Shown here: positions 1 through 64,000 of the stretch, one piece after another
Layout: the number at the start of each line of letters is the position of its first letter
Position numbering within the stretch: the stretch's first letter is position 1
DNA from: a virus
Direction: 5' to 3' (one strand)
DNA: 64,000 nucleotides
Virus record (IMG/VR): IMGVR_UViG_3300031962_000003
Coordinates: 4,223 to 68,222 of that record
The notes under the pieces: model-generated
What the model was told of the DNA's origin: nothing
Seen by the model: only the letters and a program-made list of their open reading frames with translations
Databases searched by the model: none
Program-made: the position numbers and the translations under genes

Positions 1-552
1 TCCGACACCGGCGGGCCCGGGCCGGACCAGGTGCCCGACACCTCCCAGGAGGCCGCCGCGACGGCCGCCGGTCCAGCGCCCGCCGACGCGCAGCTCACGC
101 AGATCGGCGGAGAGCTGCCGATGACCGAGGCCGAGGAGACCTCCGCGCCGAATATCGCCGGCTCGTTCGACATCCTGGTCGAGGGCCAGAAGGTCACCGA
201 GCACCCGATCGACAACCTGAACCACGTCGGCGAGTCGATCGAGGCGGTCGTCCAGCCCGGCGACCGCTTCGAGGTCCTCTTCAACGGGGCGACGACCGGC
301 CTGAAGATCAAGACCCAGGACGGCTACGCGTCGATCCCGCCGGAGCAGGCGGACCAGGTCCGGGCGATGACGCACGAGCAGGTCCTCGCCCTGATCAACG
401 GCTCCACACAGAAGGCCGCCGACTCGACCGGCAGGACCGCCCCGGCCCCCATCACGGACGACGGCGGCGCGGCCCCGAGCGGCGGCGGCATGGTGCTCCC
501 CCTCGCGCTCGTCCTCGGCGTCGGCTACGGGCTCTCGAAGATGCGGAGGTAG
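1..552 (+). CDS. 5'-truncated putative virion membrane protein with C-terminal TM anchor
   Basis: Frame is open from base 1; ends GGGMVLPLALVLGVGYGLSKMRR (hydrophobic helix plus basic tail). Confidence 0.6.
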   Translation, partial: SDTGGPGPDQVPDTSQEAAATAAGPAPADAQLTQIGGELPMTEAEETSAPNIAGSFDILVEGQKVTEHPIDNLNHVGESIEAVVQPGDRFEVLFNGATTGLKIKTQDGYASIPPEQADQVRAMTHEQVLALINGSTQKAADSTGRTAPAPITDDGGAAPSGGGMVLPLALVLGVGYGLSKMRR

Positions 553-555
553 CGG

Positions 556-1215
556 ATGCTCCGGGATCCGGTCGCCTACGCGCACGCGATCGCCTCCGCC
601 TTCGCGGCGGACCTGGCGGAGTCTCCGACCCTCACCGACGTCATCGCCGAGCGCCGGGTCACCCAGGACGGCTTCCGGTCGATCATCCTCAAGGACCTCC
701 AGCGGTCGATTACAGGGGAGTCCGGACCGAACCTCTTCCCGCACATGCGGGCGTTCGTCAAGAGCCTGATCGACGCGAACGTGGCCGCGAAGAACGCCGG
801 TGTTTCCGGCCTCGGCGCGGCCGCTCCCGAAGGAGCGTTCGGGATGTCGGCGTCGATGACCGGCGGGATCACTTCGCTCGTCGGAGCGGTCACCGGGGTC
901 GTCTCGGCGGTCTGGGGCGCGAAGATCCAGGCCGGCGCAATAAAGAACCTCGGGAAGGTCCAGCTCCAGGAGGCCCAGCTCGCCGAGCGCTCCCAGGAGA
1001 TCGCGCTCCAGCGGGCCCAGATCGAGAATGCGACCGCGGTCGGGATCCCCGGCGGGGCTCCGGGCACGGGTCCTTCGGGTGGGGTGATCGCGCTCGGCCC
1101 GGTCGCGATCCCGGCGGCGGTCGAGATCGGCGGGACGTCCGTTCCGACCGCGACACTCGCGCTCGCGGCCCTTGCGGTGATGGGCGGCGGCTGGTACGCT
1201 TTCCACGGGAGATGA
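556..1215 (+). CDS. putative virion membrane protein (SGLG motif, coiled coil, C-terminal TM)
   Basis: GVSGLGAAAP motif, Q/E-rich helix, C-terminal TLALAALAVMGGGWYAFHGR; tightly packed with neighbours. Confidence 0.6.
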   Translation: MLRDPVAYAHAIASAFAADLAESPTLTDVIAERRVTQDGFRSIILKDLQRSITGESGPNLFPHMRAFVKSLIDANVAAKNAGVSGLGAAAPEGAFGMSASMTGGITSLVGAVTGVVSAVWGAKIQAGAIKNLGKVQLQEAQLAERSQEIALQRAQIENATAVGIPGGAPGTGPSGGVIALGPVAIPAAVEIGGTSVPTATLALAALAVMGGGWYAFHGR

Positions 1216-1218
1216 CCG

Positions 1219-1776
1219 ATGCGACACCACGCGATCGTCTACAGGGACACGTTCCGGACGCTCGTCGATCGTGGTGTCCCCATGGGACGCGCCCGGCACA
1301 TACTCAACCGGGCCTTCGTCCGGGTCCGCCGGCGTCACGCCGGCATGGGCGACGAGACGACCGGGGACACCTCGGCGGACCCGGCCGGACAGTCCTGGCT
1401 GGACCGGACGACGGCGATCATCGCCGAGTACAAGGACCCGACGTACAGCAAGGCCGATCTTCACCTCGAGGCGCAGAACGCCATGCAGGGGATCAGCGCC
1501 CTACTCTCGAACCGCTTCAGCCAGCTGAGCTCGACGATGGTCCAGTCGCTCTACTCGGCGGACGATATCCTGAACAAGATCCAGGTCGGCACGCTCTCGG
1601 CGACCTTCGAGTCGCCCTGGTCCTCCGGCGCGACGGAGTTCGTGCAGACGCTGAAGCAGGAGGTCGTTGCCGGCGGGAAGGCCCTCGCGAACCCGCTCAG
1701 CGTCGTACCCTGGTGGGCCTGGCCGCTCGGAGGTCTCGTCGGTCTGGCCGCGGCGAAGTCCCTTCTGAAATTCTAG
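1219..1776 (+). CDS. putative virion membrane protein (leader + AGMG motif, C-terminal TM)
   Basis: LVDRGVPMGRARHILNRA...HAGMGD; C-terminal VVPWWAWPLGGLVGLAAAK. Confidence 0.6.
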   Translation: MRHHAIVYRDTFRTLVDRGVPMGRARHILNRAFVRVRRRHAGMGDETTGDTSADPAGQSWLDRTTAIIAEYKDPTYSKADLHLEAQNAMQGISALLSNRFSQLSSTMVQSLYSADDILNKIQVGTLSATFESPWSSGATEFVQTLKQEVVAGGKALANPLSVVPWWAWPLGGLVGLAAAKSLLKF

Positions 1777-1790
1777 AGGAGAGAGAGTCG

Positions 1791-3080
1791 ATGGAGTCGA
1801 TCGCAGACCACCTCCGGGATGTCCCGGAGATCGCCGTCCGGCTGTACCTCGGCGCGAAGGGCATCAAGGACCAGCAGTCCGGCTGGGACATCGAGTTCGA
1901 GGGCCGCGTGATCCCGATCTCGTCGGAGGTCATGATCCAGGCGACCAAGGTCGCTCGGGTCCTGCAGATCCGGAACCGGCCGTCCGGCTCCGCCTCCGAC
2001 ATCCTCGAGCTCCGGCACGACGCCGAGGATATCTTCATCGAGGATATCATGGGCGAGCGGAAGGTCCCACGGATCCTGTTCGTTCCCGCCGGCGACATGG
2101 CCTCGGCGTACTACCGGGCGATGCTCCCGGCCGACACGATGATGGAGCGTGGCCTGGCGGTCTCGCACTTCACGTCCCGCCTGGACATCTACAAGGCGAC
2201 CCGCTACCAGATTCTCTGGATCCAGCTGGTCACGGCACCGATCCTGCTCGATATCGTCCGGCAGGCGAAGTCCTCCGGCGTCCGGATTGTCTACGATATC
2301 GACGATCGATTCGACGCGCTTCCGGTGGCGAACCCTTCCTCCTGGGTCTACAACAAGGAGAAGATCGCGGAGGTCTGGTCGATGATCGAGCTGGCGGATC
2401 TCGTCACGACCAGCACTCAGGACCTGGCGGACCACGTCCGCGGCCGCGCGAAGGTCGTGAAGGTCCTCCCAAATCTCGTCTCGGCATCGATCCTGCCGAA
2501 GCGGAACGAGCCGACCGGAGACGTCTTCCGGATCCTCTGGGCCGGCAGCCCAACGCACGCCCGGGACCTCGCGGTCGCCTCGCCGGCGATTGCTCGGGTC
2601 CTCGCCCGGCACGCCGGGAAGGTCCGCTTCACGCTCTTCGGGGAGTCTCTCCCGAAGGACCTCTCCGAGGTCTTCCAGTACATCGACCAGATGCGCTTCG
2701 TCGACTTCCCGGAGTACAGCGAGACGCTCGCCCGGGTCGGCGCGGACGTCGCGATCGCGCCGCTCGAGGACACGCCGTTCAACGCCTCGAAGTCCGCCGT
2801 GAAGTTCCTCGAGTACTCGGCCTGCGGGTACCCGTCGCTTCTCTCTTCTGTCGGAGAGTATAAAGAACTCCCACCGGAGTCCGGACGTGTCTTTGTTCCG
2901 GACGACTTCTGGGAGCAGGCCCTCGAGGAGGCCCTGAACATGCCTCCCGACGACCTCCAGAGGAGAGGGAAGCTGTCCCGGAAGTGGACGATCGAAAACC
3001 GCTGCCTGGTCCGGACGAACGCCCGCCAGTGGGCGGAGACCGCCCGGGACCTGCTCGCCGAGTCCGTCCCGAGCGCCTGA
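1791..3080 (+). CDS. GT-B fold glycosyltransferase (GT4-like)
   Basis: ATG 1791 after GAGGAG; motifs YYRAMLP, VYDIDD, ILWAGSPTH, DVAIAPLEDTPFNASKSAVKFLEY. Confidence 0.85.
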   Translation: MESIADHLRDVPEIAVRLYLGAKGIKDQQSGWDIEFEGRVIPISSEVMIQATKVARVLQIRNRPSGSASDILELRHDAEDIFIEDIMGERKVPRILFVPAGDMASAYYRAMLPADTMMERGLAVSHFTSRLDIYKATRYQILWIQLVTAPILLDIVRQAKSSGVRIVYDIDDRFDALPVANPSSWVYNKEKIAEVWSMIELADLVTTSTQDLADHVRGRAKVVKVLPNLVSASILPKRNEPTGDVFRILWAGSPTHARDLAVASPAIARVLARHAGKVRFTLFGESLPKDLSEVFQYIDQMRFVDFPEYSETLARVGADVAIAPLEDTPFNASKSAVKFLEYSACGYPSLLSSVGEYKELPPESGRVFVPDDFWEQALEEALNMPPDDLQRRGKLSRKWTIENRCLVRTNARQWAETARDLLAESVPSA

Positions 3081-3090
3081 GGAGGGTTCT

Positions 3091-3381
3091 ATGTCGAGAC
3101 TGTACGTCGACTCCCTGGGGGAACACCTCTACGTCGACTCCCTCGGGCAGACGGTCCACCCGAAGGTCGAGACCGAGATGCGCCGGCTCGTCGAGAGCGT
3201 CACCAAGCGGATGAACGAGCTCGTCTCGGAGGCCGCCCGGCACGCCGAGCGAGTCTTCGCGTCCGGGCAGATGGACCGGGAGCAGGCGGTCCGGGCCGCG
3301 ATGCTCGCGATCTTCGAGATCGCCATGCGGGACGCCGAGATGGCCGGAGCGATCCGGTACCTGCAGGCGATGAGAAAGTAG
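3091..3381 (+). CDS. hypothetical protein with duplicated LYVDSLG
   Basis: SD GGAGG, operon packing, duplicated 7-aa unit. Confidence 0.6.
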   Translation: MSRLYVDSLGEHLYVDSLGQTVHPKVETEMRRLVESVTKRMNELVSEAARHAERVFASGQMDREQAVRAAMLAIFEIAMRDAEMAGAIRYLQAMRK

Positions 3382-3389
3382 GGGACCTC

Positions 3390-3656
3390 GTGCCGAAGAT
3401 CAAGCCGGAGGACGTCGCCAGGCAGGCGAAGTGGGACATCGGCGCGATCACGGACTTCTGCGCCGATACCCTCGAGGAGGCGAACGACCACAACGCCGCC
3501 GGCGCGCTCCGGGCCCTGAACGCGGGGGACTACGAGCTCGCCCGGGACTTCATCCAGCTCGAGGAGGACCACGTCGAGGCCGGTGAGTTGACCCCGGAGC
3601 TCCAGGAGCAGCGCACGGAACTCATGAAACGTCTGAAGAAAGCCGAGACGCCGTAG
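3390..3656 (+). CDS. hypothetical protein
   Basis: GTG start, abuts flanking genes, GC3-rich codons. Confidence 0.55.
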   Translation: MPKIKPEDVARQAKWDIGAITDFCADTLEEANDHNAAGALRALNAGDYELARDFIQLEEDHVEAGELTPELQEQRTELMKRLKKAETP

Positions 3657-3911
3657 ATGGACGCGAGACTGGACCTCGGGATCCGCGTCGCCGCGGAGTA
3701 CGCCGTCCACCTGACGCGGGACGACGGCCTCCCGCCGGCGCGGGCGATCGCGCTCGCGGCCCGGGCGGTCGTCCGGGCGTCCCGGACCCTCCCGCCGGCC
3801 GAGGCCGGCGTCGGCTTCTTCAGCGACCCCCTTGGGATCCCCGCGACGCTTATGGGCGTCGGCAGCATCCTCTCCGGGGTGGGGTGGGTGCATAAGGTCC
3901 TCTCGGCGTGA
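3657..3911 (+). CDS. small membrane protein (leader + AGVG motif)
   Basis: LTRDDGLPPARAIALAARA...EAGVGFF; hydrophobic C-terminus. Confidence 0.55.
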   Translation: MDARLDLGIRVAAEYAVHLTRDDGLPPARAIALAARAVVRASRTLPPAEAGVGFFSDPLGIPATLMGVGSILSGVGWVHKVLSA

Positions 3912-3925
3912 GGAAGTAAATAGTT

Positions 3926-4396
3926 ATGCCGCTCATAAAACACAGAGAGAGCGGACTTCGAACGACCCCGGAGTACATCTCCTGGAAGTCGATGCTCTGT
4001 CGCTGCCGGAGTCTCGACGAGGAGAAGAGGAAAGTCTACCGGTCCCGTGGGATCACGGTCTGCGCCCGGTGGAGGAAGTCGTACCCGGCGTTCCTGGCTG
4101 ACATGGGCCGCCGGCCGTCCCCGAGGCACACCCTCGACCGGATCAAGAACGACCGCGGGTACTCCCCCGGGAACGTCCGCTGGGCGACCCCGAAGGAGCA
4201 GTCGAACAACCGACGGGACTGTCTCCTGACGATCCACAGGCAGACACGGAGCTACGCAGGGTGGTCCGATCTTTCCGGAGTTCCGTCCCACCGAATCCGG
4301 CAGCGGATCGCCGCCGGCTGGAGTCCGAGACGAGCGGTCTGGACATCACTTTTCCGTAGCGGTCCGAGGAAGACTGGCACTCCGAGGTCTACATGA
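3926..4396 (+). CDS. HNH-family homing endonuclease-like protein
   Basis: EYISWKSMLCRC...RGITVCARW...DMG...TLDRIKNDRGYSPGNVRWAT...QSNNRR. Confidence 0.8.
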   Translation: MPLIKHRESGLRTTPEYISWKSMLCRCRSLDEEKRKVYRSRGITVCARWRKSYPAFLADMGRRPSPRHTLDRIKNDRGYSPGNVRWATPKEQSNNRRDCLLTIHRQTRSYAGWSDLSGVPSHRIRQRIAAGWSPRRAVWTSLFRSGPRKTGTPRST

Positions 4397-4773
4397 CCTT
4401 GACGACCTCCCAGTACCGGGCTGCGCTCTCCACGCACCGCCGGATGGTCGAGGCCGGCTTCCCGCACTGGCGGGCGGCCCAGGCGATCCGGAGGGCTCTC
4501 GGTCGGATCCTGTCGGACTCCGGTCTCGGGAAGTTCAACCTGCACCAGTTCACCGGACCGCGGCCGCAGCTCGCCGGCGAGGCCTGCGTGACGCTCGATC
4601 CGCTCGTGATCGGAGAGCCGGCGCTCTACGAGCGCCTGAACCAGTACCGGAGCCAGGGTTGGTCGGTCATGCAAGTCGAGCCGTACAAGGACCACGTCCT
4701 CTGGTACGCCTGCCCGCCGGGCCGCCTGCCGCTCGAGAACGAACCGCTCGTCTTCGGGGCCGAGGAGGGATAG
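4393..4773 (+). CDS. hypothetical protein (leader + SGLG motif)
   Basis: ATGA overlap with HNH gene; MVEAGFPHWRAAQAIRRA...DSGLG. Confidence 0.6.
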   Translation: MTLTTSQYRAALSTHRRMVEAGFPHWRAAQAIRRALGRILSDSGLGKFNLHQFTGPRPQLAGEACVTLDPLVIGEPALYERLNQYRSQGWSVMQVEPYKDHVLWYACPPGRLPLENEPLVFGAEEG

Positions 4774-4776
4774 CGC

Positions 4777-5217
4777 GTGGACCACATCGAGAAGATCGTC
4801 ACGGACTTCGTCTGCGAGCTCGTCGCCTCCAACCGCTCGGGACACGAGAAGAAGATGATCTGGCTCCACCTGACGAAGCCGTGGATCCCGAACTTCAAGG
4901 CCCCGGCGATCCGGCCCCTGAACAGCAACCTCAAGGAGTACCTGGGCCCGGTCATCGTCGACGACACCGACGGGCACACCTGGTACTTCCCGTCCATGAA
5001 GTGGTGGGACTCCCACGCGAAACGTTCCCACCCGCCCGATGGCTCCGGGATGGACCTCGACGTCCACGTCAACTTCCTGACCGTCCATGGCGAGAGCTCC
5101 GAGTTCGCCTACGCGACGGTCTACCAGAACGCCCAGCTCTGGGTCCTCCAGCCGAGGGACTTCGAGAAGGAGCAGAAGTGGTGGCGACAGTACTTCCACC
5201 TGTACCCGGACGAGTGA
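4777..5217 (+). CDS. hypothetical protein
   Basis: GTG after GAGG, aromatic-rich globular sequence. Confidence 0.6.
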   Translation: MDHIEKIVTDFVCELVASNRSGHEKKMIWLHLTKPWIPNFKAPAIRPLNSNLKEYLGPVIVDDTDGHTWYFPSMKWWDSHAKRSHPPDGSGMDLDVHVNFLTVHGESSEFAYATVYQNAQLWVLQPRDFEKEQKWWRQYFHLYPDE

Positions 5218-5223
5218 TATAAT
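5215..5223 (+). promoter_or_regulatory. extended -10 promoter (TGnTATAAT)
   Basis: TGATATAAT in a GC-rich context, ending 10 nt before ATG 5234. Confidence 0.5.
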
Positions 5224-5233
5224 TCGTGACACG

Positions 5234-5665
5234 ATGAACGTTTTCACCGACCAGGAGAAAGAGGCGATCCGGCGCGCCGTCGATGGGCTCGTCCGGCAGG
5301 GCTACACGCCGCCGGCGGCTCGGAACGCCGTCTGCCGGGCCGCTTGCCGACTGAAGGGGTCGGCCGACGCCGGCGTCGGTGCGCCGGCGGATGCGCCGGC
5401 TCCGGCCGCTCCGCTCTCCACCGAGGAGCAGGCCCTGAAGGACATCGCCGCGGCCGCGGCGAACCCGATCGTCGCCGAGGTCCGCGGTGCGATCAGCCCA
5501 TGGCTCTGGGTGACCTCGGTCGTCGGCTTCGTGACCGGCCTGCTCAACACGCGCCGGATCGGGAAGATGTACAAGGACTGGCGCGGCCGCTCCGAGGCCG
5601 GCCGTCGGCGGATGAAGGTCTCATTCGCGAAGAACCCGTCCCGCCGGCGACGGAGGCCCGCGTGA
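5234..5665 (+). CDS. membrane protein (leader + AGVG, TM, NP/Arg tail)
   Basis: LVRQGYTPPAARNAVCRA...DAGVG; TM ISPWLWVTSVVGFVTGLL; ends KNPSRRRRRPA. Confidence 0.6.
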   Translation: MNVFTDQEKEAIRRAVDGLVRQGYTPPAARNAVCRAACRLKGSADAGVGAPADAPAPAAPLSTEEQALKDIAAAAANPIVAEVRGAISPWLWVTSVVGFVTGLLNTRRIGKMYKDWRGRSEAGRRRMKVSFAKNPSRRRRRPA

Positions 5666-5964
5666 CCCTCATCAAGGTCATCGCGATCGTCACGGTCATC
5701 CTCCTCGTCGCGATCCTCATCCCGGTCCTCGTCGGGAAGTGGTTCTTCTGGATGCACCTCCGGCAGGCGGCGAAGATCCACCGTCCCTGCTTCCGGTGCG
5801 CGGCCCCGGCGACGACGGACTACATGGGCCTCCACTACTGCCGGATCTGCCGGGACGTCGTGAACGCGATGAGCGCCGCGGTCCGGCACGACCCTCCCTT
5901 CGGTTTCCCCGGAGCAGAAGGATACCTGGAGTTCCCCGAACCGGAGCACAAGAAGGAGCGATAG
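5662..5964 (+). CDS. membrane protein with Zn-finger
   Basis: GTGA overlap; N-terminal TM; CFRC...CRIC. Confidence 0.55.
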   Translation: MTLIKVIAIVTVILLVAILIPVLVGKWFFWMHLRQAAKIHRPCFRCAAPATTDYMGLHYCRICRDVVNAMSAAVRHDPPFGFPGAEGYLEFPEPEHKKER

Positions 5965-5966
5965 CC

Positions 5967-6248
5967 ATGGCCGACGCGCCGAAGAACGAAGCGCCGTACA
6001 CGATCGTCCGGCACCGGACGAGCGAGGGGACGATCTACCGCGGGATCCGGATCGTCCGGTACTGGAGGAACAAGGAGACCCGCTCCGTCGTCGAGGTTCG
6101 CCGGGTCCTCCGTGTCGTCCCGGAGAACGTCATCCGGATCGTCTTCTACGACCCGATCACCCCGGAGATCCCGGAGCACTCCGACGGCCTGAAGAACTTC
6201 CAGAGAGATCATGAACCCATTGGGAACATGAACGTCAAGGCGGTCTAA
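5967..6248 (+). CDS. hypothetical protein
   Basis: SD AAGGAG before ATG 5967. Confidence 0.55.
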   Translation: MADAPKNEAPYTIVRHRTSEGTIYRGIRIVRYWRNKETRSVVEVRRVLRVVPENVIRIVFYDPITPEIPEHSDGLKNFQRDHEPIGNMNVKAV

Positions 6249-6763
6249 TGGACCAGCTCAACAAGCCGGTCGTCCAGCTCGCCGACCAGTACCGGATCCC
6301 GACCCGCGAGGAGCACCGCCGGCGCGTCCGTCGGATCTGGGTGACCTGCATGGCGACCTCGGCCGTGTTCGTCGTCGGACTGGTCGTCCTGGCGAACGCC
6401 TGGCACGCCTGGAACTTCGGGGCGCTCTTCCAGATCGCGATCGCCGGCGCGTTCTTCGGGATCACGGTTCCGCTCTTCCTCGAGCAGCGGGCGAACGCGA
6501 CCGTCGCGATCGAGATGAACCGGCAGACCGTCGACGCGATCTCGGACCTCGACACGAACCTGAAGCCGATCGTCTCGGACCTGAAGCACATCGGCGAGCA
6601 GGGCCGGCCGGTCGCCGACGCCATGAAGAAGGCGATCGTCGACGAGAAGATCCTCCAGAAGATCGAGGGGCACATGGAGGCGATCCGGAAGCGCCTGGCC
6701 GTCGAGCCGGTCTCGACGGCGCGCCGGCCGACGGATCCCGCTCCGGCGGGAGCCGGGAGGTAG
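6248..6763 (+). CDS. two-TM membrane protein with coiled-coil tail
   Basis: Two hydrophobic helices followed by a heptad-like region. Confidence 0.6.
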   Translation: MDQLNKPVVQLADQYRIPTREEHRRRVRRIWVTCMATSAVFVVGLVVLANAWHAWNFGALFQIAIAGAFFGITVPLFLEQRANATVAIEMNRQTVDAISDLDTNLKPIVSDLKHIGEQGRPVADAMKKAIVDEKILQKIEGHMEAIRKRLAVEPVSTARRPTDPAPAGAGR

Positions 6764-6765
6764 CC

Positions 6766-7206
6766 GTGGACCGGGTCCGCGGAGCGTTCCGCCAGGTCCT
6801 GGCCCGGGCCGTCACGCAACTCCCATGGCTAAAACCCGTCGAGATCCGGCACTGCCGGGAGTGCGACCGGAACCAGCTGCGCGAGTGGCGGCTCTTCGCC
6901 CACTCCGGCCACGAGCGTCTCCGGGTCTGCTTCGCCGCGGCCGCGGACCGGGAGCTGACCGCGGCCGAGCTCTGCGGGATGTCTGCCCACGAGCTCGGGC
7001 ACGTCGTCGCCGAGGAGCTCGGCTTCCCGGAGCACAAGAAGGCCACGCCGGCGGACGGCCGGACGCCGTTCAAGGTCCAGGCCGAGGCCGACTGGATCGC
7101 CAGACAAGTCCTGTGCCTGCCAGTCCGGTACAACGACCGGACGATCCAGGAGCTCGTTGACCCGAAGTTCGTTCAGCGGGTCTCCCGGAAGGTCGGCGAG
7201 CCGTGA
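6766..7206 (+). CDS. zincin-like metallopeptidase (HExxH)
   Basis: AHELGHVVAEE...EAEADWIA, ImmA/IrrE-like spacing. Confidence 0.6.
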   Translation: MDRVRGAFRQVLARAVTQLPWLKPVEIRHCRECDRNQLREWRLFAHSGHERLRVCFAAAADRELTAAELCGMSAHELGHVVAEELGFPEHKKATPADGRTPFKVQAEADWIARQVLCLPVRYNDRTIQELVDPKFVQRVSRKVGEP

Positions 7207-7847
7207 GAGTCGAAGGCCTGCCGATCTACGGCTTCATGCACGTCGCCCGGATGAACAACTGGGAGGAGATTGTCGCCGACCAGTTCCAGAAGATCTCGCA
7301 GACCGGCCTCGGCCAGGCGACCGCGCGGATCACGCTCGGGGTCGTCGGCACCGGCGCGCCGGTCCAGATCCCCGGCGAGCTCCAGGACAAGACCTCCGTC
7401 GGGTTCGAGGGCGACAACCTCGCGCTCCACGAGTACCCGACCCTCGCCATGCTCGAGAACGTCTGCGGGCGGGAGGATTGCCTCGCCTGGTACATCCACA
7501 CTAAAGGGGCCTCGAGGAACCGCCCAGGCGAGCGGGAGTCCGCCCGGAACTGGCGGCACTACATGGAGTGGTTCGTCCTGGAGAACTGGGAGGCCTGCAT
7601 CCGAGCGCTCAAGGACGCGAACTGCGTCGGCTCCATGTGGAACGGCTGGACCTTCCTCGGGAACTTCTGGTGGACCAGGGCCGACTACGTCCGGCAGCTC
7701 ACATACAAGGTCCGGGACTCGCACTGGGGGAACCGCGGCGAGGCGGAGACCTGGCTATTCCGGTCTCAGCGACGGCTCGTCCGGGACCTAGGCGACGGGA
7801 CGACGGCCGTCCGACTCCGGCCGAACTATCCGCCCGTCAACGTCTGA
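7203..7847 (+). CDS. putative glycosyltransferase-like protein
   Basis: HEYPTL, YIHTKG, WRHYMEWF, GNFWW, AETWL motifs typical of a phage glyco-cluster family. Confidence 0.55.
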   Translation: MRVEGLPIYGFMHVARMNNWEEIVADQFQKISQTGLGQATARITLGVVGTGAPVQIPGELQDKTSVGFEGDNLALHEYPTLAMLENVCGREDCLAWYIHTKGASRNRPGERESARNWRHYMEWFVLENWEACIRALKDANCVGSMWNGWTFLGNFWWTRADYVRQLTYKVRDSHWGNRGEAETWLFRSQRRLVRDLGDGTTAVRLRPNYPPVNV

Positions 7848-7983
7848 CGATCCTACGGTAGATCTCCGGGACCAGCCAGGACGCGCCGGCGATCGTCAGG
7901 AAGTCCTCCGCGCTTGCCCTGGCGATCCACAGGCAGAGGATGATGGCGATGAGCGCCGCGACGGACGCGAGCCACTGGCGCAT

Positions 7984-8316
7984 CTAGTCCCCCTCCCCGT
8001 CGTCCGGCGGATTCGCGACGGCGGTCACCTCGTCCTGGGCCCTGTTGATCTCGATCCAGCGGACCCGACGATCGCCGCCGGCCGTCAGCTCGTAGAGGTA
8101 CGTCCTGCCGGCGAGCTCACGTCGGACAAGCCCATTCTGTCGGGCTCTCGAGAGGATCGTCCAGATGGTCCCCTCGTGGACGCTCTCCGACCTGGGCCCC
8201 ATCGCCTCCAGAACCCCTGCCACCGACAGCGGCCCTTTCTTGAGCGTCAGCAGGACGCCCCGGGACAGCCCGGTCAGTTTCCGGTACGACGACTTCGACT
8301 TCCGTACGCGTGCCAT
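7984..8316 (-). CDS. winged-helix DNA-binding protein (BlaI/PadR-like)
   Basis: GPLSVAGV...TIWTILSR...GLVRR...YELTAGG. Confidence 0.7.
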   Translation of the reverse strand: MARVRKSKSSYRKLTGLSRGVLLTLKKGPLSVAGVLEAMGPRSESVHEGTIWTILSRARQNGLVRRELAGRTYLYELTAGGDRRVRWIEINRAQDEVTAVANPPDDGEGD

Positions 8317-8650
8317 GGTTCGCTCCTCTCTGGTGACTGGCCCGCCCCTTGGCGAGCATATCCTTGACGTTCTCCAGCTGCGTCCCCGGCTGAATGTGCT
8401 CGAGGACGTTCACGCAGCGGCGGTTGTCGCACCCGTGCAGGAGGACCTTCCCGCGCGGGACCGGACCGAACAGGATCCGATACGCGACGATGTGGGCCCG
8501 CTGGACCCGGCCGTCGAGCCAGAAAGCCCAAAATCCGCCATCCCATGGTTCCGCCTTCCAGGTCCGGACAGACGCCGTCCAGATCCAGCAGCCAGTCGCC
8601 TGGTCGATCTGAACCTTGGACCAGAAGCGTCTTAAGTCACTCTTCCGCAC
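8117..8650 (-). CDS. HNH endonuclease (HNH_3-like)
   Basis: RFWSKV...GCWIW...RAHIVAY...LHGCDNRRCVN...GTQLENVKD; GTG 8650 with SD. Confidence 0.75.
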   Translation of the reverse strand: MRKSDLRRFWSKVQIDQATGCWIWTASVRTWKAEPWDGGFWAFWLDGRVQRAHIVAYRILFGPVPRGKVLLHGCDNRRCVNVLEHIQPGTQLENVKDMLAKGRASHQRGANHGTRTEVEVVVPETDRAVPGRPADAQERAAVGGRGSGGDGAQVGERPRGDHLDDPLESPTEWACPT

Positions 8651-8770
8651 GTTTACCCTCTGTTCGCCTCGTGGACGGTCCACCAGGGCCGCCCGCGAGG
8701 AGGGCCGGAGCGAAGTTGCTCCGGCCCGGATAGAGAGGGAATACACTCCGGAGAGCCTCCCTCCTTTGTG

Positions 8771-9085
8771 TTAGAGCTTGAAGTCAGGTTCCCCGTACAA
8801 CATCTTCTTGATCCGAACGATCTCAGACGGCGGTAATCCACGCAAGACTGCTAAGGAGATGTTCGTCTGGCTCGACGGGAAGAGCTCCTCAAGCGTCCTC
8901 CGCATCGTCCCTTTACTCGCGCTGCTCTGCTTGTAGCCGAGTTCCTTTGCTTTCGCGAAGACGCGTTTTATTGTGTTATGACTGAACGTCCCCCTTCGAG
9001 ACTTATTCAGTATCTTGTTCGCAGAACTTACATCTAACCCGCAAGCCTTAGCGATCTCCACTTGAGTAACTCTTCCGTTTCTCAT
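8771..9085 (-). CDS. LacI/XRE-like HTH regulator
   Basis: VTQVEIAKACGLDVSSANKILN...TIKRVFAKAKELGY. Confidence 0.7.
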   Translation of the reverse strand: MRNGRVTQVEIAKACGLDVSSANKILNKSRRGTFSHNTIKRVFAKAKELGYKQSSASKGTMRRTLEELFPSSQTNISLAVLRGLPPSEIVRIKKMLYGEPDFKL

Positions 9086-9098
9086 TTCGACCTCCTTC

Positions 9099-9410
9099 TT
9101 ATTTCCTACGAATCGGACCCGACGCCGGCGCGGTCTGCTGCTTGAGACGCCGGCGGACAGACCGCTTCAGTTCCGCACGGGCCTTGATCTCATCCGCGTG
9201 CTCCACCTTGTACCGGTCGAGGTACTCCTTCCGGTCCGCCGGCATCTCCGGGCCCTTCACGCCAATGAGACGACGGGCGAGCCGCTTCGCCGACTCGTCC
9301 TGGCCCTGCCGGCGGAGCTCGCTCACGCGGGCCCACTCCTTCGACCTGCAGGCGTGCTCCTCGAGCTCCTTCACGTTCGCCACCTTCGACTTACAGGATC
9401 CACACACCAT
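9099..9410 (-). CDS. hypothetical basic protein with N-terminal CxxC
   Basis: SD GGAGG; MVCGSCK...HAC. Confidence 0.5.
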   Translation of the reverse strand: MVCGSCKSKVANVKELEEHACRSKEWARVSELRRQGQDESAKRLARRLIGVKGPEMPADRKEYLDRYKVEHADEIKARAELKRSVRRRLKQQTAPASGPIRRK

Positions 9411-9498
9411 ATCTCGTCCTCCTTCTGTTGGACGGCCGACGCGCGGCCGCCCGACGGAAGGCCCAGGCTCCCTGTGAGGGCCCGGGCCCGGAGTGGGG

Positions 9499-9951
9499 CT
9501 ACAGTGGTCTGGGAATATGGTCGACGAGCGGCGCGGACGGGCCGACGGCCGGCGAGTGCCGCTCCCGCCAGAGCTCGTTCGAGGCCTCCATCTGAAGGGA
9601 TTTGACCTTGTCGGCGAGCTTCTGGGAGTCGAGCCAGGCCTTGTACCCTGGCATGTGCTTCCGGCTCGTGATCGGCGCGGAAAGCTGCCGGATCCGGTTG
9701 CACCACTCGTCGACGTAGTACGGGGCCAGGTGCTCGCGCTCATGGATGATCACCACGCCGCCGTGCGCTTCCTTGAGGGCGCAGACGCCGATCCGACGTG
9801 AGTTGACCTCCTCGCTCTGGATCCAGGTGACCTTGCCGCGGACGAGCTCGCGCAGGGCGATCTCGTGGACGTTCAAGGACTTCCGCGCGACCTCCTCGTT
9901 GATCTCCGCGTCCGTCCAGGTCGGGAAGCGGTGCTTACGGGGCTTACCCAT
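9499..9951 (-). CDS. hypothetical protein
   Basis: SD AAGGAGG, operon packing. Confidence 0.55.
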   Translation of the reverse strand: MGKPRKHRFPTWTDAEINEEVARKSLNVHEIALRELVRGKVTWIQSEEVNSRRIGVCALKEAHGGVVIIHEREHLAPYYVDEWCNRIRQLSAPITSRKHMPGYKAWLDSQKLADKVKSLQMEASNELWRERHSPAVGPSAPLVDHIPRPL

Positions 9952-10183
9952 TGGAACCCTCCTTCTGATTGTTGATCTCGACCAGCAAGGTCTCGTAGAT
10001 CTGCCGGAGCTCCGGAAGGACCTCCAGCGCCTCCTCAGCGGCGTCCGTCCTGGGCCCGTCGTCGTAGATCTTCTCGGCGGCCCGCAGCGCCCGGGAAGCC
10101 TTGCAGAACTTCACGTAGAGCTCCTCCGGGGCGATGTACTGCAGATCGGATCTGAGCTTCCGGACGATGTCGTGCGGGGTCAT
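9944..10183 (-). CDS. hypothetical protein
   Basis: Overlapping start/stop chain. Confidence 0.5.
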   Translation of the reverse strand: MTPHDIVRKLRSDLQYIAPEELYVKFCKASRALRAAEKIYDDGPRTDAAEEALEVLPELRQIYETLLVEINNQKEGSNG

Positions 10184-10365
10184 AGCCGCATCTCCTTCTC
10201 GACCTCAAGGAGCGCGTTTGTGTACGCCTGGTCGAGTCCAAGGACCTTGAGCGCCATGATCGCCATCTGGTACTTCGCGCCGAACTGCGTCGCGAGGTAC
10301 TGGATTGCGCGCCGGAGCTTCCGCTTCCGGAATTCGTGTTCGACCGACTCCGGTAATTTCCTCAC
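10180..10365 (-). CDS. hypothetical protein
   Basis: GTGA overlap, SD GGAGG. Confidence 0.5.
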   Translation of the reverse strand: MRKLPESVEHEFRKRKLRRAIQYLATQFGAKYQMAIMALKVLGLDQAYTNALLEVEKEMRL

Positions 10366-10574
10366 AGCTGCGCCTCCTTCAAGCTCTCGTCGAGCCTGGC
10401 CCACTCCGTGTCGATGTCCGGGGTGATCGGAATGTCGAAGTGGTGGATGTCCCAGCAGCGCCGGCAGACCCCGTGCGAGGTTTTCCCGGCCTGCTCCGGA
10501 GAGCACGGACGGTAGCCCATCAGCTTCCGGCAGCGCTGGCAGGCGACCTTCAAGACCTGGCGCGCGGCGCTCAC
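10362..10574 (-). CDS. small Zn-finger protein
   Basis: CQRC...SHGVCRRC. Confidence 0.55.
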   Translation of the reverse strand: MSAARQVLKVACQRCRKLMGYRPCSPEQAGKTSHGVCRRCWDIHHFDIPITPDIDTEWARLDESLKEAQL

Positions 10575-10960
10575 AGCGCCCTCACCCGCGGGGTCAGCTG
10601 CAGGCCGCAGTCCGTGCAGGCCTCGCTGAGCGGCGTGGAGACCTTCGTGTCGGCGTCGTACCTCGTCGAGGTCGCGACGCGGTGCTCGTGCGGGCAGACC
10701 GCCTGCAGCTTGAGCTTCGCTTTCCTCGCGTGGGCCCGCGCCAGGGCGCGCACCGCGCGGAGACGCCCCTCGACCACGAGGACCTGCTTCATGGCCACCT
10801 CGAAGTCGAGGTACTCGCCGGACCTCTCGGCGGCCCCGAGACGCTGCTTGAGAACAGGGATCTGCCGCTCCAGGTCGATGAACTTGTCCCACATGTTCGC
10901 CACTGTAATCCTCCTTCCTAGTTCCGAAAACGGTAGTTTCTCCTTCGTGAATCTCCACAA
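10571..10960 (-). CDS. coiled-coil protein with C-terminal Zn ribbon
   Basis: TTG after GGAG; CPHEH...CTDCG. Confidence 0.5.
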   Translation of the reverse strand: MWRFTKEKLPFSELGRRITVANMWDKFIDLERQIPVLKQRLGAAERSGEYLDFEVAMKQVLVVEGRLRAVRALARAHARKAKLKLQAVCPHEHRVATSTRYDADTKVSTPLSEACTDCGLQLTPRVRAL

Positions 10961-11016
10961 AGCGTCTCCGGGATCCGCGCGGCGGCCATGGCGGCCGCCG
11001 GCGGGTCCTAGGGGCG

Positions 11017-11769
11017 CTAGTTGCTGGACAGCGCGATCCCGCAGGCCGTGTCCATGAGCCCGTGAAGCGCCTGGGTCGCGACAGGGCGCTGGAAGAGCGA
11101 GCTGCCTTTCAGCGTCTCGGTGAAGGCGTTGAAGAGCCTCCAGACGTTCCGGCTCTTGGCGAACTCCGGGTGGCTGGGCGCGCGCCACTCCGCGAGGACC
11201 CGGGGGATCTGGGTGACCGGGACGATCCGCTGATCGAACGCCTGGACGACCAGGTCGTGCGCCTGCGCGGCCGTGAGCTCCTGGCCCTTGTACGTCGAGA
11301 TCCGACGGTCCTGGCTCCGGCGGGCGTCGCCGAGCTGCCCGATCGCGCTGCTGATCAGGGTCGGCAGGTCCCGGTCGACGTGCCGGGTGTGCTTCCGATC
11401 GATCCGGATGTCGCTGGAGAAGGACAGGTTCGAGCAGACGTGGACGCCGGCCCCGACCGCCAGGCCCGCCACGATCGACTTGTCGTGGCTGTTCCGGAGC
11501 CCGATCACCAGGGAGTAGTCCTCGTCGACCCGGCGCAGGTCCATCACCTGCAGGAGGCCGAAGTACCGCTCGCCCTCACGGGACAGGCAGTGAGCCTCGT
11601 TCACGACCTCCAGGCCGGCGCGCCGCAGGGTCGCGTCCACCTGGGAGAGCAGCCGCCCGTGCGCGATCGGGTACCAGCGGCCGTCGGCCGCCGGCGTCTT
11701 GACCGCGTCGACGAGCTCGCGCGTGACCTTGGGATCTCCGCCACCGATGTACAGGTCCAGCTTCTGCAT
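11017..11769 (-). CDS. DUF932-family protein
   Basis: PIAH, YFGLL, IGLRNSHDKS, VCSNL, RKHT, WRLFNAFTE; SD GGAG. Confidence 0.8.
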   Translation of the reverse strand: MQKLDLYIGGGDPKVTRELVDAVKTPAADGRWYPIAHGRLLSQVDATLRRAGLEVVNEAHCLSREGERYFGLLQVMDLRRVDEDYSLVIGLRNSHDKSIVAGLAVGAGVHVCSNLSFSSDIRIDRKHTRHVDRDLPTLISSAIGQLGDARRSQDRRISTYKGQELTAAQAHDLVVQAFDQRIVPVTQIPRVLAEWRAPSHPEFAKSRNVWRLFNAFTETLKGSSLFQRPVATQALHGLMDTACGIALSSN

Positions 11770-11808
11770 AGCAATCTCCTTCCGTGAGGCACTCGCCTCA
11801 TCTACCAG

Positions 11809-11838
11809 AGTATATAACCACGGTACTGTGGGTGTCAA
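11809..11838 (-). promoter_or_regulatory. sigma70-type promoter
   Basis: TTGACA-N18-TATACT on the - strand upstream of the DUF932 gene. Confidence 0.7.
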
Positions 11839-11854
11839 GTAGAAAACGGAATTC

Positions 11855-11878
11855 TGCACAGAATGGGGATTCTGTGCC
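11855..11878. repeat. 24-bp 9-6-9 site (motif 1)
   Basis: tGCACAGAA-tgggga-TTCTGTGCC. Confidence 0.8.
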
Positions 11879-11896
11879 ACTGGGAGATGGGTATTT

Positions 11897-12343
11897 CTAC
11901 CTGGAGGGGTGCTTTGGTGGCGCTCCGAAGTAGCCCTTGTAGGCCTTGGCGTATGCCCTGGCGGCTTCCTCTTCCGTCTCGAAGATCCCGAGCGTTAGGC
12001 GAGCTGTCCACCTTTCACCGAGACGTCCAACGCCTCGATACCTCGAGGCCGCATTCCGGTGCTTCCGTCCATTCCTGGTATTGACCGAGCGACTGGTTGG
12101 CGTGATGTTCTTCCTCTGGTTGTTCAGGCCATCCCCGTCCTCGTGGTCGACCATCCCGACTCCAGTGGTGAGTCCGAGAATGAACCGGTGGAGACGGGTC
12201 CACCGTCCGTTGACTCGACCTTTCACGTAGATCAGGCCGTTTGGCCTTGGATCCGGGAACCAGCTATACTTCGAGACGCGCTCGAAGTCCTCGTCGTCGA
12301 CGAGCGCCGACAGGCCTTCCTTTCCGACCGGCACACGTTTCAT
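11897..12343 (-). CDS. HNH endonuclease with AP2 domain
   Basis: ALVDDEDF...LHRFI...VDHEDGDGLNNQRKN; SRYRGV...LGIFETEEEAARAY. Confidence 0.85.
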   Translation of the reverse strand: MKRVPVGKEGLSALVDDEDFERVSKYSWFPDPRPNGLIYVKGRVNGRWTRLHRFILGLTTGVGMVDHEDGDGLNNQRKNITPTSRSVNTRNGRKHRNAASRYRGVGRLGERWTARLTLGIFETEEEAARAYAKAYKGYFGAPPKHPSR

Positions 12344-12462
12344 ACGTCCTCTAAAACCTCACTAGAGGCCTCTTTCCTCTCCAAGACCCGTGGTCCGGAG
12401 GCCTTTGGCGGGCCCCCAGAACGATCAGACGCTCCAGGTCCGACCTCCAGGACCTCCGCCCG

Positions 12463-12504
12463 TTAAAAGGCCGCGGGGCCGGCATCCCTGGCGGCCCCGC
12501 GGCC
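12463..12504 (-). terminator. rho-independent terminator
   Basis: 13-bp GC stem 12469-12481/12492-12504 followed by TTTTAA on the - strand. Confidence 0.7.
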
Positions 12505-12524
12505 CCACACGGAGGATCATGAGC

Positions 12525-13520
12525 CTAGAGAGGGTAGAACTGGCCGTCGAGTGGGTTCCGACGCATGACAGCCTGAGGAGCGTCGACGTTGCCGAAGAGG
12601 CCTCCAGGGACGGCCGGCTGCAGGTACTGGACCGCCCCTGGCTGGCGATCCCACCAGGGCTCTTGCCAGACCTGCCCGTCAGGTCCTACGTTATCGTCGC
12701 CGTCGTCGAAGTCCTGATCGCCGAACCACACGGGATCAGGCTGCTGCTCTTCAGCCCGGTCGAGCTCAACCTGGACCTCTTCAGCGATCCGCTCCCGAAG
12801 ATCCTGGGCGATCCCGTCGCCGGCGGGCTGGATGTAGTCCGCCAGGCCGCCCTGGGCGTTTCCGTGGCCGTAGTACGCCATATGCGAGCGCCGGCGGCGG
12901 TGGGACGACTGGAAGCTATCCAGGGCTTCCCGGTAGTTGAGCGTCGATCGAGCGATCGCGAGCTCGACCACGCCGGCCTCGACCGTTTCGAGGCTTTGGA
13001 TCTCTCGTTCCAGCTCGATTGGATCCGGAGCGTCGAACCGTACCGTTGGGTGGAGGTGACGGTGGTCTTTCGGTATGAACTGGTAGGTGTACGGGTTCGT
13101 GACATTCTCCGTCGACCGAGGCCTCTTGCCCGGGCCGTGGTACCACGGCCCGTGGGGCGACCGGTTCCCGATCCGCCGGAACTCCGCCTCCTCGCCCTCG
13201 AGCATCGCCTTCAGGACGACGACGTTGTCGGTCCCGGGGACGCCGAAGTGCGGGCCGATCGAGATGCACCAGCTGGCGACCTCGACGCCGTCCTCGAGTT
13301 CTCCGACGCGGCCGCGCCGACGGATCAGGAAGATCGTCCCGGTCAGGTTCCCGCGCGCCGGCATGTCGCCGGTGTGACAGTAGATGGCGAATCGGTACGG
13401 GTCACAGACCGACTCGAGGAGCTCCATGGCGCGACGTTCCGGCACGTCGACCTGGCCGACAGCAAGCGCAGTCCAGTAGCTGTACTGGGCGCGATCGCCC
13501 CAGCCGTTGCCACGGCGCAC
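12525..13520 (-). CDS. hypothetical protein, partner of GG-ending protein (Cys-containing N-domain)
   Basis: ERRAMELL...WCI...VPGTDNVVVLKAMLEGEEAEFRRIGN; 3 nt from the upstream gene. Confidence 0.6.
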   Translation of the reverse strand: MRRGNGWGDRAQYSYWTALAVGQVDVPERRAMELLESVCDPYRFAIYCHTGDMPARGNLTGTIFLIRRRGRVGELEDGVEVASWCISIGPHFGVPGTDNVVVLKAMLEGEEAEFRRIGNRSPHGPWYHGPGKRPRSTENVTNPYTYQFIPKDHRHLHPTVRFDAPDPIELEREIQSLETVEAGVVELAIARSTLNYREALDSFQSSHRRRRSHMAYYGHGNAQGGLADYIQPAGDGIAQDLRERIAEEVQVELDRAEEQQPDPVWFGDQDFDDGDDNVGPDGQVWQEPWWDRQPGAVQYLQPAVPGGLFGNVDAPQAVMRRNPLDGQFYPL

Positions 13521-13523
13521 GGT

Positions 13524-13985
13524 TTAGCCGCCGCCGACCTTCGAGGAAGTCGTGACGGACTTCTTCTCGTCGGCCTTGAACTCGCCGGGCTCCCGGAGGA
13601 TCTTCCAGGTCCCGTCTTTCTGGGCCTCGAAGACCATCTTGCCGTCCTTGATTTCGCCGTTGATCATCTCCTCGCACAGGAGCTTGACCTTCTTCGGCTC
13701 GCCCTCGAGCAGGACCTCGCCCTTCTTCCCCTGGAAGATGCCGGGCAGCTTCGTGACCGCGTCCGCGGCCTTCCCGTCGGCGTCGACGTTGAAGGCCTTG
13801 AAGCCGAAGAGCTGCGAGGTCTGGATCAAGCTCTTGATCAGGCCGCGCTCGACGACGCCGGTCTCCGCCCACTTGACGCGGACCGAGTCCTTCGTGAAGG
13901 ACAGCTCGGTGTGGCCGTTGTGGCCCGTGACGTTCAGCTGGACGTCGACGGCCGGCTCGGCCGCGTGATTCTGGATCGTTTCCAT
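13524..13985 (-). CDS. protein ending VGGG (ubiquitin-like C-terminus candidate)
   Basis: SD GAAAGGA; C-terminal SSKVGGG-stop. Confidence 0.65.
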   Translation of the reverse strand: METIQNHAAEPAVDVQLNVTGHNGHTELSFTKDSVRVKWAETGVVERGLIKSLIQTSQLFGFKAFNVDADGKAADAVTKLPGIFQGKKGEVLLEGEPKKVKLLCEEMINGEIKDGKMVFEAQKDGTWKILREPGEFKADEKKSVTTSSKVGGG

Positions 13986-14009
13986 GGCAGTTTCCTTTCT
14001 CTGAGTACT

Positions 14010-14387
14010 CTACCCGCCCAGTATATCATCGTTTTGAGGGGCCGGAACAGCTCCAGGAACCTCGACAGGATCAGCGACGACCCCACCATCCCCTAACCCT
14101 CCGGGCGCAGGGGGGAGCATGTACGGCGCTGGGCCGGCGGCGTACGGATTCGGGCGAGGTCTCGGCGCGGCCGTCTTCGGGTAGACCGTGTCGACCGAGA
14201 CCAGGTCGAGGATGGACTTCATTCGCATCCGGATCCGGACCCGGTCGTTCAGGTCCTTCTGGGTGATGAACTGCTGCATCAGCTCCTTCATGATCTCGGG
14301 AGTGCCGTCGACCATCTCCTGGACCTTGCTGCCGATGAGCGCCTGGGCCGCCGGCGCGGTCGCCGCTGATGCCTTTTCTTCCGTCAC
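14010..14387 (-). CDS. hypothetical protein, Pro-rich tail ending LGG
   Basis: GTGA overlap; ends DDILGG-stop. Confidence 0.55.
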   Translation of the reverse strand: MTEEKASAATAPAAQALIGSKVQEMVDGTPEIMKELMQQFITQKDLNDRVRIRMRMKSILDLVSVDTVYPKTAAPRPRPNPYAAGPAPYMLPPAPGGLGDGGVVADPVEVPGAVPAPQNDDILGG

Positions 14388-14653
14388 GGTAATCTCCCCC
14401 TGGTAAGCTGTCCGATCATATCCGTCACCACGGTCATTATCTTCGAGTCCTTCGTCAGCGTGATCTGGTCGTCGAAGTACCGATTGAAGAGGTCCCGGGC
14501 GATGTCGACCCGGCGCTCGGGGTCCGCCTCCATGAACTCGCCCTTCTGACCTTCCGAGAGGATCTCGTCGGCGACCTTGAGGCAACGCTTGTAGATCCCG
14601 GCGTAGCCGTCCAGGATCTTCGCGACTTTGTCCTCTGTCGTCTTCTCAGCCAC
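14384..14653 (-). CDS. hypothetical protein
   Basis: SD GGAGG before GTG. Confidence 0.55.
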   Translation of the reverse strand: MAEKTTEDKVAKILDGYAGIYKRCLKVADEILSEGQKGEFMEADPERRVDIARDLFNRYFDDQITLTKDSKIMTVVTDMIGQLTRGRLP

Positions 14654-14661
14654 GATTCCTC

Positions 14662-15105
14662 CTAGTCTTCTCTGATACTGGCCCAGCGCTCGAGGGAGTC
14701 TCGGAGCTCCATCGGGAGATCCGGGTTCGTTATCTTCATGGCCTGTTCGAGCGACATCCCCTGAGTCACGACCAGGAGCGCCGCGGTCACCGCCATCGAT
14801 CGATTCTGGCCGGCCGCGCAGTGGACTAGGACACGGTCAACGGCCCGGTAGAAGCCGATCGCCGCCTCGAAGCAGGCGGGCCCCGTCGGGATCGACTCCT
14901 CGATCGGGAGCATGAGCCTCGGGATCGTCGGATCGTACGGGACGGCGATCTCCCAGGCCGTGTTGATGACGCCGCCGATCAGATGCTTCTTCCAGCGACC
15001 GTCCATGCCGCAGAGGAACCTGGCGGCGGCCTGGTCGCCCTGCAGGATCTTCCCTTGTGCGTACCTCTTCACCTTGACGGGTGGCTCGGCCATGCTAGCC
15101 CTCAC
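14662..15105 (-). CDS. dual-specificity/tyrosine phosphatase family protein
   Basis: CX5R loop VLVHCAAGQNRS. Confidence 0.85.
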   Translation of the reverse strand: MRASMAEPPVKVKRYAQGKILQGDQAAARFLCGMDGRWKKHLIGGVINTAWEIAVPYDPTIPRLMLPIEESIPTGPACFEAAIGFYRAVDRVLVHCAAGQNRSMAVTAALLVVTQGMSLEQAMKITNPDLPMELRDSLERWASIRED

Positions 15106-15394
15106 TTTCCACCCCCGGTCGCTTCTCCCAACAGTCGCACAAAGTCAGAAGTGTTTCAAGCTCTTTGACCTGGAAGATCAGGCCTTCGCCGGAACAGCGC
15201 TCGCACTTCGGATCCGCCTGGCGCTTCCACCGGTCCCGCATCTCCTGCGTGATCACGATCGTGCAGCGGAAGTTCTCCGTCGACGAGATTCGCCGGGCTC
15301 TACGAGCCGGCACGAACGAGCTCCAGGGGGCCGGCTTCAGGCTGCCCTGGAAGTTCGGGAGCGGGAGCGGGAGCTGTCCGTCGTTCGGCGTCAC
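15095..15394 (-). CDS. hypothetical protein with Zn ribbon
   Basis: CERCSGEG...CDC. Confidence 0.5.
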   Translation of the reverse strand: MTPNDGQLPLPLPNFQGSLKPAPWSSFVPARRARRISSTENFRCTIVITQEMRDRWKRQADPKCERCSGEGLIFQVKELETLLTLCDCWEKRPGVESEG

Positions 15395-15969
15395 CCCGTA
15401 ATCCTCGGCTTGATGATCTGCTCGGACCGCTTCCCGGACGCGAAGATCACGACCACGTACGACCAGTTGAACATGCCGACCGCCGGGTCGATCTCCGCCC
15501 GGAGCATCCGGATCGCCTGCGCCAGGTCCGGCAGGCAGGTCGGACAGCGGTAGAACGGGTGGTCCTTGTCGCCGACCATGAGCGTCCGCGTCGACGGCTG
15601 CTGGCCGAGCGCCTTCAGCTGCTCCCGCCAGACCTGGAGACCCTTCGGGTCGTTCTTGAGAGAGTCCGGTGGCTTCTGGAGGAGCTCCGGACACTCGAAC
15701 TCGAGCTGGACGATCGGCTCCTCGAGCTGGCCCTTGCACTTCGGGCACTGGCCGACGCGGATGTCCTTGAGCATCTTCCCGGGGATGGTCTTCACCGTCC
15801 GCATCTCGTTCAGGTAGACCTCCTGGACGTCGTCCCGGTCGGCGACCTCCCGGGCGAAGTCGTTCGCCTTGTCCTGGTTGTCGTACCGGGTCATCAGTCC
15901 GTCCTTGTCGGTCGGCTGCTCGACGATCCCGTCAGCCCGGAGCATCCACACTTCGTACGAGGTCTGCAT
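15391..15969 (-). CDS. hypothetical protein (YEVW domain + Zn finger)
   Basis: SD AAGGAG; CPKC, CPTC; N-terminus resembles the adjacent gene. Confidence 0.55.
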   Translation of the reverse strand: MQTSYEVWMLRADGIVEQPTDKDGLMTRYDNQDKANDFAREVADRDDVQEVYLNEMRTVKTIPGKMLKDIRVGQCPKCKGQLEEPIVQLEFECPELLQKPPDSLKNDPKGLQVWREQLKALGQQPSTRTLMVGDKDHPFYRCPTCLPDLAQAIRMLRAEIDPAVGMFNWSYVVVIFASGKRSEQIIKPRITG

Positions 15970-15994
15970 GGCTATCGTCTCCTTCTTCTGGTCT

Positions 15995-16324
15995 CTAAAT
16001 CTCGGTCGGTGAACGCCACTCACGCTTCGGCTTCGGCTCCTTCGAAGCAGGTTCGTCACCATCGAGTTCCTCGCGCGTGACACGAGTCTTCCCGACGGCG
16101 TTCAGGCGTAGATACGGGATCCTTTTGACGACGACGACCTCCCAGTTGTCAGGCTGGTCGGCAGCGACGTTGGCGGCCGCCAGCGCATCGTTCGGGTTCT
16201 CGAAGACGCCGCCGTTGTCCTTCGCCGGGTCGATGATCCGGACCCAGTCGCGCTGCTTCGTCTCGGCGTTCAGCGCGGCCTTCTGGGCCCAGACCTCGTA
16301 GGTGTCCTGCTCGCCCTTCGCCAC
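15995..16324 (-). CDS. hypothetical protein (YEVW domain)
   Basis: SD GAGGA; paralogous to the N-terminus of 15391-15969. Confidence 0.55.
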   Translation of the reverse strand: MAKGEQDTYEVWAQKAALNAETKQRDWVRIIDPAKDNGGVFENPNDALAAANVAADQPDNWEVVVVKRIPYLRLNAVGKTRVTREELDGDEPASKEPKPKREWRSPTEI

Positions 16325-16335
16325 GGCATCCTCCT

Positions 16336-16686
16336 CTACTTCTCGGACGACCGACGACGAACAGTCGGACCCGTCGGGCCGCCGGGGGCCGGCGGAGCCT
16401 CAACGACGCTGCCGACGGGGTGCGGGTCGTCCTCGAGGAAGTCATCCTCGACGGCGATCGCCACGGGGTTCACCGAGAACTCTTCGAGGGAGATCCAGAC
16501 GAGCGGCCGGCGGTCCTCCGCGGTCGACTCGGCGGAGGCGAACAGGACCTCGTCGCCATCCTTCCGGACCGCGAGGATCGCGCCCTCCTCGTAGACGACA
16601 TCGATGATCGGCTTCCCGTCCTCGATCTTCGAGTTCTTTTTGGCACGGAAACCGATCGGACCGGCCGGCAACCAGAGCACGTCCAT
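16336..16686 (-). CDS. hypothetical protein
   Basis: SD AGGGAG before ATG. Confidence 0.55.
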   Translation of the reverse strand: MDVLWLPAGPIGFRAKKNSKIEDGKPIIDVVYEEGAILAVRKDGDEVLFASAESTAEDRRPLVWISLEEFSVNPVAIAVEDDFLEDDPHPVGSVVEAPPAPGGPTGPTVRRRSSEK

Positions 16687-16697
16687 GCGATTCTCCC

Positions 16698-16726
16698 TTG
16701 CTTTACGAAGTTTCCAGGACTAGACT
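16698..16726 (+). promoter_or_regulatory. sigma70-type promoter pointing into an intergenic structured region
   Basis: TTGCTT-N17-TAGACT. Confidence 0.6.
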
Positions 16727-16732
16727 ACCCAC

Positions 16733-16925
16733 ATGAGGTAAGCTCACGCGGGGAGACGGAGGAAGGCGCAGGGATCTGCGCCCTCTTCTGTTTCCCCCTC
16801 TCTCCAGGGCTAGGCCGCCTTTGAAAGGGAATGAGCTGCCCGCCTGTTGCGGACGGTAAAAACCTCGAAGCGGTGGCCTGGCTCCAATTGGGGAGCTGTA
16901 AGCAGCTCTCCAGTTGGAGCCAAAA
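16733..16925 (+). ncRNA. putative pseudoknotted ncRNA (~190 nt)
   Basis: Long hairpins 16750-16797 and 16880-16921 whose G-U pairs favour the + strand; long-range pairings; own promoter. Confidence 0.6.
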
Positions 16926-16927
16926 TC

Positions 16928-17401
16928 TCAGGGGAAGTTCAGGCACGAAAACCCTCCTTGTACTTTCATTGCCACCTTGTCATAGGCGCGCGCGGCCTTA
17001 ACTTCTGAGTCAAAGACACCGAGAGACCGTGTCTTCCCGTCGATCTTTATGTTCGCACGCCAACCGCTTCTGTCAGCCGCGTAGTACACACCCTTGAATC
17101 GTTTCCCTGTGGAAGGCCTACGGTTCCTTCTGTTTTGCGTCCCCGTGCAGATCCTCAGGTTACGACGCCTGTTGTCGAGCCCGTCATGGTTCCTATGGTC
17201 AACTTCCTTCCCCTTTGGAGATCCAGCGATGAGTCGATGCATGAAGATTGTCCCACGCGCCCCGGACTCGAACCTAACGTTTGCCTGCGCATACCAGGTC
17301 CCGTTTTTACTCCTCTTCGCGAACCACTTGAACGGGCAGACGATGTAGTAATCGACCTTGTTGATGGTTGCGTACTTTCCAAGATTCAGGCTAATTCTCA
17401 C
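16928..17401 (-). CDS. HNH endonuclease with AP2 domain
   Basis: MHRLI...VDHRNHDGLDNRRRNLR; FKGV...WRANI...LGVFDSEVKAARAYD. Confidence 0.85.
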   Translation of the reverse strand: MRISLNLGKYATINKVDYYIVCPFKWFAKRSKNGTWYAQANVRFESGARGTIFMHRLIAGSPKGKEVDHRNHDGLDNRRRNLRICTGTQNRRNRRPSTGKRFKGVYYAADRSGWRANIKIDGKTRSLGVFDSEVKAARAYDKVAMKVQGGFSCLNFP

Positions 17402-17592
17402 AGCCCCGTCACCCGCTTCCAGATCTCGACAAGCTTCTTCTCCTGGTCCACGGACAGTGCAAGGTCGAAGGCAAGCAACCCGTTCATGTCGTTCAGGAAT
17501 TTGTCTTCCCACTCCGTGATCTCGGCGCGATCCTCGGTGACCTCCCGGTAGATCACCTCGATCATGTTCGCCAGGTCCTTCGCGTCACTCAC
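17398..17592 (-). CDS. hypothetical protein
   Basis: ITEWEDKFL...LSVDQEKKL, overlap chain. Confidence 0.55.
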   Translation of the reverse strand: MSDAKDLANMIEVIYREVTEDRAEITEWEDKFLNDMNGLLAFDLALSVDQEKKLVEIWKRVTGL

Positions 17593-17794
17593 GAAGTCCG
17601 CCCCCGAGCATCTTGATCAGCTTGAATGCGATCCCGGAGATCTTGCTCTGCTCCTTGCCCTCGCCGTAGTCGACGGCCCGCTGGACGACCCGGAGCAGGT
17701 CCTCCCTCATCCCGCCGGCGACGCTCTTGACGCCCGGCGGCTGGTGCTTCTCGACGAACTCGTCGACGGCCTTCACTAGCTCAGCGATCGTCAT
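17585..17794 (-). CDS. hypothetical protein
   Basis: GC3-rich ORF overlapping the next start. Confidence 0.5.
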   Translation of the reverse strand: MTIAELVKAVDEFVEKHQPPGVKSVAGGMREDLLRVVQRAVDYGEGKEQSKISGIAFKLIKMLGGGLRE

Positions 17795-17921
17795 GAGAGT
17801 GTCCGATCTGTTGGAGGTGTGAACGGAAGTCCACCTGAAGTGAGCCCGGTGCTGAGCGTCATCGACCCCTCTGATCTCCAGATATCCTAGCAGCCGTTCA
17901 GCGGAATTGCATCAGGAAAAT

Positions 17922-17945
17922 GGCACAGAACACAGCTTCTGTGCC
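17922..17945. repeat. 24-bp 9-6-9 site (motif 1, perfect arms)
   Basis: GGCACAGAA-cacagc-TTCTGTGCC. Confidence 0.85.
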
Positions 17946-17979
17946 GTTTATCTTCCACCAAGAAGATTACCTAGGGAGA

Positions 17980-18795
17980 CTACAACGCCGCGTAGAGGGT
18001 GTCCTGCATCAGGACTTTCACCGTCACTGGCCCGTGCAGCTCGGATACGGCACATTCGACGCCGCACCGGAAACTCTCGGTGGAGTCGATCCGACGAGGC
18101 TTGCCGTCGACCTTCATGTCGTGCGTCCAAGCGGGCCAGACGGAGCTCTCGGAGAATGCTGCGATCTGGCGACGGACCTCCTCCTCCATGTTCTCGACCT
18201 CGTGAGGGAGGACGAAAAGCAGCTTGAATCCGGAGGCGGCGAGCTTGAGCCACGCGGTCTGCTGTCCGAACACCCAGGTCAGACACAACCCGCGGAGAAC
18301 CTTCTGAACGTCGTCCGCGTGAGACCACTTTTCGAAGCGCAGCTCGAGAGACGAAAGATCGTACTCCAGAGGAACCCCAAGATAGCCATCCAGGTTCATG
18401 TTCGTGTGGCGACGCATCTTCTGGGCACCGTTCGGAAACGCCTTGTGGTCGGTGAAGAGCGAGATCTCCCGCTCTGCCGTGATCCCCTCTTCCGGGACGA
18501 TCAGAGTGTCATAGAGCGGCTGTTTGAGGGCGCGGTGGACGACGTCTCCGCGAGCAGGCGTGAGCACGAAGTCCGACGAGCCCTTCGGAGACGGATCCGT
18601 GAGGTACGAGGGGCGGTCAAGGTTCTCGAGCGATCCGAACGGCGCGTGTTGCCGCTCCCCGAGCGCCTTTGCGACTGCCTTCGGGATTTCATCGGACAGG
18701 ATGGCTCGGACGTCGGCCGCCATCTTCTCGCGGTTCTCGATGAGACCGCGAAGGTCGTTCACCAGGGCTGCACGGTCTTCAGGTGACATGCTCAT
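17980..18795 (-). CDS. paralogue of the putative major capsid protein with extra N-terminal helix
   Basis: QPLYDT...HTNM...LGVPLEYDL...IDSTESF...LY aligns with EPRYDS...HTNM...LGTPQSFDV...INSTETF...LY of 58044-58651. Confidence 0.7.
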   Translation of the reverse strand: MSMSPEDRAALVNDLRGLIENREKMAADVRAILSDEIPKAVAKALGERQHAPFGSLENLDRPSYLTDPSPKGSSDFVLTPARGDVVHRALKQPLYDTLIVPEEGITAEREISLFTDHKAFPNGAQKMRRHTNMNLDGYLGVPLEYDLSSLELRFEKWSHADDVQKVLRGLCLTWVFGQQTAWLKLAASGFKLLFVLPHEVENMEEEVRRQIAAFSESSVWPAWTHDMKVDGKPRRIDSTESFRCGVECAVSELHGPVTVKVLMQDTLYAAL

Positions 18796-18828
18796 AAATC
18801 CTCCATTTATTATCTTCTGCCGAGAAGA

Positions 18829-18957
18829 TTACCTAAGCACGACAATGGCTACGTCTCCGCAGTCTCGGCACTTTATTTTCACGGTTCCTTTTGAGCCTTG
18901 CGGCAACGTTATCTTTGCTGCGTTCTTGCAGGACTTACAGCGCGCTTTTATGACCAT
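18829..18957 (-). CDS. 42-aa Zn-ribbon protein (not in ORF track)
   Basis: MVIKARCKSCK...IKCRDCG...VLR, fills the gap between motif-2 copies. Confidence 0.55.
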   Translation of the reverse strand: MVIKARCKSCKNAAKITLPQGSKGTVKIKCRDCGDVAIVVLR

Positions 18958-18978
18958 GCTTTCTGCCAAGAAGATTAC

Positions 18979-19209
18979 CTAGGGGAGGTCAGGAACCAGC
19001 AAATCACGGTTCACGACAAAGCAGGATGGGCATATCACGACCACCTGTCCAAGCGCCATCAGATCCGATATCAGAAGAGGCTGGCAATCTGCGCAAAAGA
19101 ACACGTTTCGTTGGCGGCATTTTGAGCAGGTGAAGTTAGGGTCTCCAAACTCCCCGCAGCCGGACATCCGGCATTCTGGCTTCCCATCCTTGAACTTCTC
19201 TCTGACCAT
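18979..19209 (-). CDS. small Cys-rich Zn-finger protein
   Basis: Several CxxC pairs; SD AAGGT. Confidence 0.55.
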   Translation of the reverse strand: MVREKFKDGKPECRMSGCGEFGDPNFTCSKCRQRNVFFCADCQPLLISDLMALGQVVVICPSCFVVNRDLLVPDLP

Positions 19210-19222
19210 TTACCTTCTTCCA

Positions 19223-19621
19223 CTATGGTGGTGTTCTACCACCAAATACTTCGCCATCGAATGTTTCACGCAGCGCCTTTTTTGTACGCCCTGGCTTCTC
19301 GTACTGATAGAACACTGTGCATGCAACTCCAAGCAACTGTCCAGATTCAATACCAATCACGAACGGTCTTTCACAATTCCCATTCGGACAGTCAAATATC
19401 CCTCGAAGGTTAAAGCCTTCGGTATGCCATTCTTTTGCTTTAGCGTACAAGCCAAGCAGGTCTTCTTTTGAAATCGTTACAACCATCCGACAGTCCGGAC
19501 ATTGACAAATGAACGAATCTATCGTCGAGTGCTGTTTTGGTTTATGGCCACAAATACGAATTGTCGGAATCCCCGTGTGAGGTCTCTCGCACTTGTGGAT
19601 ACTGATTTTTTGTACTTCCAT
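19223..19621 (-). CDS. Cys-rich hypothetical protein
   Basis: SD GAGG; CPDC, CPNGNC; AT-richer segment. Confidence 0.5.
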   Translation of the reverse strand: MEVQKISIHKCERPHTGIPTIRICGHKPKQHSTIDSFICQCPDCRMVVTISKEDLLGLYAKAKEWHTEGFNLRGIFDCPNGNCERPFVIGIESGQLLGVACTVFYQYEKPGRTKKALRETFDGEVFGGRTPP

Positions 19622-19657
19622 TTAGCCTCTATTAATCTTCTTCCACTACGATTATAC

Positions 19658-19918
19658 CTAGAACGGCTCCCGCCGGCCCCGCCACTCGACCGCTTCCTCG
19701 CGGGCCCGCTTCCAGCACTCGAGCGCCATGTCGGCCCAGCCGGCGAGCTTGTCGTCGCCTTCGACGGCCCCGCGGATCTTCTCGACGAAGAGCTTCGCCT
19801 GGACGCGGGACTGCTCCCGGTCGTACCAGATCCAGCGGAAGACGAACATGAAGACGGCGAGCGCGACAATGAGGGCTGCCACGGCGAGCGACAGTGCGAC
19901 GACGGCGACGATCAGCAT
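19658..19918 (-). CDS. membrane protein
   Basis: N-terminal hydrophobic helix; SD GGAGG. Confidence 0.55.
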   Translation of the reverse strand: MLIVAVVALSLAVAALIVALAVFMFVFRWIWYDREQSRVQAKLFVEKIRGAVEGDDKLAGWADMALECWKRAREEAVEWRGRREPF

Positions 19919-19937
19919 TGAATGGGTACCTCCAAGA

Positions 19938-20609
19938 TCAATATACCTTCAGGCCGGCGTGCTCCCGCACGTAGAATCCGTAATCCTGCCTCTTCCCGTC
20001 GATGTAGGCCAGCTTCACTCCGGCCTGGCCGACGCAATAGTTGAAGTAGACCTGGTCGCGCTTCGAGCCGGCGGAGATCTTGGACCACCAGAGCTCGTTG
20101 AAGCTCCGGATCACGTCGCTGTGCCTCCGGAGCAGGATCCCGGTCTCCCCGAGCCCGGCGGCGCGCGGGTGGCCGGCCCCGAGCAGGATCTTCAGCTCCT
20201 TCCCCATGACCGCCGGATCCTCCTTCCCGCAGGCGACGGCGGCGCGCGCGCCCTCGTAGACGCAGTCGATCGTCTGGTGCCGGAAGACCGCGACGTCGCT
20301 GTCCGACAGGTACCGCTCGACGAGCTCGCGGAGGTCGACGTCGATCGCGTCGACCGAGCCGTCGAGCCAGACGACGAGCCGGTAGTCCTTGACCGGCCCG
20401 ATGTGCGACATGACCTTGTGGAGCCGGGCTGTCCTGGTAGTGTCTTGCGCCTGGAAAAAAGATGGAATGGTGATCACCTTCGTCCGTCGAGGTGCTCTCC
20501 CAAGTGGGAAGTCAGTCAACAGGAACAGGTCGACGTCGTCCCCAAAGTCCGGCTCGACGTACGGGTCGTAGCGCCCGAAAATCCCCGTGTAGACGGCGAT
20601 CTTTTCCAT
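19938..20609 (-). CDS. DUF616/TOD1-MUCI70-like glycosyltransferase
   Basis: VYTGIFGRYD, ARLHK, VWLDGS, FRH..DCVYE, ETGILLRRH, WW...RDQ. Confidence 0.75.
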   Translation of the reverse strand: MEKIAVYTGIFGRYDPYVEPDFGDDVDLFLLTDFPLGRAPRRTKVITIPSFFQAQDTTRTARLHKVMSHIGPVKDYRLVVWLDGSVDAIDVDLRELVERYLSDSDVAVFRHQTIDCVYEGARAAVACGKEDPAVMGKELKILLGAGHPRAAGLGETGILLRRHSDVIRSFNELWWSKISAGSKRDQVYFNYCVGQAGVKLAYIDGKRQDYGFYVREHAGLKVY

Positions 20610-20613
20610 CCCT

Positions 20614-21165
20614 CTACCCTGGCCCGGCCGGCTCTACGTGCGAGAGGTCCTCGATGGAGAGCAGCTTACCCACCGCTCGCCGCTGAGCCTTCAGAAACAC
20701 GCCCGGATGGCTGTACACGTCCGGCTCGAGCGCCAGGATGTCCATGTCGGCGAAGATCGCCCGGAAGTGGTCGCCCGTGAAGCGCCAGTGGTCCTCCGGG
20801 AAGGCATGGTACGGGAACCCCGGGGACCTGGTCGTCACGACCAGGAGGCCACCTGACTTCGTGACCGACTTCATCTGGAAGACTGCGGTCCTCCAGTCTT
20901 TGACGTGCTCAAGCATCTCCGTCGAGATGACCACGTCGAAGCGCCTGGTCCCGAACCTCACATCTAGGTTGTCGACGTTCACGACGCGGTCGACGCCCGG
21001 GCCCGGCTGGGAGTCGACGCCGATGTACGAGGCGGGGCACATCGGCTCGACAATCGACCTGGGCGTCCCATTCACGTCGTAGCTGCCGACCTCGAGCACG
21101 GACTTCCCGGAGATCTCCTCCGGTGTCAGGGTACGTCCCAGGAAGTCAAGAACGGACTGGTGCAT
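20614..21165 (-). CDS. class I SAM-dependent methyltransferase
   Basis: VLEVGSYDVNG, GPGVD, FDVVISTEMLEH, YHAFPEDHWRF. Confidence 0.85.
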   Translation of the reverse strand: MHQSVLDFLGRTLTPEEISGKSVLEVGSYDVNGTPRSIVEPMCPASYIGVDSQPGPGVDRVVNVDNLDVRFGTRRFDVVISTEMLEHVKDWRTAVFQMKSVTKSGGLLVVTTRSPGFPYHAFPEDHWRFTGDHFRAIFADMDILALEPDVYSHPGVFLKAQRRAVGKLLSIEDLSHVEPAGPG

Positions 21166-21169
21166 ACGC

Positions 21170-21472
21170 TTACAGCTCTTCGATCCGAACTGGCTCGCAG
21201 TAGAGCACCTGGGAGCCGTCCGTCTCCGCGGCCACGAAGATCTGCCCGGACGACGCGACGTTGATACTGGCGAACTCCCCTGGATTCAGGACCATCCGAG
21301 AGTTTCGGTCCTTCGTACCTTTCTTGCTCGATCCGATGTAGATCGGGCCAGTGTTGCTCTTTAGTGCGGTCACGAGAAGGCACTTCCCAGCCGGAAGAAC
21401 GACGACCGGATCCACTAGCTGAGTGGCTTTACGTTTCTTCAGCCTCTTCGAGCCGCCAGTCACTCTACTCAT
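21170..21472 (-). CDS. hypothetical beta-rich protein
   Basis: NTGPIYIG...LNPGE motif; SD GGAG. Confidence 0.55.
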   Translation of the reverse strand: MSRVTGGSKRLKKRKATQLVDPVVVLPAGKCLLVTALKSNTGPIYIGSSKKGTKDRNSRMVLNPGEFASINVASSGQIFVAAETDGSQVLYCEPVRIEEL

Positions 21473-21496
21473 CGTCTCTCCAGTGGCACTCTAGTC

Positions 21497-21772
21497 TCAT
21501 TCTATGCCTATTTGAATCGCTTTTTTAGTTTTTCTTGCCCTCTTCATCCTGTACAGGCTGGCGAACTTCCGGATCTCCTCGATCTCGATCCCCTTCAAGC
21601 AGTTGACCAGGTCGACCACCCGACGCGCGTCTCTCATGGACTGGCTGGTGTCGAAGCCGCCGAAGGCCGCGATCGTCCTTCCGCCACTCGTCCCGACGTA
21701 GGTGCAGTTCACGCTCTGCCTCGTTACGCGCCAGCGGCCAGGCGTGTGCTTCATGCCGTCCGGTTTAGCCAT
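21497..21772 (-). CDS. phage hypothetical protein (KHTPGxW family)
   Basis: MKHTPGRW...DARRVVDLVNC. Confidence 0.6.
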   Translation of the reverse strand: MAKPDGMKHTPGRWRVTRQSVNCTYVGTSGGRTIAAFGGFDTSQSMRDARRVVDLVNCLKGIEIEEIRKFASLYRMKRARKTKKAIQIGIE

Positions 21773-21775
21773 TCT

Positions 21776-21979
21776 TCACCTTTTCTGTACAACTACACGC
21801 TTTGCCGACTTAACTAAAAAGTCGTGATGCTTCTTGCAGTCATCGCATCGATGGTATGAAAATCTACCGATTTTATAACTCCACCTTGAGGCTACTCCAC
21901 ACTGCTCAATAGAAATTCCACGAAGAACGACCTGGCCGCACGGACGACCACGTTTCTTAAGGTGCTTCCAGGTTTTCAC
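21776..21979 (-). CDS. small Cys-containing protein
   Basis: GTG inside a motif-1 site; ends VVQKR in the next site. Confidence 0.5.
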   Translation of the reverse strand: MKTWKHLKKRGRPCGQVVLRGISIEQCGVASRWSYKIGRFSYHRCDDCKKHHDFLVKSAKRVVVQKR

Positions 21980-21982
21980 TCT

Positions 21983-22129
21983 TCACCTTTTCTGTGCCAA
22001 CCTACGACCGGGCTTTAGCCTCAAGCACTGACAGCAGTAGAGTCTCGTCTCCTTGTGGATAAATCCTTCTTTGCTCTTCCCCGTGACGATCCACTTTGCT
22101 TTGCAGTAGCAGTGTTTCTTGCAGAGCAC
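21983..22129 (-). CDS. 48-aa Cys-rich protein (not in ORF track)
   Basis: MLCKKHCYCK...YCCQC...LAQKR, bounded by motif-1 sites. Confidence 0.45.
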   Translation of the reverse strand: MLCKKHCYCKAKWIVTGKSKEGFIHKETRLYCCQCLRLKPGRRLAQKR

Positions 22130-22137
22130 TCTTTACC

Positions 22138-22521
22138 TCACTCTACTCTTGTCCAAAGCTCTAGTTTGTATAGCGGGATCGGTAGCTTCCGCGCTGGGGC
22201 ATACGGAGTTCCCCACGTTTCGTCGATGGTCTCGTCAGCCCATTCAACGAACCCTTCCTCCGGAACAACGACGAGGATCTCGTCGCCGATCTGAGGAGGC
22301 GGAGGCTTCTGCCCCTGGACCCATGGCTTCTCGGTGTTCGTCACGGTCGTCCGGATGATCTCCATCGTCGCCAACGTCGCGTGATCTCCGCGCACGAGCG
22401 ACCAGAACCCTCCACCGTGAGAGCAGAACTGGCGGATCTCGATCATCGACGACCAGACGAACGGCTCCTTCCGGTACTTCCCGGCCGCGCGAGGATCTCG
22501 GAAGGCCACGTAGTGCTGCAC
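22138..22521 (-). CDS. hypothetical protein
   Basis: GTG with SD GAGGT provided by the site spacer. Confidence 0.55.
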   Translation of the reverse strand: MQHYVAFRDPRAAGKYRKEPFVWSSMIEIRQFCSHGGGFWSLVRGDHATLATMEIIRTTVTNTEKPWVQGQKPPPPQIGDEILVVVPEEGFVEWADETIDETWGTPYAPARKLPIPLYKLELWTRVE

Positions 22522-22542
22522 TCTTTACCTCTTCTGTGCCAA

Positions 22543-22767
22543 CTAGGCGAACTGCTGCTCAACGACCTCTTGCCCATGCTTCTTGCCGTGGGCTCGGTAC
22601 GCATCCCTGACGGCGTAGAAATGCTCGCGGCAATACTGCTTATCCTCGTTGCCGATCATATCTGGCCGATAAACGACCAGCCGGACAACCGGCATCTTGT
22701 CGCACGTCTCTTCGGCACATTTGATCGGGTACTCTTCTAGGCGAATCATTTTCTTCTCCTTTACCAA
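22543..22767 (-). CDS. small Zn-finger protein
   Basis: CAEETC...YCREH. Confidence 0.5.
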   Translation of the reverse strand: MVKEKKMIRLEEYPIKCAEETCDKMPVVRLVVYRPDMIGNEDKQYCREHFYAVRDAYRAHGKKHGQEVVEQQFA

Positions 22768-23156
22768 ATCTCAAACCCGCCGCACTTCTTTAGGAAGTCG
22801 ACGAACTTCAGGAGGTGCGGCAACTTAATCGAATAGATCGCTGGCGTCTTCACGTCCATCCCCTGTTGGGAGAGTTGCTGCATCAGGCCAACTTCTGGTC
22901 CTGGAGAACACTCGAGGACCATTACCTGCTCACCCTTCGGCCAGTCATTCTCGACAAACTCCTGTAGAGCCATCGCGAGCCGGTCGCACTCGTCCTGGGT
23001 CTTGAGGCCGTTGCCGTCGTTGTATTCCCAGCCGTCGATCGTCAGGCCGAGGGAGAAGAGCCGATTGACGTGCTCACAAAGAGAGTGGATCGGCCGCCAA
23101 GACCAGACCGATGCATCGAAGTTGCCGCCTTTGGTCCCGGTTAGAGACATGCCCAT
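22761..23156 (-). CDS. phage hypothetical protein
   Basis: SVWSWRPI...NDG...FVDFLKKCGGFEIW; SD AAGGGAG. Confidence 0.65.
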   Translation of the reverse strand: MGMSLTGTKGGNFDASVWSWRPIHSLCEHVNRLFSLGLTIDGWEYNDGNGLKTQDECDRLAMALQEFVENDWPKGEQVMVLECSPGPEVGLMQQLSQQGMDVKTPAIYSIKLPHLLKFVDFLKKCGGFEIW

Positions 23157-23191
23157 ATAAGCTCCCTTGGCACTCAATCTGCCTTCTGTGC

Positions 23192-23488
23192 CTACGCTTT
23201 CTTGGTGTACACCGGCCGTTCCCTAAGCGCCTCCGCCGCCTTCCAAGCGGAGAGGGCGCGAGCCTCAATCTTGTCTGTCGTCGGCATCCACTTGAGCCGA
23301 CACTTGCTGTTGAGGATCAGATTCGCCATCGCCTTCGCGTAGTCGACGAGATCCTGGTCATTCTGGCAAACGATCCCGAGACCGCAATCCCCGCGACGTG
23401 CCATGAAGACCGGGATCATGATCGCCGCGTACAGCTCGACCTTATCCTCCGGAGACATCCGGATCTCTTCCTTCTTCGGCTTCTTCAT
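23192..23488 (-). CDS. hypothetical protein
   Basis: Bounded by motif-1 sites; SD AAGGGAG. Confidence 0.55.
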   Translation of the reverse strand: MKKPKKEEIRMSPEDKVELYAAIMIPVFMARRGDCGLGIVCQNDQDLVDYAKAMANLILNSKCRLKWMPTTDKIEARALSAWKAAEALRERPVYTKKA

Positions 23489-23521
23489 AGTTCTCCCTTG
23501 GCACTCAATTCGGCTTCTGTG

Positions 23522-23776
23522 TCAATTGCTGGGAACCGTTTTATCTTCGACCGTGAACGGGATCGCTTCCTTCTGAAGCTCCCTCTTCATGTCCACAAAG
23601 CAGTTTGGGTGAATGAGATCGACGTCTCTGTCGATCTGGATCTTGTGCGCCATGTCTCCAGGGACGACGCGACCGCCCTTCGGGCAGAGTGAAAACGCGC
23701 AGCCCCAGTGACCGAGGAGGTTGTACGGTGGCGCCTTGCCGTCGAACTTGAAGGTTTCGAGAATCGTTATCTTCAC
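23522..23776 (-). CDS. hypothetical protein
   Basis: GTG after GGAGG; bounded by motif-1 sites. Confidence 0.5.
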   Translation of the reverse strand: MKITILETFKFDGKAPPYNLLGHWGCAFSLCPKGGRVVPGDMAHKIQIDRDVDLIHPNCFVDMKRELQKEAIPFTVEDKTVPSN

Positions 23777-23802
23777 TCTGCCCTCCCTGGCACTCAATAG
23801 GT

Positions 23803-23994
23803 CTACTGTGCCGCCCGCTCGCGGCGCTTCTCGATCATATCGAGGCACAGCGGACAGCTCGGATGCGTGATGAAGTGGACCGCGAGCGCGACTTCCTTCG
23901 CAAACGGGTCCATGTTCAACTCGCATCCGAGGTGCTCTCCTAGGATCTTCGCAATCACCAGATACTCCTCGTGCGTCTTCTTCATGGCACTCAT
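23803..23994 (-). CDS. small hypothetical protein
   Basis: Start and stop both lie within motif-1 sites. Confidence 0.5.
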   Translation of the reverse strand: MSAMKKTHEEYLVIAKILGEHLGCELNMDPFAKEVALAVHFITHPSCPLCLDMIEKRRERAAQ

Positions 23995-24002
23995 CTCGGT
24001 TT

Positions 24003-24515
24003 CTATGCCAGCCGAGTCCCCATCTTCCGGTGGATCCGCTCCAGCACAGCCTCGTTCAGATTGAAGGATCCGTTCGGATCCGAGAGCGCCAGGCGGACCG
24101 CGCAGATCACGAGATCGGCGACGTACTTCTCGACCGACTCCTTCTGGAAGGCTTCCGACGAGCCGTGGTGGTCCGCCTCCTCGACCATGTTCTGGAGCAT
24201 TACGGCGGCCTTCAGGACGTGCTTTAGGGCGTGGTCGAAGTCCTTGTACTTCGACGGGGAGTTCTTGAACTGTTCGCTGTAGAGCTCGTCCGTCCAGAGT
24301 TTTGGGAGCTCTTTCTGAAGGATCCGGAGGAGGTTCCCGCGCTCCTTCGCTCCCATTTCGATATGCCACGCCACGTCCGAGACGCGATCGAATCCTTTCT
24401 CCGGGGTCGGGTACTTCATCCCAGCCATCTCGATCAGGAGCTCGTCGAAGAGTTCCTTACGGCCGGCAACCTTCCCGTTCTCGAACGCGCGTTCTGTGTC
24501 GTTCACCGACAGCAT
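24003..24515 (-). CDS. hypothetical protein, MazG-like helical C-domain possible
   Basis: HALKHV...VEE...VADLVICA pattern. Confidence 0.45.
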   Translation of the reverse strand: MLSVNDTERAFENGKVAGRKELFDELLIEMAGMKYPTPEKGFDRVSDVAWHIEMGAKERGNLLRILQKELPKLWTDELYSEQFKNSPSKYKDFDHALKHVLKAAVMLQNMVEEADHHGSSEAFQKESVEKYVADLVICAVRLALSDPNGSFNLNEAVLERIHRKMGTRLA

Positions 24516-24525
24516 AGCTCTCTCC

Positions 24526-24870
24526 TTAATCCGCGATCCGCTCCAACATGACGACAGCCCGGTACTTCCCTTCCGTAAGAGACTCGTGCCCGAGGAATCC
24601 TCGGAGTTGGAAGTCTCCCTCAGGAACTCTCAGAGCGAACCAGGCCTGCCGGAGCTGGTGGATCTGAAACTCCGTCACCATGATGTGCGAGAACCGCTCG
24701 AAGGCCTTTTCCGGGATGTCGTGCGCCATCTTGACGATCGCGCCGACGTCCCGGCTAACGCGGGCGACCTCCCGCTTCGCCTCGTCGGCCTGGTTCGAGA
24801 TGCTGCACTGGAGATCTTTCATCCGCGCCTCGCCGTTCGCTACCAGGCGCTCGATCGCTTCCTTGAACAT
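24526..24870 (-). CDS. hypothetical protein
   Basis: SD AGGAGG. Confidence 0.55.
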   Translation of the reverse strand: MFKEAIERLVANGEARMKDLQCSISNQADEAKREVARVSRDVGAIVKMAHDIPEKAFERFSHIMVTEFQIHQLRQAWFALRVPEGDFQLRGFLGHESLTEGKYRAVVMLERIAD

Positions 24871-24899
24871 GCTCTCCTCCTTCTGGTACTAGATCCTGC

Positions 24900-25295
24900 T
24901 TAAAATCTCTCTGGAAGATTCCTATGGGCGATCGGCTTCGGACGGGACTCCTCCTCCGGCTCGCCGGTCGGCGGCGCGGCCATGGATCCGTCCGGCGGCG
25001 GCGCGTGCAGGGCGATCTGCTGTCTGAGCCTGGATCCCGGCCGACGCCTCTCGAAGGCCGCCCAGACGATCTCGTCGGCCGCGTTCACGATGTCGTCGGG
25101 CGGGTACGAGAAGATCCCGGTCGACGGGTTCGCTAGGACCCCCTGGATCACCGAGCAGGTCAGCTGATCGAGGAATGGGTCCTGCAGCTCTTTGTTCCGG
25201 ACGAGGAGTGCCTCGAGCTTTTCGTCCCGCTCCTTGGTGGTGACGCGCTGCTCGGACTTCGGGATCTTCGACAGCTCTCGCTTCTGGTCCATCAC
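24900..25295 (-). CDS. hypothetical protein
   Basis: VIQGVLAN motif, operon packing. Confidence 0.5.
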   Translation of the reverse strand: MMDQKRELSKIPKSEQRVTTKERDEKLEALLVRNKELQDPFLDQLTCSVIQGVLANPSTGIFSYPPDDIVNAADEIVWAAFERRRPGSRLRQQIALHAPPPDGSMAAPPTGEPEEESRPKPIAHRNLPERF

Positions 25296-25489
25296 CGCAC
25301 CTTCCTTCTACTGTGCTTCCGGATCTCCCGAACGAACTCCTCGAGACGCTCCGGCGTCACCCGAATCATCGTGTAGGCCGTCGGGGAGTTAGCGGCGGAC
25401 GGACCTACGATCTCGTACTCCGCCGAGTCGGACTTCCGGAAGATCGTGAAGCCGCCGACCTCCGCGACTCTCTCGTCGAGGGACGCCAT
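25292..25489 (-). CDS. hypothetical protein
   Basis: SD GGAGG before ATG 25489. Confidence 0.5.
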   Translation of the reverse strand: MASLDERVAEVGGFTIFRKSDSAEYEIVGPSAANSPTAYTMIRVTPERLEEFVREIRKHSRRKVR

Positions 25490-25798
25490 ACCCCCTCCTT
25501 CGCAATTCTGTTCATCAGGACTTGACTCTTTCCAAATGTCATCCGAAGCGTGCAGACACGGGTCTGAGCCACGACGTTCCAGCGCTGGACGTCCTCGTGG
25601 TGGTGGATCTCGACGACCGTCATCTTCCGCCTGGTCCCCCACTCGCGGGTGATCATCAGGACGGTCTTCTTACAGGCCGGGCACTTCATCTGCCCTTCTT
25701 CCTTGCGACGGCACAGAGAATCCCCCAGACGAAGACCGCGACCGCCAGAGCGAGCGCTCCGTGCAGGTACCACGGAATCTCTTCCCTCACAGGTCACC

Positions 25799-26047
25799 TC
25801 AGGCCACAGGCTCGGCGAGGGGCCGATTCGCCACCGTCGCCGGACCGCACTTGAAGCCAGGGTCGAGCTTCGCGAGCTCGCCGGCGAGCTGCTTCCGGAT
25901 CTGGACGAGGGACTTGTCCGCCTCCTCGAGCGCGATCTGGGCTCGCATCTTCGTCGACGTGAGCCGTTCGACCTCGAGCTGCTTCTCGGCGAGCGTCGCG
26001 GTGATCGCCGCGATCCGCTTGACGACTTCTTCCTTGTTGTCAGCCAC
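25799..26047 (-). CDS. small coiled-coil protein
   Basis: GTG after GGAGG; heptad pattern. Confidence 0.55.
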   Translation of the reverse strand: MADNKEEVVKRIAAITATLAEKQLEVERLTSTKMRAQIALEEADKSLVQIRKQLAGELAKLDPGFKCGPATVANRPLAEPVA

Positions 26048-26067
26048 GCTATCCTCCTTCTGGTTTC

Positions 26068-26568
26068 CTAAGCCGAGGCTCTCAGTACGACCTGCCAGTC
26101 CACCCGGGCCACGAGCCACGGGCAGTCCGGCCACTCCGAGACGTGCCCGTAGCCGGCGTCCTGGACCGCCGAGATCACGTCCCGGGTCCGCCACCAGGAC
26201 CGGTGCGCGATCCCCGGGGCGGCGTCCGGGTACACCGTGTAGTGCGAGACGATCTGCTGGAGCAGCTTGAAATCGACTGACGGGTGGTTGCAGCGGTCCA
26301 GGACCGGCACGACCAGGACGAGCGCCGCCGCCGGGGCCTGCTGGCGGACGAGCCGGATGAACCGATGCGCGTCCTCCGGCGTCTGGTGCTCGAGGAAGTG
26401 CCCGGCGAAGACGAGCTCCGCGCCGGCGTAGTCCAGCTTGAAGGCGTCCCCGTAGAGAACGGGCCTGCCCGCGTGGCTCGCCGCGGGGGACGTGACGTTG
26501 ATGTCGTAGTTCTCGAAGGGCGACTGGATGGGGTACTGCCCGCACCCGACGTTAATGTGCCTTCCCAC
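26068..26568 (-). CDS. SAM-dependent methyltransferase-like protein
   Basis: INVGCG, NYDI, GDAF, FAGHFLEH, VVP. Confidence 0.7.
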   Translation of the reverse strand: MGRHINVGCGQYPIQSPFENYDINVTSPAASHAGRPVLYGDAFKLDYAGAELVFAGHFLEHQTPEDAHRFIRLVRQQAPAAALVLVVPVLDRCNHPSVDFKLLQQIVSHYTVYPDAAPGIAHRSWWRTRDVISAVQDAGYGHVSEWPDCPWLVARVDWQVVLRASA

Positions 26569-26571
26569 GAC

Positions 26572-26880
26572 TCAGCCCTTGACGATCCGGCAGTAGATCT
26601 CGCGCTCCTGCATGACGAGGTAGGTGTCACCCTCGATCGTCACCTCGGTGCCGGCGTTGTGCTTGAACGCGACGCGGTCGGAGGTCTTGACGGTCATCGG
26701 GTGCCGCCGCGTCCCGTCCGCGCTTCCGGCGACGAACAGGCCGGGCCCGACCGCCACGACGTCGCCCTCGTCGGCGATCGAGACGCTGTCCGGGAGCAGG
26801 ATCCCGCCCTCGGTCTTCCGGGAGCCGGATCGCTTAACGATCACGTAGTCATGTAGGGGTGCCGGGACGAGCTTCGCCAT
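26572..26880 (-). CDS. groS: co-chaperonin GroES
   Basis: PLHDYVIVK...KTEGGILLP...GDVVAVGPG...VKTSDRV...GTEV...YLVMQEREI. Confidence 0.9.
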   Translation of the reverse strand: MAKLVPAPLHDYVIVKRSGSRKTEGGILLPDSVSIADEGDVVAVGPGLFVAGSADGTRRHPMTVKTSDRVAFKHNAGTEVTIEGDTYLVMQEREIYCRIVKG

Positions 26881-27226
26881 CGTTCTTCCTCCTTCTGGTG
26901 ACCTTCGGTCTCCTACGACGTACCGCCTCGGCCCGGAGACGCCGGGCCTCGGCACGAGCTTTCTTCTTCGTGAACGGGCCGCCGGCGACGAGCCAGCGGT
27001 GCGTCTTGGCGTCCATCATCAGGATCCCCCAGCCGTTCTCCTTGCACTTGTGCCCCTCGTGCGGGCACATAAACGGAAAGAGGACGACGATCTCGCCGCG
27101 GATGATCTTCCGGCCGGCCTTCAGCTTCCGGAAGCAGGCCAGGTCGATCTCGCCGATCCCGCCATTTTCCGGCAGGCCGCGCTCGCAGGCGATGCAAAAC
27201 GACTCGGCGAACTTCTCTTCGGTCAC
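26849..27226 (-). CDS. hypothetical protein with CxxC
   Basis: GTGA overlap with the recombinase stop. Confidence 0.45.
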   Translation of the reverse strand: MTEEKFAESFCIACERGLPENGGIGEIDLACFRKLKAGRKIIRGEIVVLFPFMCPHEGHKCKENGWGILMMDAKTHRWLVAGGPFTKKKARAEARRLRAEAVRRRRPKVTRRRKNDGEARPGTPT

Positions 27227-27996
27227 CGCAGCTTCTCCATCAGCTTCGAGACCTTCTCCTCGCTCGTGTGGACGTAGATCTTCGCGAGCTCCAGGCTCGA
27301 CCAGCGGAGCTGGGTCCGGACGTAGTTCCAGTCGAAGCCGGCCTCGATCAGTCGACTGGCCCGCGTGTGCCGGAGGATGTGGATCAGGCTGGCGCGGTCC
27401 GGCTTGACGGCGTCGAGGATCTCCTCGAAGACCCGCTGCATGGTCCGGCGGGCGACTGGGAACAGGAGCTCGTCGGGCTGGAACTTCTCGACCCACTTCC
27501 GGAGCAGGCGGACGAACTCGCTCTTGTTGTCGAGGTCGACCGGCAGCTGCGGGTGGCCCTGCTTCTTCTCGGTCGGGATCCGGACGATCGACATGGACCC
27601 GTCCTTCCACTCGAGGTACGTCTTCCGGATCGAGAGGGTCTCCCCGAGCCGGCAGCCGGTCTCGAGCGTGAACCAGAGTGCCATCCGCATGTGCTCGTCC
27701 TCGAGGGCGCGGATCTCCTTCAGAGTCGTCCGGTACTCCTCGTCACCGAGGAACTTCCGGCTGTCGATCGCCGTGTTCGTCGCGGCCGACATTCCCTTGC
27801 TGTACTTCGACCGGCAGCAGCCCTCCGTGCAGGTGATCACCTTCCGGCGGCCGTCGAAGAGGACCTTGATCTTCCGCGGACACTTGTGGCTCGGCGGCGT
27901 GCAGACCTTCGCCCGGCCGCCCATGTTGTACCGGGCCAGGTAGGCCCGGCCGCAGACGAAGCAGGTCGCCTTGACGCTGTAGTCGGTCTTACTCAC
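27223..27996 (-). CDS. tyrosine recombinase with N-terminal Cys-rich (Zn) domain
   Basis: TGCRLGE (R), TEKK (K), HILRHT (HxxR), LRWSS (W), KIYVH (Y); N-terminal CFVC...C...C...CTEGCC. Confidence 0.9.
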   Translation of the reverse strand: MSKTDYSVKATCFVCGRAYLARYNMGGRAKVCTPPSHKCPRKIKVLFDGRRKVITCTEGCCRSKYSKGMSAATNTAIDSRKFLGDEEYRTTLKEIRALEDEHMRMALWFTLETGCRLGETLSIRKTYLEWKDGSMSIVRIPTEKKQGHPQLPVDLDNKSEFVRLLRKWVEKFQPDELLFPVARRTMQRVFEEILDAVKPDRASLIHILRHTRASRLIEAGFDWNYVRTQLRWSSLELAKIYVHTSEEKVSKLMEKLR

Positions 27997-28244
27997 GTCG
28001 TCAGCGTCCCCATACGGGCCTCGCCGATGCGCATCGCCAGGAGCTCGTAGAGCTCCTCGGCGCAGTGGATGTGCATCTGCATCCGGACGTCCTTCTTCGC
28101 GAGGACGAGATTGACCGTCGCGGTCACCTCGAGCGCGATCGATCCCTTCTCGACGTCCTTCGGGCAGACCAGGCACTCGCTCCCGTCCCCGAGGACGACC
28201 TTGAGCTTGTCGTTGATCATTGTCTCTTTCCTCTCCACCACCAT
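27993..28244 (-). CDS. small Zn-binding protein
   Basis: CLVC...HIHC; overlaps the recombinase start. Confidence 0.5.
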   Translation of the reverse strand: MVVERKETMINDKLKVVLGDGSECLVCPKDVEKGSIALEVTATVNLVLAKKDVRMQMHIHCAEELYELLAMRIGEARMGTLTT

Positions 28245-28318
28245 CCGACGGCGACTCCGAGCCAGAACATGATCGTACCGGTAAACGTTCCAACGAACTC
28301 GACCTCTGTTATCATCTA

Positions 28319-28342
28319 GGCACTCAAGTTCTGTTCTGTGCC
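28319..28342. repeat. motif-1 site upstream of the recombinase operon
   Basis: GGCACTCAA-gttctg-TTCTGTGCC. Confidence 0.85.
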
Positions 28343-28462
28343 AATCTACTCCACGCCATCTTCCAGGTCAATCGGTTTACGGTCGTGTATACTCCAGTCG
28401 AAGACACGCCCCAACGGGGCCGAGGCCTGGTCGGGCTGTTCCGATTGGACCTCGGCCCTACT

Positions 28463-28939
28463 CTAGAAGCTCACCCAGTTTCCGGCTCCGTACTTCCGGT
28501 CGAAGAACTTCTCGTACGGCTCCCACTCGCACTCGATAGATCTGGTAGGGTTCACGCGCCGATAAAAACCCCAGTGGCGCTTCTTTCCGGTCACGAGGAC
28601 AAGCGTCCAGGCTGGGCGCTCGAGGACCAGCCGATGCGCGTCTTCGGCCTTGTGTCGAACTATATTTCCAGCTCGTATACGTCTTGGCCAATCCTGAACA
28701 CCTAGGTGATCTGGGACGGAGTTTATCTCGTGGTACCCCTCCCATAGGATCAACGAGACGAAGTTCCAGGGATGATCGTGAAGCTCAATATCCTCGTCGC
28801 TCCGGAGGATGTGGTGCAGGAAGATCTTAAACCAAGGACACCGAAACAGCTTGTAGCGGACCATGTAAACGTCGTTCTCGTCAGACGAGATCACAACGTG
28901 CGGAAGGATTCTCCTTAGGATTCGGTCGATCCAGTTCAT
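28463..28939 (-). CDS. cupin-fold protein (HDHPW family)
   Basis: LHHILRSD...LHDHPW..SLILWEGY...HRL...WTL...WGF. Confidence 0.75.
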   Translation of the reverse strand: MNWIDRILRRILPHVVISSDENDVYMVRYKLFRCPWFKIFLHHILRSDEDIELHDHPWNFVSLILWEGYHEINSVPDHLGVQDWPRRIRAGNIVRHKAEDAHRLVLERPAWTLVLVTGKKRHWGFYRRVNPTRSIECEWEPYEKFFDRKYGAGNWVSF

Positions 28940-28941
28940 AG

Positions 28942-29214
28942 CTAAAACGGAATGTCCTCGTCCTCCGTACCCTTCAAATTGTCGTAGACGACCCTGACCG
29001 TTCGACGAAGCCCCCAGATGTACTTCTTTCCCCACACCTTTTTCAGTCGCTCCATCGACTCCTCCGGAACCTCGCAGTGATCGAAGCACTGGGCTTCCTT
29101 GTTGTGCGAGCCGGCCGACACACCGATCGCCTCGAGTTCCTTCTGCTCGTCGAGACGGCCGCCGATCCAGCCGATGTAGATGACTCTAGTCTTTGCCACG
29201 GTCTGACGGGTCAA
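28942..29214 (-). CDS. hypothetical protein
   Basis: Ends EDEDIPF (acidic SSB-like tail). Confidence 0.45.
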   Translation of the reverse strand: MTRQTVAKTRVIYIGWIGGRLDEQKELEAIGVSAGSHNKEAQCFDHCEVPEESMERLKKVWGKKYIWGLRRTVRVVYDNLKGTEDEDIPF

Positions 29215-29554
29215 GTTCCTTGATTCTCTCGTTCAGGTAAAAACGAGCCTTTTTTAAGTCTTGGGCGGTCTTCGTCGAATCCTTCTTCCCAGCCCGGGCG
29301 ATGTACTTGACCGTGTTCCAGAGGTACGCGTCCCGGTCGAGGCCCCAGGCCTTCAGGACTTTGATCACCTCGTAGACGGTGTCGCCGCCGTAGTGGGAAG
29401 GATGGTTTACAGCCTCTCGATCCCTATAAGCTCTCTCAAGAACCGGAGCTCCAGTCGCACCGCAACCCTTGTGGGGAGTAATGTACCCCTCTTTCGTGAG
29501 CCTGATACCGTCAGTCCCGCAGATCCCGCACTTGCCGACCTTGTGTAGAGCCAT
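29186..29554 (-). CDS. DUF3310/SaV-like protein
   Basis: VNHPSHY...NTVKYIARAGKK...DLKKARFYL. Confidence 0.8.
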   Translation of the reverse strand: MALHKVGKCGICGTDGIRLTKEGYITPHKGCGATGAPVLERAYRDREAVNHPSHYGGDTVYEVIKVLKAWGLDRDAYLWNTVKYIARAGKKDSTKTAQDLKKARFYLNERIKELDPSDRGKD

Positions 29555-29565
29555 CGCCCCTCTCC

Positions 29566-30357
29566 TTAGATCTTCGAGTTCGGAGTTACCCATTCCCCTT
29601 TTTCGTTCCGCGTGAAGTCCTGGAAGACGTTCGGCCAGCGGGCCTTCGAGATGTGGGCGACCTCGTCGAAGACGAGTCGGATCTCCACCTCGGCCGACTC
29701 CGCGGTCCGGAGCTCGACGAGGTGCCGAAGCGCCCGGAAGTTCATCGACATCCCGATCGTCGTCGCCAGGCCGATCGGCGCGAGCCGGCGCATCGCCGAG
29801 GTGATTTTCTTCTTGGTCTCGAAGTTCGTCCCGGGCTCGTCGAGGTGGAAGTGATCGGCCATCCTCAGCTGGATCTCCTCGAGGCTTCTGAAAGTCGTCT
29901 CAAAGAGGTCGACCAGGCCGGCCTCGTGCTCGATCTCCTGCGGGAGCCAGAGGCCGAGGTCCGTCAGACGGACGTACCGGAGCGACTCCTGGCTGAAGGC
30001 AGTCCCAACCCGGTGCCGGACGAGCTCGTGCGTGAAGACGCGCGAGACGTCGGCGAAGATCCAGTTCGTCTGGGAGTGCTCGAGGACCGAGCCGTGCCGG
30101 GACTTGATGATGTTCGCGAGGTAAACGTCGTTCCCCTCGCGGACCTTCTGGACGTTGGGATTCAGGCCGGGCTTGAAGGCCCTGTAGCAGACGCGTCCCA
30201 TCACTTCGACCAGCGTCTCGGCGTCGGACTGCTTTCCGTCCCGGAGGTTATCCTCCCCCCACTCCGGAGCGCCGACGTGCTCGAGGTACTGACGAAGACT
30301 TGAGTAGTCGAAGTACGTTTCGCCGACCAGGAACACTTTAGGTTGGACACGTCTCAT
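29566..30357 (-). CDS. thyX: flavin-dependent thymidylate synthase
   Basis: HGSVLEH, SRVFTHELVRHR, FSQESLRY, NFRALRH, AEVEIR. Confidence 0.95.
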   Translation of the reverse strand: MRRVQPKVFLVGETYFDYSSLRQYLEHVGAPEWGEDNLRDGKQSDAETLVEVMGRVCYRAFKPGLNPNVQKVREGNDVYLANIIKSRHGSVLEHSQTNWIFADVSRVFTHELVRHRVGTAFSQESLRYVRLTDLGLWLPQEIEHEAGLVDLFETTFRSLEEIQLRMADHFHLDEPGTNFETKKKITSAMRRLAPIGLATTIGMSMNFRALRHLVELRTAESAEVEIRLVFDEVAHISKARWPNVFQDFTRNEKGEWVTPNSKI

Positions 30358-30372
30358 CTTCCGTCTCCTCTC

Positions 30373-30636
30373 TTACCGTTCCGAAACTCTGATCTCTCCG
30401 TTGCTGATTCTGTCCCAGACTGCCTTCAGTTCGATATAGCCATTGGTCCAGGAGATCCCGTTGAGGTCCATGTCGCGCACTGCGTGGGCGATCGCATCCC
30501 TGATCTCCTTTGTTATCAACACGTCCATCGTCGCGATGTGCCGCTTCAAGCAGGTGTCACACAGCTTCACGCTGCCCCACATCCCGAGCGGACCTCCGCA
30601 GCGCGGGCAGAGTTCAGGAGAAAACGGTACGCTCAT
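30373..30636 (-). CDS. Zn-finger protein
   Basis: CPRCGG...CDTC. Confidence 0.5.
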   Translation of the reverse strand: MSVPFSPELCPRCGGPLGMWGSVKLCDTCLKRHIATMDVLITKEIRDAIAHAVRDMDLNGISWTNGYIELKAVWDRISNGEIRVSER

Positions 30637-31004
30637 CTGACGTCCACCACATAATGGTCCGGGTCCAAAACGATCGTAACCGTGACATTCGATGCCTGAG
30701 CGATCTTGATCTTTCCGAGAAGTGTTTCGGAGGACACGGTGAATCTGATTAGAACTGGATCCGGAACTACATCCGGCTGGCAGAGGTCGATCATGACCGT
30801 ATCGAGATCGCCCTCCCAATTCTTAAAGAGGAGACCGGCCCTATACAGCCGTTTAACGGTTCCGGTCTGTAGAGTGGCTACCCCTCTCTGCCCAGCCCCG
30901 GAACCCCTGATGTGACTTACCGGAAGAACTACGCAGAACAGGACGATGGCCAGCATCGCCGCCATCGCAAGAGCTGTAGCAAAGACCTCAAACAGCTTAC
31001 TCAT
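30633..31004 (-). CDS. membrane-anchored protein
   Basis: N-terminal TM; GLLFKNWEGDL motif. Confidence 0.55.
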   Translation of the reverse strand: MSKLFEVFATALAMAAMLAIVLFCVVLPVSHIRGSGAGQRGVATLQTGTVKRLYRAGLLFKNWEGDLDTVMIDLCQPDVVPDPVLIRFTVSSETLLGKIKIAQASNVTVTIVLDPDHYVVDVR

Positions 31005-31237
31005 TGCTTGTGGTTCCAGTGCGGGTAGACCTGGACGATCCTCGGAGTCCTTTTGCTGACGTCGACGGCGTAGAGTGTGTCTGTCTCGTCGTCGTAGAGT
31101 TCAAGCATGGCGATTCTCTCTATGTGCGCCTCTACGTGATCCGGGGCGCTACTGGCGATCTCGAGTCGTGTCAGACCGTTGATTCGCGATGGGCAGCAGC
31201 CGCCAACCAAGAGCAAAATCAGTAGAAGGTATTTCAT
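31001..31237 (-). CDS. putative lipoprotein
   Basis: MKYLLLILLLVGGC lipobox-like signal. Confidence 0.5.
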   Translation of the reverse strand: MKYLLLILLLVGGCCPSRINGLTRLEIASSAPDHVEAHIERIAMLELYDDETDTLYAVDVSKRTPRIVQVYPHWNHKQ

Positions 31238-31419
31238 GCTTTCCTTTCGCTGGATTTGCGAACGTTCTTTGTGAACCGTATCCGGCTGGCGATCTCGTCG
31301 CAGGCCGCGTTCCATCCCTCATTCTGTCGCTGGTAGCCGGTCATGACCTTCATCTCTTCGGCCATCCGGGCAAGCCCTTCCTTCAACTGATTGCCGGAAA
31401 GTCTCTTCAGCTTTGTCAT
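31234..31419 (-). CDS. hypothetical protein
   Basis: GWNAACDEI motif common in small phage proteins. Confidence 0.5.
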   Translation of the reverse strand: MTKLKRLSGNQLKEGLARMAEEMKVMTGYQRQNEGWNAACDEIASRIRFTKNVRKSSERKA

Positions 31420-31421
31420 GG

Positions 31422-31964
31422 TTAAGCCTCGCCTTTCATCGTCTCTTCGTTCAACTTCTTGACGCTGATTTCCCCTCTGGCGAGCTGGCCCAGAAGGTCG
31501 CCGCCGTGGGCGATACCGTCGTCGCGCTGGCTCCTCAGCGCGGCCCGCACCGCCAAGTCAAGGCGGTCGATCGCCTTCCCGGTCGCTGCCGGGCCTTTGT
31601 AGACCAGCGCCTTTTCGTAGAACGTGGTGTAGTAGGTTCGCCCGCGGGTCTCCGCAGGAATCGGAGTGACGTCTTTGGCGTAGGCGTCCCTATGGGACTT
31701 CGACGGGGTCAAGACTCGCCGGGTCAACGCCTGGAACGCCTCGATCAGTTCCTTCCTAATTTCGTCGTCACGAACGAAAAAGTGGGGCCAGTCCGGGACC
31801 AGCCGGAACAGAGCCCCTTCCTTGCTCTCCTCTTTGTGGTCCGCGTCCATCTTGACGGCCCTTCCCAGCGAGAGCAGCTTCGCGCATTCGTCGCAAAGGC
31901 GGTCGGCATAGCGCCAACCCTTCGCTCCGCACCCGTGGCAAGGCTTATAAGTTCCGTGATTCAT
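31422..31964 (-). CDS. hypothetical protein with N-terminal Zn finger
   Basis: CHGC...CDEC; C-terminal GDLLGQLARGEI. Confidence 0.55.
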   Translation of the reverse strand: MNHGTYKPCHGCGAKGWRYADRLCDECAKLLSLGRAVKMDADHKEESKEGALFRLVPDWPHFFVRDDEIRKELIEAFQALTRRVLTPSKSHRDAYAKDVTPIPAETRGRTYYTTFYEKALVYKGPAATGKAIDRLDLAVRAALRSQRDDGIAHGGDLLGQLARGEISVKKLNEETMKGEA

Positions 31965-31976
31965 GGTATAGCTCTT

Positions 31977-32411
31977 CTATGCCCCGTAAAGTTTCTCGTA
32001 GTCCGTCCACTTTACGAACCGTGTCCCGCCGTCGACCCAGAATCCCCACGTCTTGCGCTTCGGCCCGGTGAACACCAGCGTCCAGACCGGGCGACGGCTA
32101 CACTCCCGGATCGAATGGCGGTCGGTAGAACTCTTCCAGTTCCACCAGTGGACCTTCTTCACCCCGGCTGGGGTGTCCTCGACGTAGGAGCCCCACAGGA
32201 CGACGGACAGGAAGCTCCAGGGATGGTCGTGCATGTCCCGCTGGCGGTCTGGCCGGTAGATCCGGTGCAGCATGATCTGGAACCATGGCGTCACGATGAT
32301 CCGGAGCCGGTCGAGGTACTCGTCGCCCGGCGTCCCGATGATGAACCGGTCGAAGAGATCCCACCGCTTCGGCGGCTTGTAGTTCCAGGGCTTTGCTTCT
32401 GTCTTCGCCAT
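31977..32411 (-). CDS. cupin-fold protein (HDHPW family), paralogue of 28463-28939
   Basis: LHRIYRPD...MHDHPWSFLSVVLWGSY...WTLVFTG...WGF. Confidence 0.75.
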   Translation of the reverse strand: MAKTEAKPWNYKPPKRWDLFDRFIIGTPGDEYLDRLRIIVTPWFQIMLHRIYRPDRQRDMHDHPWSFLSVVLWGSYVEDTPAGVKKVHWWNWKSSTDRHSIRECSRRPVWTLVFTGPKRKTWGFWVDGGTRFVKWTDYEKLYGA

Positions 32412-32416
32412 AGCAT

Positions 32417-32635
32417 TCAATCCTCGTCGTAGAATCCGACGATCTTGCAGAGCTTGGCGACGAACTCTGGGGCCTCAATCTGGGGGGCGTCCCGCTGCAT
32501 TACGGACTCCTCGCCGCCGATCTTGTGCCGCTTTACGAAATCTCGGACCAGCCTAAGAAGCTCGCTGCCCCTCTCGAAATCTGCGCGTTCGTCCTCGGCA
32601 TCCTTCGAGTCGCGGTCGCCGTCATCGAATCCCAT
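32417..32635 (-). CDS. hypothetical protein
   Basis: FVKRHKI..ESV.Q.D...A.EFV...C.IVG pattern. Confidence 0.5.
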   Translation of the reverse strand: MGFDDGDRDSKDAEDERADFERGSELLRLVRDFVKRHKIGGEESVMQRDAPQIEAPEFVAKLCKIVGFYDED

Positions 32636-32663
32636 TTCTTTACCCTTCCGGATAGCAATCATC

Positions 32664-33065
32664 TCACTTCTTGAAAATCGCGCAGGACGGGGAGTGTTGC
32701 CCGGCTCCATCCATTGCGGGAACAAAGCAATCGCACTCCGGCTTGGCTTTTGGCTTTTCTACGACCTTGTGATTGCAGTAGTGATTCCGTACCTTTCCGC
32801 AATGGCACGGTTCCCCGCAGTCGCAAACTGACTTTTCAGCGCATTCACAAATTGTTGAGTCCTTGTCGTGCTCGTCGCACTTCGGCCCGGCCACGCCACG
32901 ATCCAAAGCCTTCCATCTGTTAGAGAAAGTCAGGCAGGCACAACAGCCGTCGCACTTCCGGACAGCGGCCTGATACTCGCCAATCTTCAGCTCCAACTCC
33001 CTCACCTTAGCGCGGAGCATGTCGATTCGGGCCCCAGGCGTCATTAGTTCGTCCTGTTCGCTCAT
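32664..33065 (-). CDS. Cys-rich coiled-coil protein
   Basis: ATGA overlap; many Cys. Confidence 0.5.
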   Translation of the reverse strand: MSEQDELMTPGARIDMLRAKVRELELKIGEYQAAVRKCDGCCACLTFSNRWKALDRGVAGPKCDEHDKDSTICECAEKSVCDCGEPCHCGKVRNHYCNHKVVEKPKAKPECDCFVPAMDGAGQHSPSCAIFKK

Positions 33066-33373
33066 GCGCCATCTTTCTTTTCCAAGAAGTCCCTGATCGC
33101 AGAGGCCCACCGACAGTCTTCATTCTCAATTCGCAGGAGCATTTCCTTGTAGCGGGTCAGGTCTTGGATCTTGAGTTCCAACTTTTCAGCCTTGTCGATC
33201 CATTCAGCGTGGCAGACAGCGCAGGCACTGCCTGCGTGCTCCGGAGGATGATTGCAGGTGAACGGACCGCGGAGCCGATCGATCTCCTCGATCAGCTCGT
33301 CCATCCAGGTGGACTTCGGGCCGTCGACGGCTGCAGCCATCTGCCGAAGCTCTTCCAGGCGAGCAGGGGTCAT
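33062..33373 (-). CDS. Ead/Ea22-like small phage protein
   Basis: MTPARLEEL...ELIEEIDRLR. Confidence 0.5.
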   Translation of the reverse strand: MTPARLEELRQMAAAVDGPKSTWMDELIEEIDRLRGPFTCNHPPEHAGSACAVCHAEWIDKAEKLELKIQDLTRYKEMLLRIENEDCRWASAIRDFLEKKDGA

Positions 33374-33474
33374 AGCCTCACCTTAGATTTACAGGGGCGA
33401 GGGCTCGGAACCCTACGCCCCACGAACACCAGCGGCCCGGGACTTCCCGGCCGGTCGGCATAACTGTCGTCCAT

Positions 33475-33498
33475 GGCACTAAATCACAGATGAGTGCC
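33475..33498. repeat. motif-1 variant site
   Basis: GGCACTAAA-tcacag-ATGAGTGCC, overlapping the stop of 33484-33762. Confidence 0.65.
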
Positions 33499-33762
33499 GT
33501 TTTTCTTTGACTTTCGGTCCTCTTCGACGAGCTCGACCATCTTGTCCTTGGCGAACTTGTAGGCCGCGATCCACTCCTGGACGATCCTGGCCGCCTTCAG
33601 ATAGGCCTCGGACGGCGTCTTTGTGATCTCCTGACCCGGGACGTAGGTCGCCCAGATCAGATCCCGGAGCCGTTTCGGCAGCGTGAACCAGTGGGTCCGA
33701 CAACCCCACATCTTCGGAGGAACTGGCTGTCCGCATTCCGGCCAATGGCAGGTATGAGTCAT
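33484..33762 (-). CDS. phage hypothetical protein (CHWPxC...CxxHW)
   Basis: HTCHWPECG..VPPKMWGCRTHWFTLP...YVPGQE. Confidence 0.65.
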   Translation of the reverse strand: MTHTCHWPECGQPVPPKMWGCRTHWFTLPKRLRDLIWATYVPGQEITKTPSEAYLKAARIVQEWIAAYKFAKDKMVELVEEDRKSKKNGTHL

Positions 33763-34040
33763 ACAATCCCACACAACCGCTTCGCGCGGGCATGATCCAT
33801 TAGGCGGACGTTTGTCTTTACGCCAATTCCGCGAGATCCTCTCTGACCCCACCGAACCCCGACCAGTAGGATGCCGGCGTCGTTAATGGCCTTTAAAATT
33901 CTCCAGACCTGCCGACGCGACAGCTCGGTGAGCTCCATAAGCTCCTGTATGTCCGCACCGAACCGATGATCGGTTAGGTAGATCAGAACTTTCAGAGCCC
34001 GATCCACCGAGCATCCACGGTACCGATTCTCTCCACTCAT
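33759..34040 (-). CDS. HTH DNA-binding protein
   Basis: SVDRALKVL...IQELMELTELSRRQVWRIL. Confidence 0.65.
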   Translation of the reverse strand: MSGENRYRGCSVDRALKVLIYLTDHRFGADIQELMELTELSRRQVWRILKAINDAGILLVGVRWGQRGSRGIGVKTNVRLMDHARAKRLCGIV

Positions 34041-34041
34041 A

Positions 34042-34320
34042 TCACTTCTTCGCGCGCCTCTGGCGCTCCTTCAGGAGCGCGTCGGCGTACTCGGCGGCGT
34101 GGATAGCCGACCACTTCGGATCGGCGAGCTCCTTCTTGTCGGAGCCGGACATGATGACCGCGGCCAAGGCTTGCTGAGCAGTGGCGTCCCAGAAGAGCGA
34201 ATCGTACGCGATCGCGATCTTCTCGACCGCCTTGCCGGCGGCCTCGTGGGCGTGCCGGTGGGCGAGCTCGTCGGGGATGCGACGAGCGGGCAGACCGCTA
34301 TCCTTCGGATCCTTTGGCAT
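34042..34320 (-). CDS. hypothetical protein
   Basis: AAEYADALL motif; SD GGAGG. Confidence 0.55.
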   Translation of the reverse strand: MPKDPKDSGLPARRIPDELAHRHAHEAAGKAVEKIAIAYDSLFWDATAQQALAAVIMSGSDKKELADPKWSAIHAAEYADALLKERQRRAKK

Positions 34321-34338
34321 GTACCCCTCCCTTTGAAC

Positions 34339-35127
34339 TCAGTAGTTCACGGTGAACGTCAGCCGATGGACCTTCCAGAGGTTCGGGAATGTGAGCGGAA
34401 TCTTCTGGGAGCCGATGAACGGGGGAGCCTTCCCTTCCGGGAGGGCGTGGCTCTCCGGCATCTGGACCTGGCTCCAGTCGGCCTTCCAGTTGACCAGCTC
34501 CTTGCTGTCGACCTTCAGGATCACGGAGTCGTGCCGGACGAAGCACTCGACCGTCGCCGGCTTGTCCTTCGTCAGGATCTGCCGGCCCGTGTCGACGATC
34601 TTCCCTCCTTGGATCCCGGCGTGGACGCCGGAGTCCGAGTCGATCCGGACGAGGAAGGGATGCCCGTCCCCGACGAGCCCCAAGTAGAAGTCCCCGATGC
34701 CGTCCTTCCGCTCGACGACCATGGAGACGTCGTACTCGTCGCCGAGCTTGACGGGGATCTCCAGGCGGGTCGGGTTGTCGCTCTTCAGGTCCATGGTCAT
34801 GACCGACCCCTGGATCTTCACCTCGATGCCGGCGTTCCCGTAGAGGCCGCGCTTCGGGTCGACCACAGTCAGGCCGTTGACGGTCCTGGTCTTCCCCTGC
34901 AGCTTCGAGAAGGTCGCCCCGGTCAGCGGGGACTCGACCGGGTCGATCACGACCTTATCGATCTCGGCCTTCCGGACCACCGTCTTCTTGCCATCCGGAG
35001 AGGTGATCTCATAGTTCTGGCCTTGGTCGACCAGAGACCGGAGAGGGATCGCCCGGCCGTCCTTCATCAGGACGTCGTCCGCCAGGCACGGGACCGAGAG
35101 AAGAGCGAGCATCAGCAGGGTCTTCAT
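34339..35127 (-). CDS. secreted beta-sandwich (lectin-like) protein
   Basis: Signal peptide MKTLLMLALLSVPCLA then DDVLMKDGR; beta-rich C-domain. Confidence 0.65.
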   Translation of the reverse strand: MKTLLMLALLSVPCLADDVLMKDGRAIPLRSLVDQGQNYEITSPDGKKTVVRKAEIDKVVIDPVESPLTGATFSKLQGKTRTVNGLTVVDPKRGLYGNAGIEVKIQGSVMTMDLKSDNPTRLEIPVKLGDEYDVSMVVERKDGIGDFYLGLVGDGHPFLVRIDSDSGVHAGIQGGKIVDTGRQILTKDKPATVECFVRHDSVILKVDSKELVNWKADWSQVQMPESHALPEGKAPPFIGSQKIPLTFPNLWKVHRLTFTVNY

Positions 35128-35137
35128 ACGGACCTCC

Positions 35138-35293
35138 TCACTTCTTTCCGGAACGACGGGGGCGGTTCCAGTAGGGCGAGCGACAGAGCGGCTTCCCGCA
35201 TCGGGCGGCCTCCTTGGTCCTGGAGAGCCAGGAGCCCCTGCAGCGCAGGCAGGTCAGCTCGTACATCATCACTTCCTTCGCTTGGTTCCTCAT
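35138..35293 (-). CDS. small Zn-ribbon protein, possibly leaderless
   Basis: CLRC...W...C...CRSPYW; ATG about 7 nt after the -10 box. Confidence 0.55.
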   Translation of the reverse strand: MRNQAKEVMMYELTCLRCRGSWLSRTKEAARCGKPLCRSPYWNRPRRSGKK

Positions 35294-35300
35294 GTCAAAG

Positions 35301-35329
35301 ATGGTACCTAACTTTGGGTGTTTTGTCAA
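35301..35329 (-). promoter_or_regulatory. sigma70-type promoter
   Basis: TTGACA-N17-TACCAT on the - strand. Confidence 0.7.
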
Positions 35330-35967
35330 GTTCCCTGCGGAAAGTGCTTCAAATAATTGTAGTAGGCCAGGGTCTCCCGGAGGAAGACGAAGGAGTCCTT
35401 GTTTGCCTGGTACAGGTTGTTGAAAAAATGGAAGTCCTCACCGCCATACTTCGTGAAGTCGTACCGATGAGGGCCGATGAGTCGGATATCGACCGCAAAC
35501 ATCGTGTTGTCGACCTTCCCGAACTGCATCAGGTTCGGGAGGGCGACGAGGTTTCCGATCGCGTCCCAGCGCTGCTGGCCAAAGACGAAGGCGCGGGCGG
35601 CAGGATTCGCCGCGCGGGCCACCTCGAGCCTCACGAAGAAGTCCGGGTGGACGATATTGTCGTCGTCGAGGAGGTGGTAGTAACAGTGAACCCCGTTAGC
35701 GGCCAGGACGTCGATCCCCATGTTTTTCTGGGCGATCCCGAAGATGCAGCGGCCGCCCGGGTACATGGTCCTCCAGATAGCGAGCGACGGCGGACGTGCC
35801 TGGAGCTGGCTGTCGACCTCCGGTGGGAGCTTCCCGGGCTCGTCGATGACCAGGACCCATACGACGTCTGAGCCCTTCGACTTCTCGAGCGCCTGGATGA
35901 GCGACCGGTGGATCGCCGGAAGATTCACGGCCCTCGAGACGGCCGTCACGATCCCAAAAGTGGTCAT
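35326..35967 (-). CDS. GT-A fold glycosyltransferase
   Basis: IVTAVSR..NL, QKNMGID, LLDDDN, VDN, EDFHF. Confidence 0.75.
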   Translation of the reverse strand: MTTFGIVTAVSRAVNLPAIHRSLIQALEKSKGSDVVWVLVIDEPGKLPPEVDSQLQARPPSLAIWRTMYPGGRCIFGIAQKNMGIDVLAANGVHCYYHLLDDDNIVHPDFFVRLEVARAANPAARAFVFGQQRWDAIGNLVALPNLMQFGKVDNTMFAVDIRLIGPHRYDFTKYGGEDFHFFNNLYQANKDSFVFLRETLAYYNYLKHFPQGT

Positions 35968-36692
35968 TGCCCCATCCTCCCGTATTTCGGATGCGTTCGG
36001 ATCGCGGCCCGTTCCGCGTCCGTGAGTTTGTGCCAGACCGGCCAGCGGCCCTCCCGGACCTCCCGCCAGACCGCGAAGGAGGTGTCGTACTCCAGCTTCT
36101 GGTCGAGCTCCTTCCGTTCGAGCGCGGCGGCCGTCGAGGCGGATCCGCGGTGCCAGACCGGGCAGGCGTGGACCCGGACGGTCGACAGGTTGTAGGACTC
36201 CTGGGCCCGCCGGATGATGTCGCTGTCCTGCATGTAGAAGCGCATCCGCTCGTCGACGCCCTTCAGGAGCTCCCAGGTGGCCCTGGAGGTCATCGCGATG
36301 AAGAACTGGACCTCGGCGGTCGTCAGGCGGGCGTCCGCGGCCCGCTCCCGGGCAAGCTCCTCCATCCGGGACCGGTCCGGCATCGGCTCGGCCGTCGGCG
36401 ACGAGCCGAACGGGTCCGGCGTCGCGATCCCGACGCCGTCCTTGAGCGCGCCGGCGAGCCGCTCGTCCCAGCCCGGCGAGAGGGCGATGTCCGGATTCAT
36501 GATGACGACGTAGTCGCCTTTCCCGCCGGCGGCCAGGTCGTTCCAGAGCGCCGAGAGCGTCCGCGTGTTCCCGAAGTTGTCGAAGTAGTGGACGGTCCGC
36601 GGCATCGAGGTCATCGACTCGATGTCCTTCCGGAGCCGCGGCAGGAACATCTCGGACCGGTAGCCGACCAGGACGATGTCAACGCTCTTCAT
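35964..36692 (-). CDS. GT2-family glycosyltransferase
   Basis: DIVLVGY, WN, VIMNPDI, GVDERMRFYMQDSD, VWHRGSAS. Confidence 0.8.
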   Translation of the reverse strand: MKSVDIVLVGYRSEMFLPRLRKDIESMTSMPRTVHYFDNFGNTRTLSALWNDLAAGGKGDYVVIMNPDIALSPGWDERLAGALKDGVGIATPDPFGSSPTAEPMPDRSRMEELARERAADARLTTAEVQFFIAMTSRATWELLKGVDERMRFYMQDSDIIRRAQESYNLSTVRVHACPVWHRGSASTAAALERKELDQKLEYDTSFAVWREVREGRWPVWHKLTDAERAAIRTHPKYGRMGQ

Positions 36693-36700
36693 GGCAGTCC

Positions 36701-37300
36701 TCAGTACACGTAGGCGATAAAGTGGTCGACCCACACGACGGCTCCGTCCTTCTCGGGGTACTTGTCCAGCGTCGAGCGGACGAAGTTGAAGTCGCCGGCG
36801 TACTGTTCCTCGAACTTTCCGAGCCTCGACGGGACGTTCGGGGTGACCATCATCGGCGACCCGATGTTCCCGAGGACGACGTCCTTGGACCGCCAGCAGA
36901 GCCCGTAGGTCCGCCTCGGGTCGCAGACCAGCATCTTGAAGATGTGGGGTCGATCGGGGGCCTTGGAGACGGCCTCCCGGACCGCCGCGAGAGCTCCGGG
37001 AGCGTAGGCGTCGTCGTCGTCCATGAACGCCAGGTGCGTTCCGGACGCGACCCCGATCCCGACGTTCCTCTGCGTGTTGCCGTACACGCCGGTCTTCGGC
37101 CCCTGGATGAACTTCGCCTTCGGAAACCAGGTGGCGTAGAAGTCCATGATCCTTCTGGCACCCTCCGACGGGCCGTCGCTGACAACGATCAGCTCGTCCC
37201 TGCCGCCGTCGAACCCGGCGTCCAGGATGCTTCGCAGGGTCCTCGACAGGGTCGGCTTCCCGACCGTCGGGATGATCACCGAGAGCTTCACGTCGTTCAT
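36701..37300 (-). CDS. GT2-family glycosyltransferase
   Basis: SVIIPTVG, IVVSDG, QRNVGI, FMDDDD, GDFNF. Confidence 0.85.
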   Translation of the reverse strand: MNDVKLSVIIPTVGKPTLSRTLRSILDAGFDGGRDELIVVSDGPSEGARRIMDFYATWFPKAKFIQGPKTGVYGNTQRNVGIGVASGTHLAFMDDDDAYAPGALAAVREAVSKAPDRPHIFKMLVCDPRRTYGLCWRSKDVVLGNIGSPMMVTPNVPSRLGKFEEQYAGDFNFVRSTLDKYPEKDGAVVWVDHFIAYVY

Positions 37301-39057
37301 GGCTTTCCCTCCATCAGTGCCTGCATGAGCTCGCCGGCGGCGGCGTCCCAGGTGTACCGGCTGAGGATCCTCGTCCTGAGCGCAGCCGCCCGAAGCACAG
37401 CGCGCGGACTGTTCGTGCGGACCTCCCTGAGCCTCTCGGAGAACTCGTCGATCGCCCGGTCCCCGTAGTGGACGAACTCCTGGTCCTTGTACCACGGGGA
37501 GATCCGCTCTCCTCCGGGAATCTTCCGGAAGCCGTCCGGCTCGAACAGGAAGGAGTTCTCCTGCGTCAGGAACTCCGCGTACGAGAAGGCCCGCGGCGCG
37601 ACGACCGGCAGGCCGCAGGCGGACGCCTCGACGAGCGGCAGACCGAAGCCCTCCCCGCGGGAGGCGCAAATGTACCCGTCGCAGGCCCGGTAGATCCCGG
37701 CCATCTGCTCCTCGGAGAACTTCCCCTCGAGGACGTAGATCCGGGACCGGCAGGCCGCCAGGCCGCCGCGGACGAGCTCGCCGGGGCTCGCGCTGTCCAT
37801 GTTCGAGTACGAGACGCAGAAGACGAGCGCCGCGTCGGGGTCGCCGGCGAAGGCCTCCTCGAAGGCCCGGACGGCGACGTCGATCCCCTTCCGGAAGCTG
37901 GGGTTCGAGACGTTCACGAACAGGAACCCTTCCGGGATCTCGGAGTCGCCGGCACGATCGGTCGTGAGGAGCCGCGCCGGCGGGAGCTTCCCGCGCGGAC
38001 CGGGTCGGTAGTTGTGCTGGTCGACCCCGAGCGGAACCGTCCGGACCCTCGGCCGGACGCCGGCCTCCTCGAAGACCTGCTTGTTCCAGGCGGTCGGGAC
38101 CAGGACCTCGTCGTAGCCGTTCAGGAGCCGGACCAGGTCCTCGTGCAGGCCGCGCGTCTCCATCATCGTGAAGCAGGTCTTCCGGCCACGGCGGGCCTCC
38201 TCGCGCGGACCGAAGAAACGCAGGTACGGAGCCGTCGCGGCGACCCGGACCGCCTTGTGGGCGTCGACCAGGGCCCGCACGTACTCGTCGACGAAGACGC
38301 CCTCCTTATCGAGCTCGTCCCGCGGGATCGAGATCCGGTACGTGTTGGCGACGCGGTGCAGGAGCTCCCTATTCGCCTTCCCGTAGCCGGAGTGGTCGAG
38401 GAAGTGTCCCGACCATAGCAGCTGCCGGCCGGTCGGCTCGTGCGGCTGCTGGACGGTCTTCCGTTCAGCCAGCTTCAGCCTCGGGAGCGTGCCGCCGGCG
38501 ACCCGGAACGGGACCGGGTGCTCGACGATCGGGGTCGCCCGCGGCGCGAGCGGCCGCATGACCTTCTCGACCCAGTGGTACTCGGCCGGCAGGTACCGGA
38601 ATCGAATCGGACACTCCGCGAGGAAGTAGAGCAGGTTCTCCCGCTCGGTCCGGGTCGGGTTCTCCTGGTTCTCGAGTCGCCAGCGGTCGAGGACCTGACG
38701 GGAGGCATCGTTGTTCCTCCAAAACATCGTCCCGGTCCAGATGTAGCCGATGCCCATGAAGCGCATGGTCGACGGCAGGACGGACGCCCCGGAGCTCTGG
38801 TAGACGTACGCAGCCAGGTCGAAGTCAGGTGACCGGAAGATGTCGAGCGAGTCCCGGACGAGGCCACCGACGTCGACGTAGAGGACGTCGAAGCCCTTGT
38901 ACTGGTCGAGCATCGTCCGGACGAACGTCGCCCGGTCCACGGAACCTCCGGGGACCTCGACGACGTCCGACGGGACGCCGACCTCCGCGAAGGACCTCCG
39001 GAGGTCCTCGGCGTGCTGGCTCAAGCTGGACTCGTAGAACGAGACCCCGACGATCAT
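37297..39057 (-). CDS. two-domain glycosyltransferase (GT-A-like N-domain + GT4 C-domain)
   Basis: LYVDV...LPAEY; SGYG, RKGID, SRGEGFGLPLVEASACGLPV, YTWD. Confidence 0.85.
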   Translation of the reverse strand: MIVGVSFYESSLSQHAEDLRRSFAEVGVPSDVVEVPGGSVDRATFVRTMLDQYKGFDVLYVDVGGLVRDSLDIFRSPDFDLAAYVYQSSGASVLPSTMRFMGIGYIWTGTMFWRNNDASRQVLDRWRLENQENPTRTERENLLYFLAECPIRFRYLPAEYHWVEKVMRPLAPRATPIVEHPVPFRVAGGTLPRLKLAERKTVQQPHEPTGRQLLWSGHFLDHSGYGKANRELLHRVANTYRISIPRDELDKEGVFVDEYVRALVDAHKAVRVAATAPYLRFFGPREEARRGRKTCFTMMETRGLHEDLVRLLNGYDEVLVPTAWNKQVFEEAGVRPRVRTVPLGVDQHNYRPGPRGKLPPARLLTTDRAGDSEIPEGFLFVNVSNPSFRKGIDVAVRAFEEAFAGDPDAALVFCVSYSNMDSASPGELVRGGLAACRSRIYVLEGKFSEEQMAGIYRACDGYICASRGEGFGLPLVEASACGLPVVAPRAFSYAEFLTQENSFLFEPDGFRKIPGGERISPWYKDQEFVHYGDRAIDEFSERLREVRTNSPRAVLRAAALRTRILSRYTWDAAAGELMQALMEGKP

Positions 39058-39638
39058 CTGTTTCTCCTCTTCTGTTTTTTACTGCCATTCGTCGGCGTCT
39101 TTAGAGCCGCCTTTCCGTTTCTCCTCACGGACTCGATCGGCAGCTCGACCATCTCCAGACCAATAGCTGCCGGTTTCTTATCCTTCTCCAGGAACTGTCG
39201 GGCCCCCTCGCAGTGCGCCTCGTGCCGGCCGGAGCAGTTCGGACCGTTGTAGCCGAAGTCCTGGTGGACGTAACCGTGGCAGGCCGGGCACATCGAGATC
39301 GCCGGCTTCTGGCACTCGACACAGAGGGACGGAGGCTTGGACGGTACACACGAGTCCCCGTACATTCTCCGGGCCTCGTCGAGCGGAACCGGAATGCCGT
39401 GGCTCACCTTGAAGCTGACCGAGCGTGCGAGCTCCACGGATTTACCGGGAAGGGATAGAGGGGGTGCAGGGGGAGGAAGTGGCTCGAGATGGGTCGAGGA
39501 GATCGTCACCGACGGGTGGGCCGGTTCCTTCAGCATCCGATCGATACAGGACTTGTGGGCCAGGTTCATCTTCTCGTCGGAGAGCAGGGGCTCGCCGACG
39601 GCGATGTCGAGGCTGCAGATCGCGCAGGTGAATGACAT
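39054..39638 (-). CDS. Zn-finger protein
   Basis: CAIC...HKSC; CVEC...CPAC...H. Confidence 0.55.
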   Translation of the reverse strand: MSFTCAICSLDIAVGEPLLSDEKMNLAHKSCIDRMLKEPAHPSVTISSTHLEPLPPPAPPLSLPGKSVELARSVSFKVSHGIPVPLDEARRMYGDSCVPSKPPSLCVECQKPAISMCPACHGYVHQDFGYNGPNCSGRHEAHCEGARQFLEKDKKPAAIGLEMVELPIESVRRNGKAALKTPTNGSKKQKRRNR

Positions 39639-39645
39639 AGCTACC

Positions 39646-39888
39646 TCACAGAAATCGATCGAAGCCTTCGAGTTTCAGGTGGATTACCTTCCCCTTGACC
39701 GGGAAGTCCGACTGCCCATTGAAGTCGAACGGCCAGCCGGTCAGCTTGCCGTTCTGGACGAGATCCTCCAGGATCCACTTGCAGTTCGGAACGCAGCCGG
39801 GTCCGTCCGGTGTCTGCGGAATCTTCGTGAGAAGTACAGCTTTCAGTCCAGCGAGATCCCGGACCTGGAGCTCCTTGAGCGCGGCCAT
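39646..39888 (-). CDS. hypothetical protein
   Basis: SD GAGG, operon packing. Confidence 0.5.
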   Translation of the reverse strand: MAALKELQVRDLAGLKAVLLTKIPQTPDGPGCVPNCKWILEDLVQNGKLTGWPFDFNGQSDFPVKGKVIHLKLEGFDRFL

Positions 39889-39891
39889 CCT

Positions 39892-40149
39892 CTACCTCAC
39901 CACCCTGTACGTGCCGTGGAATCCACAGACCCGACAGGAGGTCTCGGATGACATCTCAACGAGTACTCCGATCTGCGGGTAAACTATGCGCTGTTGCTCG
40001 GTCGAGACGACTCGCGTCGCCTTGAAGACCGACCCGCAAGCTTCGCAGTAGACGAGCCGGGACTCCCAGAGTTCCGTGTAATCAGTCAATCTTAGCTCCG
40101 CAGCGCTTGCAGAACTTTCCACCAACCGAGACGAGCGTGACTTCGACAT
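39892..40149 (-). CDS. Zn-ribbon protein
   Basis: CEACG...CRVCG; SD GGAGG. Confidence 0.5.
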   Translation of the reverse strand: MSKSRSSRLVESSASAAELRLTDYTELWESRLVYCEACGSVFKATRVVSTEQQRIVYPQIGVLVEMSSETSCRVCGFHGTYRVVR

Positions 40150-40209
40150 GTCTCCTCCTCCACCAGCAGACGATTCGACCGATGATCAGACGGATCCGAA
40201 CGGCGGCGC

Positions 40210-40665
40210 TCATTTTCCCCAGACTTCCTGGATCCGGATGACAGACTCGATCGCCGCATCCTGGTCCGGTCCTTCCGGGATCGCGACCAGGTCGACGATC
40301 GTCTGACCGCAGGTCCCGGAGCGGCCGATCCGGAGCGGGGCCCGGAACTTCGGGTTCGCGATCAGGATCGTCAGGCCGGACGCCTCGAACATCGCCGCGT
40401 CCATACACTCGAGAGCCAGGAGCCCCTCATTTCCGGAGAGCTCGAACGGGTACTTACCTCCGTGAAGCTCCCGGACGAGCGACAGCCAGAGCGCCTTCTT
40501 CTCGCAGAAAACGTTCCGAGGTTCGCACGGGCAGACACCGGACCACTCCGAGCGACAGCGGATTCCCTCCCGCCAGAGTCGGCCTAGGACCGCTGCGCCC
40601 TTCAGGAGCCGCTGCGGGATCACAGCTCGCTGCTTCGCGGCGATCGTCTCTTGGATCGTGGTCAT
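40210..40665 (-). CDS. hypothetical protein
   Basis: First ORF downstream of the candidate origin. Confidence 0.5.
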   Translation of the reverse strand: MTTIQETIAAKQRAVIPQRLLKGAAVLGRLWREGIRCRSEWSGVCPCEPRNVFCEKKALWLSLVRELHGGKYPFELSGNEGLLALECMDAAMFEASGLTILIANPKFRAPLRIGRSGTCGQTIVDLVAIPEGPDQDAAIESVIRIQEVWGK

Positions 40666-40714
40666 TTTACCCTCAAAATCATATCTAACATTGGCACTCT
40701 ACTGTGGTTTTTCA

Positions 40715-40867
40715 AGTGACAAATCAGTGACAAAAGTGACAGTTCAGGCCTATTCTAGTCCGCATTCCGACCACATAGAAATATCCTCTACACATAATAT
40801 TTTTATCAACCTCAAAAACGAGGAGAGAATAGAGTCGTTCTGTCACTTTTGTCACTGATTTGTCACT
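40715..40867. repeat. candidate replication origin: perfect 28-bp inverted repeat with GTGACA iterons
   Basis: AGTGACAAATCAGTGACAAAAGTGACAG at 40715-40742 and its reverse complement at 40840-40867, AT-rich 97-nt spacer, next to the primase gene. Confidence 0.75.
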
Positions 40868-40884
40868 AGACATGCAAAATTCTC

Positions 40885-43311
40885 TCAAAAATCAATGTTT
40901 TTCTGTTTCGGCTCTCCTGGGCCTGAACGATGCTCAGGTTTCGCAAACTGCACGACTTCGTCGGAAGCTCCAGTCGGCGGACCTCCATTTGACCACATTA
41001 GGCCACCCCAACCGCGCGCTGGCCCGCGTCGGACCTCTCTAACATTTGCCCCTCGAATCGTGCGGTTGAACTCTCGCGTCGACATCGGTTTTCGACCTGA
41101 CTCTTCGGACCAAACCTTGTACCTCTCGTAGACGAGCGGGCCCGGAAGCCAGCCGTTCGGGTCGTCGATCCGGCAGCAGTCCCGGAGGAAATCATAGGCC
41201 GAGTTACAGTCCCGACGATACTCCTCGAGCGCGTCGTGCGAGGATCCCGGGATCGTGAACTTCCGGCGTTCGAGAAGCCGGCGCAGGCCAGCAACCGCGT
41301 GGACCAGTAGTGCCGGCAGGAGTCCAGGCTCTGCCGCGAGCGTCGCTGAATAGTCTTTCACCTCATCGCTCGTATCACGGATCCGGCGATTGAACTCGAC
41401 GAATAGGAACCGATCGAAGTATGCCGACGAGCGGTCCGTGGCTCGTGGCATCTGGTTCGTTGCGAAGATCATCCGGCAAAACGGCCGGAACGAGAACGGA
41501 GCCTTCCCCTTCTCCTCTGCCTTGATTGGGTTTCCGTCGACGATCTGCTTGAAGATCCCGGTGTTCTCGAGCGCCTTCGCCTCGAGCTCGTCGTAGAAGT
41601 TCGCTAGCTTCCCGATCAGACCGGATGCAGCGAAACGTTCTTCGGTCAGATTGTGGAGCGAGTAGTACGAAATGTTCTTGTCACCGATCAGGTACTCGAG
41701 GAGCTCAAGGAAGGTCGACTTTCCGTTCCCACCCTCACCGACCAGGACGAGGCACTTCGTCATCGACGTGTCCGGGATCATCATGTAGCCGGCAAACTCG
41801 CCGACGAGTGAGATCGCGTCCTCCGGAAGGACGGTCCGGAAGAAAGCCTCAAGTTTCTCGGACTTCGCGTCTGGGTTCCAGGAGATCGGAATCTGGATCG
41901 TTGAGAGGTATTTCGGATCGTGCGGAAGAAGTTCGCCGGTCCGCCAGTCGAGCATCCCGTTCTGGACATTGACAAGGTCCTTTGCTCGGCGGTCCATTTC
42001 GTCGTACGGCTTCTTCGAGAACTCCGTGATGAGCTCGACGACTTCGGTCAGGTGCTTGTCCCTTAGAATCTTCCCTAGCGCCTTCACGACCTCCCGTCGG
42101 GCGAAATCAAAGCCACCTGGACGAAAGGCTCCGCCACGGTAGACGTAGAGCTTGACGCCCTTCCCGTCGTCCCCGATAGGTGTCGCGACGAACTTATTCT
42201 CAGACATGATGTGCGCGGCAAGCACAGCTGGGATGAGCTTCCCGTTCTCGTCGAACCATGGGGGACCATCGTCGTCTCCACGATGCTCGGGTTCCTTCTT
42301 ACGCTCTTTACGCTCTTCTTTCTCCTCGGCACGCTTAATCTCCTCCTTCGCCCAGATATCCTCGACGATCTTCTCGATCTCGTCATCCGGAAGCGGCGGC
42401 CGGTTCTTTTTGTTCCAGTCGGTGATCGCGTAGAGAGCGAGTTTCTTTGTCTTGAGCTTCGCGCAGTAGTGCCCAGCGAGCGCTACCGCGGACAGGTGTC
42501 GTCCGCCGTATGGGCCTCCGGACTCGTCGACGCCGCCCTTAATCTCCTCGATCTTCGGGTCGCGCGACGATGATGAAGAGATTTTTGATCGCTCCTTTTC
42601 CTCCTGTTCGAGCTCGAGATCCTCCTTGCTCTTCTTGAGGTCCGCGACTGCGAACTCCTGGAAACGTCCGATCGGGAAGCGCTCCCAGGTCGCCTCGGCG
42701 ACCGTGCAGTGCTTTGGGTCTTTCGGCTCTTTCAGGTTCAGAAAGCCAGGGAGCCGTAGGATTCGGCGTGGGTCGTGGATCGTGTCGGAGTCCGCGAAGT
42801 AACCCTGGATCCCGGCGCAGACTGGACGGGCTAGCTCATTTGGGTACGGCTTGTCGAAGAGCCAGTAGGCGTGTAGGCCACGTCCTGATTCGATAATGAC
42901 GGACGGCCCAAGTCCTCTGGCCCGGAGATCTTCGACGGTCTCATAGAACTTTTTCCGGATCCCCTCCTCGTTCCCATGGAAATCGACGTCGACCCAGGCG
43001 GCGACGTAATGAGAAACATCCGGATTTTTCCCGTGCTTTCGTGGCCTGCGGAAGCGTGGGTTGACACCGTGGTGGATATTCTCGACCTGGGTTCGATTCA
43101 GGTGGTCGAGCTGCTTGGCGATCGTCGGCCAGTCGGAGAGGACCTGGCCGACCGTGTAGAAGAGTGCCCGCATCCGCTGGTCGTCGTGCTTCTCCAGTGT
43201 CGGACGGTACTGGAGTAAGTTAAACTCGACGATCCAGTCGGCCGGGGCGATCTCCCAGAGCGCCCGTACGAACTGTGCCGAAGCGACCGGCTCCGGCAGC
43301 GTGTCAGCCAT
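40885..43311 (-). CDS. primase-helicase (RepB-like primase + PriCT + D5/P4-type SF3 helicase)
   Basis: DVDFH, ESGRGLHAYW, RILRLPG; WN...PPL; NVQNGMLD; Walker A GEGGNGKST; FATNQMP. Confidence 0.9.
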   Translation of the reverse strand: MADTLPEPVASAQFVRALWEIAPADWIVEFNLLQYRPTLEKHDDQRMRALFYTVGQVLSDWPTIAKQLDHLNRTQVENIHHGVNPRFRRPRKHGKNPDVSHYVAAWVDVDFHGNEEGIRKKFYETVEDLRARGLGPSVIIESGRGLHAYWLFDKPYPNELARPVCAGIQGYFADSDTIHDPRRILRLPGFLNLKEPKDPKHCTVAEATWERFPIGRFQEFAVADLKKSKEDLELEQEEKERSKISSSSSRDPKIEEIKGGVDESGGPYGGRHLSAVALAGHYCAKLKTKKLALYAITDWNKKNRPPLPDDEIEKIVEDIWAKEEIKRAEEKEERKERKKEPEHRGDDDGPPWFDENGKLIPAVLAAHIMSENKFVATPIGDDGKGVKLYVYRGGAFRPGGFDFARREVVKALGKILRDKHLTEVVELITEFSKKPYDEMDRRAKDLVNVQNGMLDWRTGELLPHDPKYLSTIQIPISWNPDAKSEKLEAFFRTVLPEDAISLVGEFAGYMMIPDTSMTKCLVLVGEGGNGKSTFLELLEYLIGDKNISYYSLHNLTEERFAASGLIGKLANFYDELEAKALENTGIFKQIVDGNPIKAEEKGKAPFSFRPFCRMIFATNQMPRATDRSSAYFDRFLFVEFNRRIRDTSDEVKDYSATLAAEPGLLPALLVHAVAGLRRLLERRKFTIPGSSHDALEEYRRDCNSAYDFLRDCCRIDDPNGWLPGPLVYERYKVWSEESGRKPMSTREFNRTIRGANVREVRRGPARGWGGLMWSNGGPPTGASDEVVQFAKPEHRSGPGEPKQKNIDF

Positions 43312-43448
43312 TGAACCCTCTCTACCAGTGCGTTCCCACCCGTCTTAGTCGGTTCACCCCGTCGCTGCGGACGCGGGGAGATATGGGAGGAGGACCCGCG
43401 TCCGCAGCATGGAGAGAAGGGGGAGGGGATGCTCCCCCTGGGTACGCG

Positions 43449-44120
43449 CTAGAAGTCGGAGTTCGCACCTCCCGGCTTCGCGGCCGACTGCGTGGCCTGC
43501 TTCGCCGGGCCGGCGGCGGTCTTCGCCGGGCCCGACGGTTTCGCGGCCGCGGTGGACTTCGCCGGCCCGCCTTTCGGGTCCGCGCCCTTCGCCGGGCTTG
43601 ATGTCGCCGCGCCGTGCGGGTTCGGACCGGGTTCTGCGGGCGGGGCCCATGGATTGATGTGCTCGATCCTGGAACGAACGATGCCGTCGCGCTTGTCGTC
43701 CTGGACAACGCCCTCGAAAGTCCGGCCGGCCCAGGTGATCGAAGTCGCCTCGATCAGACTTCCGATGTCTCGGCCGAGGATGGTCGAAAGGTCTCTCTTC
43801 ACATACGGAAGAGTTTTCTTTGTGATCCACCAGACACGGTCGAGAATCGCTCCTTTTGTGATGTGTGGTTCTCCGGTCTTCGCGTTTAGGACGGATTCAG
43901 GCTCCAGAATCTCACAGAAGAGCTTGAAGCCTTTCGTGCCGGTATTCGCGACGATGACTTCATTGTCCACGAGGACACCGTCCTCCTTCAGATCCACGGA
44001 CGTCAGGACGAACTTGTACGTCTCCTCGGGTACACGACCTGGCGTTGCCCCCGGTTCCGCCTTCTCCGTGTTCTTGAAGTCGTCCTCGAATTCACCGAAC
44101 GGGTTGTCGGGATGCGTCAT
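43449..44120 (-). CDS. putative single-stranded DNA-binding protein
   Basis: VPEETY OB-like core, long Ala/Pro linker, terminal DF; sits between the Sak4-like gene and the primase. Confidence 0.6.
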   Translation of the reverse strand: MTHPDNPFGEFEDDFKNTEKAEPGATPGRVPEETYKFVLTSVDLKEDGVLVDNEVIVANTGTKGFKLFCEILEPESVLNAKTGEPHITKGAILDRVWWITKKTLPYVKRDLSTILGRDIGSLIEATSITWAGRTFEGVVQDDKRDGIVRSRIEHINPWAPPAEPGPNPHGAATSSPAKGADPKGGPAKSTAAAKPSGPAKTAAGPAKQATQSAAKPGGANSDF

Positions 44121-44198
44121 GATCGATCTCCTTCACTCTTTACAAACAAACCATACAAAAATGAACGTTCCGGTACAACTCCCTCACCCCAGAGCCAG

Positions 44199-45440
44199 TT
44201 ACTCTCGTTCCCACTTCAGGACGTTCGCGCGTACCTCCTCCTCCGTCGTACCCCCCGGGGTCGCGATGTAAACGGTTCCCTGGCCGTCGCGATCCATGAA
44301 GGCCAGCCCGGACAGGACCTTTCCGAACTCCGCGTACAGGAAGTCGACCTGCGGCTTCCGGAGCTCCTTGGTCGACTCGACGTCGTACATGCTCCGGATC
44401 AGGGACTTCCCCTCGGCGGCGCTCACGTACGGATGGGCGTGCCCGTTCTCCCGACAGTTCTGCCGCCGGCACTTCTTGCTCGGGTCCGGCCAGCGGATCT
44501 CGCCCCAGCGGGTCATTAGGACCTTCCGGTCCTCCTGCGTCGCCTCCGGCTGAGAGTCGTCCGGCTTGACGAGACCGAAGAACTGGCCTAGCTCCTCGAC
44601 GTTCTCCTCCGGCGACGCAGGGTTCGGCAGCGGTCCGGCCGGAGGATCCTCCGGGGCTCCCGGCGTGACCGCGAGCGCCGCGTCGGCGGCCTGGACCTCG
44701 GCCTCTGCGTCGGTCTGCGGCACGGCCGCGCCCTGGGAGACCTCCGCGCTGATCGGCTCGAACATCGCCGCGTACATGCGCTTCCCGGTGATGTCGTGGA
44801 CGGAGTACTTCGGCAGCTTCTCGTGCCGCGTCCCGTCGATCCGAACGAAGTGCTGCGAGAGCTGCTTCTTCTTGTTGTCCTCGGTGTACATGTACAGGAT
44901 GAAGTCGAACAGGTAGGCGGTCTGCCGGTCCGTGTCCATGAGCATGTTCCCGGTCCGCTTCCGGACGTCCTGACCCTGGTCGTTCTTCGTCTCCTCGAAC
45001 TCGTCCTTCTCGCGCGTGACCAGGACGACGTTCAGGTCGAGCCGGAGCAGCAGGTTCAGGAAGGCCTTCCAGCGCCGCTTGATGATCCCCCAGTCGCCCT
45101 GGTTGAGCGGCGCGTTCGAGCCGGACTTGTTCTGACGCCAGGCCGAGACCTCGGCGATCAGGTCGTCGTAGATGGTCGAGATGTCGTCGATGACCAGGCT
45201 CTCGATGCCGCTCTTCGCGGCGTTCCGCTGGAGCCACTCGATCGGAGCCTGTATCTCCTTCCAGGTCGTCGCGTGGAAGACGTCGAAGTCATACTTCTGG
45301 TCGTACAGGTCCGTCCCCCGGTGCGTGTCGATCACGGCCGGCTTCGGGAAGCTGAGCGCCGCCCGAGTCTTCCCGGTCTTCCACTTTCCGAACAGGGCGA
45401 CCTTGAAGTGCCGGCGGACCCGCTGGGCTTTTTGGAACAT
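44199..45440 (-). CDS. AAA_24/Sak4-like ATPase (recombination/annealing)
   Basis: Walker A GKWKTGKT, IDTHRG, LVIDDIS, DWG, VVLVTRE, YLFD. Confidence 0.8.
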   Translation of the reverse strand: MFQKAQRVRRHFKVALFGKWKTGKTRAALSFPKPAVIDTHRGTDLYDQKYDFDVFHATTWKEIQAPIEWLQRNAAKSGIESLVIDDISTIYDDLIAEVSAWRQNKSGSNAPLNQGDWGIIKRRWKAFLNLLLRLDLNVVLVTREKDEFEETKNDQGQDVRKRTGNMLMDTDRQTAYLFDFILYMYTEDNKKKQLSQHFVRIDGTRHEKLPKYSVHDITGKRMYAAMFEPISAEVSQGAAVPQTDAEAEVQAADAALAVTPGAPEDPPAGPLPNPASPEENVEELGQFFGLVKPDDSQPEATQEDRKVLMTRWGEIRWPDPSKKCRRQNCRENGHAHPYVSAAEGKSLIRSMYDVESTKELRKPQVDFLYAEFGKVLSGLAFMDRDGQGTVYIATPGGTTEEEVRANVLKWERE

Positions 45441-45611
45441 CTGTTTCTCCTTCTTTCTTCTCCATTTCCTCGGTGAACCGTCTCTTACACTTTTTGCACA
45501 TCTCCTTCGAGACGTTGATCTTCGCGACGTGCTCGCCGGGCGGAAGCGTCCGGTCGGAGTCCAGGCCGGTGCAGCGCCCGCACCAGCCGCAGACGTGGAC
45601 GACCGGGAAGC

Positions 45612-46301
45612 TCACCGCCGCACCTGCTCTCTCGAATCAAATATCGATTTTATGGCTGGGCCTAAAACAGTAACCATTTCTTCGTAAGTGAATTCGTCGC
45701 GTTTTACGTAGTTGCACGTCGGGCAGCATGGAGCGACGTTTCCTATCGAGTATCCTTTTGAGTTATCTTTTCGATCTAAACCAACTCCATTTTCAGACCT
45801 TGGGCCACCACAATATTCACACGGAAGTTTTCTTAATTCCTTCCACTCGCTTATGGTGATTGACCACTCCCTTTTAGAGCGTCTAGCGATTGAAACGGCG
45901 GTTGCGTATCCGTAGGAACCTCTATGTGATGGGTGACGGTCCTCTGTTTGGTATTTATCGGAACATGGTTTAGAGCAGAATACGAGCCCCCTTTTTAGGT
46001 TTTTTCTTCTGTTGTGTGTCAGCCTGAATTGATTTCCGCAGTTAGCGCAGTTCCTAAGGAGCTTATCTCCTTTCCAGTTCCAGTGTTTTTTTCCTCTAAC
46101 TCGAATTGAAACTTTACTTCCAAATCCTTCTGGCATCCTCCATCCACCAACTCCACTTCTATTTTTCGATGTGTTTTCTTTATTCAGCCAGTACCAAAAG
46201 GTTGATAGAGATAGGCTTAGTTGAGAGCATATTTCTCGGATCTTGAGTTTTCCGTCTTTGTATAGACGTATTGCCTCAGATCTTTTTTTTGTATTAGTCA
46301 T
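45612..46301 (-). CDS. HNH endonuclease with N-terminal HTH and Zn domains
   Basis: ATG overlaps the helicase end; HWNWKG, CEYCG...GLDRKDNSKGY...NVAPCCPTCN; AT-rich insert. Confidence 0.8.
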   Translation of the reverse strand: MTNTKKRSEAIRLYKDGKLKIREICSQLSLSLSTFWYWLNKENTSKNRSGVGGWRMPEGFGSKVSIRVRGKKHWNWKGDKLLRNCANCGNQFRLTHNRRKNLKRGLVFCSKPCSDKYQTEDRHPSHRGSYGYATAVSIARRSKREWSITISEWKELRKLPCEYCGGPRSENGVGLDRKDNSKGYSIGNVAPCCPTCNYVKRDEFTYEEMVTVLGPAIKSIFDSREQVRR

Positions 46302-48465
46302 GCCGAATTTCCTTTGGAACTCCAGGGCGTAGAGCCTCCTTAAACCAATCTGGGAGCATATTTCCATTTTTCCATAGGAAAGCTTCAAATCCAGAATCCA
46401 AAATGTATGTGATTGCCCAGTCTGTTTTTGACCGAATTGAACGTCCGTAGCTTTGAACAATTTTCAGTCCGGTTAACCAGCTAAACCATTGGGCGTCCCT
46501 TTTCATCCGTTCGGCGATGATCCGGTCCTTCATGTTCGGCCAGGGGACCTTGGCGATAATCTGGAAGCGGGAGAGGTCGCCCTTCAGGTCCAGACCCTCG
46601 TGCATCGCCGGCGCGACGATCACGGAGTCGGACCGGCGCGCGTGCTCAGCGAGCATGTCGTCCTTCGAGTCGAAGTGCTCCTGGAAGAGGAACCGGTCGG
46701 TCTGAATCTCCTGGAAGAGCAGCTTGGACAGCGAGAACGAATGGCAGTGGATGATCCCGCGCTGGCCGGCGTGGCGGTCGATGATCTCCTGGACCCGAGT
46801 GAGGAACTTCGGCTGGGTTGGATCCCGTGGATTCTGCTCCTCGGTGAAGTACTTGTAGCCCATGTTCCCGGCGTAGGATTTGTAGATCGGACGGTTCTCG
46901 ACCGGGAAGTCGCAGGGGGTCACCACGAGCTCGACCTCGTCGCGGGTGATGCCGAGGTTCCGGGACCACACGTCGATGTCCAGGATGGTCGCGGACATGA
47001 AGATGACCCGGTCGGCGTGCTTGAAGAGCAGGTCCTTCGCGAAGTCCTTCGCGTAGAGAGGCCGGGCCACGATCTTCTTCCGCTCGTCGTCGGTCCGCTT
47101 ATCGTTGTACTTGACGACCTCCAGAACCCACTCGGTCTTGTCCAGGAACGCCAGGAAATTGGCGAGCTTCCCGTCGAGCTCCTTGAGCGCGTCGGTCTCG
47201 GCCTGCGTCAGGTCCTCCGGGACGTCGTCGGAGGCCTGATCAACATCTTTCAGGCGCTTGGCGATCTTCGCCAGGATGTCCGTGTCGCGCATCCACACGA
47301 CGAAGGCCTCCTTCGTGAAGATCTCGCGGTCGATCCGGACGTCGATGATCGAGAGCGTCCACTCCGTGAGCTCCATCGAGACGTAGTTCACGAGCTGCGT
47401 CTCGACGTTGTGGGCCTCGTCGATGATCATGAGAGCGCGGTGCGCGAACCGGCCGATCCGCTGCTGGAAGAGGAACGACGAGAAGTTGAACAGCGAGATC
47501 GCGGAGTCGTGGCACTTCTGGAGCTGCTCCCAGTACGGGCAGCGGTGGCAGGTGGACGGCAGCGCGAGGGCCACGGCCGCCTGGACCGGCGTCGCGTCGA
47601 ACGTGGCGGCGATCGACTCGGCGTCGTCGGAGAGGCACTCGACCAGGATCCCCTTGTTCTTCCGCCGGCACTCGCCGTCCGCGGCGTGCTGGCCGTCCGA
47701 GGCCTCGGGGTGCGTGCAGGCGTAGTTCGCCCGGCCCTTGAGCGGCTCGATGTCCGGCGCGGGGTACTCGGCCGTGTACTGGTCCTGCAGGATCTTCTGC
47801 GAGGTGAGCATGAAGGTCTTCTGTCCGATCGACCGGAGCGCGTTCGCGACGGTCTTGCAGGCGTCGGTCTTGCCCGCTCCGGTCGGCATCTCGCCGACCA
47901 CGAATCTCTTGCCGGCGGCGAACGCAGCTGCGGCCTTCTCGAGGAAGGTGATCTGCTGTGGCCGGGGCGTCTTGCCGGGCGTGAAGTTCGCGATCAGCTG
48001 CTCGGCCGTGAAGGGCCAGGGGGAGAGCGCCTGCGGCGCGGCCTCCACCCTGGCGCTTCGACTCCCTTCGGTCGCACGTTGGGCTTCGCGGTTTGTCCCC
48101 GGTGCTCCCTTCACGGCCTTGCTCTGGAGAGGTTCGGTTTGCTCTGGTCTGGGCTCGAAGTCGATGACGCTGAGCTCGTACTCCGGCTGCGCCGACGCCG
48201 GCTTCTCGTAGTTGGTCGGCCCGCCCTGGACCGACAGGTTCGAGTAGTTGAATCCGAGGCCGGCGAGCTGCTTGGTGTACTTCTCGAGCAGCCGGTGCAG
48301 CGTATCGGCCTGCTTCCGGCTGATGAACTCCTGGTTCTCGAAGATCCGGCGGACGAACGGGGCGTCGACGCCGTTGTAGCCGTGGTCGTCGCGGCTCACC
48401 GCGCCGTCGCAGACCTCGAGCAGCGCCCGAGCGGCCTCGACGACAGTCCTTCTGGCCGTACCCAT
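46294..48465 (-). CDS. XPD/DinG (Rad3)-family SF2 helicase with Fe-S cysteines
   Basis: PRPQQ, PTGAGKT, KGRANYAC...CPY, DEAH, MSAT, EGLD, QSYGRSIR..D; SD GGAGG at ATG 48465. Confidence 0.9.
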   Translation of the reverse strand: MGTARRTVVEAARALLEVCDGAVSRDDHGYNGVDAPFVRRIFENQEFISRKQADTLHRLLEKYTKQLAGLGFNYSNLSVQGGPTNYEKPASAQPEYELSVIDFEPRPEQTEPLQSKAVKGAPGTNREAQRATEGSRSARVEAAPQALSPWPFTAEQLIANFTPGKTPRPQQITFLEKAAAAFAAGKRFVVGEMPTGAGKTDACKTVANALRSIGQKTFMLTSQKILQDQYTAEYPAPDIEPLKGRANYACTHPEASDGQHAADGECRRKNKGILVECLSDDAESIAATFDATPVQAAVALALPSTCHRCPYWEQLQKCHDSAISLFNFSSFLFQQRIGRFAHRALMIIDEAHNVETQLVNYVSMELTEWTLSIIDVRIDREIFTKEAFVVWMRDTDILAKIAKRLKDVDQASDDVPEDLTQAETDALKELDGKLANFLAFLDKTEWVLEVVKYNDKRTDDERKKIVARPLYAKDFAKDLLFKHADRVIFMSATILDIDVWSRNLGITRDEVELVVTPCDFPVENRPIYKSYAGNMGYKYFTEEQNPRDPTQPKFLTRVQEIIDRHAGQRGIIHCHSFSLSKLLFQEIQTDRFLFQEHFDSKDDMLAEHARRSDSVIVAPAMHEGLDLKGDLSRFQIIAKVPWPNMKDRIIAERMKRDAQWFSWLTGLKIVQSYGRSIRSKTDWAITYILDSGFEAFLWKNGNMLPDWFKEALRPGVPKEIRHD

Positions 48466-48664
48466 GGGCCCTCCTACACTTCTCTCCGAACGACCCGGCC
48501 GACGGGGGTTCCTCCCACCCCGCCGGTCAGGCGAACCGCTCTGAGTCTGGCACCGCTTCACCCGCTGCCCGCAGGCGATTGTGCTGATCGACCACAAGGC
48601 GTGGACTGACGGTGCCAGACACAGAGGGATTCGGGAACTTCGACAGGTCGATCAGCACGTAGGG

Positions 48665-48692
48665 AGTATAGCGCTCTCTGTCTAATTGTCAA
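48665..48692 (-). promoter_or_regulatory. sigma70-type promoter of the early arm (divergence point)
   Basis: TTGACA-N16-TATACT on the - strand; an AT-rich TATAAT at 48717-48722 may serve the + arm. Confidence 0.65.
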
Positions 48693-48734
48693 GCATCCCT
48701 TGCTTTTTTCCTAATATATAATAACCTACAGGGG

Positions 48735-48974
48735 ATGGCTAAGCCGAAGGACCTCGACAAGGAGTTCACCTGCCCGCTCTCGGACGTCCGGACGATCGAC
48801 ATGGCGACCGGCCAGGCGATCCGGTTCGAGCGGCACAAGGCGCTCGGGCGGATCTGCAACGGCGGCCAGTCGATCCACCTCCGGTGCGGCCTCCACCAGT
48901 TCACGGGCTTCATCAACGACTTGAAGATAATCGAGGGAATCCTGCATGAGTCGCAATCCGCGCCGTCCAGCTGA
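48735..48974 (+). CDS. small Zn-binding protein
   Basis: CPL...CNGGQSIHLRCGLH. Confidence 0.5.
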   Translation: MAKPKDLDKEFTCPLSDVRTIDMATGQAIRFERHKALGRICNGGQSIHLRCGLHQFTGFINDLKIIEGILHESQSAPSS

Positions 48975-50859
48975 CACCGCAGGCGATCCGTCGGATCCGA
49001 AGGATCCGGCCGTATCCACGGCCACGGAGACTCCCGGAAACGGCAAGACTGGGGACGTCCAGGCGGACGTCCGCCTGCGCGGCTCCGTCAAGGACGTCGC
49101 GGAGCGTCTCTCCGGCGGCCGCCAGGCCGAGCCACGGGAGCCGGAGGCGGACCGCGAGCAGAGCGAGGAGATCGCCCGGATCACGAAGCTGCTCGCTGAC
49201 CCGAAGAACATGCTCACGGTCCAGCGGATCTACCCGACCCGCTGGGCCGGCCAGAAGGTCGACCACAAGGTCCCGGGCCGCTGGCAGTGCCCGCAGATCC
49301 TCGACCGTCTCTGCGAGGAGGTCTTCGACCGTTTCGGCGCGAAGACCTTCAAGGTCACGATCCATCCGAACGTTCCCAACGGCGAACTGAAGATGATCGA
49401 CGCCTTCACGATCGAGAACGACCAGGAGGACGAGCCGCTCTGGGAGGGACAGCGGATCGGCGCGCCGACCGCCGCCGGGACGCCGACCTACGACCCGCGG
49501 ACCGGACTCGTGACCGGCACGACCGACCCGACCATGAAGCTCGACGACTCGCCGCTCGCGATCGCGAAGGCGGCGATCAAGCGGAAGGTCGAGATGGCGA
49601 AGGACAAGGCCGAGCTCCTCGAGGCCCAGCAGGCCCTCGCCCAGCTCGAGGAGATGGACGCCGCCACGAAGAAGAAGGCTGAGCAGCCGGCGTCTGAGGA
49701 GGTCCTGGAGCTCCGCCGGCAGCTGGCCGAGCGGGACCGGACCGAACGCGAGAAGTCGAAGGAGGACCGCTGGGAGAGCCGGATGGAGAAGCTCGAGAAC
49801 CTGGTCCTCAAGCTCGTCGACAAGCCGGCGACCCCGCCGGCGCAGGACAACTCGCTCCTGACGGCGCTGATCACCTCCGCCGACAACAAGTTCAACGCGC
49901 TTATGACGGCGCTCGTGCCGGCCCTGACCGGCGGGAACCGAAAGGGCACCGACGAAGACGCTATGCTCGACAAGTTGTCGAAGTACAAGAGCCTCTTCGG
50001 GGAAAACAGCTCGAAGTCTGCAAAGCTCGAAGACATGATGTTCGAGCTGATGATGGACCGTATTTCTAGCGGCGACAGTCGCCGAGGCGGCGGCGAGATG
50101 TCCGACGAGGACACGATCCGCTTCGCCATCAAGGAGATGGTCCCGCTCGCGAAGACCTGGATCGAGAAGAAGTTCGAGACCGACGGGACGACGAAGGGGA
50201 TGACTCCTCAGGAGGCTGCGAAGGCCGTCCAGGAGGAAGCGATCAAGATGACGAAGGCGACCATCGAGAACTGGACGAAGCAAGGCTGGCTCTTCAAGCC
50301 GGGCGCGCCCGGGGCCGCCCCGGCCCTGCCGGGACCGGCGAAGCAGCCGGCTCTGCCCCCGCCGGCCACGAAGCCCGCCGCCCCGGCCGCCCGGGTCGCG
50401 ACGGCCGACGGCGTCGTCAACGCGCCGACGGCACAGCAGCAGCCGCCGGCCCCCGTCCAGCCACAGCCCGCTTCGCCGTCCGCGAAGACCCAGGCACAGG
50501 AGGAGAGCATGGACGTCCCGCCCGGACCGACCGCCCGCGGCTACGACCGCCGCAAGGCCGTCGACTTCATCGTCAAGGTCGCGATCGAGGACATCGAGCG
50601 CGGCTGCCCGCCGGACACGTTCATCGTCGGCGACATCCTCGACCGCCTCGACGACGAGATCCTCGACCAGTTCCTGAAGGTCACGAACGGCCAGGAGCTC
50701 GAGGCCCTGCTCGCGCCGCACGCGACCCCTGAGCTCCTAGAGAAGATGAAGGTCATCGGGAACACTCCGGAGGCGAAGCAGTGGCTGACCAGAGTCCTTG
50801 TAACCGCGCAAGATACTTTCCGTCAGGAGTTAGAAGAGGAAAAATCAAAAGGAACTTAG
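48946..50859 (+). CDS. large coiled-coil/Pro-Ala linker protein of unknown function
   Basis: 637 aa, GC3-rich, central heptads, PA-rich linker, helical C-domain. Confidence 0.7.
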   Translation: MSRNPRRPADTAGDPSDPKDPAVSTATETPGNGKTGDVQADVRLRGSVKDVAERLSGGRQAEPREPEADREQSEEIARITKLLADPKNMLTVQRIYPTRWAGQKVDHKVPGRWQCPQILDRLCEEVFDRFGAKTFKVTIHPNVPNGELKMIDAFTIENDQEDEPLWEGQRIGAPTAAGTPTYDPRTGLVTGTTDPTMKLDDSPLAIAKAAIKRKVEMAKDKAELLEAQQALAQLEEMDAATKKKAEQPASEEVLELRRQLAERDRTEREKSKEDRWESRMEKLENLVLKLVDKPATPPAQDNSLLTALITSADNKFNALMTALVPALTGGNRKGTDEDAMLDKLSKYKSLFGENSSKSAKLEDMMFELMMDRISSGDSRRGGGEMSDEDTIRFAIKEMVPLAKTWIEKKFETDGTTKGMTPQEAAKAVQEEAIKMTKATIENWTKQGWLFKPGAPGAAPALPGPAKQPALPPPATKPAAPAARVATADGVVNAPTAQQQPPAPVQPQPASPSAKTQAQEESMDVPPGPTARGYDRRKAVDFIVKVAIEDIERGCPPDTFIVGDILDRLDDEILDQFLKVTNGQELEALLAPHATPELLEKMKVIGNTPEAKQWLTRVLVTAQDTFRQELEEEKSKGT

Positions 50860-50861
50860 AA

Positions 50862-51506
50862 GTGATCGACCTCTCCGGAAAAGTGTTTGGACATTGGACT
50901 GTCGAAACCTTTTCTCACGTCTCTAACAAATCAAGGCGCTGGATCTGCGTGTGTTCCTGCGGAAAAATGAAGTTCGTCATAGAATCGAATCTAGTTCTCG
51001 GAAGAACAAAGTCGTGCGGTTGTTTCCGTGATAAAGCCTCCTCTATCAGAAATCGTAGACACGGAGACTCGTGCGGAGGAAAAGTCACACCGGAATACCA
51101 GACGTGGCAGCACATGCTCACTCGTTGCAGGAGAAAGACGTCCCCCGACTACAAAAACTACGGAGGTCGTGGGATCACAGTGTGTGACCGGTGGATGTCT
51201 TTTGAAAACTTTCTTTCGGACATGGGTCGTAGGCCTCCAGGAAAAACTCTCGAGAGACAAAATAATGAACTAGGTTACGGCCCGGACAACTGTGTATGGG
51301 CGACCCGTGCCGAGCAGAGTAGGAATAAACGAAGCAGCAGAATTCTAGAGTTCCGTGGGGACAGAAAGACGATCACCGAGTGGTCGAGAACTCTCGGGGT
51401 ACACCAAGGAACTCTCTCTGCCAGACTTAATCGTTACGGATGGTCCGTTGAACGCGCTCTATCAGAGCCTATAAACGGGACATCCAAACCATCACTCGCT
51501 CAGTAA
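50862..51506 (+). CDS. HNH-family homing endonuclease-like protein
   Basis: DLSGKVFGHWTV...WICVCSCG...KSCGC...EYQTW..M..RC...YGGRGI.VCDRW...NCVWAT; AT-richer. Confidence 0.85.
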   Translation: MIDLSGKVFGHWTVETFSHVSNKSRRWICVCSCGKMKFVIESNLVLGRTKSCGCFRDKASSIRNRRHGDSCGGKVTPEYQTWQHMLTRCRRKTSPDYKNYGGRGITVCDRWMSFENFLSDMGRRPPGKTLERQNNELGYGPDNCVWATRAEQSRNKRSSRILEFRGDRKTITEWSRTLGVHQGTLSARLNRYGWSVERALSEPINGTSKPSLAQ

Positions 51507-51511
51507 CACCT

Positions 51512-51805
51512 ATGAGTGTCGAAGGACAGGAGCAACCTCCTCCGGAGAAGTTTCTCGCGTTCATGCATGTCTTCGAGCAGTACCTCGGACAGACCGCACG
51601 GTTCGCCGAGATCAGCGAGAAACTCTTCGTCGCGATCACGCACCCGAAGGACGGTCTGATCGCGACGCTCGACGACGTTACCGAGTCGATGGATCACGCC
51701 GCCGCGGAGTGGCGGGCGCTCCGGGAGGATCTCCGGACGGCGGCCCGCCAGCGCGGGCTCGAGTACATCTTCGACACGCTCAAGCCGATGACTCGGCGAC
51801 GCTGA
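51512..51805 (+). CDS. hypothetical helical protein
   Basis: GC3-rich ORF. Confidence 0.55.
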   Translation: MSVEGQEQPPPEKFLAFMHVFEQYLGQTARFAEISEKLFVAITHPKDGLIATLDDVTESMDHAAAEWRALREDLRTAARQRGLEYIFDTLKPMTRRR

Positions 51806-51826
51806 AAACTATTTCACCGAAAGCGC

Positions 51827-51855
51827 TTGACAGTGTTCGGGCAAGGGCATACGAT
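51827..51855 (+). promoter_or_regulatory. sigma70-type promoter of the morphogenesis module
   Basis: TTGACA-N17-TACGAT. Confidence 0.75.
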
Positions 51856-51934
51856 TCATTCTGTAACGAGCTGTCACGCTCATAGACCTCGGGCCGCCGC
51901 GCCCACGCCGTCCTCGAACAGGACTGAAACGGTC

Positions 51935-52126
51935 ATGTCGGAAACGAAGAGGTCAGACGACCGAGGCGTGGCAGAACAAGAGGCACGGTGTCCGAAGTGT
52001 GGTTACTTCATCTGCGAACGGATCTTCGGACATGGCGAATCCGGCCTCAAATTCATCTGCAAGCGCTGCAAGGCGCGCCTCCTCGTCAAGATCTCTGAGT
52101 CCTCCCTGACGGTAGGGCAGATCTAG
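51935..52126 (+). CDS. Mu Com-like Zn-ribbon protein
   Basis: RCPKCGYFI...LKFICKRCKA. Confidence 0.55.
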   Translation: MSETKRSDDRGVAEQEARCPKCGYFICERIFGHGESGLKFICKRCKARLLVKISESSLTVGQI

Positions 52127-52177
52127 CGGGCCCGCACGGCCCCGACGCCCACGCGGTCCTCGCATCGAGGGTCTGCC

Positions 52178-53812
52178 GTGGCAGAAACGACGACGGTCGA
52201 GCCGCTCTCCCGCGGAGTCGACGGCACCGCGAGCACCATCGCCCACATGCACAAGCTTGTCGCGCTCGGCAAGCTCGACCCGACGATCCAGAAGATGGCG
52301 ACCTGGATCCGCCTCTCGGTTCCTCAGGACTACCGGGGCTCGACGAAGCAGACGCTCGCCGCCGTCTTCGACTTCGTCCGGAAGCACGGGATCTTCCAGC
52401 GCGACCCATTTCAGATCGAGAAGATCGAGCACCCGATCGAGGCAATGCGGCCGGTCATACAGGCCCGCCTGGCCGGAAAATACAAGGGCCCCGGCCTCTT
52501 CATCGGCGACTGCGACACGCTGGCCGGCGTCTTCCTCGCTTCGCTCGCCGGCGTGCTCGGATTTCACTACGCTTTCGAGACCGCGAAGACCGACGCCCAG
52601 CGGCCCGACGAGTTCTCGCACGTCTGGGACGCCTTCTGGGTCGACGGCGAGTGGTGGCCGCTCGACCCGTCGACGCCGGGGACCGTCCCGGGCTGGCGGC
52701 CGCCGGTCGCGCCGGAGAACTTCCGCCGCTGGCAGGAGGAGCCGATCGAGTCGACGCTCAAGGGGATCGTCCCCGGCCTCGGAGACGGCCACGAGAATCC
52801 TCCGGTCCACGGCGCGTACCAGCGCCCGGACGACCGCGACTACGTTCCGTACGAGTACTACGGCTACGGGATCACGAAGGGCTGGGAGGGCGACCAGGTC
52901 ATTCCGCCGATCGACGGCGGGAGCTACGAGAACCTGGTCCCGAACGGCCCGCAGGAGAACGCCCCGGACGTCGAGGCGAACTCGAAGCTCCTGAACAAGG
53001 CGCTCCCGGAGAGCCCGACCCGTCGTTTCGGCGACTACGCGGACATCGTCTACCCGAGGCCGAACTACCAGGACAAGAAGCCGTACATCTACACGAAGGA
53101 ACTCCACTATCCGCCCGGTTCCATGTGGAACCAGGACCGGACCCAGATCCTGTACTCGCCGCTCCGGGACTACTACAGCATCAAGTACCCGACGGAGCCG
53201 GCACCTCGAGAGGAGCATGTCGCCATGGCACAGCCGCTGACGATCCTGCGTGGCAACGCGATCATGATGGAGCCGACGCCGGTCGCGGCCGGGGCCGGAG
53301 ACGACACCGCCGACCTGTCGACGGCGGTCTTCAACCTCGACACGACCCCGAGCTCGCAGCCGGCGGTCTCCGACGAGGAGGCCGTCACCAACGCGCAGAT
53401 CGCCGCGAGCGCGAAGCCCGGCGCGCCGCCGGCCTCGCCGCTCGTGGTCGCGGCGGCGGCCCAACAGAAGCCGGCCGCAGCAAGCACGGCGGGCGCGAAC
53501 GTCTGGGACGCGATCACGAGCGTCGTGAAGGGTGTCGCCCCGGCGTTCGCAGCCGGTGGGATTCTCTCGAAGTTCGGGGGCGCGTACAACTCCGCGCTCG
53601 GGAAGCTCGGGATCAAGCCGCCGTCCGCACCCACCCCCTGGTACCTCTCTCCCGGGATGCTGCTCGGCGCTGCGATCGTCGTCAGCGGCGGAATCTACAT
53701 GATGACTCGGAAAGGCACCTCCGGTGCTCGGCGTGGGACGACCCGCCGGTACCGCCGGAACGTCGGCGGTCGGATACAGGTCCGCCGGAGGAACGTCGCC
53801 TACGCGGCCTAG
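52178..53812 (+). CDS. transglutaminase-like cysteine protease domain + long linker + C-terminal TM
   Basis: Triad motifs GDCD (Cys), FSHVW (His), WPLDP (Asp); PWYLSPGMLLGAAIVVSGGIYMM then Arg-rich tail. Confidence 0.8.
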   Translation: MAETTTVEPLSRGVDGTASTIAHMHKLVALGKLDPTIQKMATWIRLSVPQDYRGSTKQTLAAVFDFVRKHGIFQRDPFQIEKIEHPIEAMRPVIQARLAGKYKGPGLFIGDCDTLAGVFLASLAGVLGFHYAFETAKTDAQRPDEFSHVWDAFWVDGEWWPLDPSTPGTVPGWRPPVAPENFRRWQEEPIESTLKGIVPGLGDGHENPPVHGAYQRPDDRDYVPYEYYGYGITKGWEGDQVIPPIDGGSYENLVPNGPQENAPDVEANSKLLNKALPESPTRRFGDYADIVYPRPNYQDKKPYIYTKELHYPPGSMWNQDRTQILYSPLRDYYSIKYPTEPAPREEHVAMAQPLTILRGNAIMMEPTPVAAGAGDDTADLSTAVFNLDTTPSSQPAVSDEEAVTNAQIAASAKPGAPPASPLVVAAAAQQKPAAASTAGANVWDAITSVVKGVAPAFAAGGILSKFGGAYNSALGKLGIKPPSAPTPWYLSPGMLLGAAIVVSGGIYMMTRKGTSGARRGTTRRYRRNVGGRIQVRRRNVAYAA

Positions 53813-53818
53813 AGGAAA

Positions 53819-54160
53819 ATGATCATCAGGCGAAGAGGTCTCGGCGACGACACGACGGGCTCGAACCCGATCGGGGATGTCTTCTCGTCCCTAATCTCGC
53901 CGGTCTCGAGCTCCGTGGCGACGGCGATGACCCCGCAGCTGAAGTCCATGGTCACGGCGGCGACGCCGGCCCTCAAGGACATGTTCATCACGGACGTCCT
54001 CCCGAAGTTCTCGGTCGCCTTTGTGCTCGCGATGGTCGCAGGCGCGGTCTCCGCCGCGGCAGTCGGTTCGTGGTTCGCGACGCGCGGTGAAGGTCGCCGG
54101 CGCGTCTACGCGAACCAGCCGTTCGTCGGAGTCCGCCGTCGTTCCCGGAGGGCCGCATGA
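53819..54160 (+). CDS. small virion membrane protein (RRRGLG motif)
   Basis: MIIRRRGLGDD; TM FSVAFVLAMVAGAVSAAAVGSWF; Arg tail. Confidence 0.65.
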   Translation: MIIRRRGLGDDTTGSNPIGDVFSSLISPVSSSVATAMTPQLKSMVTAATPALKDMFITDVLPKFSVAFVLAMVAGAVSAAAVGSWFATRGEGRRRVYANQPFVGVRRRSRRAA

Positions 54161-55983
54161 GGCTACGTAAGGGATCCCCCGAGGCGCGGGCCCACATGGC
54201 CAGGCTTCGCTCGATGGTCGGTCAGAAGGCCGGCTCGTCGAGGACGTCGACGAATCCGCCCCGGACGCGTGCCGGCGCGGAGCGAGCTCTCGACAAGCAG
54301 ATCGAGGCGTCCTACTACCGGCACGCGCAGGGCGTCCAGGTCTCCGTCATGGACATCCCGAAGATCTTTCGGGACATCAAGCTCGAACTCGCCGGCGGCG
54401 TCGACATCGACACCGCCACGCGGACCGTGGTCAGCCACTACCGGAAGGGCGGCGAGCCGGTCCAGAGTCCGCCGTCCTTCATCGTCATCGAGTCCAACAC
54501 CGGCTCCGTCGTCTACACGAAGAAGGCGACGGGCATGGGGAACGAGGCGATCGCCGCCTGCGTCGCGAAGGCGCGGCAGCTCGCCGCGCGGACCGGGAAT
54601 TCGTACATCGTCTTCCTCGACATCCGCGGGTACAAGGTCGGTCATCAGCTGCACGTCGGGATGATCCGCACGCTTGGGATCACCGAGGAGATTCACCCGA
54701 CACGCTGCAACCCAGGCGTCTGCAGCAACCCGCGTCACCGGCACGGCCGCCGGAACCCGCTGACCGTCGCCGAGAGTCGCGAGATCGCAGAACAGGCCAC
54801 CCGTGACGCGAAGATGGGTGTGCTGGCTAAGAAGCCGGGCATCCGAGGCTTCCACCTCGGCCGGTCGGACGGCATGGTTGACGTCGTGAGGAAGTACGGC
54901 CCGGATTTCGTCCGGCCGAACCCGCTTCTCCAGACCGTCATGCTCGCGGCGAATCCCGGGACGAGTCGGGCCGCGCGTGTCTTCATGTCCACGAAGATCA
55001 AGAAGCTCGTCGGTGAGGGCTACCCGCAGAAACAGGCTGTCGCGATCGCGTACAGCATGGCCCGGAAGCGCGGCATGAAGGTGAACCCGCTCACGCGCGC
55101 CGAGGCCGCTGACACGCTGCGCTCAGCGCGTCGGGACCTCAAGGACATGAAGAGCGAGGCGACGCACCACGGCCGGAGTTTCCTGGCCGGCCGGGCAGTC
55201 GGCAAGGCCTGGGCCGCGAAGATCCACGGACCGGACCGCGAGGAGCACCCGGGCGCAGAGACCGTCTTCCGGAGAGGTTACCGGGCCGGTCTCTCGCTCA
55301 AGAACCCGCCGCTCGCGTCGGTCTGGGACCGGCTCACGCACGGCCAGCGCCAGGAGCTCCTCGAGATCGCCGGCGTCGTCCGGGACTCCGCCGAGACGCT
55401 CTGCTTCTACTCCTGGAACTCGCTCCGGCCGAACGTGAAGGGGCTCCTCGAGCGCGGCTGGGAGGACTCGTCGCGCCGGCGGACCGGCGGGACGACCCGG
55501 ATCCGCCAGGTCCCGGTCGTTGTCAACGTCTCGTCGACCCGCGCCTCGCGCCGCGGGCTAGTCCTCGCGAACAACCCGCCGACCAGGATCCCCTGGCGGA
55601 AGGGCCAGAAGATTCCGGTCGAGCAGGCCCGCGCCTGGGTTCGGTCGACAAGGAACCGGGAGCTGATCCGGGAGTTCGAGGCTGGCCTGAAGCTCCAGAC
55701 CGAGGCGAACAAGCATCCGGAGTACGTCGAGTGGATGGTCCTGCCGATGGGCTCGAAGAACCGGATCGACTCCGTCACGTCGCTCGTCCAGTACGGGACG
55801 ACCGACGAGACGATCTACAAGCCGCCGCGCGGCTCGAAGAAGGGGGACGTCCTGTACCGGCACAAATGGGGAGAGGGTAGCGGCCGACGTCGCGCCGTCC
55901 CGCTCCTCGCGACCGCGACCGGACGCGCGCTGATCATGCCCCTCGGGACCGGGCAGAAGGCACGGGACTGGCTGAGAGGTTAG
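54157..55983 (+). CDS. basic multi-module protein punctuated by Asn-Pro motifs (putative core protein)
   Basis: Nine NP motifs separating modules; internal repeat NPLT.AE...RD.K...F..GR..G...GPD. Confidence 0.7.
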   Translation: MRLRKGSPEARAHMARLRSMVGQKAGSSRTSTNPPRTRAGAERALDKQIEASYYRHAQGVQVSVMDIPKIFRDIKLELAGGVDIDTATRTVVSHYRKGGEPVQSPPSFIVIESNTGSVVYTKKATGMGNEAIAACVAKARQLAARTGNSYIVFLDIRGYKVGHQLHVGMIRTLGITEEIHPTRCNPGVCSNPRHRHGRRNPLTVAESREIAEQATRDAKMGVLAKKPGIRGFHLGRSDGMVDVVRKYGPDFVRPNPLLQTVMLAANPGTSRAARVFMSTKIKKLVGEGYPQKQAVAIAYSMARKRGMKVNPLTRAEAADTLRSARRDLKDMKSEATHHGRSFLAGRAVGKAWAAKIHGPDREEHPGAETVFRRGYRAGLSLKNPPLASVWDRLTHGQRQELLEIAGVVRDSAETLCFYSWNSLRPNVKGLLERGWEDSSRRRTGGTTRIRQVPVVVNVSSTRASRRGLVLANNPPTRIPWRKGQKIPVEQARAWVRSTRNRELIREFEAGLKLQTEANKHPEYVEWMVLPMGSKNRIDSVTSLVQYGTTDETIYKPPRGSKKGDVLYRHKWGEGSGRRRAVPLLATATGRALIMPLGTGQKARDWLRG

Positions 55984-55990
55984 GTGACAC

Positions 55991-57148
55991 ATGATCGGAG
56001 CGCTCGTATTCGCAAACCCTGGGAATCCGCCGCGGCGTGTAACCGCGGCTCGGCATAGACCGCCCGCGAGGGCGAGGAGGACACACATGGCTCGCATGAA
56101 GGTGCGGCGGCGCAGACGGGCCGCCAACCCCCGCGGCTTCATCAAGTACCGCGGGCGGCTCATCGCGTCGGCTCCCTACTTCAGTTCGGGACGCGTCGTC
56201 CCGAAGCGCCGGAAGCGTTCCGGCTCGCGTCGTCGTCGTACCAGCTCCCGTCGCCGTCGGGTGATGGCGAATCCGCTGTTCCGCTCCCGTCGGAGCGGTC
56301 GGTACAAGAGCCGGGCTCCCGGCCGCCGGCTGCACCACTACCGGCGCGGCCAGGGCTGGCACCTGGCGAACAACCCGCCGCGCCGGCGTAGTCGCCGGTA
56401 CTCGGCGAATCCCCGTCACTACTCCCGCCGTCGGTACAGGTCGAATCCCGGCCGGCGTCGGGTCAGCCTTCTGTCGAACCCGATGGGGGCGATCGAATCG
56501 CTCGTCCGTGAGGCGTTCTCCGGCGACACGATCGAGACGGCTTTCCACACGGGCCTGGGCTTCGGTGGAGCTCTCGCCGGCATGAAGGCGCTCACCGCGT
56601 GCTTCCCCGCGCTGAACACCCAGTGGGCCAGGACCCCGGCGGTCCTCGGGGCCGGCCTGGCCGGCAGCCTGCTGCTCGGGATGCTCGGCGGAAAGTCCAT
56701 GGGCGTCCGGGCGGTCACCGGCACGGTCCTCGCCACGCTGTGGCAGGGCGTGTCCGAGGTCGTCAAGGGCACCGCGGCGGCTCAGTGGATCCCGACGCTC
56801 GGCGAGGGCCCGGAGGCCGAGGCCTTCCGGAAGGCGATCGAGCGCGAGGTCCTCAAGGAGCTCCAGGGCGGCGGCGGACCCCAGTCGACCGAGGAGGGGA
56901 TGTCCTACTACCTCCAGCCGGCCGGCGTGTCCGAGGCGTACCTGAAGCCCGCGGGCAGCGCGGCGTACCTGCAGCCCGCCGGTTCGTCGGCGTACCTGAC
57001 GATGAACGAGTCCGAGGCGGCTCAGCGTGGCATGGGCCACGGCGGGATGTCCGCCTACCTGACCTCGAGTGAGGCCACGGCCGCTCGCGCCGGCATGGGC
57101 GACGCGGATGCGGAGTTCGGAGGCCGGGACCTCCCGGAGCGCTTCTAA
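55991..57148 (+). CDS. Arg-rich NP-repeat protein with hydrophobic core and YLxPAG repeats (putative DNA-condensing/membrane protein)
   Basis: Protamine-like N-half with 8 NP; hydrophobic helices; YLQPAG/YLKPAG/YLQPAG; two GMG motifs. Confidence 0.7.
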   Translation: MIGALVFANPGNPPRRVTAARHRPPARARRTHMARMKVRRRRRAANPRGFIKYRGRLIASAPYFSSGRVVPKRRKRSGSRRRRTSSRRRRVMANPLFRSRRSGRYKSRAPGRRLHHYRRGQGWHLANNPPRRRSRRYSANPRHYSRRRYRSNPGRRRVSLLSNPMGAIESLVREAFSGDTIETAFHTGLGFGGALAGMKALTACFPALNTQWARTPAVLGAGLAGSLLLGMLGGKSMGVRAVTGTVLATLWQGVSEVVKGTAAAQWIPTLGEGPEAEAFRKAIEREVLKELQGGGGPQSTEEGMSYYLQPAGVSEAYLKPAGSAAYLQPAGSSAYLTMNESEAAQRGMGHGGMSAYLTSSEATAARAGMGDADAEFGGRDLPERF

Positions 57149-57348
57149 ACGAAGGCTATCGACTCCTTCTGGTCGGAGGTCTGGGTCTTCCAGGGCCCAG
57201 ACCTCCCTGACCGGGGTTCCCGAGTGGAGCGCCGATCAGGGAACAGGGTCTTGTGGTTGCCGTCCCTGTCCCGCGGACGTATGGCGAGAGCCTCGCGGTA
57301 TGTCACCGCCGTCCGGAAAACGGCACGAGTTCTCGAAAGGAACTGACC

Positions 57349-58651
57349 ATGGCGAACGGAAACGGGGCCCCCGCCGGGGGCATCCAGGTCGTTCATCCCT
57401 AGACGTTTTGTATTGGGGATGTAAAATCCTCTCTGATGGACTTGGAAGCTGAGAGGCCGACAAGGGCGAATCCTGTGATGAAGGAAACCGAGAAGGCGTA
57501 CCTGGCAGGGATAATCGACGGTGAGGGCACCGTGTCGATCGTCCGACTCTTCAACCACGGAGACAAGGTGTACTACGTTGCCTCCGTGGAAGTGTCCAAC
57601 ACGAACCTGAAGCTGCTCAACTGGATCAGCGAGCGTGTTGGGGGGTCGAAAGTGCCGGACCGCCGGAAGCTGGTGAACGGCCAGAAGATCGTCTACCGCC
57701 TCGGCCTTCGTGATCGCCTCGCTGAGAATGTCCTCCGCGAAGTCTCTTCGTACCTCGTTCTGAAGGACCGCCAGGCGGAGCTCGTCATGGAGCTCCGTTC
57801 GAGGATCCGGAAGAATGGAGACAGAAGTCGACTCACGGACAGCGAGCGAGCGTACCGCGCGCACCTGTACGAAGAGTGCGCGAAGCTGAATGTGCGCGGT
57901 ACCGGGAACGCTGAACGACTGAGCGAGAGGAGCCCGGAAACGGGCGTGCGACAGTCTGAACTCACGGGAACGAGAACCGTGAGAGAGGGATCCGAAGCGG
58001 TCCCTCCGCCTATCGAGAGATAGGTCCGTAAAGTAACAGCCTGACTACAAGATCACGAAGGGCTTGCCGGCGGCCGTCGTGAGGTCGTACAAGGAGCCGA
58101 GGTATGACTCCGAAGTCATCCTCGCTTCGGGTCCGGGCACGGAGTTCGTGCTCTTCGCGAAGCCCGTCGGCCAGACGCTGAACGACGGAAACCGGAAGAC
58201 CCTGCTGCACACGAATATGACGCAGGCGTCCCAGCTGGGCACGCCCCAGTCGTTCGACGTGTACGCGCACAACGCGCGCCTGCTGACGCAGAACGCCGGG
58301 ACGATCGTGACGCCGCCGACCAAGCAGGTCTCGGTCGGCAACTTCAACCTGGTGTATGCCGCCGGCATCTCCCAGGTGATCTTCGGCCAGGATTCGTTCT
58401 TCCTGACCGTCCCGATCGAGGACATCCCCTCCGGCATCGACACGGAAGGCGTGTCGGTCACGGACTTCCCGCACATCGGCCTGGGACAGTCGGAGAACAT
58501 GTACCGCTTCGACATCGGCGGTCGTGCGCTCCACATCAACTCGACGGAAACCTTCAACGTGAAGATTTCCTTCCCGGCCGGCCTGGCGGGGATCACCGGG
58601 AACCTGCTGTTCAAGTGGTACATCCGGGGAATTCTTTATAAAGGAGTTTAA
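57349..58651 (+). CDS. putative major capsid protein (jelly-roll type), join(57349..57400,58044..58651), 219 aa
   Basis: SD GAAAGGA + ATG 57349; removing the intron gives in-frame MANGNGAPAGGIQVVHPYYKITKGLPAAVVRSYKEPRYD...; beta-rich; first gene of the beta-rich block; capsid role is inferred. Confidence 0.65.
57401..58043 (+). mobile_element. group I intron
   Basis: P1 CATCCCT/GGGGATG with U-G at the 5' splice site; P10 TTGTATT vs exon ACTACAA; P3 TCCTCTC/GAGAGGA; P7 GACTG/CAGTC; terminal G 58043; splicing restores the frame. Confidence 0.9.
57436..58023 (+). CDS. intron-encoded LAGLIDADG homing endonuclease (single motif)
   Basis: AYLAGIIDGEGTV...VSNTN...GG...YLVLKDRQA. Confidence 0.9.
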   Translation: MDLEAERPTRANPVMKETEKAYLAGIIDGEGTVSIVRLFNHGDKVYYVASVEVSNTNLKLLNWISERVGGSKVPDRRKLVNGQKIVYRLGLRDRLAENVLREVSSYLVLKDRQAELVMELRSRIRKNGDRSRLTDSERAYRAHLYEECAKLNVRGTGNAERLSERSPETGVRQSELTGTRTVREGSEAVPPPIER

Positions 58652-58658
58652 GGTACTG

Positions 58659-58686
58659 GAAATCAAGTACTTACGTATTTGATTTC
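58659..58686 (+). terminator. stem-loop after the capsid gene (terminator or stabiliser)
   Basis: GAAATCAAGTAC-ttac-GTATTTGATTTC, 12-bp stem; no clear U tract. Confidence 0.45.
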
Positions 58687-58825
58687 AGTGCGGTAGAACG
58701 GAACTCCGGACGCTCCCGTACGGGGAGCGTCCCCTGATGCGTTCGACCGACGACAGCGCGACCGGCTCGCCGTAATTTCGCGGCGCGCCTTTCCCTGCTG
58801 GAGTAGCTCGGAAAGGAGACCTGAG

Positions 58826-59779
58826 ATGTCCTGGGCACAGATCGAGACCTTCAAGCGCGACCCGAAGACCGGCTCCGTCTACATCAACCCGGCGAAGGAC
58901 TACATCCAGCCCTTCGAGCTGACGATCGACAAGTCGAGCTCGGTGCCGGCGAACCTCGTCTCGCTCCCGGCCGGCGCGAACGTCGGGCCCTTCCCGATGT
59001 CGGCCCGGTACGACGGCCCGATCGAGATCTTCTACGTGAAGGTCCGGGTGACCGACGCCAACGGCGCCGACGTCCAGGACTACGACATCGACTGGCTCCT
59101 CGAGCACCCCGGGAAGCGGAAGATCTTCATGCCGCAGGGGAAGCTGGTGCCGCTCATCGCCTGCGCCGGCGACGGAGGCCGCCCGTACATCCTGGCGGAG
59201 ACGATTTTCCTGCCGGCGGTCCAGTCGCTGAACGTCACCTTCATCAACAACGACCTCGCTAATACCCGGATCGTCGAGCTCGTGCTCGGCGGCATGAAGA
59301 TGTACCCGAATGCTGCCCCGAAGCCGGTCCGGAACGAGATCCAGGACTACATCGACCGCCGCGAGCGGACCTACACGTACTTCATGACGACCGACGCGGT
59401 CCCGATCCTCGCGGCCGCCGGCGGCGCCGGCTCGACCGACGTCGACGCCTTCGCGACGGTCCCGGACGACACGGACCTCGAGATCATCAAGCTGACCGCG
59501 AGGTCGACCGGCCCGTTCCGGACGATCGTCAAGGATGGCACGAACGACCGCGGCCTGACCGGGAACAAGATCCACTCGTCGCTCATGTTCGGCGGGCACG
59601 ACCCGACCGCCATGGGCGGCGGCCTCGGCGGCTCCGGCGGGATTTTCCCGTACCGCTGGCCGACCTCCTGGCTCGTCCGGCGCTCGACGCAGGTCCAGTT
59701 CAAGCTGGACAACCTGACGGCCGCGCCCAACACGGTGAAGATGGTGCTCGGAGGGAGAAAGGTCTCCTATGCCTCCTAA
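58826..59779 (+). CDS. beta-rich capsid-like protein with tandem duplicated domain (double jelly-roll candidate)
   Basis: PYILAETIFLP...VTFIN...VELVLGGMKMY repeated as PYRWPTSWLVR...FKLDN...VKMVLGGRKVSY; SD AAAGGAG. Confidence 0.6.
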   Translation: MSWAQIETFKRDPKTGSVYINPAKDYIQPFELTIDKSSSVPANLVSLPAGANVGPFPMSARYDGPIEIFYVKVRVTDANGADVQDYDIDWLLEHPGKRKIFMPQGKLVPLIACAGDGGRPYILAETIFLPAVQSLNVTFINNDLANTRIVELVLGGMKMYPNAAPKPVRNEIQDYIDRRERTYTYFMTTDAVPILAAAGGAGSTDVDAFATVPDDTDLEIIKLTARSTGPFRTIVKDGTNDRGLTGNKIHSSLMFGGHDPTAMGGGLGGSGGIFPYRWPTSWLVRRSTQVQFKLDNLTAAPNTVKMVLGGRKVSYAS

Positions 59780-60527
59780 CGATCCCCGTCGGCGGCCGCC
59801 TCCGGGCGGTCCGCCGCGACGTCCGCCCCCGCCGACGACCGGCGACGGCGTGCTCGGGAGCCCCTTCGACGACCCGGGGCATGGGCACGGCTACCGCGAC
59901 TACGGCCAGGGGGATCCCCGGCCGGCCCCGCCGGTCATCGAGCCGTCGCTCGTCCCGACGCCGTCGGAGTCCCGCCAGCAGGAGCTCGGGCTCCAGACGC
60001 TGAAGAAGTTCTTCCAGCGCTCCGTCGTCTTCTCGAAGCGGCCGGCGAACGTCGAGCCGCCCTGGTTCGCGAAGACCTTGATCAAGGCGAAGTGCGGCCT
60101 GGTCGTCCCGGCCGGCAGCACCGCGAAGATCTTCGACAAGCGGCTCGAGGACCGGCAGCGGCAGATCGTCACCATGATAGCGATCGAGCTGGCCCCGATC
60201 GCGCCTCTGCTCAACTGCCAGCTCGAGTTCTGGTTCGAGAACTCCGGGACGATCATCCCGATCTTCGACGACCAGACGCCGCTCGCGTACGGCGGCTCGA
60301 CGCCGATCATCAACGGCCGGACGACGGTGCTCCCGGGCTCGACGGAGGCCCCCTTCTGCCTCTTTTCGAATGGCTTGGCCTTCCGGGTGAAGGGCCCGAC
60401 CGACCTGACCTTCAACGTCCAGAACAAGTCCGGCGTGCCGGTCACGATCCGGGGTCTGCTCGGCTGGTACTACTACTGGACCTCGTACGGCGCGACCGAG
60501 TTCGAAGCCGCCGACGTCCAGCTCTAG
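59769..60527 (+). CDS. beta-rich minor capsid/penton-like protein with Pro-rich N-terminus
   Basis: C-terminal LTFNVQN...VTIRGLLGWYY resembles the C-termini of its neighbours. Confidence 0.5.
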   Translation: MPPNDPRRRPPPGGPPRRPPPPTTGDGVLGSPFDDPGHGHGYRDYGQGDPRPAPPVIEPSLVPTPSESRQQELGLQTLKKFFQRSVVFSKRPANVEPPWFAKTLIKAKCGLVVPAGSTAKIFDKRLEDRQRQIVTMIAIELAPIAPLLNCQLEFWFENSGTIIPIFDDQTPLAYGGSTPIINGRTTVLPGSTEAPFCLFSNGLAFRVKGPTDLTFNVQNKSGVPVTIRGLLGWYYYWTSYGATEFEAADVQL

Positions 60528-60536
60528 GAGACGACG

Positions 60537-61010
60537 ATGCCCGTACCGCTGGTGACCTGCATCCACCCCGTGATCCTGCACGACGTGGACGGGAACCCGA
60601 TCACGGCGCTGAACCCCCTGCCGGTCACTGGGACGATCACCGTCGTGGTCGGCCCGCCGATACCGACCACCGACAGCGGCCAGCAGACGCTCGGCGCGGG
60701 TCCCCTGAACCTGAGTTCCGCGCAGCCGGGCCCCTGGTCGCCCCGGTTCGTGACCCTCTCGTTCGACATGCCGCTGGTCGCGCCGGAGACGCTCTCGATC
60801 ACGCTGCTCAACGCGCTCGGCGCGCCGTACAACGTCCTGGTGGAAAAAGTGACCCTCGCGCCGGCGGCGTCCGCCGCCGCCCAGGCGTACGTGTTCGCGT
60901 TCCCGCCGGACTTCCCGCTCGCCGCGGGCGACCAGATCAACGTGGCCCTCACGAACACGGGCGGCGTCGAGACCGCCACGGTCAGCGCGGTGATCCGGGG
61001 GGAGAAGTAG
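60537..61010 (+). CDS. beta-rich virion protein
   Basis: GNPITALNPLPV; GDQINVALTN...VSAVIRG. Confidence 0.5.
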   Translation: MPVPLVTCIHPVILHDVDGNPITALNPLPVTGTITVVVGPPIPTTDSGQQTLGAGPLNLSSAQPGPWSPRFVTLSFDMPLVAPETLSITLLNALGAPYNVLVEKVTLAPAASAAAQAYVFAFPPDFPLAAGDQINVALTNTGGVETATVSAVIRGEK

Positions 61011-61013
61011 ACC

Positions 61014-63575
61014 ATGAGCACCCAGTCGGTCCTCGAGTACGCGAGCCGGAAGATCGGCGGCGTCCCGCGCCTGCCGCCGGTCGTCGGCGGCTCCGGCCGC
61101 CGCTACTGGACGATCGCCGACGCTCTGGCCGGGGAGTCCGCGCAGGCCGTCACGGTCGCGGGGATCGTCCCGCAGGCCGGGACGCAGGCCGGGGTCGTCG
61201 TCTTCCAGGCCGGGCAGTCGGCTGTCAACAACTTCTACAAGAACCAGTACGTCCTCGACACCGACACGACGCCGACGAATGGCCTCGTCGCCCAGTGGGC
61301 CCGGATCTCCGACTACATCGGCCCGTCCCGGACCGCGACGCTCGACAAGTCCTTGGACTTCTCGGCGGAGAGCTCCGTCGATGTCATTCAGCCTGCACGG
61401 ATCGCGCTCGAGGAGGACGTGACTGAGGACGTCTTGGTGACGATCCCCGTCGAGATCGACCTCCAGGGCCACAAGATCACCGGCAAGATCGACGTCACGG
61501 CCGGGCAGTTCTGCTGGATCCGGGGTGGTCTCGGATACGTGACAAACGGGATCCAGAAGACGGACTACGGGCTCCTGAAGGTGGACGACTGCGCGGTCTC
61601 CCGCCGGGACGCGACGCTCTACGCCCTCCTCCTGACCTCCGACAGCAACCTCGGCCGCTGCGAGATCTCGAAGTGCGAGTTCTTCGGGCGGGTCGCCGCG
61701 CGCCGCGGGTTCATGGGCTGGGGCATCTACTACTGCAAAAACGAGGGCATCCCGAACTCCGCCGGAGACAACCTCCCGTACACACTCGTCGAGTCTCCAT
61801 CCGGAGGTGCCGCGGTCGTCGTCTCGGCGCTTGACATTTCTATCTTCAGTGAGTTTGGCGGCGCGGTACTCTACTCCGAGAACAGCATTACCGGCCCGGC
61901 CGCCTACATCGTGCTCCAGGCGACGCTCTCGCAGGCCGCCGCCGTCGCGCTCAAGAACCCGTTCCCAGTCTCCTTCGCGCGTGCCTCCGGTGCCGCGACG
62001 CTGACCTGCACCCCTCTGGCCTCTGGATATTTGACCTTCATCAGCCACGGGGCGAATCCTCCTTCTAGCGCCATGAAGCCGACGATCCAGATCTTCTCGG
62101 CGCTGAACTTCACGGGCGTGGCGAGTATTGATCTATCCGCGACCGGATTCCTGGTCGACGCGGTCGGTCACGATGTCATCGGTGTCACCATCGAGGGGGC
62201 ATCCGACATGACGGGATCGATCACGATTTCGGGCGGAGCCACGTTCACGGCAGATCCGTCGACGGACTTCTTTCTGGTCAACCTGGAATCCCGGATGAAC
62301 GGCGGGTCCATCATCTACTCCGCCACGACCACCCTGACTGGCGGCATCCCCTCGTTCATCCGATTCGACGCGAACCAGAACGCAGGCGCCCCGGTCCTCA
62401 CCATTTCCGGGCAGATCATCGGCCGGGACATGGAGCTTCAGGGAGCGATCACGGACTTCGTCGGAGCGACCGCGGTCTCGGTCGGTACTTGGACGGTCTC
62501 TGGAAATCTTTTCCTCGACGCGAAGGGGAACAACCTCGTCACAGTCACCAGTGGCTTCTCCGGAGGAACGATCAACGTCAGCTCGTCGACCATATACGTC
62601 ATCTTCAAGAACGCGGGCGTTTCTCCGAGTTTCGTCCTTCTGGATTTCGCCGGGACCGGAGGAACCTGCACCATCTCCGGGACGCTCCACGTCCAGGCGG
62701 AGCACTACCCGTCCTTTAGCCGGATCGCCCAGGCGACCGGAACCGGAGGGACGGCGACCGTCAGCGGTGCCGTCACCGTCTACGGGATGTCTTGCCAGCT
62801 CGAGTCGAACGTCGTGCTCGCGACCGGGAACGGCGCGACCGCCGTCGTCTCTGGCGCGATCACGTACTTTTCCTGCCGATTCGAGAGCGACTTCAACTTC
62901 GTCCGGACGACGAACGCCGGGGCCGCCGTGACGGGCCCGTCGTCGCTCACCTTCGAGCACTGCACGATCATCGGCGGGCCCCAGACGGTCGTCGGCGCGG
63001 GGACGAATACGTGGACGAACGCGACCCTCGTCTACCGACACTGCTACATCGGCGACATCTTCACGCTGTTCGGTCCCGCCTACACGAGCGTCGAGGCGTT
63101 CCACACGCGCTTCAACGGGAACTCCGGCAATAAATCAATCACCGCGAGCGGGACGCGCCCGGCGACCTACCGGCTCTGGAAGTGCTCCTACGCGGCCCGC
63201 TACGACGACATCCAGCCGGAAGTCCTCGACGTCTACGACGTCCTGCCCGCGCAGGCGGCGCTTGTCCGGGGTCAGCCCGTCTTCGTCAACACCGCCAACC
63301 AGTATCAGGTCTGCGTGGCGTCCTCGATCGTCGACGGCGTCTCGCTCGACGCTCCGGCCGGGGCCGGTTCCCGTACGATCGCCGTCCGTCAGGGCCGCGT
63401 CTACGTGTCAGCGAAGGCCGGGACCGTGAACGGCGACAACCTCGCGCTCGACATTGCGACCCCGACCCAGTGCTACACGAGCCCGTTCCTGCCCGGCCAG
63501 AATGTCGGCACGGCCCTCGAGAACGTCGGCGCGACGATCGCCGGGAAATGCTACGCTGCGGTGAACCTCCGATGA
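61014..63575 (+). CDS. spike/fibre-like protein (beta-helix-like body, small C-terminal beta domain)
   Basis: 853 aa, G/T/S/V-rich with recurring TxTVSG strands; C-terminal GVSLD...GTALE. Confidence 0.6.
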   Translation: MSTQSVLEYASRKIGGVPRLPPVVGGSGRRYWTIADALAGESAQAVTVAGIVPQAGTQAGVVVFQAGQSAVNNFYKNQYVLDTDTTPTNGLVAQWARISDYIGPSRTATLDKSLDFSAESSVDVIQPARIALEEDVTEDVLVTIPVEIDLQGHKITGKIDVTAGQFCWIRGGLGYVTNGIQKTDYGLLKVDDCAVSRRDATLYALLLTSDSNLGRCEISKCEFFGRVAARRGFMGWGIYYCKNEGIPNSAGDNLPYTLVESPSGGAAVVVSALDISIFSEFGGAVLYSENSITGPAAYIVLQATLSQAAAVALKNPFPVSFARASGAATLTCTPLASGYLTFISHGANPPSSAMKPTIQIFSALNFTGVASIDLSATGFLVDAVGHDVIGVTIEGASDMTGSITISGGATFTADPSTDFFLVNLESRMNGGSIIYSATTTLTGGIPSFIRFDANQNAGAPVLTISGQIIGRDMELQGAITDFVGATAVSVGTWTVSGNLFLDAKGNNLVTVTSGFSGGTINVSSSTIYVIFKNAGVSPSFVLLDFAGTGGTCTISGTLHVQAEHYPSFSRIAQATGTGGTATVSGAVTVYGMSCQLESNVVLATGNGATAVVSGAITYFSCRFESDFNFVRTTNAGAAVTGPSSLTFEHCTIIGGPQTVVGAGTNTWTNATLVYRHCYIGDIFTLFGPAYTSVEAFHTRFNGNSGNKSITASGTRPATYRLWKCSYAARYDDIQPEVLDVYDVLPAQAALVRGQPVFVNTANQYQVCVASSIVDGVSLDAPAGAGSRTIAVRQGRVYVSAKAGTVNGDNLALDIATPTQCYTSPFLPGQNVGTALENVGATIAGKCYAAVNLR

Positions 63576-64000
63576 CCGTCGAATACGAGTCCCAGGGAAA
63601 CAACAAGGCTCCGGCCATCCTGACGACGCCGGACTTCTTCGTCCGGCTCCAAGTCGACAGTACGACCCAACTCTCGATCAAGAGGTACAAGGGACAGACG
63701 ATCGAGGTAAACGGCGAACGCGTGGCGGTCGGCTCGTCCGGCTTCACGCTTCTCAACACTGCGAACCTGATCTCTGCGACCGGGATGGACTCCGGAGGTG
63801 CCCCGGCCGTCACGACGCTTTACTACTGCTACGTCTCAAACTCCCAAGCGAGCTTCGCGGCGTTGGGCATCAGCCTGTCGGCGACCGCGCCTGTGCTTGT
63901 GAACGGCGTCTACTATCTCGGGAATTCCGGGAACGCGCTTAACTGGCGATTCGTCGGTTGGGTCTACACGATCTCGAACGGCGGAACCGTGAACTTCGAG
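63572..64000 (+). CDS. 3'-truncated fibre/receptor-binding-like protein (not in ORF track)
   Basis: ATGA overlap; open to the window end: MTVEYESQG...TLYYCYV...LSATAP...WRFVGWV. Confidence 0.65.
   Translation, partial: MTVEYESQGNNKAPAILTTPDFFVRLQVDSTTQLSIKRYKGQTIEVNGERVAVGSSGFTLLNTANLISATGMDSGGAPAVTTLYYCYVSNSQASFAALGISLSATAPVLVNGVYYLGNSGNALNWRFVGWVYTISNGGTVNFE

Follow-up and report, generated by a model that had tools for sequence, protein, structure and literature searches.

Does a short repeated site that punctuates single small genes in a phage genome serve to exchange those genes, or to express them? This question is raised by an uncultured 68-kb phage from soil, of which we analysed a window of 64,000 nucleotides (positions 4,223 to 68,222 of IMG/VR record IMGVR_UViG_3300031962_000003). 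The original prediction for this locus was a virus-encoded cassette array, with the operators of a dimeric repressor as the alternative. Its observation of the sites is confirmed, and its interpretation is partly supported. The sites look like built-in joints for gene swapping in a lineage of soil phages.

Architecture of the sites and the array

A search of the window with the 24-bp pattern, allowing up to three mismatches, returned 13 matches against 0.2 expected; in 100 shuffles the mean was 0.20 and the maximum 2, and 13 was never reached (0/100). Both palindromes are scored on each strand, and the 13 matches thus represent 11 places. All the full sites listed originally are present, with no mismatch at 21485, 23169, 23986 and 28319, one at 22517, 23500 and 23789, two at 21975, 17922 and 33475, and three at 11855. 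The reversed pattern gave no match in any of five genomes. The constant length of 24 bp is borne out by the exact dyad GGCAC-Nk-GTGCC, which occurs five times in the window at k=14, the only enriched spacing, and is absent at each of the 12 other spacings between k=8 and k=20. We also confirm the partial copies; those at 21768 and 22125 retain the spacer and the right arm, while only a left arm stands at 31960 and only a right arm at 40693.

The site sequence given in the original prediction stands, but its reading direction had to be corrected. The genes from ~8 to 48.6 kb, early genes included, lie on the minus strand, so that in the sense of transcription the A arm (GGCAYAGAA) comes first, followed by a six-base spacer (N6) and the B arm (WWGAGTGCC). 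All array sites share this orientation, and each genome has ~11-14 sites, placed in short intergenic gaps. Each site is located immediately 3' of the upstream gene's stop codon or overlaps it; i.e., the stop codon lies 0-5 nt before the A arm or inside it. Along the 21.5-24.0 kb array, the sites do overlap stop codons, ribosome-binding sites or start codons, as claimed. At 23986, the stop codon falls within the A arm and an ATG directly follows the site; at 23169, 23500 and 23789, the ribosome-binding site comes immediately after the site. At 22517, 21975, 22125 and 21768, the ribosome-binding site is the spacer itself and the start codon lies in the B arm (GTG at 22517 and 21975, ATG at 21768, and the start of a 48-aa ORF at 22125). 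Several of the ten cassette ORFs have paired Cys motifs. No Pfam family was found in any of the nine ORFs from 21497 to 23985 (0/9), or in the ORF at 21170-21472.

Table 1. Coordinates of the sites, genes and promoter in the window (spacers in the sense of transcription)
Feature	Position	Strand	Basis or remark
A-B site, spacer ACCGAG, first of the array	23986..24009	-	0 mismatches
A-B site, spacer GACCTA, series member 1	23789..23812	-	pattern match and relatives
A-B site, spacer GCCGAA, series member 2	23500..23523	-	pattern match and relatives
A-B site, spacer GGCAGA, series member 3	23169..23192	-	pattern match and relatives
A-B site, spacer GAGGTA (ribosome-binding site), series member 4	22517..22540	-	
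Second GAGGTA copy	22125..22148	-	spacer and B arm intact, A arm degenerate
A-B site, spacer AAGGTG (ribosome-binding site), series member 5	21975..21998	-	
Second AAGGTG copy, TGTACAGAA	21768..21791	-	A arm degenerate
A-B site, spacer TGAGAC, last of the array	21485..21508	-	0 mismatches
Ten small cassette ORFs between sites, 48-131 aa	21170..23985	-	translations
Cassette ORFs, first five	23803-23985, 23522-23776, 23192-23488, 22761-23156, 22543-22749	-	
Cassette ORFs, last five	22138-22521, 21983-22129, 21776-21979, 21497-21772, 21170-21472	-	
Tyrosine recombinase, ~258 aa from GTG at 27996	27223..27996	-	intact
83-aa ORF between site 28319 and the recombinase gene	27993..28244	-	ORF list
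A-B site, spacer CAGAAC, upstream of the two-gene unit ending with the recombinase	28319..28342	-	0 mismatches
B-B type site, spacer CTGTGA	33475..33498	.	pattern match
A-A perfect palindrome, 9-bp arms	17922..17945	.	pattern match
A-A palindrome between an HNH-like gene and a DUF932 gene	11855..11878	.	-12.2 kcal/mol
Sigma-70-like promoter TTGACA-18-TATACT	11809..11838	-	11/12 consensus matches
Lone A arm GGCATAGAA, no B arm	31960..31983	-	
Lone B arm TAGAGTGCC, immediately 5' of the start of gene 40210-40665	40693..40701	-	
AAA_24 protein gene	44199..45440	-	PF13479, 1.1e-21

Conservation across related phages

The sites keep their order and their centres while the DNA between them is replaced. 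An ordered series of spacers, namely GACCTA, GCCGAA, GGCAGA, GAGGTA, AAGGTG and sometimes AGGCTG, is common to eight related phage genomes and recurs in 10 further metagenome loci. GACCTA heads the series in 8/8 genomes; GCCGAA occurs in seven, being absent from G006. The 23-base core of the GGCAGA site at 23169 is found exactly in 14 metagenome loci. When in-array sites in the eight genomes were located from their arms alone, all 43 carried one of the six spacers in the same order. Counting related genomes as independent, as all our statistics do, 0/258 spacer positions differ, versus 53/774 arm positions (Fisher 2.5e-7); restricted to the three spacers without a ribosome-binding role, the counts become 0/138 and 28/414 (4.5e-4). 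The variable arm positions include those that touch the spacer (7, 8, 16 and 17), so the invariance is not a mere effect of longest identity. It is partly translational, because in three cases the spacer also serves as a ribosome-binding site and the B arm supplies the start codon. The original prediction held that variable spacers disfavour exchange; the comparison reverses this argument. Each spacer is invariant across relatives, and therefore same-spacer partners exist in co-infecting relatives.

Directly beyond the 24 bp, pairwise identity drops to the random level (~0.25). Of 465 slot pairs, just 2 have homologous DNA between the sites, and in the other 463 this DNA is unrelated; where a site bears a start codon, conservation stops precisely at the site edge, within the ORF. 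Gene order across relatives, which had been proposed as a check, breaks at the sites. With genes called by our own GC3-based heuristic, adjacency is conserved at 1/60 site junctions versus 191/525 others, and, for gene pairs that co-occur elsewhere, at 1/10 versus 191/240 (9.6e-6). The predicted capture or shuffling of accessory genes is thus supported by the fixed site order, the replaced slots, a duplicated-site insertion and slot moves. The insertion is seen in L042, which relative to the near-identical L048 has 365 additional bp flanked by two GGCAGA sites, the variant A arm being on the insert side (flanks 99.8% and 96.7% identical). The slot moves are two instances of the same cassette in different slots, with both flanking spacers different (the window versus L047; L055 versus G004).

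An intact tyrosine recombinase

The recombinase gene is intact, as originally stated, and it co-occurs with the sites. The protein consists of a Cys/His-rich N-terminal region of ~80 aa and an Xer-like catalytic domain in which the residues R..K..HxxR..W..Y are all present; a comparison of 14 diverged members shows no change at R, K, HxxR or Y and very little at the W position. By fold the protein is closest to XerA, XerH, IntI4 and Cre, whose targets are short two-armed sites centred on 6-8 bp. Site 28319 does precede the operon, a two-gene unit in which the 83-aa ORF overlaps the recombinase start by 4 bases; at this site in a soil relative, 97 adjoining bases are replaced by 11. The recombinase was found in all 10 contigs of the phage group that were searched (7/7 genomes plus L055, L060 and L065). 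The distant primase relatives G013-G015 have neither sites nor recombinase, and the co-occurrence is therefore confounded by common descent. No integrated relative was found among the species genome contigs searched, so lysogeny is not an evident alternative role for the enzyme.

Proposed mechanism and its rivals

Our preferred reading, which we hold tentatively, is site-specific exchange between same-spacer sites by the phage's Xer-like recombinase; we favour it over homology-driven exchange. The A-B sites would be fixed, address-coded joints of a gene-cassette array common to this lineage, each made of common arms (with the outer GGCAC/GTGCC dyad) and a private 6-bp centre. A dimer of the candidate recombinase would bind the arms and exchange strands across the centre. 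Because all centres within one genome differ, neighbouring joints should be unable to delete the genes between them; and because relatives hold the same centre at the same rank, co-infecting phages could swap the segment between two joints. Such a swap would amount to recombinase-mediated cassette exchange in nature. A circle with one joint could also insert, leaving a duplicated joint. We infer the binding of the recombinase to the sites, the crossover at the spacer borders and the need for centre identity from the comparative pattern.

Several observations sit uneasily with site-specific exchange. A cassette whose spacers differ on both sides cannot arise by strict same-spacer exchange in one step, and spacer plus B arm copies exist without an A arm. 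The recombinase gene is not consistently adjacent to the array; its distance from the nearest site or array ranges from ~30 bp to 9 kb, in no fixed arrangement. Some breakpoints are off-site (one G006/G007 indel ends away from any site, and the L039/L043 divergence begins inside a cassette), and a close homologue of one cassette lies outside the array, where it has no site. In addition, A-A copies with drifting spacers beside promoters look regulatory.

A serious contender, though we doubt it, is exchange of the kind attributed to PeSLs (promoter-early stem-loops). The sites would then be expression elements at gene boundaries, combining one half of a hairpin derived from a terminator with a translation start; as the sole sequence common to unrelated cassettes, they would serve as crossover points between co-infecting relatives. 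Homologous or microhomology-driven recombination or template switching would be the route, and the tyrosine recombinase would have another role, such as integration or multimer resolution. The AAA_24 protein, encoded by this phage and in 4/4 near-complete genomes, may help; Sak4-type single-strand annealing proteins belong to that family, and we take it to be a candidate enzyme for this route. The off-site breakpoints are in line with this explanation, as are the recurrence of spacer plus B arm copies as a translation-start module and the slot moves, in which the resident spacers stay in place, as crossovers within the arms would predict. However, 24 bases are very short for homologous exchange, and homology alone explains neither a two-armed 9-6-9 design at one fixed spacing nor an invariant spacer whose adjoining arm positions vary. 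At the 11855 junction, 5/5 genomes have the PeSL layout, i.e., an A-A copy, an AT-rich stretch and a strong sigma-70-like promoter, whereas the array sites lack promoters (except one in G002 that is followed by a promoter) and fold weakly (-1 to -7.3 kcal/mol). Precedent exists, since in the available portions of the published accounts PeSL motifs in T4-type hyperplastic regions border ORFans and mediate indels, replacements and mini-circles (PMC2839356; PMC4122927).

Less probable is an operator or stoperator system in which a dimeric or two-domain phage regulator binds every site, controlling the A-A promoters and blocking or pacing transcription at the in-operon A-B copies. The turnover would then be ordinary mosaicism of a hyperplastic region, with breakpoints matching sites only because both are gene boundaries. 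The part of the original alternative that stands concerns the A-A copies, which look operator-like in lying 8-18 bp upstream of -35 boxes, although that distance is variable. The array sites fit it poorly: their best conserved part is the spacer, which differs from site to site and is normally unread by a dimeric regulator. Ordinary mosaicism would also not keep six ordered, intact sites amid full replacement in eight genomes, nor place the conserved/variable border precisely at the site edge within an ORF. The phage does encode a helix-turn-helix protein (8771-9085), but next to the sites we found no regulator candidate that is conserved. Explanations by RNA hairpins, promoters or chance fit poorly. 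It is very improbable that the site acts in the transcript, folding into a hairpin or binding a protein so as to couple or repress translation of the gene that follows, or to direct mRNA processing. Co-orientation with transcription, proximity to stop codon, ribosome-binding site and start codon, and the strong folding of A-A copies would suit such a role; yet among 71 sites, pair 1-24 shows 21 deviations with no compensating change, against 2 that are compensated and 3 that give a wobble pair. C.A mismatches number 11 at pair 5-20, and pairs 6-19 and 7-18 are mostly A.A and G.G. Moreover, 2/6 A-B folds are no better than shuffles, and the sites match no Rfam family. Chance repeats or an assembly artefact can be set aside almost entirely. 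Every sequence is a metagenome assembly, but the shuffle and reversed-pattern controls and the recurrence of the series across genomes and loci argue against it; the array lies in a single 67.7-kb contig at even depth (35.9, source run), and the 9-bp arms, all that sites within a genome have in common, are too short to confuse assembly.

Comparison with known systems

The engineered counterpart of the preferred mechanism is recombinase-mediated cassette exchange, a laboratory design with heterospecific lox or FRT sites (13-8-13) and Cre or Flp, in which unlike centres do not recombine and same-centre sites on two molecules exchange the intervening segment. The phage layout has the same identical arms and mutually different centres; with its 9-6-9 sites it would be a putative natural viral counterpart. 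In the dif modules of Acinetobacter plasmids, pdif sites are 11-6-11, depend on the host's pair of Xer proteins and face alternating ways around the modules. According to the available parts of those reports, they share with the phage sites two different arms, a 6-bp centre, many copies bounding modules that are shuffled between replicons, and a proposed Xer-type (XerC/XerD) chemistry (PMC6449649, PMC13141974, PMC7399989). In contrast, the phage arms are 9 bp, the array sites point one way, the units are single small phage genes, and there is a single candidate enzyme, encoded by the phage, whose N-terminus is rich in Cys and His.

Stoperators, 13-14 bp long, hardly differ in sequence and are recognized by an immunity repressor that acts as a monomer. 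Those of Cluster A mycobacteriophages, in the portion of the account available, resemble our sites in being many, asymmetric, in short intergenic gaps and in one orientation, with an additional promoter-proximal operator (PMC9283540). Each phage site, unlike these, carries an invariant centre of its own and coincides with gene replacement, and any repressor that binds it is hypothetical. The SAS (start-associated sequence) of Cluster K mycobacteriophages is a single 13-bp motif without private centres, and we know of no report of ordered conservation around swapped genes for it. As with our sites, SAS/ESAS motifs include the ribosome-binding site directly upstream of many gene starts, as far as the available text describes them (PMC3203893).

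The available parts of the PeSL accounts describe a short repeated motif between a small gene's stop and the next ribosome-binding site, concentrated in the most variable early region, at which insertions, deletions and replacements end; integration of circular intermediates would fit the L042 insertion (PMC2839356; PMC4122927). There, PeSLs are composite sigma-70 promoters plus stable stem-loops recombined by homology, and no such spacer addressing is described. The phage array sites, by contrast, are promoterless, weakly folding and strictly 9-6-9, with private centres that are invariant and ordered. Integron parts have been reported in phages, according to a source available in part (PMC9892861). 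The array resembles an integron in its co-oriented single promoterless ORFs separated by recombination-type sites, its tyrosine recombinase on the same element and its highly diverse cassettes. However, integron-integrase models give the recombinase 28.5 bits (cutoff 265) and 22.7 bits (cutoff 435), far short of their thresholds. The phage sites measure 24 bp and are not long folded hairpins like attC, the recombinase gene has no attI-like site in a fixed place next to it, and the joints are at fixed ranks whereas integrons insert at one end.

Palindromic and other sites outside the array

The palindromic copies beside promoters look like terminators or operators; their spacers drift, unlike those of the array sites. 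The palindrome at 17922 forms a stable hairpin (-14.2 kcal/mol, z -4.35) followed by ATTTTCC, and looks terminator-like. The copy at 11855 does lie just upstream of a -35 box, as first noted, with the promoter starting 16 bp downstream. At 33475, the upstream stop TGA is inside the spacer and an ATG follows the site; the same spacer recurs with different arms in G002 and G004.

A 24-bp motif at gene junctions

The pattern on which the original prediction rested is real: allowing up to three mismatches, it matches the window 13 times where 0.20 matches are expected, a count reached by none of 100 shuffles, and every coordinate given for it holds. The outer dyad GGCAC-Nk-GTGCC occurs in exact form five times at k = 14 and at none of 12 other spacings tried. 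Exact copies at k = 14 number 8, 2, 7 and 0 in relatives, where any other spacing yields at most two. Because the local genes lie on the minus strand, we read the site on the sense strand as an A arm (GGCAYAGAA), a 6-bp spacer or centre, and a B arm (WWGAGTGCC). Arrays consist of A-B sites, and A-A and B-B combinations also occur (see table). All array sites point the same way with respect to transcription, and they lie in short intergenic gaps. The upstream stop codon falls inside the A arm or 0-5 nt ahead of it. One type of site has a ribosome-binding site (e.g. AAGGGAG) directly 3' of the B arm; in the other, the spacer itself (GAGGTA, AAGGTG) serves as ribosome-binding site, and translation begins at the GTG of the B arm.

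The A-B sites are sequence motifs, not structures. Their folds are weak (-1 to -7.3 kcal/mol), and across 71 sites the pair 5-20 carries 11 C.A mismatches, while A.A and G.G predominate at pairs 6-19 and 7-18. Among deviations at the closing pair, 21 are uncompensated, versus 2 compensated and 3 wobble, and conserved RNA or DNA hairpins were rejected on these counts. Rfam gave no match within 10000-35000. An assembly artefact was likewise rejected.

Coordinates of features in the window and in related genomes and contigs
Feature	Source	Position	Remark
A-A sites	window	11855, 17922	perfect palindromes
B-B site	window	33475	
Array of consecutive A-B sites	window	21485-24009	minus strand
Palindrome, AT-rich stretch and promoter	window	11809-11878	
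Palindrome, AT-rich stretch and promoter	G001	38876	oriented coordinates
Palindrome, AT-rich stretch and promoter	G003	21805	oriented coordinates
Palindrome, AT-rich stretch and promoter	G004	23138	oriented coordinates
Palindrome, AT-rich stretch and promoter	G006	22688	oriented coordinates
HNH endonuclease-like protein	window	11897-12343	phrog_99, 5e-24; directly upstream of A-A site 11855
Weak helix-turn-helix protein	window	8771-9085	104 aa
Conserved small protein	window	17585-17794	
Tyrosine recombinase	window	27223-27996	~258 aa
98-aa cassette	window	23192-23488	GCCGAA/GGCAGA slot
Paired-Cys cassette proteins	window	21776-23985	
Early-arm paralogue and plus-strand (virion-arm) protein	window	17980-18795 and 58064-58651	
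Virion-protein paralogue as in-array cassette	G004	6450-7085	
Virion-protein paralogue as in-array cassette	L055	about 15400-15780	
132-bp insert	G006	6734-6865	versus G007 14815
Inverted and reordered early block	G004	11181-23161	12 kb; oriented coordinates
Phosphatase-like, ThyX, kinase-like, transferase genes	window	14662-15105, 29186-30357, 37297-39057	
Beta-keto acid cleavage enzyme, hexapeptide transferase	G001	18152-19336, 24325-25892	

The phage lineage

The window runs from base 4223 to the end, base 68222, of a viral record of 68,222 bp with a completeness rating of 94%. The GC content of the window is ~0.56-0.70. In our own heuristic, which selects ORFs by GC3, genes from ~8 to 48.6 kb lie on the minus strand and the flanks on the plus strand. 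The minus-strand, early arm encodes a DEAD/ResIII-type helicase, an AAA_24 protein, a D5-type primase-helicase, a glycosyltransferase, ThyX, a methyltransferase and the tyrosine recombinase. One public run, a soil metagenome, is the only one that contains the full sequence and may be where it came from; a second soil run contains a relative. A phage collection was searched for cultured relatives, and no near one emerged. A megablast search with 20000-30000 gave no match, tblastn with the recombinase gave six weak matches only (25-29% identity), and all primase matches were below 60% identity, with 24-32% among the matches listed.

A scan of the viral collection with exact arms and a free spacer returned 13 stretches on 10 contigs. 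Six of these are relatives (the genomes G001-G004, G006 and G007); the other four (L011, L014, L017 and L018), with a GC content of 0.39-0.48 and one site each, were discarded as unrelated or chance. Searches based on the recombinase brought in three further contigs, L055, L060 and L065, and when metagenomes were scanned for the core of one site, 14 loci emerged, namely four known genomes and 10 new loci, two of which overlap each other. Genes shared among the relatives are ~65-85% identical in DNA, over only 2-12 kb per genome.

Ordered centres and replaced cassettes

When sites are detected by their arms alone, the spacers follow the same order in eight of eight genomes: GACCTA, GCCGAA, GGCAGA, GAGGTA, AAGGTG. 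AGGCTG comes next in the series in four genomes, and GCCGAA is absent from G006. The six centres of an array differ from one another, and each recurs unchanged at its rank in up to eight genomes; all 43 in-array sites of these genomes have a canonical spacer. No deviation from the class majority occurs among 258 spacer positions, versus 53 among 774 positions in the arms (Fisher 2.5e-7). When the spacers that double as ribosome-binding sites are set aside, the three that remain give 0/138 versus 28/414 (4.5e-4). The arm positions adjoining the spacer (7, 8, 16 and 17) are among the most variable. Nine of the new metagenome loci have a further site in view beside the first; eight of them keep the canonical order, and the ninth, L041, has GAAATA.

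The DNA between the sites is replaced. Pairwise identity stays near random (~0.25) up to the site edge, reaches 0.74-1.0 in the arms and is random again from ~6 bases beyond; the spacer identity of 1.0 in this profile is a consequence of how the sites were matched. Consecutive sites are 168-1971 bp apart, and of 465 pairs of inter-site segments only two show tblastx similarity, both within the close pair G006/G007. Gene adjacency is seldom kept at the sites. Across seven genomes, the same two gene families are adjacent in any other genome for 1 of 60 site-bearing junctions versus 191 of 525 site-free ones (4e-10), and when only junctions with both families present in another genome are counted, the adjacency is kept in 1/10 with a site versus 191/240 without (9.6e-6); these p-values are nominal, because gene calls are heuristic and related genomes were treated as independent.

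These comparisons show that the 24-bp A-B sites are discrete, ordered and strongly conserved joints between replaceable single-gene cassettes. The cassette array proposed in the original prediction is thus supported, since order and centres are invariant across eight genomes while the DNA between them is replaced, and the gain, loss and reordering of genes expected at the sites are found among relatives.

Pfam assigned no family to any of the ten cassette ORFs of the window (nine, plus 21170-21472). Many cassette proteins of the window and its relatives are 48-130 aa long and carry paired Cys residues, zinc-ribbon-like, with no family match.

Recent rearrangements

Recent events were seen in pairs of similar sequences. 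The metagenome loci L042 and L048 match at 99.8% identity on the upstream side and at 96.7% on the downstream side, and L042 has 365 additional bases between two full GGCAGA sites. Its left copy equals the single L048 site, its right copy has a variant A arm (GGTGCAGAA), and within the insert lie a degenerate GAGG(G)TA site and a short ORF rich in Cys. Judged from the sequences, such a duplicated-site insert is the signature that insertion of a circle through one site, or the reverse excision, would leave. In G006 versus G007, a 132-bp insertion begins exactly past the final base of the GACCTA site, and 405 bp are lost from after base 8 of the GCCGAA A arm, removing the spacer, the B arm and one cassette. 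The 132-bp insert adds an in-frame, Cys-rich N-terminal extension of 45 aa to the downstream protein, translated from the GTG within the site.

Between G002 and L055, an identity of 95% begins exactly at the B arm of a site, and the spacers differ (ATCGGG versus GCATTG). In the second soil run, the relative's homology to the window ends at 24007, inside the site 23986-24009, and 97 bases adjoining the site at 28319 are replaced by 11. Cassettes also appear in different slots. The 98-aa cassette of the window has an 80%-identical homologue in the GGCAGA/GAGGTA slot of the locus L047, and a capsid-like cassette lies in the GACCTA slot in G004 and in the GAGGTA slot in L055. These moves between slots argue that centre identity would not be absolute. 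Insertions, deletions, replacements and rearrangements end at A-B sites, though some breakpoints fall elsewhere, namely one end of the G006 insertion and the divergence of L039 from L043 within a cassette. One G001 cassette has an 88%-identical copy in L055 that lies outside the array and has no site.

Compared with G001 and G002, the early block of G004 that runs from the HNH-like to the SprT-like gene is inverted and its genes are reordered; the block has a site at each flank (spacers GGGCCA and GGACAA). A plus-strand protein of the virion arm has a paralogue in the early arm, and this paralogue is an in-array cassette in two relatives.

The tyrosine recombinase

Relatives align with the recombinase only from the GTG at 27996 onwards, which is therefore the most likely start codon of its gene. 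Its product matches Pfam Phage_integrase (6.7e-17). The catalytic R, K, HxxR and Y are invariant across 14 aligned members, and the W position nearly so; these members are ~25-61% identical to the first sequence of the alignment. The N-terminal ~80 aa hold conserved Cys and His residues (CxxC ... CTxxxHxC ... CxxxCC) in place of the usual core-binding domain, and this segment is possibly zinc-binding. All Xer and integron-integrase models score far below their cutoffs, the best being XerA (51.9 bits, cutoff 220); against cutoffs of 265 and 435, the integron-integrase models reach 28.5 and 22.7 bits, respectively. The fold of one family member, in an AlphaFold model with a mean pLDDT of 86.5, has XerA, XerH, IntI4 and Cre as its nearest neighbours, with IntI4 ranked ninth, behind XerA and XerH.

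The family is rare, with 19 representatives below 1e-30 among 1.84 billion. Most of its distant members, including the distant full-length ones, are single metagenome proteins; one of them, P0012, has no relative in the viral contig collection. A search with a recombinase alignment (A3) found the same lineage only, and a search of the species genomes collection with the recombinase profile found no integrated relative. The recombinase is present in seven of seven genomes as well as in L055, L060 and L065. The gene has a site ~30 bp ahead of it in L060; in the window it belongs to a two-gene unit with a site upstream; elsewhere the array is 1-9 kb away. Sites and recombinase are both absent from more distant primase relatives, and neither was seen in G011, a 45%-complete fragment of the lineage. 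On this comparative evidence, a role of the recombinase at the sites is plausible but unproven.

Palindromic copies, promoters and regulators

The A-A copies differ from the array sites in that they fold stably, at -14.2 and -12.2 kcal/mol, and one scored as terminator-like. At the junction after the HNH-like gene, a site is followed 8-18 bp on by a strong sigma-70-like promoter in five of five genomes, with spacers that vary between genomes. The A-A copies look like terminator or operator elements in a terminator-promoter layout resembling that of PeSLs, the promoter-early stem-loops of T4-type phages. The promoter itself is near-consensus (TTGACA/TTGACT, 16-18 bp, TATACT/TAGAAT/TATAAT) and conserved upstream of a SprT-like or DUF932 gene. 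In a phage of 62% GC, such near-consensus sigma-70 promoters may hint at the promoter type of the host.

The array sites are not promoters. Only three promoter-like sites were found in 8000-27900, none inside an array site, and in G002 one array site has a promoter 3' of it. On inspection, a sigma-54 -24/-12 reading places the second element 5 bp too distant, a -35/-10 reading leaves a gap of ~9 bp, and the B arm matches a TANNNT -10 hexamer in its TAGAGT variants only. Geometry and scan together rule the promoter reading out.

A search for regulators among the conserved small early proteins with Pfam, NCBIfam and PHROG gave no repressor and only the HNH-like nuclease and a weak helix-turn-helix protein (HTH_24, 6.5e-5, with LacI-type and Cro-like matches). 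The latter is kept in four genomes and is the sole DNA-binding candidate found besides the recombinase. The conserved small protein listed in the table has no family match and, by inspection, no sign of DNA binding in its sequence.

Discussion

We propose that a Xer-like tyrosine recombinase would act on same-centre 24-bp sites in two co-infecting genomes. The arms would be shared and the 6-bp centres mutually incompatible, with the centres serving as addresses that would also guard the array against self-deletion; co-infecting relatives could then swap single early genes slot by slot. This reading is favoured by the 9-6-9 form and the invariant centre beside variable inner arm positions, by the mutually different centres of each genome, the uniform orientation and the duplicated-site insertion, and by a conserved Xer-like enzyme with no evident role in lysogeny. 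We infer the enzyme, and give the claim that a simple tyrosine recombinase makes the crossovers at same-centre sites a probability somewhat short of even. The broader claim, that this soil-phage lineage encodes a natural form of recombinase-mediated cassette exchange built from a minimal Xer-like enzyme and address-centre sites, is tentative. Cassette moves between slots, copies of spacer and B arm that lack the A arm, sites that overlap translation signals and A-A copies laid out like PeSLs would all be accounted for if exchange were instead driven by homology or template switching at conserved expression elements. This is the PeSL principle (PMC2839356, PMC4122927), and we rate its operation here as only a little less probable than recombinase-made crossovers.

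Regulation alone could produce part of the pattern. If the sites were purely operators or stoperators, or if they acted at the RNA level, their uniform orientation would be accounted for, but the invariant private centres and the order kept around replaced genes would be left unexplained by either. We consider the operator or stoperator reading unlikely and the RNA-level reading very improbable.

Among known systems, that described here works most like PeSL cassettes and like integrons or pdif modules, but it lacks defining features of each. It shares with integrons a co-oriented array of mostly single, promoterless, diverse ORFs. Integron attC sites are long imperfect palindromes that are active as folded single strands, whereas the present sites are 24 bp long, with weak A-B folds and no compensatory changes, and the recombinase is not of the IntI family. 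PeSLs likewise mark points of indel and replacement beside ORFans in a hyperplastic region, but they hold a sigma-70-like early promoter, which the array sites do not, and a stable stem-loop, which is found here in the A-A and not in the A-B array copies. Exchange between PeSLs also forms mini-circles. The recombinase is not an orthologue of XerC, XerD, XerA, XerH or XerS; its fold alone is Xer-like. The pdif sites are 11-6-11 elements with distinct XerC and XerD arms, in alternating orientation around modules; the array sites likewise have two kinds of arm around a centre of 6 bp, but the arms are 9 bp long and the orientation is uniform. Stoperators, which are bound by the phage immunity repressor, share with our sites one orientation relative to transcription and a location in short intergenic regions. 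The layout of heterospecific-site cassette exchange, with common arms and centres that differ within a molecule and are identical on its partners, is also that of the array; in that system, exchange depends on the recombinase and on matching centres. Among the titles and abstracts listed in literature searches, which covered PeSLs, stoperators, start-associated sequences, phage integron parts and pdif modules, none reports private, ordered, invariant centres at phage junctions.

The old modular theory of mosaic phage genomes envisages conserved linkers between exchangeable modules, of which, to our knowledge, clear examples are few. The array is an unusually clean case, in which six joints keep their rank and their 6-bp centres at only ~65-85% DNA identity of shared genes, while nearly all the DNA between them is replaced. 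If the recombinase is responsible, the array would be a viral counterpart of integrons, with addressed exchange instead of insertion at one end, and its naturally orthogonal sites and 260-aa enzyme could serve genome engineering. If homology is responsible, the PeSL principle would hold beyond T4-type phages, in an unrelated soil lineage of high GC content, and very short conserved elements could organise gene flow. Either way, the cassettes are a concentrated pool of fast-turning early genes (48-131 aa) outside known families, several with paired Cys, and it is in this class of genes that host-takeover and anti-defence functions usually occur.

Outside the cassettes, the early arm of the window encodes a dual-specificity phosphatase-like protein, ThyX, a nucleotide-kinase-like protein and several glycosyl- and methyltransferases, to which relatives add a beta-keto acid cleavage enzyme and a hexapeptide transferase. 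This enzyme set may point to nucleotide or DNA modification.

What the first reader, a model, noticed from the sequence alone, without database searches (positions are those of the whole stretch)
12525..14387. Gly-Gly-terminated proteins next to a Cys-containing partner: candidate viral ubiquitin-like conjugation module
Seen: 13524-13985 ends SSKVGGG-stop and looks internally duplicated (GFKAFNVDADGK versus GKMVFEAQKDGT). The gene upstream ends DILGG-stop. The gene 3 nt downstream has an N-domain with WCI...P.TD...LKAMLE.EE.EF, and a terminator follows. Known: ubiquitin, ThiS/MoaD and bacterial Ubl modifiers end in GG and use a catalytic Cys. My unverified recollection is that this pair recurs in phages as hypothetical proteins. 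Inference: a modifier plus conjugating enzyme that could tag host or viral proteins or decoy host Ubl-based defence. I recognised no E1/ThiF gene in the window.
Basis: partly seen in the sequence, partly recalled or inferred. Interest (0 to 1): 0.7.

Follow-up and report, generated by a model that had tools for sequence, protein, structure and literature searches.

The report
Phage Gly-Gly-tailed protein with E2-like partner
An uncultivated phage carries a conserved gene cassette in which a small protein that always ends in Gly-Gly sits next to a protein that seems to have the fold of ubiquitin-conjugating enzymes and an invariant cysteine, so phages may run or hijack a ubiquitin-like tagging reaction, although no activating enzyme is encoded.

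Summary
The sequence features are real. I call the four minus-strand genes Z (14384-14653), A (14010-14387), B (13524-13985) and C (12525-13520). They recur in the same order in all 5 loci examined.

- **B:** its family has 56 sequences. 52 end in GG, 3 in AG and 1 in GG plus three residues. In a 52-sequence alignment of 27% mean identity, the last Gly is one of only two invariant columns.
- **C:** the N-domain keeps Trp-Cys-Ile in 21 of 21 sequences. Its confident model (pLDDT 84.8) matches E2/UBC, UEV and RWD structures in the first 15 rows of an exhaustive fold search, but weakly (Z 4.5 or less).
- **A:** its terminal GG is chance, seen in 1 of 5 homologues.
- **B's fold:** the model is poor (pLDDT 59.8) and gave no beta-grasp match. 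The proposed internal duplication is not supported.
- **Missing parts:** neither of the two near-complete phage genomes has a ThiF-type E1 or a JAB peptidase.
- **Annotation:** neither B nor C matches any Pfam, PHROG, PADLOC or PDB sequence family.

Best reading (0.4): an E1-less modifier-like protein paired with a UBC-fold cysteine protein, dependent on a host E1. The main rival (0.3) is a non-covalent docking tail. Interest 0.62.

The parts
14384..14653 (-). Gene Z: 89-aa helical protein, first gene of the conserved cassette
   Evidence: Homologous ORFs lie immediately upstream of A in all 5 loci (alignment). No Pfam or PHROG family was found apart from a sub-threshold DUF596 hit at E 0.026. 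Its stop overlaps A's start.
14010..14387 (-). Gene A: 125-aa protein with a conserved N-terminal helical segment and a Pro/Ala/Gly-rich tail; ends DILGG
   Evidence: tblastn hits in 4 of 4 other loci, always directly upstream of B. The terminal GG is present in 1 of 5 homologues. No Pfam, PHROG or PADLOC family.
13524..13985 (-). Gene B: 153-aa protein with an alpha/beta domain (about residues 17-131) and a flexible Lys/Glu-rich linker, ending KVGGG
   Evidence: GC3 is 0.97. The profile search found 55 proteins at E<=1e-3. Of 56 small family members, 52 end GG, 3 end AG and 1 ends GG+CFK. The model has pLDDT 59.8, with the tail 132-153 below 50.
13527..13562 (-). Conserved C-terminal tail motif of B (last 12 residues, K-x-V-T/V-S/T-x-x-x-V/P-x-G-G)
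   Evidence: In alignment A5 (52 sequences, 27% mean column identity) the last Gly is invariant and the penultimate Gly is at least 90% conserved. The endings are listed.
12525..13520 (-). Gene C: 331-aa protein with a conserved N-domain and a variable, probably disordered C-terminal part
   Evidence: 19 proteins at E<=0.01, counting itself. Only the first ~125 residues are conserved and the C-terminal parts differ between subgroups. It starts 3 nt after B's stop.
13146..13520 (-). C N-domain (residues 1-125): predicted three helices, a four-strand meander, a loop, then two helices; resembles the UBC/RWD/UEV fold
   Evidence: AlphaFold2 model with pLDDT 84.8 and pTM 0.76. In the VIA-align search of 48,161 chains, the first 15 rows and 27 of the 50 shown are E2/UBC, UEV, RWD or FANCL entries by title, with best Z 4.5. 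The ESM Atlas structural neighbours are unnamed clusters, one of them 98% viral.
13266..13268 (-). Codon of Cys85 of C (W84-C85-I86), at the end of the fourth strand
   Evidence: W84, C85 and I86 are invariant in 21 of 21 aligned sequences, including the diverged jumbo-phage copy in which His91 is lost. Strand 79-85 is in the model.
12464..12506 (-). Terminator-like hairpin and U-tract ending the cassette
   Evidence: RNA fold of 12455-12524(-): a 15-bp stem, -47.6 kcal/mol, z -3.49, followed by UUUU. The consensus scan did not flag it.

Best explanation
Z-A-B-C is a conserved accessory cassette of uncultivated tailed phages. Its working pair is B and C.

- **B** is a small folded protein. It carries a long flexible tail whose free C-terminal Gly-Gly is the functional group.
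- **C** presents an invariant cysteine on a domain with the fold of ubiquitin-conjugating (E2/UBC-like) proteins.

The most likely mechanism has three steps:
1. B's terminal glycine is activated by an adenylating E1-type enzyme that the phage does not encode. This would be a host enzyme, either a housekeeping MoeB/ThiF-type enzyme or the E1 of a defence system.
2. B is then passed as a thioester to Cys85 of C.
3. From there it is transferred to host or phage targets. The variable C-terminal part of C would choose those targets.

**Shown here:** the cassette, the conservation of the tail and of the Cys, the fold resemblance, and the absence of a ThiF-type E1 and of a Prok-JAB peptidase.

**Inferred:** activation, the thioester, the transfer and the targets.
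For: 1. **The very C-terminus of B is under selection.**
   - Of 56 family members, 52 end GG and 3 end AG. One ends GG followed by CFK, which looks like a precursor.
   - The last Gly is one of only two invariant columns in a 52-sequence alignment of 27% mean identity.
   - A conserved terminal Gly or Ala on a protein that is not beta-grasp is what marks cGAS/CD-NTases that Cap2 conjugates (PMC10097602, passages read).
2. **C's N-domain looks like the E2 fold.**
   - The model is confident (pLDDT 84.8).
   - An exhaustive comparison with 48,161 chains put E2/UBC, UEV, RWD and FANCL entries in the first 15 rows and in 27 of the 50 rows shown.
   - Examples are Ubc9 4y1l_C (Z 4.3, rmsd 3.3 over 84 residues), a chain of a bacterial E1-E2-Ubl complex, 8tyz_C (Z 3.3), and BubB, 9eav_D (Z 2.6).
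3. **The Cys is conserved.** Cys85 lies at the end of the fourth strand, before the loop that leads to the next helix. It is invariant in 21 of 21 sequences, with near-invariant His91 and invariant Asp98 nearby.
4. **The genes are linked.**
   - A, B and C are found in the same order in 4 of 4 other loci. Z-A-B-C are the only ORFs shared by all 5 loci.
   - B and C are adjacent in 4 of 5 loci, and 3 nt apart in the window.
   - Three further contig lengths (43,732, 77,771 and 102,477) are shared between the hit lists for B and C.
5. **C has a variable part.** A conserved catalytic-looking domain joined to a variable C-terminal part is the usual layout for an enzyme with changeable targets.
6. 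**Small bacterial E2s exist.** Minimal bacterial E2s that lack the last two UBC helices and the usual motifs are documented (PMC11601596, passages read).
Against: - **No activating or deconjugating enzyme.** No ThiF-family E1 is found in the 68-kb phage (94% complete) or in the 236-kb phage (90% complete). No Prok-JAB peptidase is found in either. All characterised ubiquitin-like conjugation needs ATP-dependent activation.
- **B shows no beta-grasp fold.** The best fold matches (Z 5.3 or less) are ACT-like or ferredoxin-like domains, kinase N-lobes and glycosidase accessory domains, and none is a ubiquitin-like protein. The model is poor (pLDDT 59.8).
- **The fold match for C is weak.** All Z scores are 4.5 or less, below the level the tool calls distinctive. 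Foldseek found nothing at E<=0.001 in the PDB.
- **C matches no E2 sequence family.** It has no Pfam match, which covers the UQ_con and Prok-E2 models, and no PDB sequence match.
- **The Cys is in a different place.** It sits right at the strand end in a 10-residue loop. By my recollection, canonical E2s carry it further along a much longer loop after an HPN motif. Whether the two positions coincide in space was not tested.
Confidence: 0.4

Rival explanations
1. B's tail is a non-covalent docking motif. Its conserved C-terminal motif, ending in a free Gly-Gly carboxylate, plugs into a pocket of C or of a host protein, in the way other flexible C-terminal tips recruit partners. C is a non-catalytic UBC/RWD/UEV-type adaptor whose Cys is structural or redox-active. 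The cassette redirects or blocks a host protein without any covalent chemistry.
For: - RWD and UEV entries, which by my recollection are non-catalytic UBC-fold binders, score as high as true E2s. The RWD entry 2daw has Z 4.5 and the GCN2 RWD entries have Z 4.0.
- The loop after strand 4 is short (residues 86-95). By my recollection this is more like RWD than E2.
- No E1, JAB or other Ubl enzyme is present in either near-complete phage.
- B's tail is predicted to be disordered and is joined by a Lys/Glu-rich linker of variable length.
Against: - Requiring the motif to sit at the exact C-terminus, with Gly or Ala tolerated only at the penultimate place, is typical of chemistry at the carboxylate. 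It is not unique to it.
- An invariant Trp-Cys-Ile with nearby conserved His and Asp looks catalytic.
Confidence: 0.3
2. The pair is a counter-defence decoy or sink. B imitates the C-terminal tail of the substrate of a host ubiquitin-like defence system (the CD-NTase of type II CBASS, or BilA or BubA). It is loaded by the defence E1, which keeps that enzyme busy. C, an E2 look-alike, takes up or blocks the charged intermediate, so that the defence never conjugates its real substrate.
For: - The cassette lies among accessory genes of the leftward block and moves between unrelated phage backgrounds, from a 16.5-kb contig to a 236-kb contig.
- cGAS conjugated by Cap2 is likewise not beta-grasp, and it has a conserved terminal Gly or Ala (PMC10097602).
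- The phages encode no E1 of their own. A decoy of a host enzyme would not need one.
Against: - No host is known, so the presence of CBASS, Bil or Bub in the host could not be checked.
- B and C match no PADLOC defence-protein model.
- My searches found no paper describing such a phage decoy.
- This is a special case of the best explanation, with a different purpose.
Confidence: 0.12
3. B is a sulfur carrier. Like ThiS, MoaD or TtuB, it is thiocarboxylated on its terminal Gly-Gly, with C's Cys acting as a persulfide relay. It would supply sulfur for a phage-directed modification of nucleic acid or of a cofactor.
For: - By my recollection, endings of the VGGG and xGG kind are typical of ThiS and MoaD proteins.
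- The phage carries many modification genes: several glycosyltransferases, methyltransferases and ThyX.
Against: - No ThiF/MoeB gene is present.
- No sulfurtransferase, ThiG/ThiH, MoaE or TtuA-type gene was seen among the 50 window ORFs scanned against Pfam.
- B gives no beta-grasp match.
- By my recollection, the UBC fold is not known as a persulfide carrier.
Confidence: 0.05
4. There is no functional link. B and C are merely neighbouring conserved phage genes, and the GG ending and the Cys have unrelated structural roles.
For: - Neighbouring genes alone are weak evidence.
- In the jumbo-phage locus, four small ORFs separate B from C.
Against: - Z-A-B-C are the only genes shared by all 5 loci, whose flanks otherwise differ.
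- B and C abut in 4 of 5 loci.
- The conservation of the last residue across the family cannot be explained by folding alone.
Confidence: 0.05

Closest known systems
Minimal bacterial E2 proteins of antiphage ubiquitination-like operons (Cap2 E2 domain, BilB, BubB)
   Same: - A small UBC-like domain without the eukaryotic signature motifs.
- An invariant nucleophile accompanied by conserved His and Asp. BubB has Ser with His and Asp (PMC11601596). C has Cys85 with His91 and Asp98.
- Encoded next to a protein whose exposed C-terminal Gly is the reactive end.
- A chain of a bacterial E1-E2-Ubl complex (8tyz_C, Z 3.3) and BubB (9eav_D, Z 2.6) appear among the fold matches.
   Different: - It is encoded by phages, not by bacterial defence islands.
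- There is no E1 and no peptidase in the cassette or in the genome.
- There is no sequence-profile relationship.
- It has three N-terminal helices instead of one, and a much shorter active-site loop (the comparison rests on my recollection of E2 structures).
Type II CBASS cGAS/CD-NTase conjugation by Cap2
   Same: The conjugated protein is not a beta-grasp protein. It is recognised through a C-terminal tail whose last residue is conserved as Gly or Ala (PMC10097602). The B family shows the same pattern: the terminal Gly is invariant in the alignment of 52 and the penultimate residue is Gly or Ala.
   Different: - B is a 153-aa protein with no nucleotidyltransferase domain.
- No Cap2 or Cap3 is nearby.
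- The di-Gly in B is far more strictly kept than the penultimate residue of cGAS.
Ubiquitin-like beta-grasp modifiers and sulfur carriers (ubiquitin, ThiS, MoaD, SAMPs, TtuB, BilA)
   Same: - A mature protein ending in Gly-Gly.
- One family member carries a three-residue extension after GG, like a precursor.
- By my recollection, SAMP and TtuB show that conjugation can run on an E1 shared with housekeeping sulfur transfer.
   Different: - No beta-grasp match was found for B. The model looks more like a beta-alpha-beta-beta-alpha-beta sandwich.
- About 20 flexible residues separate the fold from the GG, against about 4-6 in ubiquitin by my recollection.
- There is no cognate E1.
RWD and UEV domains (non-catalytic UBC-fold binding modules)
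   Same: These are the best-scoring structural neighbours: 2daw at Z 4.5, 7e2k and 2yz0 at Z 4.0, and the Vps23 UEV domain at Z 3.6. They share the alpha, four-strand, alpha-alpha order and a short loop after strand 4.
   Different: C has an invariant Cys at the strand-loop junction and a cluster of invariant polar residues. By my recollection, RWD and UEV domains lack a catalytic Cys.

Membership tests
Ubiquitin-like modifiers / sulfur carriers (beta-grasp Ubl: Ub, ThiS, MoaD, SAMP, BilA) | Exposed C-terminal Gly-Gly (or Gly) that is conserved across the family | tested here: met
   Of 56 B-family sequences, 52 end GG, 3 end AG and 1 ends GG+CFK. The terminal Gly is invariant in the 52-sequence alignment. 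For protein A the feature is not met: 1 of 5 homologues ends GG.
Ubiquitin-like modifiers / sulfur carriers (beta-grasp Ubl: Ub, ThiS, MoaD, SAMP, BilA) | Beta-grasp fold | tested here: inconclusive
   The model of B has pLDDT 59.8. Foldseek against the PDB found nothing at E<=0.001. VIA-align gave a best Z of 5.3 in the wide search and 4.8 in the second look, with no ubiquitin-like entry among the rows shown. Pfam gave no ThiS, ubiquitin or other hit for any of 52 members beyond two single stray hits.
Ubiquitin-like modifiers / sulfur carriers (beta-grasp Ubl: Ub, ThiS, MoaD, SAMP, BilA) | Cognate ThiF/MoeB/Uba-type adenylating E1 encoded with it | tested here: not met
   PF00899 found nothing in six frames of the 68,222-base record (94% complete) or of the 236,090-base record (90% complete). 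The control genomes rang 14 of 14. The contigs of L002-L004 are not held and were not searched.
Ubiquitin-like modifiers / sulfur carriers (beta-grasp Ubl: Ub, ThiS, MoaD, SAMP, BilA) | Covalent attachment through the terminal carboxylate | not testable with these tools
   This needs biochemistry or proteomics.
E2 ubiquitin-conjugating enzymes (UBC superfamily, including bacterial Cap2-E2, BilB, BubB) | UBC-like alpha/beta fold | tested here: inconclusive
   The model is confident (pLDDT 84.8). The first 15 rows, and 27 of the 50 rows shown, of the exhaustive VIA-align search are E2/UBC, UEV, RWD or FANCL entries by title. All have Z of 4.5 or less, and unrelated rows follow from Z 3.0. Foldseek against the PDB found nothing at E<=0.001. 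In the second look, Mms2/Ubc13 scored Z 2.7.
E2 ubiquitin-conjugating enzymes (UBC superfamily, including bacterial Cap2-E2, BilB, BubB) | Invariant nucleophile (Cys, or Ser in Bub) in the region between strand 4 and the following helix | tested here: met
   Cys85 is invariant in 21 of 21 sequences. It lies at the end of strand 79-85, before loop 86-95 and helix 96-109. Whether it coincides in space with the E2 active-site Cys was not tested, because no coordinates or residue-level superposition were available.
E2 ubiquitin-conjugating enzymes (UBC superfamily, including bacterial Cap2-E2, BilB, BubB) | Sequence-profile match to an E2 family (UQ_con, Prok-E2_A-E) or the HPN motif | tested here: not met
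   The window protein has no Pfam family at E<=0.1. None of the 21 members has one at E<=0.01, apart from one stray DUF7092 hit. The PDB profile search had a best E of 0.29. No HPN is visible in the conserved block; the loop reads ISIGPHFGVPGTD. The HPN motif itself is recalled.
Type II CBASS conjugated CD-NTases | CD-NTase nucleotidyltransferase domain, with Cap2 and Cap3 in the operon | tested here: not met
   B has no Pfam or PADLOC hit. No ThiF-type (Cap2) or JAB-type (Cap3) gene is in either phage.
Pup (prokaryotic ubiquitin-like protein) | Disordered protein of about 64 aa ending GGQ or GGE, with a PafA ligase (features recalled) | tested here: not met
   B-family proteins end GG with no Gln or Glu after it. 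They have a predicted folded domain. PafA was not searched for specifically.

The most novel reading that the evidence does not exclude
Phages carry their own stripped-down ubiquitin-like transfer module. It consists of a modifier that is not beta-grasp and is recognised only through a flexible Gly-Gly tail, and a new, minimal UBC-fold cysteine enzyme. Because it has no E1, it must parasitise a host E1. It would use this either to tag host or phage proteins during infection, or to drain ubiquitin-like antiphage defences (type II CBASS, Bil, Bub). If so, this would be, as far as my literature searches show, the first viral E2-like/modifier pair in prokaryotic viruses and a new class of counter-defence.
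Probability: 0.3. Interest if true: 0.85.

Novelty: new variant of a known kind. Interest (0 to 1): 0.62.

Why it matters
Ubiquitin-like conjugation in bacteria has so far been described as a host weapon against phages (type II CBASS, Bil, Bub). A conserved phage cassette with the two hallmarks of such chemistry would put the same chemistry on the viral side of the arms race. Those hallmarks are a strictly C-terminal Gly-Gly and a UBC-fold protein with an invariant Cys.

It would also raise a sharp, testable question, because the cassette has no activating enzyme: which host E1 charges the phage protein?

Even if the tail only docks non-covalently, B and C are two unannotated protein families with clear, mutable functional residues. 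They have at least 56 and 21 members, and no Pfam, PHROG, PADLOC or PDB relative. The fold of C would extend the UBC/RWD superfold to phage proteins.

Tried and rejected
**Complex prediction**
- I ran a complex prediction of C's N-domain (residues 1-130, alignment A4) with B (alignment A5). The result was 'no answer': scores 0.00 and 0.01 against a mark of 0.32, and the controls were not run. It counts neither for nor against binding.

**Looking for more loci**
- Four scans found no relative: IMG/VR with the C alignment (29 pattern matches); species-representative genomes with C (21 pattern matches) and with B (55); and a degenerate DNA pattern for a B subgroup motif in IMG/VR (0 matches).
- tblastn against 50,697 GenBank phage records found no match for the following queries:
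  - the window's B and C N-domain;
  - the jumbo-phage B and C;
  - two divergent B members.
- blastn of the region also found none.

**Fused forms**
- Longer proteins (581-2000 aa) carrying C's N-domain: none among 86 candidates. This is weak evidence.

**Family libraries and structure-based leads**
- Pfam, PHROGs and PADLOC gave nothing consistent for A, B, C and Z, nor for all members of the B and C alignments.
- PDB sequence profiles had best E values of 0.29 for C and 0.029 for B. The latter is a stretch of a SET-domain methyltransferase, which I treat as chance.
- ESM Atlas returned only unnamed clusters.
- BFVD returned two unnamed viral proteins (E 1.5e-7 and 6.7e-4) and an uncharacterised protein of Agrobacterium phage Atu_ph07 (E 0.023). 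I could not fetch their sequences to ask whether a GG-tailed neighbour exists there.

**Internal duplication of B**
- hhalign gave probability 1.3%, so I rejected it. The two halves may still be the two beta-alpha-beta units of a ferredoxin-like sandwich.

**Ideas considered and dropped**
- Phosphatase partner. The window has a dual-specificity phosphatase just upstream of Z. I guessed that one of the ORFs between B and C in the jumbo phage was a small phosphatase, but Pfam does not support that, and the other loci have none.
- Papain-like thiol peptidase for C. I considered this from the Cys, His and Asp residues. I dropped it because the Cys ends a beta strand and no peptidase appears among the fold matches.

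- Relatives of a virus record cannot be drawn, so no host could be inferred.
Full report
**What is in the sequence**

The window is 64,000 of the 68,222 bases of a linear virus record that CheckV rates 94% complete. Bases 8,000-48,600 are transcribed leftward. This block encodes:
- a D5-type primase-helicase, an AAA_24 ATPase and a DinG-like helicase;
- ThyX, an integrase and a Cpn10 co-chaperonin;
- several glycosyltransferases and methyltransferases;
- three HNH endonucleases.

Near the end of this block lie four tightly packed minus-strand genes:
- **Z**, 14384-14653, 89 aa.
- **A**, 14010-14387, 125 aa. Its GTG start overlaps Z's stop, and it ends DILGG.
- **B**, 13524-13985, 153 aa, ending KVGGG.
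- **C**, 12525-13520, 331 aa. Its GTG start is 3 nt after B's stop, and it contains SWCISIGPHFGVPGTDNVVVLKAMLEGEEAEFRRIGN.

A 15-bp G+C-rich hairpin followed by UUUU comes after C (-47.6 kcal/mol, z -3.49). The consensus scan missed it because it has only four U. B has a GC3 of 0.97, C 0.82 and A 0.78, as expected of real genes in this genome.

**Is it more than chance?**

Only A and B end in GG among 77 predicted genes, where 0.48 are expected. The real test is conservation, and the two proteins behave differently.

Evidence for B:
- A word-index search found 5 proteins, counting B itself.
- A profile search of 1.84 billion representatives found 55 proteins at E<=1e-3, of which 41 were at E<=1e-10.
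- I set aside four long proteins (512-3,253 aa) that match only in short repeated stretches. That leaves 56 sequences of 74-173 aa.
- Of these, 52 end GG, 3 end AG, and one ends GG followed by CFK.
- I then dropped four C-terminal fragments (74-88 aa). In the resulting 52-sequence alignment, mean column identity is 27%. The only invariant columns are Gly24 and the last Gly. The penultimate Gly and Glu46 are the only columns at 90% or more.
- A looser motif, K-x-V-(T/V)-(S/T)-x-x-x-(V/P)-x-G-G, precedes the end. It is joined to the body by a Lys/Glu-rich linker of variable length.

Evidence for A: its homologues in the four other loci end ILG, GQP, MRA and PRL. Its GG is an accident.

**Linkage**

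- Relatives of C were found in three metagenome contigs (L002-L004). A relative of B was found in one 236-kb IMG/VR contig (L001).
- tblastn places A, B and C in the same order in 4 of 4 of these loci.
- An all-against-all comparison of every ORF of 45 codons or more, in the four loci and in 16 kb of the window, shows that Z, A, B and C are the only genes shared by all five loci. The other clusters shared by all five (two, plus one shared by four) are antisense shadows of B and C.
- B and C abut in 4 of 5 loci. In the jumbo-phage locus, four small unannotated ORFs lie between them.
- Three more contigs probably carry both genes, because the contig lengths 43,732, 77,771 and 102,477 occur in both hit lists.
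- The cassette is absent from:
  - 50,697 GenBank phage records;
  - the species-representative genomes.

**Protein C**

Nineteen proteins, counting C itself, share only the first ~125 residues. The C-terminal parts fall into at least three unrelated types. When the locus copies are added, 21 of 21 sequences keep W84-C85-I86, P95, T97, D98, E108-G109, E111, F114 and G118-N119. His91 is lost only in the jumbo-phage copy.

The AlphaFold2 model of residues 1-140 is confident over residues 11-122 (mean pLDDT 84.8, pTM 0.76). It has:
- helices 15-20, 26-38 and 41-50;
- a four-strand meander 52-56, 63-67, 72-76 and 79-85, which ends at Cys85;
- a loop 86-95;
- helices 96-109 and 111-117.

Fold searches gave the following:
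- Foldseek found no PDB match at E<=0.001.
- The exhaustive VIA-align comparison with 48,161 chains found only 135 with Z>=2 and none with Z>=5. Even so, the first 15 rows are all RWD, UEV, E2/UBC or FANCL entries by title, as are 27 of the 50 rows shown.
- Examples from that list:

| Entry | What it is | Z |
|---|---|---|
| 2daw | RWD domain | 4.5 |
| 4y1l_C | Ubc9 (rmsd 3.3 over 84 residues) | 4.3 |
| 7e2k, 2yz0 | GCN2 RWD domain | 4.0 |
| 8tyz_C | chain of a bacterial E1-E2-Ubl complex | 3.3 |
| 9eav_D | BubB | 2.6 |

- By my recollection five more rows are UBC-fold proteins, which would make 32 of 50.
- The absolute scores are below what the tool regards as distinctive. I therefore treat the UBC/RWD-like fold as probable, not proven.

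No Pfam E2 family, PADLOC model or PDB sequence profile matches C. BFVD and the ESM Atlas show that the fold recurs in unnamed, mostly viral protein clusters.

**Protein B**

The model, made from six sequences, is poor (pLDDT 59.8). The tail 132-153 is below 50, and the Atlas's own model is no better. The predicted order of elements is three strands, a helix, two strands, a strand, a helix, then two strands.

The weak fold matches (Z of 5.3 or less) are ACT or ferredoxin-like domains, ribosomal protein S6, kinase N-lobes and glycosidase accessory domains. No ubiquitin-like entry appears among the rows shown. The N-half and the C-half are not demonstrably homologous (hhalign probability 1.3%, E 0.041). 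B is therefore not shown to be a beta-grasp protein, and it may be a ferredoxin-like sandwich with a long flexible GG tail.

**Missing parts**

- Six-frame searches found no ThiF-family E1 and no Prok-JAB peptidase in either the 68-kb phage or the 236-kb phage (90% complete). The controls rang in 14 of 14 and 9 of 14 genomes.
- B is single-copy in both phages.
- Pfam scans of 50 window ORFs showed no other adenylating enzyme. About 30 small ORFs were not scanned.
- No longer protein fuses C's N-domain to another domain (weak evidence).

**Mechanism**

A residue that must be the very last one, that tolerates only Gly and then Gly or Ala before it, and that sits on a flexible tail is the signature of chemistry at the carboxylate. 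The closest precedent is not ubiquitin itself but bacterial cGAS. That protein is not beta-grasp, its terminal Gly or Ala is conserved only where Cap2 is present, and it is thioester-linked and conjugated through that residue (PMC10097602; abstract seen in the listing, passages read). Minimal bacterial E2s that lack the last UBC helices and the canonical motifs, and even use Ser with His and Asp, are documented for Bub operons (PMC11601596; passages read).

Putting this together, I rank the readings as follows:
- **Best reading (0.4):** B is a modifier-like protein charged by a host E1 and handed to Cys85 of the UBC-fold protein C. The variable C-terminal part of C selects the targets.
- **Non-covalent docking (0.3):** B's tail is a docking motif, and C is an RWD/UEV-type adaptor.
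- **Decoy or sink (0.12):** the pair occupies or drains a host ubiquitin-like defence.
- **Sulfur carrier (0.05).**
- **No functional link (0.05).**

Activation, the thioester, the transfer and the targets are all inferred. A complex prediction gave no verdict and is not used as evidence (see Tried and rejected).

**Novelty**

My searches found no paper describing a phage-encoded GG-tailed protein paired with an E2-like protein. They were, on phage with ubiquitin-like and C-terminal glycine, phage-encoded with E2-like, and counter-defence with the Bil system, and on RWD or UBC fold in phages and prokaryotes. Only titles and abstracts of the listed papers were seen, apart from the two papers above. 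Supplementary tables were closed. The operon tables of the Bub and CBASS papers could in principle list phage-borne examples that I could not see.

The two families have no annotation in any library I searched. I rate this a new variant of a known kind of system, with interest 0.62. The evidence is entirely computational and one defining component, the E1, is absent. However, the conserved residues make the hypothesis directly testable.

Noticed in passing
window 16787-16894 (-); L002 6539-6616; L003 1246-1325: A conserved intergenic element of about 80-110 nt. A long imperfect hairpin (GCCAGGCC...GGCCTGGC) is followed by a purine-rich GGAGAGAGGGGGAAACAG stretch. The window copy has an extra hairpin inserted at the apex. 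In L002 the element lies immediately upstream of gene Z; in the window it lies about 2 kb upstream of the cassette. Of 16 predicted pairs, 2 have compensatory changes, but only 3 sequences were compared. Rfam has no match at E<=0.1. It could be a leader, a regulatory RNA or a promoter-proximal element.
   Followed up: partly
window 14662-15105 (-): A dual-specificity protein phosphatase (DSPc, E 1.3e-8; phrog_32716) is encoded directly upstream of gene Z. It is not conserved next to the cassette in the other loci.
   Followed up: partly
window 8117-8746, 11897-12343 and 16928-17512 (-): Three HNH endonuclease genes lie within 10 kb. Two of them are AP2-type paralogues that flank the cassette region (phrog_99, E 5e-24; HNH_3, E 1.1e-7), and one of these two has a counterpart downstream of C in L004. 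They look like mobile homing-endonuclease insertions.
   Followed up: no
window 26572-26955 (-): A phage-encoded Cpn10 (GroES-like) co-chaperonin (E 1.5e-19).
   Followed up: no
window 1212-3080 (+), 19938-20609, 35964-36734, 37297-39057 (-): At least four glycosyltransferase-like genes, one of which matches the 'GT4-conflict' family (E 8.6e-15). A methyltransferase (20614-21165) and ThyX (29566-30357) are also present. This could mean DNA or surface glycan modification by the phage.
   Followed up: no
window 11017-11880 (-): A DUF932-family protein (E 4.7e-6) is encoded two genes downstream of the cassette.
   Followed up: no
window 12390-14096 (+): A 568-codon open frame runs antisense across B and C (GC1 0.83, GC3 0.69). 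A simple GC3-based gene picker chose it over the real genes. Its 'conservation' in the other loci is a shadow of B and C. It is a trap for automatic annotation in this G+C-rich genome.
   Followed up: yes
L001 9352-10335 and 4385-5221: In the 236-kb phage contig the cassette is flanked by an RNA ligase (PF09414, E 3.6e-28) and by a P-loop ATPase of the AAA_23/ABC type. Neither is present next to the cassette in the other loci.
   Followed up: partly

Follow-up and report, generated by a model that had tools for sequence, protein, structure and literature searches.

A highly structured spacer at an endonuclease-cassette site of a soil phage, and its possible reading as an antisense RNA

The gap and its surroundings

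What occupies a 241-nt stretch between two genes of a phage gene arm whose genes mostly overlap or are closely packed? The window, the whole stretch of DNA analysed here (64,000 nucleotides; bases 4223–68222 of a 68,222-bp soil viral record with a completeness estimate of 94%), contains a minus-strand gene arm spanning about 8.7–48.6 kb. Within this arm, as a preliminary description of the locus had correctly placed it, lies a gap at 16687–16927 with a GC content of 0.58, flanked by an HNH-AP2 gene and an open reading frame (ORF) of 116 amino acids, both on the minus strand. The description proposed that the gap encodes a pseudoknotted, self-promoted non-coding RNA of about 190 nt, read against the arm. 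Our analysis shows a genuine spacer here, non-coding, highly structured and specific to the lineage, at a site of cassette exchange. The reading that we favour for it, tentatively, is a plus-strand small RNA, which would be cis-antisense to a minus-strand read-through transcript.

The downstream neighbour of the gap, the 116-amino acid ORF (16336–16686, minus strand), has no assigned function, and its product gave no match in Pfam and PHROG searches. Its GC contents at the three codon positions (0.70/0.45/0.87) are those usual for the minus-strand arm, and it has a good Shine-Dalgarno (SD) sequence, AAGGGAG on the minus strand, at 16693–16699. On the other side of the gap is a free-standing homing endonuclease gene for a protein of 157 amino acids (16928–17401, minus strand). 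The HNH_3 (2.2e-08) and AP2 (2.5e-05; 24.9 bits, below the Pfam cut-off of 33.3) domains expected for this neighbour were both found, together with a match to phrog_99 (4.4e-30). The GTG start codon, at 17401, overlaps the TGA stop codon of an upstream 64-amino acid ORF (17398–17592, minus strand) in the sequence GTGA.

The gap is non-coding. Small ORFs within it (16725–16946 on the minus strand; 16831–17001 and 16847–17008 on the plus strand) lack the codon-position GC pattern of the arm and were rejected. On the minus strand, the frame of the HNH gene stays open for 68 codons past its UGA, to a TAA near 16721 (16721–16930). Read-through of this UGA was also considered and discarded; the open frame is judged to be due to chance (about 9%, by an analytic estimate) and its product would be of low complexity.

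Among the genes of the record are those for a D5-type primase-helicase, for helicases and glycosyltransferases, and for a tyrosine integrase (27223–28293); because of the integrase, the phage is probably temperate. The structural arm begins past 48.7 kb, and no terminase is found near the gap. Searches for DNA similarity to deposited phages gave no match (with 401 nt in a distant search and 10 kb in a near one), nor did a tblastn search of deposited phages with one structural protein. Several other features of the window were noted. The integrase gene is accompanied by a strict promoter-like site (28371–28343), and a dual-specificity phosphatase-like gene (DSPc, 1.3e-08) is present at 14662–15105. 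Short direct-repeat families, D17, D8 and D5, occur at gene junctions in the lower-GC part of the minus-strand arm, at about 17.9–28 kb (17948–17973, 18810–18835 and 18956–18981; 21478–23810; 21770–28345). Small inverted repeats and leaders with an SD sequence are among them, and the families may be phage-specific regulatory or promoter motifs.

Hairpins, folds and RNA families

Hairpin 1 (16750–16771 pairing with 16776–16797, loop GGAT) has 22 positions, which on the plus strand form 18 Watson-Crick pairs, three G-U pairs and one A-C mismatch; a 22-bp hairpin had been claimed here and, with this one mismatch, is present. Hairpin 2 (16879–16898/16903–16922, loop TAAG) has 20 bp on the plus strand, 18 of them Watson-Crick and two G-U. 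It had been described as a 19-bp hairpin at 16880–16921, so the hairpin itself stands and its extent is corrected to 16879–16922. All five plus-strand G-U pairs of the earlier account, three in hairpin 1 and two in hairpin 2, were found again. When both strands of the window were folded in sliding windows of 50 nt (about 16,000 per strand), the two hairpins ranked second and third, hairpin 1 with energies of −39.9 kcal/mol on the plus strand and −32.6 kcal/mol on the minus strand. A strand-symmetric search for uninterrupted stems of at least 12 positions gave ten in the 64 kb, hairpins 1 and 2 being the longest.

The first rank among the 50-nt windows is held by 10965–11014 (−41.2 kcal/mol on the plus and −32.9 kcal/mol on the minus strand), a GC-rich hairpin just past the stop codon of a DUF932 gene (11017–11880). 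Like both gap hairpins, it is stabler on the plus strand despite the minus-strand genes around it.

Folded as RNA, 16728–16925 has a minimum free energy (MFE) of −112.2 kcal/mol on the plus strand (z −7.9) and −101.9 kcal/mol on the minus strand (z −6.35), and none of 200 shuffled sequences was as stable in either case. The structure of the gap is thus real and exceptional, far above chance. Both the MFE and the centroid fold of the plus strand consist of three nested, tandem stem-loops: hairpin 1, a central domain and hairpin 2. The C/T-rich linker CTCTCTCCA (16798–16806), which follows hairpin 1 on the plus strand, is unpaired in both folds, and its complement is SD-like. A search for a second copy of the linker motif in the window was unproductive, with three matches against 4.2 expected. 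The central domain (16807–16884) is closed by a 13-bp helix (16807–16819/16872–16884; ten Watson-Crick and three G-U pairs) around a small inner hairpin. Its fold shifts with the boundaries chosen, other boundaries giving an alternative fold. An 11-nt direct repeat was also observed, with copies TCCAGGACTAG (16713–16723) and TCCAGGGCTAG (16803–16813) spaced by 90 nt; the first overlaps the −10-like hexamer of the promoter-like site described below and the second leads into the central helix.

No membership in a described RNA family was found, as the preliminary description had stated. The 4227 models of Rfam 15 gave no match at gathering score in the whole window. At E ≤10, the region 16500–17100 yielded 17 sub-threshold hits, all on the two hairpins: 14 to microRNA-precursor models, two to STnc40 and one to gut-2. 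Their E-values are 0.2 or worse, and the best reaches 21.4 bits against a threshold of 60. ARAGORN found no tRNA or tmRNA gene in the window. The step from there to a new class of non-coding RNA is unsupported, coming from a single sequence that has no terminator.

The earlier account further envisaged a pseudoknot, and with it a ribozyme, a guide RNA for the HNH-AP2 protein or a recombinase, or a packaging RNA. The pairings on which this was built exist. The helix between CTAGGCCGCC (from 16810) and GGTGGCCTGG (from 16872) is present in the sequence at 16810–16819/16872–16881, as are GAGGT (16735) with ACCTC (16862) and AGCTCA (16741) with TGAGCT (16832). However, the MFE and centroid folds are nested, and a pseudoknot is unnecessary because the nested three-stem fold already accounts for the energy. 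Pairings as short as 5 and 6 bp are expected several times by chance per 200 nt (an analytic estimate, not a simulation); those seen here compete with the main helices and are used by the minus-strand fold. No ribozyme or HNH-associated RNA family matches the gap. The HNH protein is a small, free-standing homing endonuclease, and nothing links the structure to it as a guide: a relative without its gene keeps the 5′ two-thirds of the element, and its homologues lack a comparable hairpin (see below). The only recombinase found is the tyrosine integrase, about 10 kb away and thus not adjacent, and no terminase lies near the gap. We consider all these roles highly improbable.

Cassette exchange and relatives

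The closest relative of the locus is a 1211-nt contig from run X2, which belongs to another soil study. It matches the window at 16126–16335 and 16430–16885 and resumes at 17404, within the 64-amino acid ORF, which it shares from there on; in place of 16886–17403 it has 141 other letters (joint 16885>17404). Over 16430–16885 (456 nt), the two sequences differ at 32 positions and by one gap. Hairpin 1 and the central domain are inside this shared block, while all but the first 7 nt of hairpin 2 are in the segment that the contig lacks. The HNH gene, along with almost the whole of hairpin 2, thus makes up an insertion or replacement cassette of 518 nt that is absent from this relative. A cassette origin fits the third-position GC content of the HNH gene, 0.66 against 0.87–0.91 for its neighbours. 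Its domains, its presence/absence polymorphism and its deviating composition are those of a free-standing homing endonuclease cassette.

The joint inside hairpin 2 means that the proposed RNA of about 190 nt is composite and not one conserved unit, its 3′ third, hairpin 2, being absent from the close relative. By this sequence comparison, the gap itself is a composite, with 16687–16885 shared with the relative and the cassette bringing 16886–17403. Even without the HNH gene, the relative retains a long gap, of 199 shared and 141 other nucleotides. This speaks for a slot occupied by something that is not an accessory of the HNH gene.

Beyond the X2 contig, relatives are few. A search of 5.8 billion proteins with the 116-amino acid protein returned three, the window's own and two from short Logan contigs (P0002 and P0003); P0002, from the X2 contig, is 89% identical to the window protein, and P0003 is encoded on a contig of 1074 nt. 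Among viral contigs there is one locus (L002 and L005, the same contig), and no relatives were found in metagenome contigs or in genome contigs. L002 is a 67-kb viral record whose protein is 54% identical over the best aligned segment. It has a 123-nt gap before the homologous gene, and in this gap a hairpin of 11–14 bp at a similar distance upstream of the gene. This hairpin was set aside as evidence of covariation; the alignment is ambiguous, pairing it with hairpin 1 (MAFFT) or with the central helix (by eye). The neighbouring 64- and 69-amino acid proteins gave no relatives.

The element itself was found only once. In the phage's own genome it matches itself alone, BLAST at E ≤10 finds nothing in the genomes G001–G003, and the phage, viral-contig and other collections contain no match. 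The exact 19-mer of hairpin 2 has no match in viral contigs. A covariance model built from the single sequence gave only self-hits in the phage's own genome (G000) and nothing in G001–G003; run over 15 loci, its best hit (E 0.21) lies in another gap of L002. Fourteen loci with HNH homologues of 35–60% identity were examined, of which 13 have downstream sequence (L012 has none), and in none of these 13 does a comparable hairpin follow the stop codon. In L016, L003/L004 and L008, the 90 nt downstream form irregular structures on the sense strand, with energies of about −29 to −31 kcal/mol; L003 and L004 are identical across the folded 90 nt.

A second HNH-AP2-like paralogue was observed in the window at 11897–12343 and in L002 at 5291–5725 (phrog_99, 5e-24); in the relative G001 it is conserved, with 63% identity, at a syntenic position. 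A canonical minus-strand terminator (12469–12504, then TTTT) lies before it, and after it comes a strict sigma-70-like site (11838–11809) in front of the DUF932 gene.

Two explanations that need no RNA have to be weighed against this mosaic. The structure could act at the DNA level, tied to cassette exchange, as a recognition, cleavage or recombination site of the homing endonuclease or as hairpins extruded from replicating single-stranded DNA. Between close relatives a cassette is indeed replaced at the gap: the left joint coincides with the HNH start, and the right one falls within hairpin 2. A D5-type primase-helicase is among the products of the phage, and the DNA-parameter folds of the two strands are equally good (z −4.8 and −4.6). 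Homing sites, however, are usually asymmetric and located in the allele without the gene. The gap has no iterons or repeated copies, its direct repeats (only the 11-mer with one mismatch and an 8-mer) being near chance by estimate. A DNA-level repeat element, which the preliminary description had named as a finding that would speak against an RNA, is likewise not seen: the rest of the genome contains no copy, and the collections searched gave no match. A role in the DNA is regarded as unlikely.

Alternatively, the palindromes might have no function, being decaying leftovers of indels at a recombination hotspot that are tolerated in a non-coding spacer. Their single occurrence, without homologue or known family, and the mosaic nature of the region between relatives would agree with this. 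Against it, the 199 nt of the gap that lie in the shared 456-nt block have diverged similarly to the adjoining coding sequence, although the count of 32 differences and one gap is pooled over coding and non-coding positions. The two stems, of 20–22 positions, are moreover the longest of the 64 kb and have no mismatches other than transitions, and are unlikely to persist without selection. We think that mere debris is an improbable explanation.

Transcription signals, strand and comparison with known systems

The claim that the plus strand folds better as RNA is upheld by the energies and z-scores given above, and the difference counts for a plus-strand RNA. In the central domain, the plus strand is above chance (z −2.7) and the minus strand at chance level (z −1.05). 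With DNA parameters the strands are near-equal (−50.6 versus −48.2 kcal/mol), and the asymmetry of the fold is therefore specific to RNA. It is not a general property of the minus-strand arm, where no folding strand bias was found (mean difference +0.24 kcal/mol). The mismatches of hairpins 1 and 2 point in the same direction, with five G-U pairs on the plus strand, which would be A-C on the minus strand, against one G-U pair on the minus strand. This 5:1 ratio is only suggestive, our own two-sided binomial figure being about 0.2; other hairpins of the minus-strand arm lean the same way (5:2), and those of the plus-strand arms are even (7:7). Both hairpins are detectable without a choice of strand. 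The central helix was picked on the plus strand, and its three G-U pairs are for this reason not independent evidence.

The candidate promoter, TTGCTT-N17-TAGACT (16698–16726, plus strand; hexamers at 16698–16703 and 16721–16726), is correctly placed upstream of the stems, 24 nt before hairpin 1. In this respect the placement given in the preliminary description stands; the quality of the site is less convincing. Of the 12 positions of the sigma-70 consensus it matches only seven, a quality met about once per 299 nt per strand, and a scan requiring 9 of 12 found no site in the gap. Its −35 hexamer also overlaps the complement of the SD sequence of the 116-amino acid gene. The strict pattern TTGnnn-N16–18-TAnnnT occurs 14 times on the plus strand of the 64 kb, the gap site included, and six times on the minus strand, with none on the minus strand of the gap. 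Five of the six minus-strand sites are in the minus-strand arm, all starting with TTGAC or TTGTAC. Four of them (48692, 44178, 28371 and 11838) are plausibly placed before minus-strand genes, and the fifth (35329), inside a short ORF, is uncertain. A strict plus-strand site at 48700 points towards the gene with which the plus-strand arm begins. Because the same pattern marks plausible promoters before other genes, the host polymerase probably reads such sites.

On the antisense strand of L002, TTGCAG-N17-TACATT is in register with the window site, without a gap; TTGC and TA.A.T are kept and the 17-nt spacer has otherwise diverged. This counterpart is the only comparative support for a plus-strand promoter, and it is weakened because the −35 hexamer is the complement of a conserved SD context.

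At the switch between the minus- and plus-strand arms, back-to-back sigma-70-like sites were seen in an AT-rich stretch (48665–48727), TTGACA-N16-TATACT on the minus strand and TTGCTT-N16-TAACCT on the plus strand. This is probably a divergent early promoter region.

An end for such a transcript would be harder to place. Neither hairpin, on either strand, is an intrinsic terminator in the sense of a GC-rich hairpin followed by a T-run. Hairpin 2 is followed by AAAATC on the plus and GGCCAC on the minus strand, and hairpin 1 by CTCTCTCC on the plus and GCGTGAGC on the minus strand. On the plus strand, the sequence is A-rich after hairpin 2 and C/T-rich after hairpin 1, which counts against a small RNA. 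From the gap, a terminator scan picked up no more than a 7-bp inner portion of hairpin 1, which has a C/T-rich tail. Canonical minus-strand terminators with T-runs do occur in the arm, at 12469–12504 (16 bp) and 17922–17945 (nine pairs). Elsewhere, a perfect 14-bp hairpin (57169–57218) follows a plus-strand gene for 385 amino acids (55991–57148) without a T-run and is stabler on the sense strand (−37.1 versus −28.2 kcal/mol); hairpins lacking a T-run may be usual 3′ signals in the host of this phage.

The absence of a T-run also bears on the close rival of the antisense RNA, a possibility to which we give somewhat less credence: the hairpins may act within the minus-strand polycistronic mRNA, by RNase III-type processing and/or as a 3′ stabilizer or insulator, with no independent RNA gene. 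They would then separate the imported HNH cistron from the 116-amino acid gene and the genes after it. The arm genes are all on the minus strand and tightly coupled, no promoter for the downstream genes is seen in the gap, and without a T-run on the minus strand read-through to these genes is possible. On that strand hairpin 2 begins only 6 nt past the HNH stop codon, and the fold as a whole is itself far above chance. The stems of 20–22 bp exceed the phage's canonical terminators, and their length and intercistronic position would fit, by analogy, an RNase III-type hairpin. The L002 hairpin extends by three further pairs (one G-U) on the sense strand only, which also counts against a plus-strand RNA.

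A report on T4-like phages (PMC2988022) describes hairpins upstream of free-standing endonuclease genes that sequester the ribosome-binding site, or poly(U) terminators; such flanking of free-standing homing endonuclease genes by regulatory hairpins or terminators favours the mRNA explanation. As in those phages, a free-standing HNH gene is located here in an intergenic slot, dependent on upstream promoters and flanked by stable RNA structures (PMC2988022). In contrast to the cases in that report, the HNH start is here coupled to the upstream ORF through GTGA, and the hairpins are downstream and lack a U-run. What speaks against hairpins acting in the mRNA is that on the minus strand the two carry five A-C mismatches for one G-U pair, that the central domain is at chance there, and that none of the 13 HNH homologue loci has such a hairpin after the stop codon. 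Hairpin 1 and the central domain are present in the relative without the HNH gene and hence are not accessories of that gene.

Returning to the antisense RNA, for the part shared with the relative a plus-strand RNA may be the functional form, as sequence and predicted fold tentatively suggest. Transcription would start at about 16733, just past the promoter-like site, and the RNA would consist of tandem stem-loops: hairpin 1, the C/U-rich single-stranded linker and the central domain, continuing in this phage into hairpin 2. Over its whole length it would be complementary to the minus-strand transcript that reads through from the HNH gene into the 116-amino acid gene. Acting as a cis-antisense regulator, it would pair with this transcript into a long duplex. 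A double-strand-specific RNase would cut the duplex, and the cistrons on either side would change in stability or translation. The C/U-rich linker may also act in trans on SD sequences. Against a plus-strand RNA are the structure of the minus strand (z −6.35), the lack of hairpin 2 in the X2 relative and the covariance search, which found no homologue in G001–G003 or in the 15 loci. The fullest version of the idea is more doubtful: an as yet undescribed small RNA of a phage, transcribed from a promoter of its own in the direction opposite to a 40-kb arm and located in an endonuclease-cassette hotspot, with G-U-containing stem-loops around an anti-SD linker, controlling downstream read-through or HNH expression and remodelled at its 3′ end by the cassette.

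If a plus-strand RNA is made, the locus would exemplify antisense control in a lineage of soil phages that has no cultured relative by the tblastn search with one structural protein, and a homing-endonuclease cassette would have landed inside an RNA gene and reshaped it. If the hairpins act in the mRNA, they would be intercistronic signals of an ordinary kind. In both cases what is firm is modest, a lineage-specific structured spacer in which the 190-nt unit combines older and cassette-borne parts.

Among known systems, the HEARO or omega-RNAs of IscB-type HNH nucleases, an Rfam family, share with the gap that a structured non-coding RNA candidate adjoins an HNH nuclease gene. They differ in that the gap has no match to Rfam, at gathering score or at E ≤10, that the protein here combines HNH_3 with AP2 and is not IscB, and that in the relative the RNA-like part is present although the HNH gene is absent. 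The intercistronic RNase III hairpins of phage T7, of about 20 bp or more, have no U-run, allow read-through and are on the sense strand. Here, too, long stem-loops lie between cistrons without a U-run, but the sense (minus) strand carries five A-C mismatches against one G-U pair, and cleavage would be putative.

The OOP RNA of phage lambda is a short cis-antisense RNA transcribed from its own promoter against a polycistronic operon and ending at a canonical terminator; it is complementary to an intercistronic/3′ region and acts via duplex formation and cleavage by a double-strand RNase. OOP is shorter than the RNA proposed here, which is predicted from sequence, shows no terminator, has stems of 20–22 bp and is unrelated to OOP in sequence. 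The proposed RNA would resemble OOP in having its own promoter, in its direction against an operon, in its full complementarity to the opposing transcript, in acting through a duplex cut by a double-strand RNase and in belonging to a probably temperate phage.
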